A stretch of 64,000 nucleotides of DNA from Geosiphon pyriformis uo1. Lineage: Eukaryota; Fungi; Glomeromycota. The stretch lies in contig JAAOMT010000706.1 in NCBI GenBank assembly GCA_016748015.1, forward strand, positions 441,622 to 505,621. Direction: 5' to 3'. Under the pieces are notes generated by a model that ran no database searches, was not told the origin of the DNA, and worked only from the letters and a program-made list of their open reading frames with translations. Both the position numbers and the translations under genes were made by a program. Below, piece by piece: positions 1-64,000 of the stretch; position 1 is the stretch's first letter, and every line of letters begins with the position of its first letter.

Positions 1-1350
1 AGAATATGTCATTTATGCAATATTAGACTAGCCAAATTTAAATGAGTTTGTACAAGCTGATAAAGTAAAAAACAGTCTATTTTGATTAATAATGTATTTA
101 ACATTTATAAACATAGCAGAATTTAATTAAAAATTTTTTTTGAAAATAACAGTTTCGTATGTTTCAACATATTTTGAAAACTTAAAAAAAAACTTTATTT
201 AAATGTAAATTTATTTTTCACACTTTTTATATTATAATTTTATTGATATAAATTAAAAATCTAATGTTAATAACATAATATTGAGTCTGATTTTATTAAA
301 TAATTGTTTAATTAAATTTGGGTTTATACTTTTTATTTTTTTTAACGAGTGAAGCCCAACCACTATTTACTACAATACAGCAAGAGATATGTTCTAAAGT
401 AAACGTGACTCATACACACATAATAATCAAATTAATTTATATAATAATTGAAGCTATTTTAAATAATTATTTTAGCATACAAACAAAAAATATTTTAATA
501 ATTAAAGTAACTAGCAAAAAGTTATTTAAAAATATAAAAATTTGGGGCAATTAATTGGGAATAAAGATAAGTCTGCAATTGTTTTTTTAAAAAAAACTAT
601 GATTTCTCATTGGAGTTATGGTTATATTAATATGTTATGATGACATTAATGGTTTAATAATTGGTTTTAATTATAATATCAATGACTTCATTTTCAATTA
701 AATTTAGTTAAAAAATCTAATCAAACAAAGCCGAAATTTGTGGTTTAATTTTAAAAAATCACTTATTTAATCAAATGCTCAACTCTAAAAGGATTTTAAA
801 CTTGAATGTAAAAATTGGAAACTGGAAGAAAACATACGTTTTTCTGGCTGAAAAAAATAAAAGTTGCACTGTCTTCCATAGATAAATAAAAATGAAAACC
901 CAATTTTTCAAAGATAAATATTCAGTTGGTCCTATTGTTCTTTGTTATTCTCTCAAAATTTTATCTTTTCATTGAAACAATTAAAACGACAAAATCCTAT
1001 ATCAAATATTTTAAACAGTACTCAATGCAGATACTTTATGTTCCAGCTATAATAACCATAAAACACGTAATTTATTTATAGAAATGGCCATTGAAATTTT
1101 TTTAACTTATGTCTGTTTTTAACTCAAATAACAATTTTTATATTATGACTCGGAAATATTTTTCTACAAAATGCAAAAATATATACCTTGAAGATATTTT
1201 TAGCAGGAAAGAATATTTTAGGCTAGATCGAAATCTTGAATAATCATACACGGAGAAAAACTAAAATAAATATCGGACACATTTAAAAAGGGGGGCGAGT
1301 CTTGTGATTTTGATTGGTGTCAAAGTACTGACTTTTAATATAGTCCGTTC

Positions 1351-1468
1351 TTCTCCGAAAACTGTAATAGTTGATGCCCGTTTTTTCTGAAAACTGAAAT
1401 AGTTGATTTCAGTTCAGCTTAACCCGGCAAGATTTCTCCGAAATTTGAATAGGAGATGTCGGTTTTTT
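1351..1468 (+). promoter_or_regulatory. Three degenerate copies of a ~33-bp CCG/CGG-containing motif (TTCTCCGAAAACTGNAATAGTTGATGYCCG) upstream of the 78-aa ORF
   Basis: Copies at ~1351-1384, ~1385-1414 and ~1434-1468 form a CpG-rich patch in AT-rich DNA. They are retained in the inverted copy at ~33125-33245. A regulatory function is inferred only. Confidence 0.45.
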
Positions 1469-1664
1469 CAACCGCCAAGCCCAATTACATATAATTCTTC
1501 AATGAATTAGAGATAAGTTTTATTAAAAATATTTTATCCAAATACATATATAATGACTGCACGCGAGAACATTTTGATTCTCCATCTGTTTTATAAACAT
1601 TTCTAATTTGCCCTATAAAATTAGAATAATCATAAAATCAAAAACCAAAGTCTTGTTTTTTTCA

Positions 1665-1901
1665 ATGTCTCAATACGGTGAATCATTGGCCTCTAATCAA
1701 GGAGCATATACTCCCTCAAAGAGAAATATCTTCATTCAAAATGCAAGAGAAATTCAACAAACCACGAATATCTATCAACCAGCTAATCAATTAAGCAACC
1801 AACAATATATGTTTCTTGGAGAACGAAATCTTGATTTTAGTCGAAAAGAAGATTTAATGGAACCTACCTTCCATTTTTCATATATGCCCAAGAACCCTTA
1901 G
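1665..1901 (+). CDS. 78-aa microprotein, family member A (MSQYGESLASNQGAYTPS...NLDFS...TFHFSYMPKNP)
   Basis: ATG at 1665 lies inside track ORF 1608-1901. Same length as 49981-50217, with 42/78 ungapped identities. TATATAATGA at 1547-1556 is also present upstream of the paralog. Confidence 0.8.
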   Translation: MSQYGESLASNQGAYTPSKRNIFIQNAREIQQTTNIYQPANQLSNQQYMFLGERNLDFSRKEDLMEPTFHFSYMPKNP

Positions 1902-4900
1902 CTATTGCTCAATTATATTGTATATGAATATCATTTTTTGTGTCTTTGAAATATAAAAGTGTTTTTATAAGTTTTGATTGTTTCTCAAAATTCTTATTCT
2001 TTCTTGACTGCTGAACATCAGATTTGGATCTTCAACAAATTATTATTTTCATGGCCTTTTTAGAAGCTTTCACGAATTTATATTAAAGTTTTTTTAGAAG
2101 AATTTAGCTTTCTCATTTTGTAAGTTTAACTAAACTAAAAATTCTCTACTTTTCTAAGTTTCATTTTTTGGAATAAATCAATTCAAACATGGTAATCTAG
2201 GGAATTCTTTTATTTTTTAAGTTTTGAATTTAAATAACAATATTACACAAAGCCATTAACAAGTTTGCAATAACATTATTCACAAAAAACTTACTGCTTT
2301 GTGAATACAAAACATAACATAATCTAAATTGTATTATTTATGGTTGTGCTGCTTATTTAATAATTCAAATTTTTAATTAAACTAATATTATGTATTTTAA
2401 GCTTATATTTAATAAAAACTTTTTTTTGTTATTGAATTTAAATGCATAACAAAAATAATAAATACAAATAATATTATATTTTAATCATAAATTTGTTAAG
2501 AACTTATATTTGTAAAAAAAACTTTTGTATCTTAAAATTTAGTTCAATTACTCTTATTTTTGTTTTTTGTACTTTTTGTTTGATTACAACATTGAAGTTA
2601 TATTCTTAAAAAATTATTTATCCATTTTATAAATCTTTTTTATTTTTTTTATACAGAAAAAAGGCAAATATATTGGATTTTAAAAAATCTTTTTTTTTAA
2701 ATGGTTTTGTTTTTTTTGGTGTTGATACCTAAATGAAATTTATTATAATGTATAATAAATATTATAATAATTTGAACAACATTTTTCAGTTTATTATTAT
2801 TGATTCAAATATTTAAACTGAATACTACAAGTTATGTTATGTTTTTTCAAAATCCTTCTTTACAAGTTCAATTTAAAACAAATTTCTAAATAAATAATTT
2901 TTTAATATATATTTATTTCAAAGAAATAGTAAAATTTTGTGTTGAAAATAACACTATTAAAAATTACTTTATTAATGTTTTAAATAACTTTAATATAATA
3001 AATTTTGACTTTTTATATAAATTATAATTATTAATTATTTTTTAATATTTTAACAATAGTTGTTTTTTGGTAAACAACTAATTGTAACAACATTTTAATT
3101 AAAATAACATGTCTTTTAAATTTTATTTGTATTCAATTTAGTAATCTTTTTTTAAAAACTAATTGTATTTTATTTTTTATTATTAATCAAAGTATTTTTT
3201 TTTTTAAGAAAATAATACATTAACTATATAATATTTGTTAAACTTATTTTTTTTATATTTAGTATAACATGATGAAAGCAAAATTAAACAGTATTAGTTT
3301 TTAAGTATATTTAATAATGCAAAAAGTGTATTTATTTTGAGATGTTCAAAAATTAGTTCATGATTCACATATTTTTAATATGTTTATAATAAAAGTTTGA
3401 TGATATCAAATCTTAATTTAATTTTTGCAATTTACTTTTTGAAGTGGCAAATTTTAATTTTGTTATCAATCAATTTTAAGTCTAAAATTTCTTTATAATG
3501 TTTGTTATTTAAATCTTTTGATTAAAAAGTTCATCAACATACTTTGAATTTAATATGTAAGATCTCTAGTAAGAGTAAAAGACTTTTTTTCATATGATCT
3601 TTTACAATGTGATCAAACTTTTCAAAATTCAACTAATTTTTTTTTAGAATAATGGTAATTCTCTCAAGAAAAAAATTATCTATATAATATGTAGAATATT
3701 TTAAGTTTAATGAAATTTTCAAAAATGAAAAATTCGCTTAAAAATTCCAGAAAAATTCCAAAATTTAATTTTAATTAGAAAAGCATTACGATTAAACTTG
3801 AATTTTCTTTTGTCACAACTTTCAAAAATTTATTAATCAGTATGCTGATTAATGGGTTACATTAAAATTTTATTGTCAGACTATTAAACAAGAATCTATA
3901 AATAGGAAAAGTTCATTATTTGTGAATGAACAGAAAAATAATTATTTTTAATTCATGATGATAGAACATTGTTATCGCGATTAAATTTAAACTTTCCGAT
4001 CTAATGAGATAAACTTTTCCAATTTATAAATTGCATCTTAATATAGTGCATTGTATACTCCCCTGAATATGTTATATTTTAAGGTTAATTGGCTCATCTT
4101 ACAAAAAATTGAGTAACATTTTAAGAATATTAACTTTACAATTCAGGGTCATGATATGAAAAAAAAAATTGGAAAGTGTAAATCGGTGATGAGCAATTCT
4201 TTAATGTTCAAATTGATGTGAACACAATTTTGGGAATTTTTAATAGAGTTTGATCATTTAAATGCATGAAATTTTTTCTTAAACTCATTTATGACCAAGC
4301 CCATGACGTACCATGACAAATATTACCGCAACTTGCGTTTAAATTATTGAAAATTTAAACGTTGTCCCGCATGGAATTTACAAAATGATTTTAGCTGTTT
4401 CAAAAGGATATTAGATTCTAAAGATTTTTTAGAAATACTTTAATGGTACAAACGTTTCGTCTTGAGAGCTCTGTTTAAAATTTAAAGATATTTTCTTCTT
4501 ACTCCAAGAAATTTGGTAAATTATCTTTTATTTTACCAATTCAAAAAAGTTCTTAACTAATAAAATGCACCATTTTTTTAAATTATCTAATTCTCATAGT
4601 ATGTAGGTATGTTCTTTGAATTATAAGATTTCGATCTTCATCGTCAATGAAAAGGCAAGATCGTAGCTTCAAAAGACCTGCAATTATGTTACCAAATCTC
4701 TGACTCAGGACACAATTAAAGCTATGCACATACTTTTAAAACAAAAATTGTCAATCGTAACATTTTAAAGTCTAAAAAATGCTTTTATAGGATAACAAGC
4801 AAATGTTGATCGCAGTGGTTTATCAAAAATCATGATGAAACTACGACATGCATGCAATTAGCATTGATACTACCAACGTTGAGACAATATATACAGTGAT

Positions 4901-5909
4901 GCATCTCCACACCGGTCAAACTGTTACTGTTAAAGTTTTAACTTGTTGAACCAAAAATCTTTGTATCTTCATAACTTCTTTATTAGTCCTTTTTGATGTA
5001 AGTTTCGTAACTCACTCCGTTGCTTACCCAAATCTGATTTTCCTTACTGAGATTTTCAAGATCTTGTTCTAGTTTGGGAAATGGGATCTAGACTTAATTG
5101 GCGTGCAAAAGGAGATTTTAAGTACGCGATTTCAATTTATTTTCCGCGCCTTAATGTTCCAATTTTCTATATTTAAAACTCGAAAAGGCTTACTCAAATT
5201 TCGGGTTGCTCAATGCTTGCATACCGCTTTTTTTGTCGGTTGGCACAACGGCAAGGTCATTTCAAGATACAAATGTTTCCTAAGCATGACTAAGATCTTT
5301 AGACAGGTATTTTAAATGAAAATTTTAATTTTGAGATGTATTCTACTTGAAAATAAAAATAAAAAAAAAAGAGAAATAGACCTATGAAAAATGGGAATTG
5401 ATTTTTCAAAAATTTTAATTTCCCTCTTCCTAACACCAAAACAAAGATCTGGGTTCACGATCGAAGAGATTTGCTACTTTTTGAGAAATTCTGACCAAAT
5501 GATATTCACCAAAGTCAATTCTTTAAAGGACATTCATGGGAGACCTTACAATGTAACTCTAGTAATTATTGTCACCAATGAGAAAGATTTTCGGCAATCC
5601 TTTAGTGAAGTGCACAGGCCACAAGATTTTCCTGTAAAAATCGAAGTGGATCAATCTTAATAGGAGATAAAACTGCCAACTAGATGTACCACAAAGCTTT
5701 TTGGCCAGCTGAATATAAAAGAAGAGTCTTTTCTTGTTCAGGAGAGGATGCGAGAACGCCAGGAGAAACTTTTCCTGCAATTCGTATAACTAATTACCAG
5801 CTTGTGAAATAAAAAGTCAAAACTTTTAGATGCGGAGAAACTTTATTTAGTATCTTGTACATACATTATTCATGCACATCCTTTAGCTCGTTTAAAATTT
5901 TTTAAAAAA

Positions 5910-7340
5910 ATGCCTAAAGGGAGCTCACTCTCAAAAGATTTGGGCTTCGTCTTTAATAATCCTCGCTACAGCGACGTTCGTATAGTATGTGATCAGAATG
6001 AAGTACTTTTCGGTAGTCGAACAATTTTGGCAGCTCGTTCTGAAACATTCGACAGCATTTTATATGGGGTAAAGATTGCAGAAAGCTGTCTTCCATTCGA
6101 AATCTCCTTTCCAGACATGAAAGCTTCAGCGATGGAAGTGGTCCTCGAGTTTATTTACACTGGAAGTATGAGAGAAGAGTCGATTGAAAATCCTCTCGAC
6201 GCAATTGATGTATTTTATGCTGCAGAATATTTCCTTCTCCCAGATCTTCAAGATTGCGTTCTTAAGTATATAAAAGAATGGTTAAAAGAAAATGACCACA
6301 ATTTAGCAATTGAACTTTTAGAAAAAACCACCCAAAAAATCATTTCAACGTCCTCAGAAAACAAACTTCTAAATCTCTTGACTTCCCATATTGCTGCAAC
6401 ACCTTTAGAAGCTTTCGAGTTCGAATGTCTCACATTGACCAATCTACAAGTTTTGCTTTTGCACACTCTTAATAGTGAAACATACTTTGCTACTTCTGAA
6501 TACGATGTTTTGCGGTATATAATTTTTTGGGGAGCGAGCCAAATTTGCGAAGAAGCCATTTCCTTCTTTGAATCTAGATTACCTTTGTCAGAAATAGCGG
6601 AACAACAATCAATCCCTCTAACTATCGAATTCATTCATAATCCCCATGAACTCAATAAATTTTACGAATATCAAGCAGCAGTTATAAATATTGTCGCACC
6701 AATCCTTCGATATATTAATTTCGCCCTAATCGCACCCAATGTTCTTGCCAATGTCATTCACCCACTTGGAATTATCTCCACCCCAGTTCTTCTTGAAGCT
6801 TATCGATATCACGCAGGTTTTAAAAATAAGTCGAAAAATAGAAGAGGGGGTATTTCTTGCAGAATCGATGATCTTCGCTGGGATAACATGGCTTGTGGGC
6901 CAAACATTGAAATCCGTGATTATGGGACGCGAGTTCTTTGTACAAATAGCACGACCGTAGAATCAGTTCGTGGTGTTAATCTTTTATGGGGTAATGGGAT
7001 GTACGAGTGGGACGTAATTGTTGAAGAAAAGAGTAGGTGTGCCTGGATTGGTGTTTGTACTGAAAATGTTAATTTCTCTTCATATTTGGGTCGACAAGAA
7101 AATATCTATGTTTTTGGTTCTGATGGTCAAATTTGGAATTCTGGAAAGTCGCACCGTTATGCTAAACCATTTACTAAAGGAGCAACTATTACTGTGCATT
7201 TGGATATGACAAAAAGAACTTGTGCATTCTCGATCGACGGTGTTCGATATCCAGTGGCTTGGACGGATTTACCCGAAAAATTGTACCCTGCAGCCGCCAT
7301 TTGGAAATTCGGTAGACTACGAATCAAGCCTCATACTTGA
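5910..7340 (+). CDS. BTB/POZ (+BACK-like) and SPRY/B30.2 domain protein, 476 aa, intronless
   Basis: N-terminal YSDVRIVC...SRTILAARSETF...VVLEFIYTG...AAEYFLLPDL is a BTB pattern. C-terminal GMYEWDVIV...WIGVC...TITVHLDMTKRTCAFSIDG...LPEKLYPA is a SPRY pattern. Confidence 0.93.
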   Translation: MPKGSSLSKDLGFVFNNPRYSDVRIVCDQNEVLFGSRTILAARSETFDSILYGVKIAESCLPFEISFPDMKASAMEVVLEFIYTGSMREESIENPLDAIDVFYAAEYFLLPDLQDCVLKYIKEWLKENDHNLAIELLEKTTQKIISTSSENKLLNLLTSHIAATPLEAFEFECLTLTNLQVLLLHTLNSETYFATSEYDVLRYIIFWGASQICEEAISFFESRLPLSEIAEQQSIPLTIEFIHNPHELNKFYEYQAAVINIVAPILRYINFALIAPNVLANVIHPLGIISTPVLLEAYRYHAGFKNKSKNRRGGISCRIDDLRWDNMACGPNIEIRDYGTRVLCTNSTTVESVRGVNLLWGNGMYEWDVIVEEKSRCAWIGVCTENVNFSSYLGRQENIYVFGSDGQIWNSGKSHRYAKPFTKGATITVHLDMTKRTCAFSIDGVRYPVAWTDLPEKLYPAAAIWKFGRLRIKPHT

Positions 7341-7928
7341 ATAATTATTATTAACGAAACATAAGTTTTCAAAAAAAAACAATTTTAAGCAAGTTTTTTT
7401 TTTACAATTAAGATTTTTTTTTTAAGGTATTTTATGCTATCAACCAGGGCAATTAATTAAAAAAAATTAAAAGCATTTAAGGTGTGCGAGGTCAACATTA
7501 TTTTAGTTTCATATATAAATATATATATGAGTAATTTTTAGTTCATATCTACCCAAGAGAGAAAATAAGAAATGGAAATTTCCATAGCAAGAAATATTAG
7601 TAAACCTGTAAAAAAATCGAATTTTCAATTTTGAAATTAATAAATTTTTTTTATCTCTTTTGAACAAGTTTTTTAATGCATATTCTTCACTATGATATTG
7701 GAATTTCGATTTCCCTAATTATTCATTCATTTATTCATTCATTCATTCATTCACAAAATCAATTGCCGGTTTCAAAACAGAATGTTAAGGTAAAACATAA
7801 AAGACAAGTGATTTGGATATTTAGAAACATAAATTCAAGTTTAAAAGGCAAGATTTGAATTCCTATGACAAGAAATATTATTTCGATTCTAAAAAAGTGT
7901 TCCCCCGCTGAAATCAATGATTCCCCCG

Positions 7929-8935
7929 TTATTCATTCTCCCTTTTCATGTAAAACTTCTTATACTGGACCGCATATTCAGCCAAGATTTTTGGTCGAAT
8001 CATGTGCCAAGAACGATCACTAAACGGTTGAGTAGACCCCCAATTGAAGAAGCGATCCATCGAGTATCTGGTAAATCTCAAAATTACTTCCTCAAACTTT
8101 TTAGTACCATCATTATTTGTCTCAGCGGCCAATTCAGTCATCTTGGCGAAAATAGCTTCTTGACGAAGCTTTTGTTTTTCTCTTATTTCTTTTACACGAT
8201 CATTTAGCCAATTTTGACGATTGGCATTTCGAGCATGAGCGTCGCTCATGCGATTTCGAGTTTCGATTACCTGTTGATTGAACCATTTTGATTTTTCCTC
8301 GTCTGGGATGGTAAGGTATTCTTCATTGAATTTTTTCACTTGGGGAATCCAGAATTTTAGACCACCACGATCAAATGAGGGAAGACAGAGAAGGATATGA
8401 CTATTCATATTGAACATAGATTTCACCTCACGCACGCTTATCAAGATTTTGAAATTGAAAATATCATGAAACAAAAAAACAAGATTAATTTCAAATTTAA
8501 TATTTTGTAATGGGGAAAATTTGATTTAAAGCAAATAAAACAAGAAAATTACCCAAGCAGATTCTTGTTGAAACAAGTGGGGCAACATCGCACCATGAAC
8601 TCAAAATAAGGACGATATCCAAAGGTATATTTCTTGCCACACAGTTGACAATTTTTTTCGACAATCAATCTTATATATTCTAGTTCAGTAGTAGATGGCG
8701 GTGCTGGAAGTGAGTAATGTGGCAAGAAATTCTCTCTAGCTTGTTTCCAAACGAGGTTTGTCGAGGTAGAATTTTCTGATACTAAATATTGACGAAATGT
8801 ACGGCAAACACGAGCGAGGGTAAGAAGATCAATTGGGTGGAGATCTGTACAGATTTTGATAAAAATTTCGGGAGCGATAGTTGGGAATTTGGATGACGAA
8901 ATTTGAAAGCGGTGGGATTCAATAAAATTTGACAT
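7929..8935 (-). CDS. F-box protein, ~296 aa, exons 8935-8553 and 8436-7929
   Basis: F-box motif PTIAPEIFIKICTDLHPIDLLTLARVCRTFRQYL and Cys pairs CQLC/CPTC. A phase-2 intron GTAATT...ATAAG joins the two track ORFs in frame (GG+C=Gly). Confidence 0.88.
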
Positions 8936-10211
8936 TTTCGTAAATCCTCTTTGAAAAATTTTGTCGGTAAAAAAAAGTGTCTGAATATAGGTTCAAAAAA
9001 TTAATTAAGAACATTTTTTGAATGGTTCAATTTTTTTAACGATAAGATTGAATGATGAATTTAAAGTAGAACATGTGATGAACAAACCTCTTGTTAAAAA
9101 GTGAACAAATTCTGCCGACAAATTTTGATATTAAACATTCAACCCTTCTGGAGAAGAGGAGTTTTGGAATTGTTTACCAATTCAAGAATCTCGAAGTGCA
9201 GGTTTGTAACATAATCTGTATTCGATATGAATAAGTTATGTTCCGATGTAACACACTGGAGTGTTTGACAGGCAGGATTGTACAATGAGATCATGAATTT
9301 GATCATGTGTTGGTCAGTCGGGTGAAAAGTAGGTAGATTGCAGATATTGAAGGCAATGATCGTTTAATTAATGAACCGAGTGATCGAGTAAATTTTGATC
9401 AAGATTATTTATGGAAAAAAACAAAATTTCAGGATTAAAGAGATTTTGTTTAAAATTTACAAAATGATTATTAAGTGGGCCTGTTAAATATGGACTCATC
9501 AAGATTAAAAGTCATTTAAAACAATAGATTTTTAAATGATTACTCAGTTAGTCAATTGTAATCTTTGAAATGAAAATACATGGACTTTTTACGAATACTA
9601 TGTATATATTAAAAATATAAAATTCATCTAATAGATTCTTTAAAATATTCAAAAAAATTTTAAAATTTTTTTTATAAAAACTTTTTCTACAATTTTAATA
9701 ATAATTCTTTCTCATAAAAATCTTGTGATTTAGTAAACTCAAAGATATATTTTTTTCTTTTTACACAAAAAATTAAAGATAAACACATATAATATCATCA
9801 AGCGTTTTTCCCTACACATATACACATATACACATACACACATATACACATATACACACATATACACACACCAAGTTATATGTATCAAGCAATAAAATTT
9901 TTTTTTAAAAACTTGACAAAAAAAAAATTATTTTATAGAAAATTTGAACTCGAATAATTTATATAGACTTATTCAAAGACCTTTAGAAAATTTTTAAAAG
10001 TAAAGAGAAAAACTTTTTAAATATTCTAATTAAATAATATTTTAAATCAACTTTTGATTCAAAGAAAAAAAAAAATGTTGTTTAATGTTTGATTATATTT
10101 GAATATGTTTCAAGAAAAACGGTAAAATTGAAATTGAAATTGAAATTGAAATTTGAAAAATTGTTTATGTAAATGATATTTTAAGCTATTAAAAAATCAA
10201 TTTGAAATTCC

Positions 10212-10253
<42 letters not shown>

Positions 10254-10414
10254 TTATATTTATATTTATATTTATTTATTTTACAGTATTTTTATGGTTT
10301 AATTTATGTGAGACACATTATAGTTGGTTTTGTGTAAAATTTAAATTGATTAGCTAATATGGTATGCATTAAAAAATTATTTAAAGTTAAGTTTTTTTTT
10401 TTTTTTTTTTTTAA

Positions 10415-11106
10415 NNNNNNNNNNNNNNNNNNNNNNNNNNNNNNNNNNNNNNNNNNNNNNNNNNNNNNNNNNNNNNNNNNNNNNNNNNNNNNNNNNNNNN
10501 NNNNNNNNNNNNNNNNNNNNNNNNNNNNNNNNNNNNNNNNNNNNNNNNNNNNNNNNNNNNNNNNNNNNNNNNNNNNNNNNNNNNNNNNNNNNNNNNNNNN
10601 NNNNNNNNNNNNNNNNNNNNNNNNNNNNNNNNNNNNNNNNNNNNNNNNNNNNNNNNNNNNNNNNNNNNNNNNNNNNNNNNNNNNNNNNNNNNNNNNNNNN
10701 NNNNNNNNNNNNNNNNNNNNNNNNNNNNNNNNNNNNNNNNNNNNNNNNNNNNNNNNNNNNNNNNNNNNNNNNNNNNNNNNNNNNNNNNNNNNNNNNNNNN
10801 NNNNNNNNNNNNNNNNNNNNNNNNNNNNNNNNNNNNNNNNNNNNNNNNNNNNNNNNNNNNNNNNNNNNNNNNNNNNNNNNNNNNNNNNNNNNNNNNNNNN
10901 NNNNNNNNNNNNNNNNNNNNNNNNNNNNNNNNNNNNNNNNNNNNNNNNNNNNNNNNNNNNNNNNNNNNNNNNNNNNNNNNNNNNNNNNNNNNNNNNNNNN
11001 NNNNNNNNNNNNNNNNNNNNNNNNNNNNNNNNNNNNNNNNNNNNNNNNNNNNNNNNNNNNNNNNNNNNNNNNNNNNNNNNNNNNNNNNNNNNNNNNNNNN
11101 NNNNNN
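10415..11106. other. Assembly gap (N run) flanked by poly-T and poly-A tracts
   Basis: 692 consecutive N. Confidence 0.99.
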
Positions 11107-11107
11107 C

Positions 11108-11138
<31 letters not shown>

Positions 11139-12149
11139 GAAAAAAAAAAGAAAAAAAGTACTTTAATGGGTAAGAGGTTAAAACTGCTAAATATTGAAAT
11201 AGATGTGAAAAATAAAAGGTTATTAAAAATGGAATTAATTGATTTTCAAACTTGAGAAACATGTAGAAGAATTAAGTTTTTTAACTGGATTTAAAAATTT
11301 TCAATATTCAAGTTTCACTAATTATATATTTTCAATTTCACCAATAAAATCAATAGTTAAAAATATTTTTATAAAGGTTATCATCTTTTAAATCTTGAAT
11401 TATATTTTTAATTTTTCAGTTTTATTTTGACAAAGATATTTGATATTATCTTGTCACTATTTCATGAAAAACCATTGGAAATTTGTAATTTCTCTGATCT
11501 TTGTCACTATTCATGAAAAACCATTGGAAATCTATCACAACATTAAAAAACATTGAATCTGAGCTTTTTTCCATATTTACATTTTTCTAAATGTTTAGCA
11601 ATCGGGACAAACTTACTCGTATCCATATCTCGTTTCAAGGGTGTAAATTTCAAAGTTACCTTATAAATTATTTATCGTTATCAGTTATTATAATTAAAGT
11701 TTGTGGTTGTTTATCACACTCACTAAGCTTTTCGAATTTACCATTTTCGGAAAATTGTTTCTAAATATCCCCGATGCTGGCTAGTAAAACTTGATATCAG
11801 ATATTATTGTCACCGGAATTTTTTTTTTTGAAATGAGGATATTTAAAATTGTTCAAATAGAAAAAATTCAGAAGTCTGCCGATAATGGTAATAATCATTT
11901 TTCCTAATTAGGATTCAGTGATGGAGCTTTGAGACTCCGTCAACAACACGCACATTAAATTAAGATTTTTTTTTTCATTCAATAAAAAATTTGTAATAAA
12001 TTTAACCGCTTTTATGCGGACACATTTTTGAAAGTTCACTAAAAGTCACACCAAATTTACACATTAAAGATTAAAGATAACTAGGCTAAAGGTAAAATTT
12101 AAAAGGTAAAAACAAAATGTAAATAGTAAAGTGAAAATTTTAAAGTTTT

Positions 12150-12256
12150 TTCGTTTGTTCGTTTGTTCTTTCGTTCGTTTGTTCGTTCGTTTGTTCGTTC
12201 GTTCGTTCGTTCGTTCGTTCGTTCGTTCGTTCGTTCGTTCGTTCGTTCGTTCGTTC
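12150..12256. repeat. (TTCG)n microsatellite with TTTG variants
   Basis: Read directly. Lies just 3' of the minus-strand gene ending at 12294. Confidence 0.95.
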
Positions 12257-12293
12257 ATTCATTCCTTAGTTAGGATTATTTAATCTGTCAGTA

Positions 12294-12751
12294 TTATTCG
12301 GCAGAATTTCCTTTTGATTCTCTGTGCATGAATTGATCTGGGATCGATAAAGAGGTTTGACGAGATTTCATGTTTTTGGATGTACAATCCTGGGAGGGGA
12401 AATGATTTGTCAAACTTATTGGACTTTGACCGCAATACAGGTATATGTCAAAGGTATCTGGGAGAACGAGGGAATTCTGGCGAGAATCTTTATACCAAAA
12501 AGTTTCAAATATTGGTTATTTCTCATTTTTTGGGCACGAAAAATTTGCAAAAAATCTTTTTAAAAATAGAACTTACCGGTACATGATAGTTTACTATCTA
12601 CGAAAGATTGTTCCGAAGATAGATTAAGACTTAATTTAGGTATTTTTAAATTTTGTAATGGTCCTTTTCTCTTTTTACAAATGATTACTTCAGGTTCCTC
12701 TGATAAACAAATACCTACTGATGATGAGGTTTGTGTCATAGTTGAAGACAT
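12294..12751 (-). CDS. Small Ser-rich protein, 122 aa, with a CTDSRQNSLVLPDTF motif; exons 12751-12577 and 12487-12294
   Basis: Donor ACCG|GTAAGT, acceptor ATAAAG|AT. Exon 2 reads DSRQNSLVLPDTFDIYLYCGQSP...KSRQTSLSIPDQFMHRESKGNSAE*. Motif and intron phase are shared with the gene at 57279-57757. Confidence 0.75.
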
Positions 12752-13411
12752 TTTTATTTTTTTATTTTTTTATTTAAAAAAAAAAGATTTAGATATTTGA
12801 AATCGCTGTAAAGTGATAATTTGACTGTATGAATTGAATTCTGATAACTTAAAAAATTTGTCCCTTCCTCTTTATACTTTTCAAAATTTCCAGTTAAAAC
12901 ATGAAAATTAACGGAATTTTGAGACCGTTATCAAAAAATTTGTAACGAAACTTTTTATCTTTGTCTATAAATTGTGTACCCAGTGCGAATAATTTATGTA
13001 ACCCTATCAACAAATCTCGGTATATTAAATAAGACTTTCACTTGTTTTCATTTCATCTGGAAAATTCAGAAAAAATCTTCAAAAGGTTTAAATATTTAAA
13101 TTGTTTATCAAATATATACATTATTTAAGTTATTATTAGGGGGCAATGGGAAAAGTTGTGAAATTTTGAATAGAGAATTGAATTAAAATTATTGAAATAT
13201 TCCGGTGGTCAAAAATATGCACATAGTTTATTGATTAGTTTTCTTTTCGGAATTTTATAGTTTGAAAATTTTATAAAAGTTTCATCAATGAACAAAAAAC
13301 ATTGTTCTTTGTTTTATTTTTTGTTTCAAGGTTACGGAAAAGTAGGTAAAAATATTAGGAAATTTTTAAATTTTGTTAAGTTTATAAAAAAGATGAAAAA
13401 TCTTTTAACCG

Positions 13412-13455
<44 letters not shown>

Positions 13456-14724
13456 CTTTTATGTGTGACAAGATTATATTTTTAACACGGAAAATTAACT
13501 CATTTAAACAAGGAATTAAGGGAATGGGGGAAATAATGTAGTTGAACTCTTTAAAAAAAATCTTTAAATATCCCAAATTTTTTCATTCATTAATAGTATT
13601 AATAAAATTTTAACTTAATTAACCATGTTAGCTTAAAGAGAAAAATTTTCAGGAAAAAAAATTATATCTCCAGCTTTGATTATACAGGAAAAATGATTTT
13701 TCAAATAATTTTAACCAAATCCCGTAGTGGAAGGAAGGGGAAAAAGTGCTCTCAAAAAGGTAATATTTAAATTATATTGTTAAGACATTTGGTTTACTCA
13801 AAACTTTAAATAATTAATGTAAGGGTATCTGATGTCTTTTATAAAGATAAAACCGATTAGAAAAAATTTCAGATTCTAAATCAAGTTCAAACATTTTTTC
13901 ATTTCTAAAAAAAGGTTTGATTTTCTATTCAAGGTTAGAAACCCTTTTAATCTATTCTTGTTATTGGCCTAAAACCATGCATCATCTCTATTTACATTTA
14001 TTTAGTATTTTATTTAACTCGAATGATGACGGGGGGTCTTATTGTAATAATTTCATGTATGTGATCGATTCAACATGAAAAAAAAAATATTGTCAGCTTT
14101 TATTTTAATGAAAATTTTTTAAAGTACTTTTTTCTTATTCTGAGAGAAGGGTCACCACTGTTTTTTAGTAATTGACCTCATTGTGTATTATAATTTTATA
14201 ATTGGGACGGGGGTTTTATTTTCCTTTATGCATCGGGAAATTTTTTAACCCTGAAATAAAACAGCTATTTAAAATTTTAACTTATTTATTAGTCAACAGC
14301 AACTAATATAGATTCCCTGACCTGGTGGTGAATGTTGTATCAGGTACATCATTGATTCACAGGGATTTGGTATTCCCAAAAATTTCTGGTAGGCTACAAA
14401 ATCTTTCACACACACACACACACACGGGAATGCAACACATAATGAAAAAAAATTAAAACTTGATAATTTTTGATTAAAAAATTTAAAATTACATGTATTT
14501 CGTTGGTCAAAAAAAGATTTTGCGAAACTAATTTATTTAATGAACCAATCTTTTTAAACAGCTTTAAATTAATGCTTGATAACTTAAAAATATGTATAAA
14601 ATCTTTAATATATGTATAAAAAAAAAATTTTTTTTCCCATCTCAAATATATGAATGAAGTTACTTTGAAAAGTAATAAAAGACAGATAAATTGAATACAA
14701 TGTTTATAATAATAATAATAATAG

Positions 14725-14766
<42 letters not shown>

Positions 14767-14877
14767 CATATTATCATATTATGATATTTCTTTAATAAAA
14801 TTTCACAACCAAAGATTTTGAAACATGAGTTTATAAAAATTTCGTAGTGATAACTAAATCAAAAACAGATACAGTAT

Positions 14878-14940
14878 ACCCTCCCTCCCCTCCCCTCCCC
14901 TCCCCTCCCCTCCACCTCCCCTCCACCTCCCCCTCCTCCT
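14878..14940. repeat. (TCCCC)n pyrimidine tract (G-quadruplex-capable on the minus strand)
   Basis: Read directly. Confidence 0.85.
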
Positions 14941-15655
14941 TGAAAGGAAAATGCTCACATATTTTCTTTTTTCATATTGTATATTAATACAACAAGTATA
15001 CATCAAAAATAAAATAATTTTGAATCTTGAAATAAAAATAAATCTACGATTGCATTTCTAATTGAAGTTGACAAATTTCTTTTGTAATTGAAAATTGAAA
15101 TTTTTATTTGTTTTAAAAATTTGTAATATACATGTAATGCATTTATGAAATTTTTAAAAATTCAAAATACTTTATTTAGATAATTAAATAAATTGTCAAT
15201 TAATACCAATCGTTCATTTTCTTAGATATACATGTAACAAAAAACGGTTAAATTTGAAATAAAAATCAAATTTAACACAATTATTGGAAAAACAATTTAT
15301 TAGTAATCCAATGTTTTTATACAAAACACAATTTATATTTTACTCTTTAATGCTTATTTGGTTTTTGTGTTTTTAATTTCAAAGTGGTGATTAAACAGTC
15401 TTTGGAAAATAATCAAGATTATCTTATAACCGAGAATTTATTTAACCGAATAAATCCTATTTTTTATCTTGAAATCTATTTCTTAATTAAATTATCTCTT
15501 AATCCGAAAAGATAATCTGTTTATCTTATAATAAATTTATTATTAATATTTCAATTGTTAAACAAATTTTTATTGAAATATTTTTTAATAAAAGAAATTT
15601 TATGGAGATAAATGTCTAGAATTTCACTCCCACCAGTAATTTCCCAAAAGTTTCA

Positions 15656-16791
15656 TTAAATTAATTCATCGATATTCTGATTCTCGTTTCGATTTTGATT
15701 GGCAGCAGCAGCAGCAAATGCTTTTCTTCTTCTTTGATCTTTCAACGTCTCATAGATTGCCATACTAATAGAAGCAGCAGGAACAGCCCATACAACCCTA
15801 GCCAACATTCCACGTGTAAATGCCTTGAAACCGCCTTCATTATGATACATGTATCTTATAATTTCTTGTGGTGATTTCCCTTTTTCTTCTTTGAAAGACA
15901 CTTGATATCTTGTTTTAACAACATCGAGCACATTAGATACTGATGCTGCAATCGAGGAAGCGACAGCCGAGTATATGAGATAATTTATGAAAGGGAAAGG
16001 AGCGATTGGCGCATAAACATCTGGGGGTGTTTTAGGGTCATCTTTTGGCCTTGTTCCTTGAATTCCCCTCTTAGTTGCCCAAGATTTACACTTTTCATAG
16101 ATCACAAAATAGATGACAGTATGAGGTATAAACACCCCGAGTGACATCCAATATCCACGAAAGAATCCAGGTAATCCTTCAGTTCGCCAAATTTCTTTTG
16201 CAAGGTGTAAAGTATTTCCTGTAGGACGGGGAATATGACCGACTACAAGTGGAGGACCAGTGAAATTGTTTGTCGGGTGTCGAAACACGCGTTCTTTTGG
16301 TTCTTGGAAAGTGTCAGGAACATAATTGCATTGCATTTTACTCTTCAAAACTTCCATAGGTGTCCAAAACAACCCACTAATTATCTCGGCAACTGTTCCA
16401 CTTAACATATGATTTACAAGGCGATCTTGTGGAATGTTGAATCTTTCGGCGAAATAATTTTTTGAAAAATCATAGCAATAAAGATAGGTTGAAACCGCTG
16501 GCATGCTAAAGAAAGCAGCAACAGGAAACCCACGATATAGGTTTGGCAAACTGAAAGTTGGAATAAGTTTTGTAATTGTAGTGTTTGTGGACTTTGGGGT
16601 AGTTTGAATACGAACACGAATTGTATCTACTGAAAGAAATGAACAAAATTTCAAGTTAAACCAGGTAATAATTTGATAATTTCATAACTTCATAAAATAA
16701 ACGAAGAGGCAGGCTCCTTACATGGATGTGTATAGATACGTGCAACGAAAGCTGCAATGCTTGAATCTACAATATTGGTTTCAGAAGGCAT
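15656..16791 (-). CDS. Mitochondrial carrier family (SLC25) protein, ~347 aa; exons 16791-16722 and 16629-15656
   Basis: Exon 1 MPSETNIVDSSIAAFVARIYTHP spliced at T|GTAAGG...TTTCAG|TA restores HPLDTIRVRIQ. Further carrier signatures: TPMEVLKSKMQ, NVLDVVKTRYQ, EGLPGFFRGY, FTRGMLARV. Substrate not assignable. Confidence 0.93.
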
Positions 16792-18679
16792 TTTAATGAA
16801 CAAACCCAAGTGATCAGATTTGAAGACTGGTAGGATCAAAGAGAAATTTTTTTATGTCAGAAATTACAGATATGATTGACGATTTTGAATTGTAATGTTA
16901 TACTTACAGTTAACAAGAATTAATAGTTAAAAAGTAGTGTCATCTATATTCCTCGAAAAACTCTAGAGTGTCTCCTTTCCACCAAAGCTGGGAAGTGAGT
17001 TAAATTTACACAAAAAAATTTTCAATGAAAATCTCTGAAAAGGACCTGATGCTCGGAGTCACAAGGTGTCTCAAATAATGCAAATTGGCGTTGGGTATTT
17101 TAGCAGATTACTTGGGTAAGTTTGATTTTTAATTCTGAGCTCGATTATCAATCGATTTGAATCAGTCATGTGAAAATGAGGTTTTTTAAAAAAAAAAAAA
17201 AAAAAGAAGAAATCTCATATGAACTAATTTGAAATCTTCGAAGCGCACTAATATATATTATTCATCATATAATCATAATATTAAGCTTTTTATTTTGAAT
17301 TTTTGTTATTTAGAAATAGAAAAGAAATTTTTTTTCAATCACTAAATGAGAATGAAAAAAATGACAAACATAATTGAATTAAAAAACTTTTTAAAGTTTG
17401 AAAAAATTTTCTTGACATTATTTTGAATCTTATCAAAGGCATTAAAAAATAGCCATATAAATAAAATTCTTTTGGAAATTCTCTTCATTTTGGCGATAAC
17501 AGTAAAAGCAAAAGACTCGTTAATTATTATTTTTTAATTTGATCATACCTTTTTAATTTTTAACAGTTTTATTAAATAAATAGAGTTCTTCTATTTTAAC
17601 TATTTTACAAATTTTTTTTTTTTAAAAAAAGTAAATATATAAATAATAATATTATTAAATTTTTTGACAAAATGATTTGATAATTAATTTTTTTAAATAT
17701 AAAACTATGAAAGAATTATTATTATTATTATTTTTAAAAAAAACCAATATTTTAAGTCATGAATTTTATTTATTTCTAATAAATAATAAAAACACATTTT
17801 ATTATATAATTATTGTAGTTGGGTAAATTTAATATATATTTCCAAAATAGAGATTCAAATAGTGTTATTATTTTTAAGAATTTTACATTATATAATATTA
17901 AAATTATTAAAAACTTCTTTTTACCTTCACAACAAGAGCAAAAGAAAAAAAAAGTAACCATTATTTCTGCTAACATAACTGAGAAAGCAACAATCAAAAA
18001 AGTTTTCTTGATAGTAGATAAAATGTTGTAAAAGATGTTTTCTCTAAATAAAATTAATTTAAACCATTTTACTTTTGAATTGAAAGTCTTTTCCCAGTTA
18101 AAATTTTTTGGTTTTTTTTTTGACAATTTTACAATAGCCACTACCACCATTATTATTTTTTAAATAACCAGAAATAATAAAACAGTTAGAAAACAATCAT
18201 TAATACCAACAACAATAGCAATAACAAATTTCTTGAAAATTTCAAAAGAGAATTTTTTATTCATTTTTAGTTTTTTACCAGTTTAGTTTAATTAAAACAA
18301 TTAGTTTCAATTCAATTGTAAATAATAATACTTTTTTAATTTAAATATTAACAATAACACAGTTTTAAGATAAGCACAAAAATTAAATTTAGTTGTATTA
18401 TTTAATATAATTGTTTTTAATTTATTATTAGAGAAAACAAGTATGTCTCAACATAAAATTTTTATTTAATTAACAAAACATTTTTATATTAAAAATTAGA
18501 CTAATATTATAACAATTAAAGCAATTTTTTTTTTCTAATACTGCTGTATTTTTTATTATCATAATTAATAACTAAGAAATTATTATTAATTATTATTAAT
18601 TTTAAAAGTAAATAATATTTGTCTTAAATATTTAATGTTTTTTTTTAAAATTAAATTAAGCTATATATAAACTATTTTT

Positions 18680-19330
18680 AAATTTTTGTTTGGTTTTATT
18701 GGACTTGAACTAATTTCTAAAAATATTATTAAACTGTTTTATGTAAAATTTGTAATTTAAAATTTTTAAGTTTCTTGTTATTAAATTAAAATTTTAAGTT
18801 TACTGTATTTTTAGAATTAGTTTTTTTATATGTAATAATATTTTTTGACATATTTTTTGCTAATATCAAAAATGCTTTTAAAATATTTAATAAAATTATT
18901 GCTATTAAATTGAAATTTGTTGGTCTATAATAATATGTTATTGTTTATTTTAAAAATTTGGCTTTTATTAATTTGGGTTTTATTTATTAATTAATTTTTG
19001 TAAAGAAAAATAATATTAAAATTTTTTTTATTAATTTAAAAAATGAATTTAAACCAAATTAATGAATTTGTTTTTTGATTGTATAGTTTATAAGATTAAT
19101 AATATAATTGGCTAAATTTATAAACAGATTTATTTTATTATCTAATTACTTAATTTTTTATTATTACTAAAAATATGCAATTATTACTTTTAAAACCTAA
19201 AATGTTTTTTAATGTAACAGTTATTAAAAGAAAAAACTACATATAATAAGAAACTTTAAATTGCGAATTTTATTATAATTATTAAGGTTTTAATTATTTA
19301 GTTTTAAATTATAAAACTGTCTTTTCTGAT
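18680..19330 (+). mobile_element. Hypermutated retroelement gag/ORF1 relic (RRM-like segments plus a ghost CCHC zinc knuckle)
   Basis: Stop-riddled frames read IKNAFKIFNKIIAIKLKFVGL**YVIVYFKN (18860-18960), KLMNLFFDCIVYKINNIIG*IYKQIYFI, and I**ETLNCEF-Y-YN-Y-*GFN-Y-LVLN-Y-K. The last has exact CX2CX4HX4C spacing with TAT at 19271, 19280, 19295 and 19310. It lies in a ~2.5-kb block almost devoid of CpG. Confidence 0.72.
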
Positions 19331-22300
19331 ATTAATTATAAATTCAAGAAAACTTTAATATTGAAGTATACTATTTTAAATTAGTTGGTTAGTTCTTTGT
19401 TATATGTTTAAGTTGTCTACTAATTAGCTATATTATTTTAGAATTATTTTTCAAATTTAATTTTAAAACTGAAAATATATTATATCTTTTTAAATTCAAG
19501 TTTAAAATTTTTTTTGAGAAAATAGTTGTTCAATTTCTTTCAAAATTGAAATATATTTGTGTTTTATTGAATATTTTTACTTAAACTATAGCTGAAAACT
19601 TTGTAAATTCTAATGAAACTTGTGTTTATTGATACAATAAAAAGAAAATTTTTTTGTAGATTGTTTAAAGCTGGTAAGACTTATGAGAATAAAAAATATG
19701 TTAATAATATGATTGTAAATACTAGTGTTTTAGTGTAATATAGTTTGAATTGATTCGGATAACTAGTTATATGTAGAAAGCACATAAGCCACCTTTATTG
19801 TAGAACATATATATGTTATTATTAAATAGATACTGATTAGATTATACTCAATAAAACATATCAAAAATCTTATTAAAAATATTTAATATATTATTTGATA
19901 AAAAATAAAACATTCAAGGAATTTAAAAATTATATACTGTTTTTTTCTTCATTTTATTATTATCTTATAATATTAAACTTAATTTATTTTTAAATTTTTG
20001 GTTTGATTAAATATAATATTAATTATATAACAATAAATATTGATCAAGTAAATATAGACAATGAAGAATTTCATAATTAATTTTAAAAAACATATAAATT
20101 TGAAAAACTTTGATATTAAAATGAAAAGTTGAAAATTACTAATGCTTTTTTGAGCTTTGATATCAGGTATTATTAATATATACTTTTTTAAATAAATTTA
20201 AGATGAGATCAATGATTTTTTAAAAATCAATATGCGAGGCTAAAATAAGTTAATTTATGATAAAATATATTAGGATAATAATATAAAGAATACAAGCAAC
20301 TCTTCTAATACATTTTATAAAAGTAAACTATTAATAAATGCAAAGCTATTGAAAAAACCAAGATTATATAAAAAAAAAAGAAATTGAGTTGATAAAATTA
20401 CCAGTTGCCGAACGAGAAGCTCTTTAAAGACAAAACTGAGGCTTATTTTTCGTTATATAAAAGATTGAATCTTATTTAACCTTTTCAAAATCAAAAATGG
20501 CTACTTTATAATTTCAATATAAAAAGGTTGGATTCATAAATTCAAACGAAGGCTATATTTAGTAATTCTTGGCATCTATATGCTGTACTTATCAAAAGAA
20601 TCTATTTTGGTTCCGCCTTTCATAATTTTTTACACTTTTAAAATTAGGCCCTAAATTTTCTCTGTCACATAGCGTTTAATAGTTGGGTGCTTTTATCACT
20701 CTATTACCTGCATTCTCTTTTTTTTATTACATTGTCTATGCCTTGTTGTCTTAAAGGAAACACTAAGCCACATTGGTCGATCTTAATTTAGATAGTTCCT
20801 GGGGAATATGCGCATCCAGAACATATAAGTTATAAACCAAACCTTTAACCCCCCCCCCCTCCCCCCTTAATTCGATTGTGGCATTTTCGTCTTCAATGCT
20901 TTGAAATTGAATTTTATCAAATAATACTCTTCCAATTGTTGATTTTTTACAAGACACTGGTCGGGATCAATTTCATAAACGAAAAAAGTCAAATCCAAGT
21001 TCTTATGAGTTGAGTACAAAGATAGATTGATATTGAGATAGCTTTCTTAGTGGTACTCTTTATGCTATAAGATAAATTAGTTATATATTCAACATTGTAT
21101 CTTTTTCAAAAATTTCAAGAATCTGGATGGCATAGAATGGTTTCATTTCCAAAATTTAAATTTCAGGTCTTTAATACCTTCGAATCAATTTTCAGACCTT
21201 TCTAAACAATTCCATCAAAATCAAAGACCATTGAAGGTTCTGTGGTGCTTATTAGATGTTCCAATTAGATAAGCGCTTTGTCATTATCTGTCGTGTGGTA
21301 TGATCAATTTTTTCCCAAGGAATAGACAGTAAATGTTTGTTTATTTTCAATTGTTCCAAAACCTTAGCATTTAATAATCTCACCGTCATTTTTGATTTTT
21401 CCCAAACAAATAAAACATCAATAGTCCCCAGCCTCACTGGGGCACTAGTAACGAACGGAAGTGGATGGGCAAGGAAAGTATTTTATATAAAAAGTAGATT
21501 TGCTTATTTTTTTCAAAGAAAAATTATACACAGATTTGTTATGTTAAATAGCAGAGCATTTATTTCAGTTAAAAAAACAGGCAACAAAACTCTTTGAATA
21601 AAATTAACCTAAAAAATTTTGATTATCAGCCTAAAAATTACCAGAAGTGGCTTTGAATTTCTTCTATAATCTTATATATACCGTTTGTATCAGGCTTTGC
21701 TAAAAAGTAATTCATCTTTAAATATGGCTTTGACTGGCGGTTTTTACTAAACCTGAGACTGGGCTTTCATTGAATAAAAAACTATATTAAAGATTATGGA
21801 GTTTGTGAATTGAACAAAAATTAAATCTAAAATAAGATTATTATGAAGCCATTGGCTAAGTCATTTCTTATCCCTCGGTTTATTTTTTTTTGAAATTGTA
21901 AAATATAATCAAACATATTATCTTGCATTCGCGAATAAATGAAAGGATTGTTTTAAAATTCTCAATATATCCTAATTTTAACAAGATATGTATAACTATA
22001 ATGAAGTTTTAAATAGAAATGCCTTCATTTTAATTTATTTAGAATTCAAAATTTATAAGTCAAAACTTTTTCTTTGGATCATGTTCAACTCCCTATTTTA
22101 AAGAAATTTAAGAAATTGGTACTTGCCTTTATTTCAAAAGGAACAAAGATAACAAATTTTATTCTTAAACAAATTCAACCCAATAAAATATATTGGATCA
22201 AATTTTCTTTGGAAATACAATAAGGAAAAATGAGTTGACTTGAATATATATTTATATTTTTTATTTGTCTAAATGATATTCTAACAAAATATATATATGA

Positions 22301-23422
22301 AACTCTATGCTTTTGACACAACATCAATCTTTGAAATTATTCTTTGATTACTTCATTTATATAGCATTAGCTAAATCAAATTTCGCTGATTCATCAAGGT
22401 AACATTGGTTACAGTAAACTTTTTGTGAAATTCAAGCCGCAGGAAGCAATCTGAATTGACTTCAGAATTTTTGCTCAATTATCATACTTTGGTAGCAGCA
22501 ACCATCGTTATAAATTGACCTTTACAAATTTAAAAACTATCTTTAGTTTCTGCTACCTGTAAACTCACTTCGGCGGAATGTAAAAACGATGAGTTGTTCA
22601 AAATTTTTAGTAAAATAAGTAAAAATATTTATCACCCTCTCTCCAAATGCCAGGTTTTTTGTTTGTTGGTTTGTTGGTTCGGCGTCATTTAAAATCCTTT
22701 TCAAGGAGCAGTTCCGACTGATCTCTACAAATTTGGCTGGCAGGATGTGGTCGATATAATGCAAGAAATATAAAGGATCACCTATCCAGAACTGCAGTGA
22801 CCCCTATTTTTAGCATGTTAGCCGTTTGTATCACATGTGACAGCGATTCACACTCTTTTCGCTATTAACATACAAGGAAAAGTAAGTTTATGCAGCATCG
22901 ACCTGCATCAGTTAGACAAATTCTCTCAAACCCCAAAAACGTACATTACATCCATCAGGAAACATTCGGATAAAATCAAAGGAGTTTCCTAAGGAGCGAG
23001 CATCTTCCCCAAGAGCATACGAAATACGAATGTTGCATGATGGTCCACCTCGAAGTTCAATATATATCACATGATCTAAAAGAACATAACATATTACGTG
23101 ACATCATCCTTCAATCATCACCAAACTTAGCCTTTGTACGACTCCTCAGTGTGTTGATTGATAAATGACCGCCATCCACAGCAACAACTTTGCCCCATAA
23201 TCCAAACTTGGCAATCCAAGGTTTATCCAATACCCCGCCGCCGAGGTCCACGAACGAGAGATAAAAATTTTTCCCTCGAAATAGACGATTATTCAAAAAC
23301 TTATCATGTAAGTAAAGTTGTACCCCGCCTTTAGGGGTACCTTTATGACCTTGAGTTTTTTAAAAGACCCCACTTAGAGAGCTAGAAAATAATATTATAA
23401 AGCCTTGAAATATATTTCAAGC

Positions 23423-24346
23423 ATGAATGGCGAGACCCCAAATTCTCGACAAACTCGAAGTCGGCAGCGTGCTAATGACCTTGGACCGCAAATACCGATA
23501 CAAATCCCTCCTCAGGCCATGCAACCAACCGAGTGGATTCCTGATGTTCGTGACAAATTTGAAGCGGTAGGTTCTCGAATAAAGGATTTTCTTTTGGAAT
23601 ATTTTTTTGATGATAAGAAACGACCATAAATCTTTCAAATAATTTTAACCTATATATCCAAGTTGGGGAAATCGTGCTATGAAGTAGCAATTGCCTTGGG
23701 TAAATTCAAAGATGCTATCGACAATATTCAAGGGGGTAATTTATTCAATTTAGAAAATGCATTGTAAGTTTAAAGGTTCTAAAGATTTTTGCATCGAATC
23801 CATCTAAACTCTCATTTAAACTTTCTTTACGAAAATATTAGTCTCTCACTACCCTTTTCCATGCCACCGCCGGTACAAATCAGTAATCACACGATACCGT
23901 TAGCTCCCCCACCACCTGCGCCACCTGTCGTTACTCCACAACCGTTTGCAAATTTCTCTACACCTAGATCTCGTCATGCAAGATCAACTCCATCAAGCAT
24001 CGCTTCCTCGAGAAATTCGTCGCCCACCCCTTATGCATATACCCCCAGTAGACCCAACGCCATAGTTCATGGCTTACATGGGCAAGAATGGAGTGATGAT
24101 TCTAGGCGTAAATTAAACGATCGATTTATTAAATACTTTAAACGCCGTGAAGAAGGCGAAGAAATTACAAACAAAATTGTTTCCGAGGAATTACTCGGCT
24201 TTGCAAAGGCTACACCATCTGTCAAGCATTTGGACCGTCAAGTTGGTCGTTATCTACGCCGTCATACTATTCCTGTTGATCCTGTTGTTTTAGAAGCAAT
24301 TGAAAGTTGGATTGAAAATGAAAAGGTTGTGCGAGGAAAATTCTAG
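23423..24346 (+). CDS. Pro/Ser-rich protein with a C-terminal putative HTH-like domain, paralog A, 249 aa; exons 23423-23566, 23663-23763, 23842-24346
   Basis: Introns GTAGGT...CCAAG (phase 0) and GTAAGT...ATTAG (phase 2) give one frame. Two conserved blocks and both intron positions match 28507-29493. Confidence 0.85.
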
Positions 24347-26945
24347 GCTTTGACGGTCTATAGAAATACGAAGATCAAAAAATCTGAATGCGACATAAAT
24401 ATGCGAACGTTTCAATTAATACCCCGAATTTTTTATTCCTTTTCCCAATTCATACTTTTAGGATATATTGAAAAATATGCTTTATTTTTTATTTTCGAGC
24501 CTTATTCGTGTTAAATATATATATACATAGCAGACTGTTCGATATCTACGTTAAAATAAAACAATAAATTATCTGTCAAAATGTTTGCGATTAGACAAAT
24601 GCTCATGTAAATATTTTGATATCAATTCATCGAATCAAGATCAGTGCCTTTAGATAAAAAGAAACATAATTTAAAATTTAACTGATATTTCAAAATATCA
24701 CGATGTGAAAGATTTTCAAAAAATCTAGAAAAGGGATTTTACTTGAAAAACTTTTTTGAATTGGTTTATTAGGTTTATATTTTAACACTTTAAATAAAAA
24801 ATCAGTATTTACCCGGGTTATTTCCCAATATTTTTATAGATAAAAATTTTGTATTTATGAACAATATTTAATCATATTGATTGAAAAGTGTTGAATAAAA
24901 AGGGGTTTCTAATTCATGGAAAATAATTTCAGAATCAATAACCAGAATGCTAACCTAATTATGTATGTTTTATTTAAATACAATATTTCCAAAAGAGAAA
25001 AAATTGTAGTTTAAATAAGTAGTATAGCAATTATAATTTATGTATTCAAATAGGCTAAAAAAAAATTTTAAAAAAATTGATTATTTTAATCGCTGGTGAT
25101 ATTCAAACAGAAATTAGTTTTATAAAATTTAATAGGCTCTTTTACCTTCTAAAGGTTAATGTTGAAATAACCGTTCATTTTATCTAAAATTAGATGAATC
25201 AACCACAGAAAGAATTTCGAATATCTCATGTTGATATTAAAAGCCAAGAACTTTGTAATATTGTAATATTTCATTATTATTATTATTATTAGTAAATTGG
25301 AAAAAATCAATAATTTCTGTTTTAAATAAGATTACTTTGCTCATGTGTTGAAAATAACATTCAATCGAATTTTGAACCTTCAAAGGCTTTATGACAAGAT
25401 ATACCCTTAAAAAGTTATATGAGAAAGATTTAAGACAAGATTTGAGAGGCTCTGGATTTAACCAATCTATCCTATAGTTTATTTGAAAATATTTAAGCCT
25501 ATAGCTTTTGAATTTCACAATTATCCCAAGCTTTGAGTCAAATAAACACCAAAGGAATTTGAGAATTGTAGATTCAGGTTTAGAAAAAAAAATGTAAATA
25601 TTATTCGCTCAGAATTTCCGACAAAATTATAGATACACATTTCCTATATCAAATCAAATAATTCGAATTTTAGTTTTAGTTCAAGACTAAAGAGTAATAC
25701 AATGAATATTTTTCTTTCCACGATCCTTATAATAAAAGAATCTACCAATGAAAGATATACTATGCAAATATTCTACAGACAAGAGAATAATTAAATGGGA
25801 TTTTTTATTGAAATCAAAATTTAATAATAATAATTTTTTTTAAATCCTTAAATCATTATCGAGTTTCAATAAACTTATTCAATTCCAAAAAACTTCCGTT
25901 CAATCTCATTCTCCCAGCCTAGAATCTGATTCTATATGTCACTTGGCGTTATACTTGTTAGAATTGTTTCTCAATTTGAGATGAAAATGGAAACGGTCGA
26001 TAACATATCAATAACTTCCATCTAATTCGAGACTTCCAATTAAAGAAAGAATAATGTTCAGGAATGGGATGATTTATTTTGGATTGGAAAATTTATTTTT
26101 GATTTTAATATCAACTGCGAAAAAGCTTTAATCAAACAATGATCTTGATTAAAGTTATTTTTAACTCGAACTCGCACAATAAATCAATTGAATTTTTCTA
26201 TACAGGCTCACTGCATAAAAGAAAAAAAAAGCATCTATCACACCATCTTTATAATATTCTCAAATGCGTAGGAAAAACCCCCAGGATTAGAAAAGAGGAA
26301 AAACGCCAACAGATAATAACGCCGAAAGTTCATCACTTAAAAATCATGCATCAAAATATCCAATTTAATATGAAAAAATTTGTCATTTTTTCTGTGTTTC
26401 AATAAATTTCCAAGGTCAACGACAACTGCGGGATATTTCATATGTACCCAAAAGACTTTTAAAATAATACGGTTGAAAATGTAAATAGCAAATTAGAATA
26501 TATTTGATGAAATTTTAGCGATGAGAAAGATATTTACTTGTATTTACCAAGGATTAGGATTGAAATCCAAAATGATTTTAAGAGTAATTACTGGTACTGT
26601 TATCATTTGAGTGGTTGACCCATTGTATTTTACAGAGAAATTCGATTTTACATTGGAATTTTTGGGTTAAAACACAATAAATACAGATAGCTTCAAATGA
26701 TTCAAAGATCTAATTATTTTAAAATTAACACTAAAGCAATTTCAAAAGGAAAGACCTTTGATGCATGTAACGTATTACAGATACCCAAATTGGGTTGTAA
26801 TAACGACTGTTACAATGACATACATGCCATAACGAATTTATGTAATGATTAAATCGTGTTACTAATTAATGATGTGTTGTTATCATAAATATCCCCGTCA
26901 CGAATGTGTAATAATATGTTTGGCTTTTTTATAAACCCCCGAAAA

Positions 26946-27434
26946 ATGGGATCAACATTCTCTAGTCATTTCTACCATAAAGATCCCACCACAACCACCA
27001 CCGCCACTTTCATTACAGAAAACAGTGAACACGATACCGAAATAACAACAGGATATCAGTGGCAGCATCCACTCCCAGCACCTCATACTAATCAATATTA
27101 TCAAACATATGATACTCCAAAGGTTATGGGAGCTATTAAGCGTAATCGACGGATGGGTTTTTATTTTTTGAAGAGGTGAAGGACAAAAAAATTTAAAATT
27201 TCTCATATTAAATGAAGATATGGTCCATTAAAACATCATTTTTTTTCCAGATCAGCCTCACAAGGCTTCTCCAAAGGCCAACTATATCTTGCACATTGCT
27301 ATCAAATGGGACAAGGTACCAATACTGATCTCCATAAAGCAATCCGAATTTATTATCAAGCCAGTAAGAAAGGAACCTCCGTGGTTAAATGTCACTTAGC
27401 TAATGCTGTTTTTAAAGTGGAACAGAATCTTTAG
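26946..27434 (+). CDS. Small Sel1-like repeat protein, 137 aa, N-terminal MGSTFS (possible myristoylation); exons 26946-27175 and 27251-27434
   Basis: Splice AG|GTGAAG...TTCCAG|A gives GFYFLKRSASQGFSKGQLYLAHCYQMGQGTNTDLHKAIRIYYQASKKG, a Sel1 consensus. Confidence 0.85.
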
Positions 27435-28506
27435 TATGTTGGTCTTTTTCTTTGTGTTGAAAAAGTGATTTGGCCTAAAGTTTTAAAAAGATATTATGGT
27501 TTAGTAGGCTGTCGATAAAAGTCCATGGCTTCCCAAGATTTTCTATTATTCCTGGAGATTAAGTTGCTTGAGTGAAAGATATTTTGAAATTCTGGCTTCT
27601 GCATCTATTTTCCTGTTTAGTTTATTCCCTTTTAAATTTCAATTTGAACTTTTATTTTTCATAGGTTGAAATTTCAATGGAATCTAGAACTATTTATTTT
27701 ACTTTAGAAACACTTTGAATATTTTTAAATGCTGGTCAGAATATTTAAAGCCACTTTTCAGGCACATAATGTCACTCTGCCAAAATTATCATAAAATATT
27801 TAATTGGGAATTTTTTGGCGAAAAAAGATGTTACTTTTTTACTGGTTAAATTATTAAACAAGCCGTTAGCATCATTTTTAACCATTTTTTGAAATGAGTT
27901 TTGGAAATACAGTTTTATTCTTTTTAAAGATGAGCTACAATTACTTCTCAAAAGATGAGATATTCGGTCTTTCACAGGGAATTTCAATCAACTACTACTA
28001 ACTGCAGACATCCTTAGTTTTCTTTGAATTGGGATTGAACTGCTATAATGGTGAAGACTCTGTTAAGAGGATACTCCACATTTGCCTGGAACAATTTAAT
28101 ATTCATGTTTAAAGAAAAATCAATAGATATATTAATTGGAGATAAGATAATTTTTTAAAAGCCCAAAATTTCCTTGATCTATGCATTCGATTTAATAATA
28201 TCCGATATATTATCTTGAATTAATATGGTTGTTTTTGGGCTCGTAATAAAACCAGTGTACCTTTGGTAAACATTCTAGATGTTCGAGACACCTTTTGAAT
28301 TCTTTCTAGAGTAAATTCAAATTCGAAATCCATCTTCATCCATTAATTTCTTTTCGATTATAATGGCTACGATCTCATTATTCATTTGAATTAACTGTGT
28401 TTTTGTCTCCGGTTCTGAAAATAATAAAATTATATTATGTTAGAAAGACAATATACCAAATACCAGCTATCTTTCCAATGAAAAGTTCCAAATTTATATA
28501 AATCAT

Positions 28507-29493
28507 TTACGTTTCACTCCTGGCCGTCTTCTCAGACAAGATCCAATTCTCAATTGCTTGCAAGATAATTGGATTCACGGGAACACTGGTTCGCCTTAAA
28601 TAATCCCCGATACGCTTAGTGAGATGGGTCATCTGTGGTGGAGTCTCCCCACACATAATGAGTAACTCGTCAGAAATAATTTTATAGGGAACTCGTTCAC
28701 CAACACATCGAAGTTGATAATATTTGACAAATTCATCATTAAGGACTGTACGATCTTCCTCGGTCCAAAATTTACCATTCATACCTTGAATGGTGCGTGT
28801 TGGACGTTTGGGAGAGTTTGGATTTGGACTTGACAATTGAGAATGCTCTGGCGATAGATCTGATCCCGATACGGAGGAGTTTAGGAAATTATTGCATTCC
28901 ATCTTTCCTCCTTCTGCTTCTACGTCTTGCATCTTTTGGTCCTCTTGATTTGATAGCACGTTTTCATTTTCTAGTTGTGCTTGAGTTGATGTTTGATGTG
29001 GTTGAAAAGTATTTGATAGTTCTGAAGCAAATGTGGCTATATTACCGCTAAAATCGTAAAAGCTAAATGAATACTTTTAGTTCAACTCTATCATAGGAAA
29101 ATTAACTGAATAAAGAAGAAATTTTCTCACAAAATATCAGGATTTACAAGATTAAAAAGATTCCCATCAATTTTATATAGTGCCTGCTGAAACGTCTCCA
29201 AACTCTTTGATACCTCAAAACTGGCTTGTCCCAGCTATTTAGATAGAATTAATTTTCAAGTCAATTTTTAAAACATGATAATTAAAATTTTGATACCCTA
29301 CCGCCTCAAATTTCCGTTGTACTTCGTGAACCCAATCTCCTGGTTGTGGTAGATTCATAATCGTATTTCTTGGATGAAAATCGAATCTGGGGGATGGAAC
29401 TGGTGGTGGTGGGGGTGGCGGTGGTACCATTGGTGGATGCCTTAATTGAGTTCTATGAATATTTCCCAAACGTGAATGACCGTTCATAGTCAT
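28507..29493 (-). CDS. Paralog B of the HTH-like protein, 283 aa; exons 29493-29302, 29234-29131, 29062-28507
   Basis: Introns GTAGGG...AAATAG (phase 0, after KFEA as in paralog A) and GTGAGA...ATTTAG (phase 2). C-terminal block GMNGKFWTEEDRTVLNDEFVKYY...RIGDYLRRTSVPVNPIILQAIENWI matches paralog A. Confidence 0.85.
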
Positions 29494-31100
29494 TGTTGAT
29501 ATTAATCGCTATGATTTGGGCAAGGAAATTCGAATGATGTTTGTTTAAATGTTCGAGGATCACGATAAGGAATATTTTTATCCGACTGCACGTCCTGCTG
29601 TTTAGGGTTCCGATTTTGAAGGGTATCACTCAAAGAAGTTTTTTGAAAATTTTAATTTTAAATTTTCCACTTGTGAACTGTGTAATCCGAGTAGTTTCTG
29701 ATAAATTACGAAGGATCGACGAGGGCTAAAATTCACCATTCACACTTAGCCAAGCGATTTTAAATGTCTGCATCTACTGGTAGATGACAATATACTTACC
29801 TACTTACATAAAGGAGGCAACGTGCATAAAATCTTTGCCGTCGATGTGTCATACAAAGGGGGAAAAGGGCGGTGTGTCTGTCAGAAATTGTTGACGGGTG
29901 ATTGTTTCTTAATTAGAGGTCAAGCTAAAGGGGTATCTTGTGTAATGGCTAAGGCATGACAGGTGGCGCATCAGTGGCGTTTGTCGATGATCAGTAAAGA
30001 TACTTTTTAAAAATGTACCTCTCTTATAAATATTACTATGAATGGCGATTTCTAATTGATTGAGAAATTGAGCGCTCCGCAAGAGACCATAGATGGCTTT
30101 ATAATTGTCTCATGAACCCAGGAGAATATGTGCCTAAAATAAAGTTGATTATTACAAAGCACACAATCAGGCGACATGGTTCAGTAAAAACTATACCTTT
30201 CCTTGGTCTTTAACTAATCTCAAACAAAAACATGTGAATGGAAATCAGAATTATATGTGGAATATACTATAAATTTTTTTAAAGCGAATATGGTAAAAGT
30301 CGAAACTTGGAAGTCAAGATTACTTATAAAATTGGTAAATATTTTTTCATATATGTTTAGTATATTGCAATTTTCCTTTAATTCAAAAAAAAGTTTCAAA
30401 AAAGCAGTCAAAGCTGAAACGTTGTGACTTAAACTTTGAAAATACGATAAAATAATTAGCAATTGTTAATTTCATTGATCCATTACAAACCCGGATTTTG
30501 AAATGTGCATTACTTAAAAAGATTAATCATAACTATGGCAAAACAGAGAATTTTCTGAAAAAAGAGGTTTCAACAATTAATTATGCAGGAGACAAAGCCA
30601 GATGTAGCAATCGCATCGATTGAGGACTAAAAGAGGTAGAGTTTTATAGACTTGAAGTCTAAGAGCTGTAGTATTTTCACCGCAATAGTGAAAGTTGCGA
30701 GACTTGAATATTTTAACTCTACTTTTGAAATAATATATTTTGGATGGATCACCACTTGATTAAGCAGTAGTGAGCAGACGAATTAATCTCCCCCTTTACT
30801 TGTATGTTTATAATTTTATATGATCGTTGAGAAAGTTTGATCAATCATTCCAGGTATCAGCCATTTTCAAAAAAAAAAATTAATCCCTTTTGGAAAGGGT
30901 TGAAAAGGTGATTTAAAAATTGCGTCAATTGATATGCTTATGATACGAATACATATAGTTAGATTGGATTCCTATTCAGTTGCCAAAGAGGGTTAGCAAA
31001 ATCTTTGTGAAAGTTCATTTTTACCGTAGAAAATCAAGGTAGCCAGTGAATTGAGTTCAAACCTAAAAAGGTAAAAACCAAAAATCATTGATTTTTTCAT

Positions 31101-34100
31101 TTTGAAAAGTTTGATCACATGTAAAAGATCATGTGAAAAAAGTCTTTTACTCTTACTAGAAATCAATATATGTTTAACCAGATAAATTCAAAGGATGTTA
31201 ATAGGCTTTTTGATCAAAAGATTCAAGTAACAAACATAAAAAAACTTGGGTTTGAAATTGATTGATAACAAAATGAAAATTTACCACTTCAAAAAGTAAA
31301 TTGTAAAAATTAAAATAATATTTAATATTATCAAACTTTTATTATTAAAAATAAAAAAAATATGTAAATTATCAGCTGATTTTTGAAAATTTCAAAATAA
31401 AATACACATTTTGTATACTCAAAGACTAATTCTGTTTAATTTTACTTTCAGTATTGAATACTAAATATAAAAAAAAGTAAGTTTAACAAATAAAATATAT
31501 TTAGTGTATTATTTTTTAAACAAAATACTTTTATTAATAGTAAAAAATAAAAAATAAATAGTTTTAAAATAATAAATTTATTTAAATATAAAGTTTTTAA
31601 AAATAATTAATAATTACAATTTATGCAAAAAGTCAATATTTATTATGTTGTAGTTATTTAAGATATGAATAAATAACAAATTATAAATTTTTAACACTTT
31701 TATCTAAAACACAAAATTTTATTATATTTTTAAAATAAATATATATTAAAAAAATTAATTAATTAAAAATTTGTTTATGTTATTTTAAATTTGAACTTAT
31801 AAAGTAGATTTTTTTAAAAAAAAACAAAAAAAAACAAACCATAATTTGTATCAATAATAATAAAACTGAAAAATCTACAAAAAAATTGTTTAAAATTTCT
31901 ACAATATTTTGTTATACATTATGGTAAATTATATGTTGGTTTCAATTACAAAAAAACACAATAATTCAAAAAAAGTAAGATTATTTTGTAAATATAATTA
32001 TTTAACTTTGAAATAATAACAAATAAATTTTAAAAAAGTAATAAATGACTTTTTAAGATTATAAATTTAATTTTGTAACCAAAAAAATTTCTTAAATGAA
32101 ATAAGAGTGATTGTACTAAATTTTGAGATGTAAAATTTATTATTAAATTTGAATATTAAATAAAACAATAATATTAGTTTAATAAAAAATTTAAATTATT
32201 AAATAAGCAGCACAAACATAAATAATACAATTTAGATTATGTTATGTTTTGTATTCACAAAGCAGTAAATTTTTTGTTAATAATTGTTATTGCAAACTTT
32301 GTGAAAACTGTTGTGAATTGTTATTTAAATTCCCAGCAAAAAATTAAAGAGTTCTTTAACTTACTATGTTTAATTAAAGAGAGTATAATTTGAACTGATT
32401 TATTTCAAAAAATGAAACTTAGAAAAGTAGAAACTTTTACCTTGTTTAAACTTGGAAAAAATTTTATTTAAAATATATAATTGCGAGCAAGCAAAAGCTA
32501 CTGAAAAGGCTATGAAAATCAAATAAAAGCTTTTTTAGATAATAATTTAGGCCACTTTGTTTAAAATCCAAATTTGATGTTCAACAGCCAAAAAACAGAT
32601 GGAAAGAAAAAGAGTGTCGAGTAATGATCAAAACTTGTATTCAGAACAAAGTACGATTTCAATATTATAATTTTAAAAACATATAAAAACACTTTTATCC
32701 CTTCAAAGATACGAAAACCTATATTCATATATGAAAAATGGAAGGTAGGTTACATCAAATCTTCTTTTCGATCGAAATTAAGATTTTTTTCTCCAAGTAA
32801 TATATAGCTGGTTGATAGATATTCGTGGTTTGTTGAATTTCTCTTGCATTTCGAATGAAGATATTTCTCTTTGAGGGAGTATATGCTCCTTGATTAGAGG
32901 CCAATGATTCACCGTATTGAGACATTGAAAAAAACTAGACTTTGGTTTTTGATTTTATGATTATTCTAATTTTATAGGGCAAATTAGAAATGCTTATAAA
33001 ACAGATGGAGAATCAAAATGTTCTCGCGTGCAGTCATTATATATGTATTTGGATAAAATATTTTTAATAAAACTTATCTCTAATTTCTTGAAGAATTATA
33101 TGTAATTGGGCTTGGCGGTTGAAAAAACCGACATCTCCTATTCAAATTTCGGAGAAATCTTGCCGGGTTAAGCTGAACTGACATCAACTATTTCAGTTTT
33201 CAGAAAAAAACGGACATCAACTATTACAGTTTTCGGAGAAGAACGGACTACTTTAAAAGTAAGTACTTTGACACCATCCAAAACCACAAGACTCGCCCCC
33301 CTTTTTAAATGTGTCCGATATTTATTTAGTTTTTCCCCGTGTATGATTATTAAAGATTTCGATCTAGCGTAAAATATTCTTTCCTGCTAAAAATATCTTC
33401 AAGATATATATTTTTGCATTTTGTAAAAAAATATTTCCGAGTCATAATATAAAAATTGTTATTTGAGTTAAAAACAGACATAAGTTAAAAAAAATTTCAA
33501 TGGCCACTTCTATAAATAAATTACGTGTTTTATGGTTATTATAGCCGGAACATAAAGTATCTGCATTGAGCACCGTTTAAAATATTTGATATATAATATT
33601 TTCTCATCTTAATTGTTTCAATAAAAGGATAAATATTTGAGAGAATAACAAAGAACAATAGGACCAACTGAATATTTCTCTTTGAAAAATTGGGTTTTCA
33701 TTTTTATTTATCTATGGAAGACAGTGCAACTTCTATTTTTTTCAGCCAGAAAAACGTATGTTTTCTTCCAGTTTGCAATTTTACATTCAAGTTTAAAATC
33801 CTTTTAGAGTTGAGAATTTGATTAAATTAGTGATTTTTTAAAATTAAACCACAAATTTCGGCTTTGTTTGATTAGATTTTTTAACCAAATTTAATTAAAA
33901 AAGAAGTCATCGATATTATTATTAAATCCAATTGTTAAAGCATTAATTTCATCAGGACATATTAATATGACCGTAAGAAATCATAGTTTTTTTTAAAAAA
34001 ACAATTCCAGGCTTATCTTTATTCCCAATTAATTGCTTTGAATTTTTATATCTTTAAATAACTTTTTGTTATTTTTTATTGATGAATTATTTATTAAATT

Positions 34101-35087
34101 AAATATTAAAATATTTTTTTTATTAAATATAAATATTAGTATTTAATGAAAAATTAAGGGAAAATTAATTTTTTAGAAAAAGTTTTTAATTAATAAATTA
34201 ATTGATTGCAATTTTTAAAAATAGGCTTTTTTATTTTATTTTATTTTATTCAATTATTATATATATATTGATCGGAATATTATGTATACATACAAATTTA
34301 GTTAAACAATTATTTAGTATAGTCAGACCTAATATTATGTTATTGCTATTTAATTTTTTAAATAATTCACATTTTATAAATTTACTTAATGAATTTTCAA
34401 ATTTTTTTAAAAAAATAATATTGATTTAATATTTATAAAATTATAATTTAAAAAATGTTACAGAGTATAAAAAACAAATTTATATTTAAATTAATTATTT
34501 TTTCAAAGTTTTTAAAAATATGTTTAAGCATATATTTTCTTTGATTTTATCTTCAAAAAAAAAAAAAAAAAAAGATTTTTCAAAAAAATTTTACCAAGCA
34601 CATAAAAATTGATTTTTTTGACAAACTTTTTTCAAATTCAATTTTGTCATTTTAATAAATGTAATAAAAAAACAAAACCATAATTTCCTTTTGTAAAAAA
34701 ATTTTTAGTGTATCATTTTTAATTTGATAACAAATTATTCTTTTCTTAAATTATAAATCGAAGCATGAAAATTCATTTTCGTATTTCCATATTTATCATC
34801 TAATGGATCTTTTGTGTCCCCCTCTCTTTACTCTCCTACCTATATCCTGAACTTTCATTATCAGAGCAATATAAATTTGATATATTTTTCGTATTACAAT
34901 TCAATAAAAGTTAAATATATTATCGATCAAAATAGATTGTTTTTGACCAAATATTTTTGATAAATAATAGTCTGATTTATGAAATAACTACTTTGAAAGA
35001 CAAAGTTAAAAAAATTATTTTTACTAGAATTTCACTTTATCAGCTTGTACAAACTCATTTAAATTTGGTTAGTCTAATATTACATAA
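31101..35087. repeat. Right arm of the long inverted repeat (partner 13-3627)
   Basis: Reverse complement of the window start; see the left arm. Confidence 0.93.
32727..32925 (-). pseudogene. Disrupted copy (member B) of the 78-aa microprotein gene
   Basis: The first 40 codons are almost identical to 1665-1784. A net 22-nt deletion then shifts the frame (TGA at 32755-32757). The original frame also has GAA>TAA, and the PKNP* end is deleted. Confidence 0.85.
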
Positions 35088-36853
35088 CTGACCAAGTTAC
35101 AGAGTAAGGTTTGTCCCATATTTCCAAAAATAAGGATAGTATATATCTATCCTAAATTTAGTAATCATAATTTACTACATGTAAATTATATCAAAAAATT
35201 ACTAGATATTGCAATCGAAAATTAATAACAATAATTATGAAGTTTTAAGATTCGAGTTTTTAATAAAAAAAAATTTTGAAAGTTTTTTTTCAATAAATAT
35301 TGATTTATCTTGGAAATTTTGTTTGAGAATGTTTAATTTAATAAAATATTTTACCATTTTTAGCATAACTCTTTCATATGAGATATTATATATATTAGTT
35401 TGGTCTAATTATTTGTTAAAATATTAAATTTTTAGAGAAAGTTTTTTAATTTGTAATTATAGTGTTATCCAATTATATTTAGTCTCATGTAGTATCAACT
35501 AATGTTATCTATATTAGCCACCCTATTTTTAAAATGAGTTGATGTGATGTGATCATTGAGCAAGATTCTCCAAAGCCATAAAAAAAAATCTATACTTGGA
35601 TCCATACTCAGATCAAATAATTTCAGACAAGATCAATACAATGATATTAACTCCTTTATTTCTTGTTCACTATTTCTTTTCCCTTTTCTTTTTTTGATTT
35701 GTATATTGTAAGCTTTTGTGAAACATATTGAATAAATGTTTACTAAAAAGTACAAATGATACCCATTATTGAATTATAAGAGCACTCATAAGACATTTAA
35801 TTTTAGCAGCTGTCTTATCTTTTGTTAGCATTATAGACTATCTTTTAACCTTCAGATTCTCTTGTTACCTTTTGGAAAGAATAGCGACTGAGATATTTAT
35901 GAGACTGATCTTACAAATTCAATTTGTTCTTTTAAGTTGAATTTTCTTTTGATTGTTTTCTTGCCACACAATATTTGTTCCATCTTGCAATTCATTAGTG
36001 TGTTGATCTGACCTATAACAATAGTAAATGTAATTTAATAACAAATTATCCCAAATTTGGCTTAAAAAGGATCTTTGTTTAACTTTAAAACAATATTTTG
36101 ATTATCAAATTGTGAAAATTACATTAATAAAATGTTTTTTATTAAAAAAAAAACTTGACAATATTATTAAATTTGTAGCTACAAATTACAAAATCAAAAG
36201 AAAATTAAGTCTGTAGTGCTATCGTATTTTTTTTCAGACAGAACTCAAGGCTAAGCACTTGCTTTTACAAAATAAATAAAAATTTTTATAATCAGCGACT
36301 CAATTTTTACCATTCGCAATAAAATTTTTAATATCCTATATAATAGTTAAATAGCAAAAAATTTTTAGGAATAAAGAAGTTTAGAAAGGGAAAATATAAT
36401 TAGTAGCTCAGCTAGAAAACTTTAAAAAGGAATTCATTAAAAATAAATTTTAATCTAACGAAACAACTTTATTGGAAACTTATTTTATTACATCATTCGC
36501 TAGTAGTTGAACCCGTTATTGATATTAGTTCATACAACTTTGTGGCAATTTCTTGCTAGCGAATCATAATTTTTCTTATATTATGTATTTCACTTTAAAA
36601 CAAAAATATAACTAAACTTCAATGCCATTAACATAGACTAAAATTTTTAACAAATCAAACGTTTTAATAATATTATGTGTAGATCAAGTCACAACTTTGA
36701 TAAAAATGAACTAAAATTTGTATAGATTAAAATAATTTATTATGGTGTCAACAGTTTATTTTCCTCATTATGAGTAGGTATAAATAAACTTTCTATGTTT
36801 CTTATTTTCCATTTATCTGACAAAAATATTTCATCCTTGAAAAAAAGCCTATA

Positions 36854-39800
36854 ATGGTAATTTACTAATTTTTGACTGTTGTGAATCAGTTGCAGTTAGC
36901 ATTATTGTAAAAATGCTGACAATTTTGTTGGCTTTTCTAAACTTCAGTATCTATCTTCAAATCCGAGAACAGAAGACTTTTCAAATAGCCATGAAGCGGG
37001 TAAATTTTGGGCTCTTGTGAATACATTAATTAAATTTGTATCTAAAACTCTTGAACAATTTCAAAGAAGGACGTGAAGAAATGTTTGACGAGTCTGACGA
37101 CGAGTTTGACGATGATTTAAGTGAATCTGAGAAAAATTCTCTTACTCTCACAGAATTTTTTAATCTAACCTTTGGAACGAAGCCTTTGAAGTTTGATTCC
37201 ACTCATTTTGTTTGCGAAGAATTGGACATTTCAAAGTTTCATCAACTTGTTACACCAATGCTTGAAACTGGTGAACAGGGAATTCTACGCAACCTTTTCC
37301 CACACTTAATCGATCTTCTCAGCCGAACAGTGAGTTTTGAAAAGATTGCTACTTGCATCCAGGAAATTCTCAAGAGCGACTCAAACCAGAGCCTAAGAAA
37401 ATTAGAAACCTGCAAAGGCCGTGATTATCTTGTTGCGTTTCTTGATTATGTCCCTGATCAGTCTTTGCCAAAAATGCTCGGTACACTTGTATCTTCTAAC
37501 ATACCTGTCCCTCTCCTTTTGACAAAGGAGCATCAGTACTATGAGAAAGGTCTGAGAGTACTATCTGCTCTACGCGATGTAGTAATTGAAAAGGAATACT
37601 GCCTTTTACTGTTTATGAACTTGACAACATCCCAACTGGAGAATCCTTTTTCCAAGCAGCTTTATCCTGCCTTGTGCAAGAATCGTGAAAAATTCACAGG
37701 AATTACGTTTCCTGGTTCAATTGATATTACCTTCCATCCAGCATCAGAAAATAAGCTTCGCCGGCCTATAGCTATTGCTGAAGCATATAACCACGAACTC
37801 ATATCTGATCCATTCCAAAGTATTCTTCAAAACCTATCGAAAGAGGCATTCTTAATTATCTTGCATGCCACTGATATTGATTTTACTGGAAGTGAACCAC
37901 TCAAAGAGCTTGGAGAGCAAATTGCATTAATTGCTAGAAGCTTGGATGGGAAATTTGGCAAAAAGATTTTAATTCTTTACATGGATTCGAAATCACAACC
38001 AATCGCTTTTCGCCGTAAAATGTTCAAACAGCGAAAGCAATCACTAGAGGCATTGTTCCATCTTCATAATAATGAACATAATGTTCCCTCTGAGTTTCAC
38101 ATGAAGGTCATTTCAACTGAAAAAATGGAACAAAATCTGGAAGATATTAAAAGAGATATTTTGGTCCAGTTGCCCCCTGAAAATCAGCAACGCATGTATC
38201 CTCCTCTTGGTATCAGGCTGCCTTCTAGAGAGGTGCTAATTGTCTGGTCCGACATAAGTGATGATACTTTCACCAGATCAATGATGCAACTCGGTTTTCA
38301 GACCGGTGTAAATGGTTTTCGCCGCGCTCAAATATTCCCGGCATCTAATTATGAACGGGAAATTGAAAATCTTAAAGATAAACGACGTTTAAGCTCCGAT
38401 AAATATTCCAATTACATTTCGGATGAAGAAATTGATCAAAATGTCAAGAAATTTAATTTGGAAAAGACGCGTATTGGAGATTCTCCTCAAATCTCTGTTC
38501 TTGAGCTCTTTTCTCGAGCTATAATCAACAATAATTTCATCGAGATGAAGAATTTTGCTCGAGATATTGACAGTGTATTTAAAACTCATTTACAAATGCT
38601 TTCGTTACAAGAAAGTAGATCTACACAAAATCCAAACGACATAACGCGGGAACAACTCAAACAACAAATTGAGGATAACGATATTTCGATACATGATTTT
38701 TGGAGAGAATTTGTGATTCTCTCGACAACCAGATACACTCGTGATCTAACTGTTTTGGAAAAACTATATGGAGTGAAACCAAGGTTGGATAAAACTGCTT
38801 CAATCTTTTTTTCACTAATTTAGAAAGCTAAAACTATTTGATATTGTAACCAGCCATCTTCAAAATGCTTATAAAACATGGGTTAATGAAGGCGAAGCAA
38901 TGCAAATGTTGGATGGTTTATCACTACGCGCCCTCGATCCATCATTTTTATCGGATGTTCTTTCCTCTTTGATGTCCGATTCTAATCGAAAGTTGATTGT
39001 TATTTCTGTCATTGGTCTTGAAAGTTCCGGAAAATCGACCCTCTTAAATTATTTATTTAAATGTGGATTTTCCACGTCTGCAGGCCGATGGTAACAGATT
39101 AAATCATTCGTGATTTTTTTATAAAGGTCGCGTTGTCCATAAAGTTAAACTTAATCGCATTTATATGTATTGATTATCTTTTTAGCACTAAAGGAATGTA
39201 TATGTCCTATCGCCACTCGGATTTCAATGGAATTCCCTTTGATCTGCTTATTCTTGACTCTGAAGGAATGAGCTCTACAGCACAAAAGTATATCACCAGA
39301 AGAAGCAGTTTTGATAAAAAGATCACCCTACTAGCTCTCATGTGCTCCCAAATTGTCATCATCAATACAAAGGGGTTGACTAAAGATATTTCAAATATTC
39401 TTGAAGTATCTTCTTATCATTTAGATGCCTTGAGTAAGCGCAAATCTAAGCCACGATTACATTTTGTTTTACGCGACATGATGGACTCTAATAAAGCACA
39501 AAAGCCAGCATTCGATGATATTCGCGAAAGTCTTGAACAAATGTTCCGCGAATTGCCTGGATGCACCCAAGATTTGAATGATTTCATGACTATTTCTGAG
39601 GAAGATGTCCATCTACTGGTTAATGCATTCACTTCTTTCAATGATGATCTAAGACCCAAAGTAATGAACATGTCGGAGACCGAGCACATTCATCTGCCAG
39701 CTGTGAGCAAATCTCTGTTGTTTCATTTTTTCTTTTTCAATTGAATTGAGCATTTGAAAGGATCTAAATTTAATTTCGTCAGTTAACATATTTTTAGGAA

Positions 39801-42240
39801 TCATTTCCTTTAATTGTTTCGAATTTACGAAAGTCACTTATTTCCTCAGCGCTTAATCATATTGATACGAGGCTTTTTGAAAATGTTCATGGTAAATGGG
39901 CTGATTGTTAAACTTCTATCTGTTTATTGCTTTAACTAAAGATGTTATTTTTTTTCTTAGGATTTATAATCCATATGAAAGCAGTGTGGGAAACCATTGA
40001 CGCAGAAGAAAGCTTTTTGCATTTCGAGAATTTTAAAACAATACAAAAGTGGAATCTGATGCAGAGCTTTGTTGAAGCACAACGAATTGCTTTCCTTAAG
40101 CCTTTCAAAAAAGAGGCAAAAGAAAAAATGGAGGAAAAAATCGATAAACTGAGATTGAATCCAACTGGCTATATTGAGATCAACGAAGAATATAAAAAGT
40201 TTCTTAGGCTTTCTTCAGACAAATTCGCTAAGGCTGCGGTTGATAATTTTTTTCAAAAAGTAGGAATTCAAATTGATGATATCATAAAGGATGAAGGCAA
40301 AACTCTCATTTGTGGTATGTTTGTGACGGAGAAACTAGAGCTTGAAGCAAAATGGCGTGAAAAAGAACTTTCCTTTCAAGAAAAGGCTCTATTAAATGAT
40401 GCAGAAAAGAACTTCAAAGAAACTATTCGGCGATATAATACACTTGATGAAGCAGCAAAACTAAAAACTGATCAAGAAAGGTCTCAAAAATTGTTCAATG
40501 ATGCATGGCACGATGTGGAAACTTTCCACAAGACTTCTATGGAAAATATGGTACTCAACGAAGTTCAGCTGCAGGAGCGTGTGGTTGATTCTTTCAATAA
40601 GGCTATACAACGTGGTCAAAGCAATGTTAAAATACATGAACTGAAATCCAGAATGCAGTTTGACCGAAAATTCTGGATGAAGTTGGAGAGGCCTGCGGCG
40701 TTACAAAAATACTTGAATGCTGATCTTCAGGAGGTTCTTGAAAATATTGAATTGAAGAGCAATAATTACTTTACAAAAATCAAGAAAAAATTGTGGCTTA
40801 CTGAAAAGGCAAAACAAAATTTGAAAAACAAAGCTGCAACGGCTATTCTTGAACATATTTCTCTTCTATGCGCAACAATTTGCAGCCAAATCTCCCATCA
40901 AAAGATCTTGAGAAACGAGTATGATGAAACTTTTCAATGGCTTCAAAAGTTTTCAGACGATTTATTTCTTTTTATGAGTAATCAATTCAATGATCCAAAT
41001 GCCGAATTTTTTCCTGAGCTAAATGATTTTAACATGATTGAGGTAGGCTATTGAACTTAATGGATTGTTTTTAACCCTTGGAGAATATTAATAAATCAAA
41101 TTATCTTACCAGAAATTTTATCGATGGCAAATCTATTCTACTTTGCAAAAGAATAATGCTCAATGGCTTGAGAACCAGGAGGGGAATTTAAAAAAATACA
41201 AAACTGAACTTGAAACAACTTTTAGAGAACTTGTGGCAAATAACTCTTCTTTTCAATCTCTCTCTAAAAACTTCTCAAAACACATCATCAATCGATTCGA
41301 GAAAACGCTTATTACCCTCGAAAAAAGCGTTCAAAATGATGTTGAGGAATATATCAAAGGTTGGGTTACTAAATATGGAGCCACTAACGAAGCACACGAA
41401 CGCAGTTTTGGCAAGCGTGATCTAAAGGCAGCACGCTGGTATATAAATGATTTGAGTGGATATTTAAGGCATGTTTTCGATGAAGAGTCCAAAAAGCGTC
41501 TTGAAGATATTAAAGAGAAAAAAGTTAAAAACATCATGGAAAAGATTGAAGAAACCCAATCTTCTCTTATGTCCCTTATTGATAAAGATTGGAGTCGAAG
41601 CTTTTCAGAAACTCTTGAAGATATTATTTCCAAACACGAGGGTTCCTCTCACTCAAAGAATGTCCATCAGTATGTAGAAAACTTCTCCTTCGCTGGTTAT
41701 TGTCGGGTAGATAGATCATCGCCAATCTGGGATGCACTCAAGCGAGATCTAGCCAAAGAATTTAAGGAATTAGAAGGAAATTGGGAAGGAGAAATAAATT
41801 CTCGCCTTCAAGCTCTCATTACAAGTACAATTAACATAAACTGGAGTAAAATAGGAGGCTGTACAGCAAGTTGTCCTATTTGCAAAGCAAAATGTGAACT
41901 TCCCGAAGGTGATCATACTCATGAAACTTCAACACACATCTTGGCTGCTTTCGGTGGATGTAATGACGTGAATACTCATGAGGCGGTTTTAATTGTTTGT
42001 TCTGAGGTAGATGCGCGTGATAAAGGAAAATGGCGGAGTCGTTTTGTGACATCCTTTGTTACAATCAATGAATTAATGCAAGCAAATCAGCCAAAATGGA
42101 AACCGCTATCATTTGGTCAAGTCCAAGAAGAAAAAGCAAGAAATATGAAACATATTTGGTGGCATTTGAGAAAAGAGTTATGTGAAAAATATGATATGAT
42201 AGACTCAACCCCAAATGATTGGGAGAGATATGCTCGGTAG
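36854..42240 (+). CDS. Interferon-inducible very large GTPase (VLIG/GVIN1)-like protein, ~1609 aa; exons 36854-36856, 36948-36999, 37067-38783, 38854-39090, 39186-39702, 39798-39891, 39961-41042, 41113-42240
   Basis: P-loop VISVIGLESSGKSTLLN; splicing restores SAGRCTKG; G3 LILDSEG; G4-like FVLRD; long helical region; C-terminal GCTASCPICKAKC...HTH...H motif typical of GVIN/URGCP. All seven introns are GT-AG and phase-compatible. The exon-3 acceptor could alternatively be 37069 or 37078. Confidence 0.9.
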
Positions 42241-44756
42241 ATTTCTCGCAGTGATATTCATTGAATTATAGCCACAGAATTCGAAATCAAACATTTTGAA
42301 TATCCTTTAAAACAAATTAGAGGAAAATGTGGCAATTTTTGTATTAAATTTTTAAATAGCACATTCTTTTTGCTTTCTTAATTTGCATTTTCTGCGATCA
42401 ACAAATAAATTGGTCATTGATAATTAACCAATGTTAAAGGTGATTAGTCATTTTAACATAAATTTTTAACCGAATTAAACAATATTTTATTATTTAAAAT
42501 ATGAAAAGTTTTTTCATGATCAGTTTAATTTGGTACTCTAAGCTAACAAACATTAATAAATATAGTATATATTTGCTATAGTAAAAAAATTAGATTGTAA
42601 GAATAATTTCGAATTTTTTTTAATTCAAAATTTAAAATGGAAGTTTTATGCCTGTGAGGAAGTTAATACCAGTACTATATTTGCAGTGACAAATATTTTT
42701 AATAGTGAAATCACTTTATTTATATCGAATGTATATCTAATTGAAAATTCTTCAAATGAATAAAAATTTAAATGCATTATATTTTGAGTCTGTAATGCAG
42801 CAAAGATTTAGACAGAGATTATACAAATAATTTAATTGAAATATTTAATAATATCAAAAACATGACAAGTCATTAATGTAAAACTCAAGATGTTACTCTA
42901 TCACAACTTTTATTAAACTTATTCTTATTCTTCAATTTAGGTTTAAAATAATTTTTTTTTAAAAAAAAAGAACAAACTTAATCAATCAATCGATTAATAA
43001 AAGTGTTCAATAAAATAATTATCTCATATGAATGAAAATATTGACAAAAGCTTCGCCGAAAATCCTTAAATCCCAAATAATAATTTACAGTAATGAAAAT
43101 GAAAAAAAAAATTTTTTTTTTAGTGAAATATCTTATATTAATATATTTTAAGAATTTACTTTTTTAGAATTCATTTCAAAAGGTTTTTTTTACAATAATA
43201 TATTCCCACTTGATAAATATTTCTAACCTTTTTGATAGATAAAAATTATATAGTTATTTAATCAAATTTTTTAAAATATTTAGTTAAGGGTATTGTTCAT
43301 TTAGTGTCATATATTTTTTTTAAATAGAAATGATAATCTCATATAGGATTTGATGTTGGATCTGATAAATAGGGAAAACTCCGAGATCATGATAAATATG
43401 AGATTAAATAACTTGTTAAATGCTTGAGTCGATAGATGTAGTTGAAGCCAAATTAGAAAATGGTTTAAAGAAATATTCAATGGATTTAAAAAGAAACTAC
43501 GATTGGCGTAAGATTCACTTAGAATTATATTATCTAGATTGACAATTAGATAGGAACTCATTACGAGGCTTTTGAGATAACATGAAATACTTTATCATCT
43601 AAAATACTTTTTTAAAATGAAATTATTCAATTCCTTTACGCCTACTATAATATCCTTGGAAATGGTAGACGTTATTTTATTTTACAGAAAGAAATAATAG
43701 AATGAAAATTATTGAAGATAATTATTAGGAAATATTTCAGAAGGTACTCCAAGTGCTTTGACTAACGGCTTCTTATTTTAATTTAAATAAATTTCAAGTT
43801 TTCAATATTAAATAAATATCACTGAAAATAATTTAGAGTTTGATTATTGTTTTTGTCTGAGATAATTTATTAGGTTAAAATACCTTTAACGATGATTAGG
43901 TTCTAACAAAATTTTATAGGTAAATACATTGAATAAATTATTAATTGTCTTGGGATCCGGTTACCAGATCGAACCAGCCAGTCATTTTATCATCAGAATT
44001 GGGCGTCAAAATAAATGGAGATGTCTCTTTATTATTTAAAATGAGCTGAATTAGATTGATTAATATACTGTATATATTGAAAATTGTTTACACCAGCAAT
44101 TTATTTGTGTTACATCTAATACCATAAAAAGCATTATCTACAATTAAATTTTTTAATGTAGTTTATTTGTTGATAAATAGGGAATTAAAAAGGCCATCTA
44201 TATAAAAAAATTTTTTTTTTAAAAAATCATAGAATTTTCATTTTATTTTATTTTTAAAAAACAATGTTGAATTCATTGGGATCATTAAAAATTCAATTTT
44301 TTATTTTGCCTTTTTGCCCTGAAAAATTATTTTTTTGACGCTTGATAATTTTATAAATTAAAAATGTTAGTCTTATTGCATTGTAACGCAAAGTAATTTA
44401 AAGGATAAAAAACAGTGAAATTTCTTTTAAACTTGAAGAGATCAAAAAATCTTTAAATTTTGTTATTTAGTTAGAAACAGTCTGTTGAATTCCAAATATA
44501 AATTAGGGAATTTTTGCTCTACAAATTATACTAGCCATTGTATTAAATACTTTATCTACAGTACACATGAGGAAAAACTAGACAGTGTATCAACAATTAA
44601 TCGTGAAATATTTCAAGTAATTTTCTGGAAATTGCACCACCATTTTTTCCCATTATATATTTACATGTGAATTGATTCCTTTCAAAAGCTATTGAATCGT
44701 TTTTAAAATAATTTATAACCTCTAAAGTTTCAACAAATAATAATTGAGAATACATA

Positions 44757-45330
44757 TCAGAAATCACATTCAAAGTTTTTCCATGAATATTTCTCAAGTG
44801 CTTCTTGTCTTTGTCTCTCACCTAAAAACCAAAGAAAAAAAATGAAATAAACAAGGATTAGTAAAGATTCAATAAAGTTTTCTCAAATGTTTTATGTTTG
44901 AAAGTTTTTGCTTACGTTCTTCAGGAGTTGGTAGATCAAGAATTAGGCATGGCCTGGCTAAATCATGTGATTCAGGAGGAGTTGGTAATTGGTTTTGTTC
45001 GCTTTTACTTTTTAACCCAACTTCTTCGTAAGAAATATCCCATACAGGGATCGAACATTCTTTTCGTTTAGTTCTCTTTGGTGTTGGATATTCAAAGCTT
45101 TTTGTAGGTGAAAATTTTGTTGCTGAAGATTTTTTGGAAATATTTTCAATTAATGTGTTTGTCTTTGTAGAAGATTTAATGATTGGTGCCACCTTTCGAT
45201 TATTCTTTGATTTAATAATCCGTGATGAAGAAGTTGAAGAATCTTTGATATGCTGTTGTGGAAGATGAGTATAAGTATTATGTTGAGAGATGGTCATTGA
45301 TGTTGATGGTCGCTTTTGTTTTGATTCCAT
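44757..45330 (-). CDS. Hypothetical Ser/Thr/Lys-rich protein, 159 aa; exons 45330-44916 and 44821-44757
   Basis: Donor C|GTAAGC, branch point TACTAAT, polypyrimidine tract and TTTAG|GT give the C-terminus PTPEERERQRQEALEKYSWKNFECDF*. Confidence 0.72.
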
Positions 45331-46186
45331 TTTTTGAGGTTAAACGTTGTATTTGGTAAGAAAAATGAAAAATGAAGAAATTTATAAGGGGATATAATTA
45401 TTTGATTTCACAAGAAGCTAATGATTTACTTTGGGATTGATCTTATCTTTTATATAAAAAAGTTCTTTTTCTTAAAACTGAAGGAACAAATTTTTTGCTT
45501 GGTTGCTTTTTCGAGTTTCGAAACCTTTCAAAGTATCTTTTTACGATAAAAGGTTTGCTTTCACTTGAATATTGGATTAAAAAAAAGTCATAGTTCCGAC
45601 TCAGCTTTTATATTTTTAACTCCCAATATAATTTACAATAACTAACTTTTAAATCATATTTTATTTTATTTTTGATGCACACTTTTATACTCGATAAATA
45701 AAATATGCAGTGTTTATATATTCTGTTTAGATTTATGTGTTACATGCGACAGTGTATGTATTAGTGTGTGAATTGACATATTCATGAAACAAACTTCATT
45801 AAGACGAATCTTTTAACACACACAACTGACCACCAGACCCACAACTAGCATAATCAATCACCTGTTTTGCCCAATTGTAACTTGACACATATTTGAATTG
45901 AAAAAAGATCAAATTGATAAATCAGTTTGATTTTTTAGCCTGACCGTGGTCAAAATTACAATTATGTATATATATATATATATTTTTCTTGAACATAACA
46001 GCATCAAATGTACTATCCTCATCTTCCTAGTGTGTATTATCAGTTGATGATGAGAGTCTTATAAAAGAACTCTATTCGATCATGACCTGCAAAGAAAATC
46101 AAATTAATTTGTCAATAATTAGAAAACTTGTAAGTTTATTTCAAGTTTCCTACATAATTAAAAATATTTCGATGAATGTAAAAAGA

Positions 46187-46240
<54 letters not shown>

Positions 46241-49200
46241 TTTACTTGTTTGTTTATTATTGTTCAACATTTGACATTGAATCTAAAGTTCATCATCAAA
46301 CATGAAAGATGATTCGCTCACTTCTAATTATCAAATGCAAATTTTACCTGATATCAAATGTGCCATTGATATTATATACTTGACATTTATCACAGTTTTT
46401 TTTGATCATCAGATCAAAAACGAATCAGCATAATAATATTTACAAATGGAGAGATGTGTACCCGTCTATTACCGTTAATTTTTTTGTGGTATTCTCTTTT
46501 ACATTATCTGACAGCTTGACAATTATAGGCTTCTATTATCATCATTCTGAGATCATCAAATATTAGGAATTCCCTCAATCAAGCAATAAAGTTCTATTCA
46601 TAATAGTTTATGTGGCGAGAGGGCTGAAGTCTAGTATACCCGATAGTTCTGGTTTCTCTTCTGTTATTGACGCTTAAGTTTCTTATTACTTTTGAGATTG
46701 CCCCGGCTGTGTTATCTTGCATTTTGAATGCACTACAGCTGCAATAACGAAACCGTTTGTTTGTGCTCAGGATGAAGCCAATCTTGTATTTCAAAAAGGT
46801 TAGGTAAAAAAAATGGGTATATTATTTGTATTCTTAAAAGTTTAATGTTGCGATAATTTTGTGCTCGGGTGTACGAGGGAGAAAACGAGATTATTTTTTT
46901 TCTGTGGTTTATTAGATCCTAATTTTTCAGATCTCATCCTAAAGGTTTATTGTGCATCCTTGGTATGACGAATGACAGATCGCAAATGGTTAGAAATTGA
47001 GCACGGAAAAAAATTCTCAATGTGAGAATCATAGACGATAGGGGTTGTATGATCCGGTTAATGCATACCACGCATGGCACCATTCACGAACAAAAGCCTT
47101 TGCATATATTGTGTAAAAAAAAGTACACTGAAATTGTGTCATTTTACCATGTTATGTAGCGTGATATGTTAGCCTGTGCAGAAAACACGCAGCAATGAAA
47201 TTAGTTTGTCGTATAAGATAGGTATACGGTAAATCCCTTTCTTTGACGTTTAATTTCTTCCCGCCAAAATTTTGATTATTCACCTATTCAAAAAGCCGTG
47301 ATTTGCTCGTGCCTTATTTTAGTTTTTGTCCTATTATTCAGCGAAAAATTATATATAGAGTTTTTTGAACTAGACATTCTAGAAAGACAATGGAAAGAAA
47401 TGACATGGGGGGGAGGGGGAAAGTTTTGCCGGGTCAATGGTTTTGAGATTAAAGAGTTTCGGTGGTTATGATATACGAATCGGGCGGGACCGTGCGTGAT
47501 TTCAAGTTTGATAATGGGCCAGTAAGAATCGATCATTTAAAGAAAATTCGAGATTTATTGAATCACCCCACAAGTTATCTTAAAGACCAAAAGGTGTTTA
47601 TGTTAAAAAAATTATATTGTTCTACATATTTGGACCTTTAATAATAATAATAATAATAATTTTGGGAATAAAAGTGACTCAAAAAAAGTTTGAGAACTTT
47701 TAAGGAGAGAGTTGTGAAATCATGGAAATTTTTTTCCCGAAAAATAATATTTTATTTGGTTTTTGCTTAGTAAATGTGTGTAATAAAAAGACAATAGGGG
47801 CTGAAACTTGTTTTTTTGTTTGTTTTATCATGTTGAGAAACAATAATCATGTGTGTGTTGAAAGAAAATATACACATAGATTAACTATTGAATGGATTAA
47901 TAAGCTCACGATCAAATCTTTTATAAAGATGCCAACAATCCAAGAAAATTCAACGATTTTTTTTTTTACCAGGAAATAACAACTTTCTCCCCCACAAAAC
48001 ACTAAAGATTTTGTAGATTAATTCAACGTTTTTGATTTGTTTTTAAGATTGAGAATTCCTGGATTGTTAACACCCAGGTCGTTCTCTTTAAAATAAATGA
48101 AGGTTTTACAAACAATAAAAAATCCAACCGTATTCATTTATTTGAACAAATTATATTTATTGTTTATAAAAATTTTTTTGACATCTATTAGAATAGAACT
48201 TTGAAATTTTTGTGAAATGTTGAATCAGCATAACAAGATCTATTTTAAACAGAATAGAGGGTTATTCATAGCACTATTTTTTTTTTAAAAAAAAAATCTA
48301 ATAATCTAAAATATTGGACAAAAGTTGATTGTAACTTATTTTTTTAAAATTCAAAGTTCCTTTATCGGGGGGGGGGGGCATAAATAATAAAACTTGGCAA
48401 AGAGCTTTCAAATATTTATAAAAACTTTTTTTTTTTTTTTGCTCACTGAAAATTCAAGATTTTAAAATTGAATATTTGAACTTTTAACTTTGAACAAAGA
48501 GATATACAAAATATATTTGTTTCAAAAACTCAAAATCAACCATCTTGATAATATTTTTAAAATAACAGAAAAAATGGGCGTGGAAAAAATAAGCATTTAA
48601 AAGTATTAAAATTATTTGATTTTTAGCGAAAATTGAGATTCAAAGATTATTAGCCTTATAAACCACAAATTTTTTTTTTTGCAACACAAAACCAAAGAAT
48701 ATTTTTTTGTTCTTTCCAAAATTGGCTAGTAACATTAGAAAATTTTTAAAGTCATTTTTTAAAGTCACTATTTTTCTAAAGCAACTACGTTTCTGGTTTT
48801 TTTTCGTTAAACAAATAAATCAGAAAAAGAAACAAAAATAGATATAAAAATAAAAATAGAAAGAGAATAGTCAAAGAAGCGAAATAAAACAAGAGCAAAG
48901 ATACAAAATACACAAAAAGGTAACAGGAAGATTCACATAACAAAAATGTAAAATTAATATTTTCGATCAAAGGAACTTTTATATGCTTGAAATGTATCGT
49001 AATTTAGAACAGACCAAAATGCTATGAATATTGTCCTTTATCAAAAAATCAAAGTATTTCTACGTTCATGATGACAGTCATTAATCTTTGAAAGTAGGTT
49101 ATCAGATATGAAAGAGAGATAAACTAAGGAATACTTGGCATATGCGAAAATTGAAATGTAGGCTCCATCAATTCTTCCTTTTTACTAAATTCAAGGTTCT

Positions 49201-49980
49201 GTTCTTGGACAATTGAAATTTGCCCATTATTTAATTGACCGTTTGGTTGGTTGGTTGGTTGGTTGGTTATTTAATTTTTGATTGGGAAGTGTTATTTGAA
49301 TAATTTGTGGAGCATCTCGAATTAACGCTTTACTTGTCGAAGGGATGTATGGTACTTGGTTAGAGCTGAAGAATTCACAGTTTTGAGCCATGCTAAAAAA
49401 AATGGTTTTATTTCTGAAAATTTTGGCTTCTTTTAGAGTTGAAAAGCCATCATTTTATATTAAAATCTTCAACAGGTCTGATAAGACCAAAATTTTCTCG
49501 TATGTTCTCAAATTGGTTTCAATGTTAAATGATGAATATATATTTTTGTTCCTCAAAAAAAAATCCCATGAGGGTTTTGGGTTAAAAAGAATATATTGGG
49601 ACTTGTAATAAAAATCATCAAGATCTTCATCCAGTTAGATTAATTTTAAGTTCAGTTATGCCAAGAAGAATTCAGTTTTGTCTATTACTTAATTGTCCAT
49701 TTGGTTTATTTCTGTAGCATTTCGGATAATTCCTTAAGAATATTTGTGTTTATATGTGATATTTTCCAAGAACGTTATAGCTGTACCAAAATATCAAAAA
49801 TTAGTTTCACAGTTTTGCTATATAATGAGTCCTTTTTTTACTAATCTTGAAAAATTTATCTTACTATCTTTTTATTCTCCCTACTAGTCAGCCCCAATTT
49901 AAGCCTAGTCAATCGAACTACGATAATTAAGTAAGGTCTTTATTTCCTCGCCTTTTAACGACAAAAATCATCAGAATCAA

Positions 49981-50217
49981 ATGTCTCAAAGCGGTGAATT
50001 CTTAAGTTCTAACCAAGGAACATACACCCCTTCAACAAGCAGTGAATTAATTCGTAATTCCACAGAGATTCATCATACAACTTCTCCTAATCAACCAAAT
50101 GGACAATTAAATAATGGACAAAACTCGATTATCCTTGGACAAAACCTTGATTTTAGTCAAAGAGTGGAATTGATAGAATCTACATTTCACCTTTCGTATA
50201 TGCCAAGTAACCCATAA
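49981..50217 (+). CDS. 78-aa microprotein, family member C (MSQSGEFLSSNQGTYTPS...NLDFS...TFHLSYMPSNP)
   Basis: Ungapped 54% identity to 1665-1901. TATATAATGA at 49819-49828. Confidence 0.8.
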   Translation: MSQSGEFLSSNQGTYTPSTSSELIRNSTEIHHTTSPNQPNGQLNNGQNSIILGQNLDFSQRVELIESTFHLSYMPSNP

Positions 50218-50301
50218 TGAATTTCTCTTCCATAAGTGATGACAATTGACGATAGAATAGTAATATTTGAATTTTTCGCTCACATACACTATTATTTTGT
50301 G

Positions 50302-50518
50302 TTTCAATTTCTGTTTCAGTTTCTATTTCAGTTTCCTTTTCTATTTCCGTTTCTATTTCCATTTCAATTTCCATTTCTGTTTCCATTTCTGTTTCAGTTT
50401 CCTTTTCTATTTCCATTTCTGTTTCCATATCCATTTCTGTTTCTATTTCTGTTTCCATTTCTGTTTCCATTTCCATTTCCATTTCTGTTTCTATTTCCAT
50501 TTCTGTTTCCATTTCTGT
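50302..50518. repeat. Degenerate hexamer repeat (TTTCCA/TTTCTG/TTTCTA)n, about 36 units
   Basis: Read directly. Generates the spurious FPFLFPF and METEMEIE track ORFs. Confidence 0.92.
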
Positions 50519-51562
50519 TCCTTCATTTCTTAATATATTTAATCATCATTTTGTTAAACCATCGAATTGTGCTATTGCATTATCATAAATACTCTATACA
50601 TACGAATTTTTATATTAGACCTCCATTATCTTCTTTTAATATTACTTGTTTAACTTTCTCAGAAAGAATAATAATCATTTTAACCCAGTTTTCATTAAGG
50701 CCCTACAAGAAACATTTTGAATTCATTGTCTATTATAATTAAATAAAGAATCCAAGTTTTTAAATGAAAAGTAATTCTGGTATTAAATTACTAATGTATG
50801 GCCAATTGATGCGAGTAATCCTTCTATTAATCTTATCCAACTAAAATCAACCTCATTAATATTAACATCAAAAATGATAATACATAAACTAGCATTCCCT
50901 ATGAAGTTAAGTCTAATCCCAAAACTATGTGCTTAGAAAGAATCACCTTTATGATATAGGTTTTTGAAGATTTTAAAGACTTTAGATATTGTGGTAAAAA
51001 GCATCCTTTAACAAAATTTGATATCAATGAAAAGTTTCATGTGCAAAAAATAAATATTTATTTATACCTAAAAACCTTACATTCCCTAAAGCTAATCGCC
51101 TCAATTCATATTTTTTCGAGTGAATAAATATAAATTCATTGCTCTTGCTTTTTACTATATATAATAGGTATTGAAACCATAAACTTTTATTGTCCGAACA
51201 AAGAATTGTATCCAATTGATACTTAAAAAAAAACCCTCACTAATAATACTAACTAAAGTACGTACAGTGTGTGATAAAAAAAATTATTATATGTACAGTT
51301 GGAACAGAATGTTCAACTTCTTTCCGGAAATATAATAGTCTTGACTTACTACATTTTTTAACTGACAGATTCAATTCTAATAAGATTTATAAGCAAAGCT
51401 TAAAATTAATTCCACTTTGGAAATAGTGAAAAATGAAGCTTATTACATGAAATTTTATTTGATACACCTTATCTGAATCTTGAAACAAATCATTATATTT
51501 GCAATAGTTTTTCGGGTTCCAAAAAATTTGGTACTTTAAAATAGAAAATCATATAAAATGAA

Positions 51563-52069
51563 TCAAATTAATACCTTAAAAATATCTTTTAAGGAAAATA
51601 TTAGTCCTACTCCCAAAACCAATCCAAAGATTTGCATCTTAACAACTTTAATTTTGTAACATCCAGAATTTTGAGCGATAGCAGTTGGACTAATAGTTTG
51701 TGTTATATTCCCAACTTTTAAAATAGATGTAGATGTTGGTCTATTAGTCGATATCTGAGATTGACCCGCTGGTTGCCAAACTGCTCCTGGGATCCCATTT
51801 TGTGGAGTTCCAGTATTTGGAGTACTGGATGACGCACCAGAGGTATTAGAAAATCCACTAGATGCTGGACGATTACCAAATTGGGGCTTTTTGTCGTTTT
51901 TAGGGCCAAGTAAACCACCTCCAGGTCCTTGAGCAGCCGCGGAACCACCGGGCATGTAGTCTGCAACATTTACCGATGGCATTTGTGATTGTTGAGATAT
52001 TATAATTGGTAGAGAAGCAGATATTAGAACGACCGAGAAGAATATATAAAATCGGTTAAGATTTTTCAT
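51563..52069 (-). CDS. Secreted, probably GPI-anchored Gly/Ser/Pro/Gln-rich surface protein, 168 aa
   Basis: N-terminal hydrophobic signal (FYIFFSVVLISASLPIIIS), low-complexity body, small-residue site (QNSG) and hydrophobic tail (IFGLVLGVGLIFSL). Confidence 0.78.
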   Translation of the reverse strand: MKNLNRFYIFFSVVLISASLPIIISQQSQMPSVNVADYMPGGSAAAQGPGGGLLGPKNDKKPQFGNRPASSGFSNTSGASSSTPNTGTPQNGIPGAVWQPAGQSQISTNRPTSTSILKVGNITQTISPTAIAQNSGCYKIKVVKMQIFGLVLGVGLIFSLKDIFKVLI

Positions 52070-53990
52070 TTTTTGTTTGGATCTTTAAATATTGGATTTT
52101 TTTATAATTTTGGGATATATTAATTTAAAATTTTGAGTTTTAGATACATTTTTTGTTGGCATTAGCTGTGCATTTTTATACAATTTCGATGCGAAGACAT
52201 TGGGAAATTTTTTTAGTCATTCACGTATCCTACTTAAATTGATCTTTGCATTTTAACTTTTTCAATCATGATTATTTCAATAGGAAGAACTATTTGTCCC
52301 AAGATTGATTGATTGATTGATTGAGATAACTTTGATCTGATCTGATTTGCTCAAATCAATGGATTCACTTCATCTACTAAATTTTCAAATTTTTAAATTA
52401 AAAGCAGCAGGATTTTTGATCGTTTCGAGTTCTTGGAACAGACCAAGGCTAATATAAAAATAGAAATATACTTTTAAAGGATAATCATTTTTCGGTTTTA
52501 CAAAGTTTTGTGATTTATTGCTAAAATCATGAATTCAGACCAACTTTATCAAATATAAACCTTAAAATTATTGAAGTTTTAATTTTAAATAATTATATAT
52601 TTAAAAATTTTTCTTAAATCTGAAATATTTTATTCCCGCAATTAAAAAAACGGAAATATCATACAAGCTTCATTTCTACTTTACGTATACATATCATTAT
52701 TAAAAAACTAGCCGTTAATAAGATTTTAATAGAAAATTAAACCCATTTAAATAAGACCACATTGTGTCATTGTCTGATTGTATCTACATCTTAGACATGT
52801 CAGAAATTTATGATAAAAGTGATAGATTGAAAAATAATTTATTTATCGAAACATTAATTGTGCCAAGAAGATTTTATAAAAATGAATTTTTATTTTTCCT
52901 CCATATATTTACTAAAAAAAAAAAGGGGGGGGGGTGGGTGGGTTTTAAAGATTTACTCAAGGATTGTGATTGAAAACTAGAAATTGAATTACTATTTTTA
53001 AAAATAATTTTTTAACTAATATTCGTTTTCTTATTAAGCTATTTTTTTATTCTTTTCTTTAGATTTATTTTTCATTGAGTAAAATTTTTGTTGTGTATAA
53101 TCTAAAAAATTGGGTCAGAATTACTGCTTTATTTACCAATTGAATTCGTTCAAAGAAATTGCGAATAATTTTTTTGTTAATAGTGGTATTTATTTAAGAA
53201 TTCTTTTGAATGATAACGTAATTGGCTTTTTCGTCAATTTTGTGTCGAAAATTTTGCCAATATACCGATAAGATCTTGGATACGGAATTTAGATATCAGG
53301 CAGTAATTCACTATTATTTGGTTTGAGTTGATTGATAGACTTTAATTAAAATTTGGGAGAGAAAAAACTAAATTATTGTCCTTCCAAAAATAATTAGTTT
53401 TTCAATATCGAATTTGAGTATATTATTTCTGTAACCGAAGGATTCTAGATTATGTTTATGGTTATAATTTTTATGAAAAACGTATATTAATTACTGGCTT
53501 CTTCCTTCCTTTCCTATCAAAACTTTTGTTGCAAAGAAATTTATCAAGAAATCTCTATAGCATGATGAAATTATACATTTATTGAAATAATTTTTATTCT
53601 CTCAATGAATATCATTTTAAAAAATTATATTGTGACTTGGACAAATTCTCATAAATTCTCACAAATTCAAGATGAAAAATTCTTTATGTTAATTTTTAGT
53701 CAGTACCGAAAAATTTTTTTTTCTAAAATTTGATTGAATTAATAAAATTTATTGTAAACAATAAAAATTTTTATAATAATTTATTTGATGTAAAACTTTA
53801 ATTAAATTAATATTCTGAAAAAAAATTTTTTTTTTTTATTTACACATTTGAAAATTATATACATTTAAAATATAATTATATTTTTTAATGAAAATAATAA
53901 TAATAAAATTGAATGTTTTTTCAATAAAAAACCATTTATTATTATTATTATTATTATTATTATGTAATTATATATTATTAGATTTTAGTT

Positions 53991-54022
<32 letters not shown>

Positions 54023-54972
54023 TTTAAGTATAAAGTGTATTAGTTTAAAATGTTTTAAAAATAAATCTAAAATAAATTTCAACACATATTAATACACTTT
54101 AATAAATAAACAATAAAATTATTAAAAAAACATTATGAAAAAATATTTTTAATAATAGTCAACCAACATTAATAACTAAATTATATTTCAAAACCAAATT
54201 CAATAATTTTAAATTTTATTTTTTTTAATTATAGATGATATTATTATTATTGATTTTTCTTTGAAATGAATTTTCACATTTAAGTTTTTTTTTTAATATT
54301 AATATGCACAAAATTTTTTATCAAAAAAGACAAATTGTTAATTATAAGCTCAATATTATTATTTAAAATATCTATTTTTTGTAATTAAATACTTTTTATA
54401 TCGTAAAGTTTCGAGAATAAGCAACAACCAACCCTTTTAAAAATTTGGTCCTAAAATTGATGAAATTAAGGGGTTTGCTTATTTTCGAGATTTTAAGTTA
54501 AGTTATTTTTTCTAAACGGTGTAAACTACTATTTAGTAATTTGTAAAATATAGGGTATTTAATTTTTCTAGGTCAACTTTCACTTAAATGTACATATTGT
54601 GTGGTGAAAAGTTTTTTACAATTAAATTATAAAAGTTTTTTAAAATTAAATTATAATTCCTTGCAAAGAATTTGACCAAATAACAACCTTTAATAAATAA
54701 AATTCTAAAGTTTTATTTTAAGATATTGACCTAATCTAAAACTCGTTTATTAATAATTCAATATCTGGAAATTGATAAATAGCTTTTTTAACAAAATACT
54801 TTGCCCTTTATCATTGAAAAAGAGAAGCATGAATCAAGAAAACTGATTATATTGTATATATTTAATGCGTAACTAGGATCTAAAACTTCAATTTATCACA
54901 GCATTATTTTTAAGAATTATAAAAAGCATAACTTTGCTCTTCAATTTAATTCCGAAAAGTAAACAAACCACA

Positions 54973-55363
54973 ATGCCATTGATAAACAGCAAAAAAAATT
55001 TGATCTTTATAATCATTTTAAGTTTTATTGCAATTATAATTCGGGGCTATTACTCCAAAAACACCACCAAACCGTCCAGTCGGTGCTGGTAACGGCATTG
55101 TGCCGGTAATCAAACAGCCCAACAACCAGTTACAGCTGAGCCAAATCAGCCGCTATCTAACTTTACTCCCCAGTCAGGAATCACCGCAGTCGATGATCAT
55201 CATGTTAAAAATAAGTCTCAAACAAATAATACACACGCAAACAAAACCACAACTGTGGCTCCAAGTCCTGATAGCGCTCGAAATCAAACTTGAATATCTC
55301 TCAATGTCTATAATTTGGAGCTTAATTTTTGGCTTGGCCTTGAAAATAATTGAATTTTCTTAG
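54973..55363 (+). pseudogene. Possible frameshifted secreted/GPI-type protein gene
   Basis: The ATG-54973 frame gives signal-like LIFIIILSFIAIII, stops at 55090, then continues AGNQTAQQPVTAEPNQPLSNFT...NKS..NNT..NKTTTVAPS. A second frame holds ITPKTPPNRPVGAG and the hydrophobic tail SIIWSLIFGLALKIIEFS*. Confidence 0.45.
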
Positions 55364-55379
55364 GTCGTGCAAGCCTTTC

Positions 55380-55380
<1 letters not shown>

Positions 55381-55431
<51 letters not shown>
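55381..55431. repeat. (AAT)n microsatellite
   Basis: Read directly. Other simple repeats at 7722-7752 (TTCA), 9813-9871 (CATATA/CA), 14706-14766 (AAT/TAT), 46190-46240 (TTA) and 49243-49268 (TTGG). Confidence 0.95.
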
Positions 55432-55921
55432 TGGTTTTAGGTTAACAACCAGCCCGATTTATGACGACAAAGCTAGTTTACTTTAGCGAAAAAATGTATC
55501 TTGGAATCATGTAGCCTTTCAAAAATTTGTTATGATTCAAGATCTAAAATAAATTTATTAATCAATCATCCAAAGGTAAGAGCTTTTAATTAGAACTCGA
55601 TAAAACTTTTTTTGTGCAATGGATGAAAAGCGAAGCCTTTATTTAAAAAGGAATTTTTGTTATCTAAATATTAGATACTATTTTCTTGATTCTAATAGAA
55701 ATGAAAATCAGGATAAAATATTTCTCATTTTATTATAGATATCCCTAATAAGTTTTGATTAGTAAATCTGTACAATTGCCAAGCTAGTTATGTTTAACCT
55801 AAAAGCAAAATTATCAAAGGGGGGGGGGGGGAAGAGACAGATTATTAAAAAATTTTACTTTATTGCGGCAATAAAATGGGCAAAACTTTATTTTAACTAT
55901 CTGGCTTATGACTATAAAATG

Positions 55922-56245
55922 ACAATACTTCGTATGACCTCTTTGAGCTTGAATTTGCCGGGTTATTGATTTTATTAAATCACGATAATATGAGTGATTT
56001 ACCGCAATCCATTCCTCTTTAAACATTTGCACTAATTTCTAAATACTGGATGGTTGAGATATTATGGTTGAATGAGAATGGTCAACAACTTTTGCAATCT
56101 ATATTTTTGTGTTCGAGTATTTTTGCGACCATATTTCTTCCTTTTTCTGTATGAGTAAGATCTTTTGCATGACTCATGATTACGATAAAATCAGAAAATT
56201 ACATTTTTTAAAAGTTTGTATTTTAATACCTTGAACATTACTGTA
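55922..56245 (-). mobile_element. Internally deleted Tc1/mariner transposon relic
   Basis: N-terminal MSHAKDLTHTEKGR...IAKVVDHSHST (paired-like HTH start, ATG 56177) is joined to the C-terminal QMFKEEWIAV..YYRDLIKSITRQIQAQRGHTKY. TA-CAGT at 56245-56240 resembles a Tc1 terminus. Confidence 0.7.
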
Positions 56246-57278
56246 CATGAATGAATTTATTAAAGGGTTTTTATTTTGATTAATTTTTTTGTTAAAAAGA
56301 CTGAAAAGTCAACCACAATTAATGCAGACAATTTTAAAAACTCATAATAGATTCTATTTCTCACTGAAACAAACCCAGAGTTTAGAGACATTACTTGATA
56401 TTTTTTAAATATTAATATTAAAAAAAAATTTTACATCATGATGCAATAATGCCACATAATGACATTCCCATTGGCCATAGAGTCTTGCTGCATAATGTAA
56501 AAACATAGCACACCCTTAAAGAATTGATTTTCTCAATACCTAGTTGGCATCAATCATAAAATTAAATGTTTAACTTGAAAAAAAAATTCATTCTCATAAA
56601 CTGGGTATATAAGCCTATATAATGTTTGAATTCCGAAAAGCGTTTTTAACCAAAGTATCTAAAATTTTATTCATAGCTTGGTCATTTTGCTAAGCTAAGC
56701 TTATATTTTTTTAAGAAAGATTTTGGCCATTTTTTTTAATTGAAATGTAAAAATTGCGTTCGAGGTAATCTTTAAATCGAAAATATTTTCATGAAAAAAA
56801 AATTGATGTAGAAACTAGTTATTTGCTCCACGGATTATAATAAATGAGATATTTTTAAAAACAAATTTTTTATTTTAGAAATTTTGAATTTTAAAATCTT
56901 TTAAACCTAAATTTTTCCAAGAAAATTTATAATAGAAAATGAAATTTATATTGATTAAAGCTTTTCACTATTTTCACTGGAAATAAACATAAAAATATTT
57001 TTCTCTTAATTTTACAACTTAATATCTAAGAATAAATTGAAATTTCATAAATGAACTTAATTTTTTGAGCTAACTTGTCATTTTTTAACCAATTAAGAGG
57101 ATAATTTTTGCACGGATATACTTAATGCAAGCATAATTTTAGAAAAGCATCATATCTAAATTGACAAATTTTCTAACGTGAAATTTTGAAATTTTAACCT
57201 AAATTCTGAAATATTTTCATTCATTAAAAAAATTTGAAAATGTACCTAATCTTGGAGAATATATTTTTCATTCTGTGA

Positions 57279-57757
57279 TTATGGAAGTTTTGATTCTTGC
57301 TCAAAAGCAAAGTTATCAGGGATCACCAATGAACCTTGGCGAGAGTCTATAGAGATAAAACAAAGTATTACAGTTTTAACTGAGAAATCAAGATATTAGA
57401 GGCGAATCAAAGAAAACGTACCAGTGCAATCAAGATGTTTCCTTCTGAGGGATTTTTTGATCTCAATAGGGTAAGTGTTTTCAACAGATCGAGATTTGAA
57501 GGTAGATAAATTTGGGTTAGCGTCATCATTGTTCTTTTCTTTTTTTGTGAATGTCTCTACGTATTCTGTTCCCTTATCCTCAACACTAGTTTCTACATCT
57601 TAAATTTAACCATTCAGTTTTATTTATAATTTTATTACTTTTTTTCGATTTAGAAAATTAGTTCATTACCTTCTTCATTAAATTCATTTGCCTTTAGTTT
57701 CTCAGCCTCAGGTTCGTGGGTAATAATATCAGCAAATATGAAATCTTTTGTAGACAT
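57279..57757 (-). CDS. Small acidic protein, 110 aa, with a CTDSRQGSLVIPDNF motif; exons 57757-57670, 57598-57422, 57346-57279
   Basis: Not in the ORF track. Introns GTAATG...TTTAAG (71 nt) and GTACGT...CTATAG (75 nt), both phase 1, give MSTKDFIFADIITHEPE...KKSLRRKHLDCTDSRQGSLVIPDNFAFEQESKLP*. Confidence 0.75.
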
Positions 57758-60314
57758 TTTTTAAATTTCTACCTAATTTAGAAATAAATTAACTTATTAT
57801 TGCAATAACTTGAAAGAAGGAATAAGGATAAAGCGTTGTTATATAGCAAATAAGGATGGCCATAATTTAGTTACACGTTAAAATTAATGGCCTTTTTGCA
57901 CTTTATATTTTTGATGATGATGATGATGATGATGATGTGACCAATATTTCTTTTTCAAATTACTTTTTTAATTCGAACCAATTATTGGTTATCATCCGGA
58001 CACCGGAGTTCAAAATTAATGCTTATTAGTATCACCAGGATAGTGATCATCGTTAGATGGTGTCTACTTTGATGAAGATTTAATTTCCACAAAAGAATAT
58101 TTTTTGCCTAAATACATCAATCGAAAATATTAAAGAGAAGTTTTTCCATTTAAATTTTAGTGAGACCGGTGAGATGAAGGGGAGAAGGTTGATAGAAAGG
58201 GAGGGGAGAGGGGAGAGGGGAGAGGGGAGGGGGGAGTTTGATGGTTTTTTCATGACAATGTGGAAAAATTTAATAACTTTCAATAGAAACTTAAAAAGTT
58301 GTTCTATGATGTTTCTTTTCCTTCAATATTCTCGAGAATCTATAAAGACTTTTAGAAAATTTTGAAACCAAAGTTTATGAAATAAATATTTATAAACGTA
58401 TAAACTTGATTTCGGTAATAAGTGTCCAAAAAAAAGGCTAGAAACCTTATTAAAGAATTATGGTGTTCACATTTGACCTTTAACAATAAATCGATATAAA
58501 TTCTATTGAACTTACTGGAATACCAAAAAAAAAAATTTTTTTTTCTATAATAGGTTCTAAAAATTTCTTTAAGCTTTATCTCAATTCTGATTAGAATTTT
58601 AACTACCTAATATTTAAACAAAGGGGCGTATCTAAATTTCGTAAAAATATTGACCAAAAAAAAACAAAATTTAAAAATTCAGAAAATAACTAGTATTAGT
58701 AATTATTTAAATTAAATATAATTAATTTATTACAATAATATCAATTCAAAATAAAATATTTTAAGAAATATATATAGTGAAGGGTGAGAAAAATTGAAAA
58801 AGACTCAAAATTTTGTATCGAATTTTTCGGTCCCAAAGCTTATCAAAGCTTACCAATTCGATAATTTTAAATCCGAATTTCTCTAAAAATGAACGGTAGA
58901 AGGTTCATGACCTTTCCCCGATATCACAAAAATACATGTGCGACAAATATTTATTCCTATCGTAATTATTTTACATAGTTCCTATCAAGAATAATTTCAA
59001 ATAATATTTTTATGCATTTTTTTCATCATTATTTAGGATTCCCTCAAGAGATGCAAAATAAATATTTGAACATACAGTTAAGTAATTTTAAAATAGTTTT
59101 GATATTTTTAGTAAAAAATGACGAATATATAATTCTGTAACAATTTCAATACCGGTCGAAACTCGTTTTTCTAATAATATTTTAATCAAAAAAGTGACTA
59201 TTTAAATATTCTAAATATTACATATTGCATATAAAAATTTAAAATATTATAAGTCCAAACTATACAATATTGATCACAAAAATCACACAGAAACACATCA
59301 CAAGCAGTGTGAAGCCAACGAATTCGAGTTGATCAGGGGCTGAATTTTTCGCTTGCCCCGTTTTTAATAATTTGATGCCCTTTGATGTTACTAAAGTCAA
59401 ATCTTGTAAAGGTTAGCTCGCGTTGGAATTCTGAAAAATTTTCCGTGATACTAGTTCGAAGAGGCCAGTTATTTAACTTTGAAATTTTTGAGTTCATTGT
59501 TGTATTTAAAATAATTACTGAGAAAGTCAAATTTTTCTCTTGAATACCCATTTGGTTTGGAGCTTTGGATGAGCTAAATTTTATACCTTGTAGTAGCCCT
59601 TTGATCCAAAAGAAGTCCAAATAACAAAAATGAAATTTGGAAAAAGGGTTTCCAAAGTTCCCAATTTTATTGATTTTAGCTTTTGGAAGTCGCGAGATTT
59701 TTCAATTTTCACTTTCTGATATACAAGTTTAACGATAATTCTGTAATTTTTCTTAAATTTTCTCTTAAAATATTTAAAGAAAATTGTTAAAAAGGGGCAT
59801 CAAAAGCTTTTGAAAATTGTATCGATTTTGAATTGATGCTCATTTATTTCATATGAATACGAATAAGAGTATATTTAAGATTACAAATCATTTAATTAAC
59901 ATTAAATTTTTAAACTTTTTTTGTCCATTTATACACATTTCATTTTATTATCGAAAATTTATTGTTGTCTTGAAAGTTTTGAAAAGTCTGACTTAAAACT
60001 GTCTAGATTTTTTATCCCATTTTTTTTTTATTCATTTTTCTATTCTTAATCTAAGTGATATTCCCGAATCATTCTACGAAAAAAAAAAAACTAGGTTACA
60101 AGAAGAAGTGCCAATATCATGATCTGTGATACACACATTAATAATATATTATTATTAGCCTATTTTTGAACTGTCGTGACATAGATTTTTTATCAGTAAT
60201 TAGGAAAGTTAGTCAGCCAATAATATTGCTATCACTATGTTTATATATATACTTTGAATCGATGAATATCATTTTTATCTCTCTTGTTATCGTATTCTTG
60301 TCCTATAACACAAA

Positions 60315-60763
60315 ATGCCAAAACGTCTTATATTCCATCCAACTGGGGCGAGAGAACAGGTGAACCTCGGAAGGGATTATTTGTTCACTTTTCAACAGCC
60401 TGACCATCATTCTGCTTTTTATTGGTTTGAACGGTAAATTGTTATTGTGAAAAATTGAAACTATCCAAAAATATTCTTAGAAAGAGAATCGGTTGGATAT
60501 ATATATTTTGAAATCAAAATATTGATTGATAACATAACTGGTTTCACCCGGTTTCTTTTAGGGCCGCACAGCAAAACGAATCAATCGGCCATTACTGGAT
60601 GGGTCGTGTGCACCAATGTGGCTACGGAACCATGAAAGATCCACATCAAGCATTGAAGTGGTATCTTCATGTTTGGCAAAAGGGCCCTTCAGTGTCACAG
60701 TTTTTTGTAAGACAGCTATTAAAAGATTTTTTCCAATTAAATGAGATAATTAATCAATGTTAA
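60315..60763 (+). CDS. Small Sel1-like repeat protein, 106 aa; exons 60315-60433 and 60562-60763
   Basis: Not in the ORF track. CG|GTAAAT...TTTTAG|G gives EQVNLGRDYLF...SAFYWFERAAQQNESIGHYWMGRVHQCGYGTMKDPHQALKWY, i.e. two Sel1-like repeats. Confidence 0.82.
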
Positions 60764-61254
60764 GAATATCATCAAAGGTAAAATATTGGAATAATTATTT
60801 TTTGATTATTATTAAGAATGTATCATATATTATTAAAAAAATAAATAAATAAATAAATAAATATTTTCTCAAAATTAATCACTTTACCAATAGAAATGAA
60901 TCAACACCCGAACTATAACATAACAAAAGGAAATTAACTGGAAACATAAAATACCAAAATTATCTTAAAATTGCCAATTAAATAATTTGAGCTTTTCAAA
61001 ATAAATAATGTTTGTTATCTCATTTCATCAAATTCTTATTTTTGAGTTGCAGTTGTTGTATTTAAAAGACAAAATATTAATCTCCATAATCTAATATGGG
61101 ATAAGTTTAAAACGAAAAACTTAATTTGTCTTTTGGAATAATCAAAGGGTCTTTTATAGCACCAATCATAGCAAATAATAAATATTATTATGCTCTGAGA
61201 ACTCCAAGACTCTTTAAAATAAACTCTAGGATTCAATTCTAACTAATTTAAAGT

Positions 61255-61660
61255 ACTTGTACGCTTTGAGTCTTTATCTTGTTGAAAGCGTCATTCCTTC
61301 CATTAATTTCTCCCAACATACTGTTGCAAAAATCTCAATGTATAATAGCTTCCTCCTTCATACAAAAGACTACCCCCACGCAAATTTTTAATTCTGTTTG
61401 AAAAATAGTTGAAATACTGTTTCTTTAGAAATAAAGTTTATTTTTCTAGTTATTGTTAAGATAAAATTTAGTTTTTTAACATGTTTCTTTCTGCTTTTGA
61501 ACTTTTGTTAGTATCAGCGTAATAAGTCGTAGGTTTTTTGTATATCCAAGTGATTTTAAATATCTGCCAATCGTGTCTGCTCACTCTATTCTAGTTTTAT
61601 AGCAATTTTTCGCAGAATTTATTAACATACTTTTCTCGATACATGTGTCATAATATTCTT
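61255..61660 (-). mobile_element. Degenerate Tc1/mariner (DDE) transposase fragment
   Basis: Frameshifted pieces DTIGRYLKSLGYTKNLRLITLILTKVQKQK, SKETVFQLF, FAWG and *RFQQDKDSKRTS (compare the Tc1 motif WxFQQDNDPKHTS). Confidence 0.78.
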
Positions 61661-62240
61661 GCGACGACTATTATCCCAAAAAACAATTTAAAGACAGCAA
61701 ATATTTGTCAATACTATTAAAAAATTTTTATTAATAGCAGAAATTTATCCCAATTTGATTTCAAAAAAAATTAAAATTCTAAACAGTTATTATCTTTTCA
61801 AAATTAATTAATTGCTTGCGATCCTTCAATTATAAAAAAAATAGCAAGATAAATTTTGATTTATCATGCAATAGAAATATATTATGGTACTTTCAAAAAA
61901 ATTTGGCAAAATAGTATTCTTTAAAAGAGGTGATGTACATAATAGCAGATAAATGAGGCAGCCTTTACAAAAAGATCGAATTAAAAATGTAAAGACGATT
62001 CGAACCGATAAAATTTATTTTAATAAAAAATTTGTTGTTTTGGCTTTTCTGATAATATAATTTCGTGGAACTGTTAATGATGATTTTTAAAATTTAAAAT
62101 TCACCAAAAACTTTAATATATAATGACTTGCCATCTTGAAATAAAAATTTATCAACAAGAATGCTTCAAATTTATAATCTGACCATTAAAGAAAATATTT
62201 CAGTTAAAATTCAAATATCAACAGTATTGAATTTATAATT

Positions 62241-62712
62241 TTTTTTTTAAAATATAAAGTAATTTATGGGAAACAAATGTTTTATTTTTTAAATATAAAG
62301 TAATTTATGAGAAACAAAAGTTTTATTTTTTAAAATATAAAGTAATTTATGAGAAACAAAATTTCTATTTTTTAAAATATAAAGTAATTTATGAGAAACA
62401 AATGTTTTATTTTTAAAAATGTAAAGTAATTTATGAGAAACAAAATTTCTATTTTTTAAAATATAAAGTAATTTATGGGAAACAAAATTTCTATTTTTTA
62501 AAATATAAAGTAATTTATGAGAAACAAAAGTTTTATTTTTTAAAATATAAAGTAATTTATGAGAAACAAAATTTCTATTTTTTAAAATATAAAGTAATTT
62601 ATGAGAAACAAAAGTTTTATTTTTAAAAATATAAAGTAATTTATGAGAAACAAAAGTTTTATTTTTTAAAATATAAAGTAATTTATGAGAAACAAAATTT
62701 CTATTTTTAAAA
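62241..62712. repeat. 42-bp minisatellite, 11 copies (AAAATATAAAGTAATTTATGAGAAACAAAAGTTTTATTTTTT)
   Basis: GTAATTTATG recurs at 62259, 62300, 62342 ... 62678 with period 42 and no unique spacers. Confidence 0.95.
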
Positions 62713-63311
62713 TAATTATCTTAATATAAAATGAAAATAAAAAATCATCATTATTTTGATATATTCTTATTTTTAAATTTTATTAAAACTTTTAAAAATA
62801 AGCCCTACCTCATTATTTTGATAATTTAATAATTATCAGATAAATATGGAATTTTTATCTTGATAAATTTTTTCTGCTTTTAAATTTTTTCAAAATTAAT
62901 TTATCATAATTTTAATAAACCATAGTTACAATTAGGAATAAAAATATAACTAAAATCCAATACTCAATAACAGGGGTATTAAACAAATAAACTAAAAAAA
63001 TTATCTCAAGCTTTAATTCGCAAACCGGATGGTTAATATTAGCAAAACAGCTTTCCAAAAAACATATTAATTATGGTTCAGAAAATTCATTGATCAAACC
63101 ATTGATTTATTTTAAAAAAGTTAAATTAGAGTAAGCGCTTTTTATCAAATAAGTGCGCACCAACTTTCATAAATATGATCTAACTCTTGATTATTTCACT
63201 TGAAAAAATTTATTTATTATAGTGTTTGCTATATATATAACCATTTTCAATTTGTCCTATTATTAAAGATATTTAATATCACAAAGACTTTTCCTCGAGT
63301 AAAAGTTTATA

Positions 63312-64000
63312 ATGGTAGGTTGCTGAATTTGAATGTTGTGAATTGAAATTACTGCTGAATTCATTGGCTTTTCTCAATTTTCCTAAACTTTAGCCCATAT
63401 ATCCAAATTCGAATGAAGAGCACTCGTCAAATAGCCGTAAAGAGGGTAAATTTTAGTCTTCTGTGAATATATTCAAATTTGAAATTTAAAACTCACTTGA
63501 AAAATTTCAAACACGGATTTGAAGAAATTTTTGACGACGAGTTTAATGATGATTTTAGCGATGATAAGGAAACCTCTCTTACTTTCATGGAATTTTCTAA
63601 TCTAACTTTTGGGACAAAGCCTTTGAAATTTGACCCCACTGATTTCGTTTGCGAAGAATTGGATATTGCAAATTTTGTTCAACTTGTTACACCAATGCTT
63701 GAAACTGGTGAACAGGGAATTCTACGCAACCTTTTCCCACACTTAATTGACCTTCTTAACCGAACAGTCACTTTTGAGAAGATCCCTACCTGTATCCAAG
63801 AAATTCTCAAAATTAATTCGAACCCAACCCTTAAAAAATTAGAAACCTGTAAAGGTCGTGATTATCTCGTGGTGTTTCTTGATCATATTCCTGATCAGTC
63901 TTTGCCAAAAATGCTCGGTACACTTGTATCTTCCAATATACCTGTCCCTCTCCTTTTGACAAAGGAATATCAGTGCTATGAGAAAGGTCTCAGAGTACTA
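63312..64000 (+). CDS. Second VLIG/GVIN1-like GTPase gene, 5' part, truncated by the window end; exons 63312-63314, 63394-63445, 63525->64000
   Basis: Same ATG-only exon and 52-nt second exon as 36854. The open frame SLTFMEFSNLTFGTKPLKFD...MLETGEQGILRNLFPHLIDLL...KGLRVL is roughly 80-85% identical to copy 1. Confidence 0.9.

What the first reader, a model, noticed from the sequence alone, without database searches (positions are those of the whole stretch)
1665..64000. A four-gene module occurs twice in the same order and orientation: microprotein(+), SRQxSL-motif protein(-), mini-Sel1(+), very large GTPase(+)
Seen: set 1 is 1665(+), 12294-12751(-), 26946(+), 36854(+). Set 2 is 49981(+), 57279-57757(-), 60315(+), 63312(+). 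The spliced pairs are linked by sequence and shared intron position and phase; the intronless microproteins by length and 54% identity. Known: GVIN-type GTPases are immunity-associated in animals, and Sel1 proteins are adaptors expanded in AM fungi. Inference: either an old tandem segmental duplication or a co-inherited signalling/defence cassette built around a giant GTPase. Divergence is very uneven (GTPases ~80-85%, microproteins 54%, the other two motif-level only), so a single duplication would need later gene conversion or very different constraints.
Basis: partly seen in the sequence, partly recalled or inferred. Interest (0 to 1): 0.82.

Follow-up and report, generated by a model that had tools for sequence, protein, structure and literature searches.

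The report
Old local gene duplication, not a cassette
Two stretches of this Geosiphon pyriformis contig do carry look-alike genes in the same order, but this looks like the worn remains of an old local duplication in a duplication-prone region, not a conserved four-gene defence unit.

Summary

- **Small-protein pair:** 78 aa each, 54% identical. They belong to a Geosiphon-only family under purifying selection.
- **SRQ-motif pair:** they share a roughly 17-residue motif split by the same phase-1 intron. In 128 Mb the motif occurs only in these two genes.
- **GTPase pair:** URGCP/GVIN-type, 82% identical at the 5' end.
- **Mini-Sel1 pair:** related only at family level (about 22 bits to each other). 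Each matches other Sel1 repeats better, in a genome with over 2,000 candidate Sel1 stretches.

The "twice" picture is incomplete. The window holds two more decayed small-protein copies. A third GTPase lies 31 kb downstream on the other strand. Three further GTPase copies lie on other contigs.

None of the four other GTPase loci has the small genes. No other small-protein locus has a GTPase. GVIN-like loci of Rhizophagus and Gigaspora lack all three small genes.

Recent GTPase duplications copied only the gene plus about 2 kb upstream.

Best reading: an old tandem segmental duplication, later fractionated and overprinted (about 0.5). The cassette reading is not supported. Transcription could not be tested because no RNA run was listed. 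An earlier scan note had already reported the GTPase cluster and its gene conversion.

The parts
1665..1901 (+). Small-protein gene 1 (78 aa, intact). Member of a Geosiphon-only family of small Q/N-rich proteins with a conserved C-terminal motif.
   Evidence: ORF. Family of at least 10 intact ORFs with the same start and stop; dN/dS is 0.14-0.5 for most pairs and 0.56-1.64 among the near-identical C505 copies. Profile search of 1.84 billion proteins: the only true hits are G. pyriformis proteins.
461..3628 (+). Left arm of a 3.2-kb inverted duplication carrying small-protein gene 1. Its partner is 31099-34120.
   Evidence: Self-blastn: 84% over 2057 nt and 72% over 1159 nt, inverted.
10415..11106 (.). 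Assembly gap in intergenic DNA. It separates small-protein gene 1 from the rest of set 1.
   Evidence: N run flanked by poly-T and poly-A. No claimed gene touches it.
12294..12751 (-). SRQ-motif gene 1. Two exons (12577-12751, 12294-12487), 122 aa, two copies of the RQxSLxxPDxF motif.
   Evidence: Canonical splice sites and frame arithmetic. Genome-wide pattern search finds the motif only here and in SRQ2.
26946..27434 (+). Mini-Sel1 gene 1. Two exons (26946-27175, 27251-27434), 137 aa, one full Sel1-like repeat.
   Evidence: Pfam Sel1 27.6 bits, E 4e-6, below the cut-off. It matches at least 76 other Sel1 stretches in the genome at 27-37 bits, against about 22 bits to mini-Sel1-2.
31099..34120 (-). 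Right arm of the inverted duplication. It contains a decayed small-protein copy at 32726-32925.
   Evidence: The copy has a 22-nt deletion and an in-frame stop.
36933..42312 (+). Giant GTPase gene 1 (URGCP/GVIN-type). About 5 exons, roughly 1,600 aa, P-loop GLESSGKST in exon 2.
   Evidence: ORF map matches the C453 copy, with conserved small introns. Pfam URGCP_GTPase 40.9 bits (exon 2) and 22.4 bits (exon 3).
49127..49391 (-). Frameshifted small-protein copy, head-to-head with small-protein gene 2. Its closest relative is the copy on C430/C530 (82% DNA identity).
49981..50217 (+). Small-protein gene 2 (78 aa, intact).
   Evidence: It is closer to copies on contig C430 (67% aa, dS 0.57-0.78) than to gene 1 (54%, dS 1.18).
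57279..57757 (-). SRQ-motif gene 2. Three exons (57670-57757, 57422-57592, 57279-57346), 108 aa, one motif copy split by the same phase-1 intron as in SRQ1.
60315..60763 (+). Mini-Sel1 gene 2. Two exons (60315-60433, 60562-60763), 106 aa.
   Evidence: Pfam Sel1 23.0 bits. Four better matches elsewhere in the genome, 28-32 bits.
61246..63378 (+). Upstream block of GTPase 2, shared at 91-93% with the GTPase locus on contig C335. It marks the 5' limit of a recent GTPase-only duplication.
   Evidence: blastn. dS between GTPase 2 and the C335 copy is 0.046.
63379..64000 (+). 5' part of giant GTPase gene 2, which runs past the end of the window.
   Evidence: 82% DNA identity to GTPase 1. The genome search reports a 1429-aa open frame.

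Best explanation
The repeated order is a relic of an old tandem duplication of one chromosome segment. That segment carried at least a small-protein gene, an SRQ-motif gene and a GVIN-type GTPase gene.

Inferred later steps:
- The two copies lost different redundant genes (fractionation), which would leave set 2 compact and set 1 still holding housekeeping genes.
- The small genes diverged until only motifs remained.
- The GTPase copies were kept similar by gene conversion.

Shown later events:
- A 3.2-kb inverted duplication made a second copy of small-protein gene 1.
- Small-protein copies dispersed as ORF-sized units.
- GTPase-only duplications of about 7-10 kb went to a third site on this contig and to three other contigs.

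The mini-Sel1 genes may be part of the old segment, or may be two unrelated members of a huge family.

The pairs, the extra copies, the duplication limits and the absence of the set elsewhere are shown. The single ancestral event and the fractionation are inferred. Nothing indicates that the genes work together.
For: - Three real paralogue pairs are collinear and co-oriented.
- The random order and strand null gives p about 0.008-0.034 for three families.
- The back-translated RQxSLxxPDxF pattern has 8-9 hits in 128 Mb. The only three that encode the motif are in the two SRQ genes, against 0-1 for the control. That family therefore duplicated locally.
- In both the small-protein and GTPase families the set-1 member is the most divergent copy, and the set-2 member groups with dispersed copies. 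This fits a first split between the sets followed by later dispersal.
- GTPase homogenisation is visible: 3' ends 96-97% identical among the three C666 copies, 5' ends 82-91%.
- The region is duplication-prone: the inverted 3.2-kb duplication, the head-to-head small-protein pair, and the inverted pair 23789/28507 at 43% identity.
Against: - Divergence is not uniform. dS is about 1.18 for the small-protein pair and 0.43 for the GTPase 5' ends. This needs gene conversion or separate events.
- Apart from the SRQ pair, the pairs are not each other's closest relatives.
  - Small-protein gene 2 is closest to copies on C430.
  - GTPase 2 is closest to the C335 copy.
  - GTPase 1 is closest to the third C666 copy.
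  - Each mini-Sel1 has better matches elsewhere.
- No non-coding similarity links the sets, and the two GTPase upstream regions are unrelated.
- The families were chosen after the fact.
- Small-protein gene 1 sits across an unverified scaffold gap.
- Its pseudogenised twin lies on the other strand, 4 kb from GTPase 1.
Confidence: 0.5

Rival explanations
1. There was no single event. Several independent small duplications in a duplication-prone region, plus two unrelated members of the very large Sel1 family, happen to lie in the same order.
For: - Demonstrated duplication units are small and gene-specific. Small-protein copies share only about 300-360 nt around the ORF.
- GTPase copies share the gene plus 2-6 kb.
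- dS differs about three-fold between the pairs.
- The mini-Sel1 genes are not specifically related.
- The genome has 2362 first-look Sel1 candidates.
- With only SRQ and GTPase counted, chance collinearity is 0.08.
Against: - With three families the null gives 0.008-0.034.
- Sel1-like stretches are not dense locally. Only three were found in about 313 kb of fetched DNA, two of them the mini-Sel1 genes.
- The mini-Sel1 pair shares an intron position and phase.
Confidence: 0.33
2. The set is a functional cassette. The small proteins and the mini-Sel1 adaptor act with, or regulate, the giant GTPase, and selection keeps them linked.
For: - Both sets keep intact ORFs for all four genes.
- The small-protein family is under purifying selection.
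- The SRQ motif is strongly conserved while the rest of the protein has diverged.
Against: - Four of six GTPase loci lack all three small genes within 20 kb upstream.
- No contig other than C666 carries both a small-protein copy and a GTPase.
- The youngest GTPase duplication excludes mini-Sel1-2.
- GVIN-like loci in R. diaphanus, R. irregularis and G. rosea have none of the small genes within 10 kb.
- Spacing differs about three-fold, and set 1 is interrupted by unrelated genes.
Confidence: 0.07
3. The arrangement is partly an assembly artefact. Collapsed or mis-joined repeats around the gap and the inverted repeat could have placed small-protein gene 1 in set 1.
For: - A 692-N gap separates small-protein gene 1 from the rest of set 1.
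- The assembly contains identical duplicate contig ends, C430/C496 and C430/C530.
Against: - Seven of the eight genes lie on gap-free sequence.
- The copies are diverged, not identical, so they are not collapsed repeats.
Confidence: 0.05

Closest known systems
Fractionated tandem segmental duplication (ordinary paralogous blocks in eukaryotic genomes)
   Same: - Collinear, co-oriented paralogue pairs.
- Different genes lost from each copy.
- Later secondary duplications and gene conversion.
   Different: - Only three or four pairs survive.
- Most pairs are not each other's closest relatives.
- No non-coding similarity remains, so the single event is inferred and not demonstrated.
GVIN1 / VLIG / URGCP-type giant GTPases, with tandem clusters in vertebrates and, as seen here, in Glomeromycotina
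   Same: - URGCP-type G domain with a P-loop.
- About 1,600 aa.
- Multi-copy and clustered, with gene conversion between copies.
- R. diaphanus also has two tandem copies.
   Different: - This is a fungal lineage.
- No interferon context and no tested function.
- No conserved accessory genes found next to them.
Sel1-repeat (SLR) protein expansions in arbuscular mycorrhizal fungi
   Same: Both mini genes carry a Sel1-like repeat with the typical helix-turn-helix consensus. The genome has thousands of such repeats.
   Different: - One to one and a half repeats only, with no kinase or other domain.
- Scores fall below Pfam's cut-off.
- The N-terminal halves are unrelated to each other.

Membership tests
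URGCP/GVIN/VLIG-type giant GTPase | URGCP-like GTPase domain (Pfam PF25683) | tested here: inconclusive
   Searched exon by exon: 40.9 bits (profile 142-220) and 22.4 bits (profile 245-343). Each is below the whole-protein cut-off of 55, and the rough sum is 63. The genome scan hits the same exons. Homologues in Gigaspora carry PF25683.
URGCP/GVIN/VLIG-type giant GTPase | Walker A P-loop GxxxxGK[ST] in the G domain | tested here: met
   GLESSGKST in exon 2, at about 38990-39020.
URGCP/GVIN/VLIG-type giant GTPase | Very large protein (over 1,500 aa) with a GVIN1-type C-terminal region | tested here: inconclusive
   The open frames sum to about 1,650 codons before trimming at the splice sites. 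My Pfam scan of the C-terminal exons found no family. Products at relatives' loci carry PF26772 GVIN1_C, mostly weakly.
Sel1 repeat (PF08238) | Match to the Sel1 profile above the curated cut-off of 30.7 bits | tested here: not met
   27.6 bits (E 4e-6) and 23.0 bits (E 1e-4). The E-values are significant and the consensus residues are visible, so the genes are Sel1-like, but below Pfam's threshold.
Single segmental duplication | Paralogue pairs in the same order and orientation | tested here: met
   Null simulation.
Single segmental duplication | Pairs are each other's closest relatives, with similar silent-site divergence | tested here: not met
   Only the SRQ pair is exclusive. The small-protein, GTPase and mini-Sel1 genes each have closer relatives elsewhere. 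dS is 1.18 against 0.43. Later duplication and gene conversion could explain this.
Conserved gene cassette | The same gene set recurs at other copies in the genome | tested here: not met
   No small-protein, SRQ or Sel1-like sequence within 20 kb upstream of the GTPases on C335, C453 and C483, or around the third C666 copy. No GTPase on other contigs bearing small-protein copies.
Conserved gene cassette | Synteny in related species | tested here: not met
   GVIN-like loci of R. diaphanus, G. rosea and R. irregularis, 10 kb each side: no small-protein, SRQ-motif or Sel1-like hit. The small-protein family has no homologue outside G. pyriformis.
Conserved gene cassette | Co-expression | not testable with these tools
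   No RNA run was listed for this sequence.

The most novel reading that the evidence does not exclude
The small-protein and SRQ-motif genes were retained next to a GVIN-type GTPase in both duplicates because they act with it. For example, the SRQxSLxxPDxF peptide could be a docking or phosphorylation motif that regulates the GTPase. That would make this the first accessory set described for a fungal giant GTPase.
Probability: 0.05. Interest if true: 0.6.

Novelty: new member of a known kind. Interest (0 to 1): 0.2.

Why it matters
It mostly removes a tempting but unsupported "defence cassette" reading. In this genome, gene neighbourhoods around expanded families are by-products of repeated local duplication.

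Three results have modest value of their own:
- A Geosiphon-only family of small proteins, about 78 aa, under purifying selection.
- A genome-unique pair of small proteins sharing a strongly conserved linear motif split by an intron.
- A map showing that the giant GTPase genes spread as gene-plus-promoter units and exchange sequence with each other.

Tried and rejected
- **RNA evidence:** no RNA run was listed for window 57200-63199. Transcription and splicing of the small genes remain untested.
- **Word-based homologue search with small-protein gene 1:** no candidates.
- **ESM Atlas look-ups** for SRQ1 exon 2 and small-protein gene 1: no usable hit.
- **Exact-product look-ups** for two window ORFs, meant to recover the public gene calls: nothing on record. 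Records of this genome may be left out.
- **Pattern search:** I shortened it and it ran.
- **Intron-position test:** That test is left open.
- **Other scans:** tRNA and Rfam scans of the window found nothing. Pfam found nothing for the small-protein or SRQ proteins.
- **Literature:** a search found no paper on GVIN-type GTPases in fungi.
- **Joined proteins:** joined spliced proteins were not sent to any search.
- **Withheld sequence:** most of GTPase 2 and GTPase 3 read as withheld N. Full-length GTPase trees could not be made.


Full report
**Where and what.** The window is G000 contig C666, 441622-505621. The organism is Geosiphon pyriformis. Proteins matching the small-protein family are NCBI entries of that species, on contigs whose lengths match this assembly. 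The sequence is AT-rich, 14-36% GC in 2-kb windows, and its genes have short introns.

**The gap.** The N run at 10415-11106 lies between a poly-T and a poly-A tract in intergenic DNA. The 298-aa "ORF" across it is an artefact of the N run. The gap touches none of the eight genes. It does separate small-protein gene 1 from the other three set-1 genes, so that part of set 1 rests on a scaffold join I could not check.

**The four pairs.**
- *Small proteins.* The ORFs at 1665-1901 and 49981-50217 are both 78 aa and 53.8% identical.
- *SRQ genes.* Both have canonical splice sites and frame-consistent models of 122 and 108 aa. They share L[SD]CT|DSRQxSLVxPDxF across a phase-1 intron at the same codon. 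SRQ1 carries a second motif copy.
- *SRQ motif in the genome.* A back-translated RQxSLxxPDxF pattern has 8 hits in 128 Mb. Three are in these two genes. Five belong to an unrelated repeat that encodes a different peptide. The control gives 0-1. A relaxed pattern adds one non-motif hit. This is a genuine two-member family confined to the window.
- *Mini-Sel1 genes.* Both give frame-consistent two-exon models of 137 and 106 aa, with a phase-2 intron at the same point of a partial repeat. Their Sel1 scores are significant but below Pfam's cut-off.
- *GTPases.* The 5' ends are 82% identical. Copy 1 has a conserved five-exon structure, a P-loop and URGCP_GTPase matches.

**What the finding left out.**
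- The window holds two more small-protein copies, both decayed: 32726-32925(-), with a 22-nt deletion and a stop, and 49127-49391(-), frameshifted.
- The first lies in the right arm of a 3.2-kb inverted duplication, 461-3628 against 34120-31099, at 84% and 72% identity. This duplication brackets 27.5 kb that includes SRQ1 and mini-Sel1-1.
- A third GTPase lies about 31 kb beyond GTPase 2 on the minus strand. Three more lie on C335, C453 and C483.

**Family sizes.**
- The small-protein family has 22 hits on at least 11 contigs.
- At least 10 copies are intact ORFs of 70-86 aa with the same start and stop. dN/dS is 0.14-0.5 for most pairs, at dS 0.6 or more; it is 0.56-1.64 among the three near-identical C505 copies. 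This is a real coding family.
- A profile search of 1.84 billion proteins found only G. pyriformis members. It also returned two spurious repeat proteins.
- Copies share only about 300-360 nt around the ORF.
- Sel1 has 2362 first-look candidates genome-wide.

**Are the pairs each other's partners?**
- Only the SRQ pair is exclusive.
- Small-protein gene 2 is closer to the C430 copies (67% aa, dS 0.57-0.78) than to gene 1 (dS 1.18).
- GTPase 2 is nearly identical to the C335 copy (dS 0.046). That similarity runs 2.1 kb upstream to 61246, about 500 nt past the stop of mini-Sel1-2.
- GTPase 1 shares about 2 kb of upstream sequence with the third C666 copy.
- The two GTPase upstream regions are unrelated to each other.
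- By the same method, the mini-Sel1 exons score about 22 bits to each other. Mini-Sel1-1 scores up to 30 bits to repeats of a C563 gene. Mini-Sel1-2 has genome hits of 28-32 bits.

**Recurrence.**
- Within 20 kb upstream of the C335, C453 and C483 GTPases, and around the third C666 copy, there is no small-protein, SRQ or Sel1-like sequence.
- No contig other than C666 has both families.
- GTPase homologues exist in Gigaspora and Rhizophagus. Their loci, 10 kb each side, contain none of the three small-gene types. A fourth locus, on a metagenome contig, shows no Sel1 gene call either. R. diaphanus has two tandem GVIN-like genes.

**Chance.**
- Random order and strand give p of 0.001-0.0025 for four families. 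They give 0.008-0.034 for three, and 0.08 for SRQ plus GTPase.
- Sel1-like stretches are sparse locally: three in about 313 kb. The Sel1 coincidence is therefore not trivial.
- The choice of families was made after the fact.

**Verdict.**
- Collinearity of three true local pairs favours one old tandem duplication. It was later fractionated, overprinted by smaller duplications, and blurred by GTPase gene conversion (3' ends 96-97% identical). I give this reading about 0.5.
- Independent duplications with chance order remain a serious rival, at about 0.33.
- A functional cassette is not supported. Expression could not be tested.
- An earlier scan note had already reported the three clustered GTPases and their conversion mosaic. 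My flank comparison agrees with it.

Noticed in passing
window 461-3628 and 31099-34120: A 3.2-kb inverted duplication brackets 27.5 kb of genes. Across the small-protein copy, the first ~190 nt aligned (upstream flank plus the 5' part of the ORF) are about 99% identical, against 84% overall. This hints at a recent conversion patch. The arms could mediate inversion of the enclosed segment.
   Followed up: partly
window 23789-24346(+) and 28507-28959(-): Another local paralogue pair, 43% identical over 112 aa and inverted, flanks mini-Sel1-1. Pfam finds no convincing family; the only hit is a sub-threshold Gly_radical match for one member.
   Followed up: partly
window 50180-50742: Immediately after small-protein gene 2 there is a low-complexity repeat that reads as open frames on both strands (ETEME-type and FPFLF-type). 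It is probably not coding.
   Followed up: no
window 12200-12290: A GAAC/GAAT microsatellite starts right after the stop codon of SRQ1.
   Followed up: no
L024:5971-6192 (C421): A single Sel1-like stretch (25.9 bits with a local HMM, no Pfam hit) lies between two small-protein-like fragments on contig C421. It is the only other Sel1-like stretch in about 210 kb of fetched flanks.
   Followed up: partly
L038 (Rhizophagus diaphanus QKKE01000164.1): Two GVIN-like genes lie in tandem, in the same orientation, about 5 kb apart. Tandem duplication of this GTPase is therefore not peculiar to Geosiphon.
   Followed up: no
window 5910-7340, 7929-8935, 15656-16654: Ordinary genes lie inside set 1: a BTB plus SPRY protein, an F-box protein and a mitochondrial carrier.
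   Followed up: partly
contigs C430/C496 and C430/C530: Small-protein copies and their flanks are identical between contig ends. This suggests redundant contig ends or haplotigs in the assembly.
   Followed up: no
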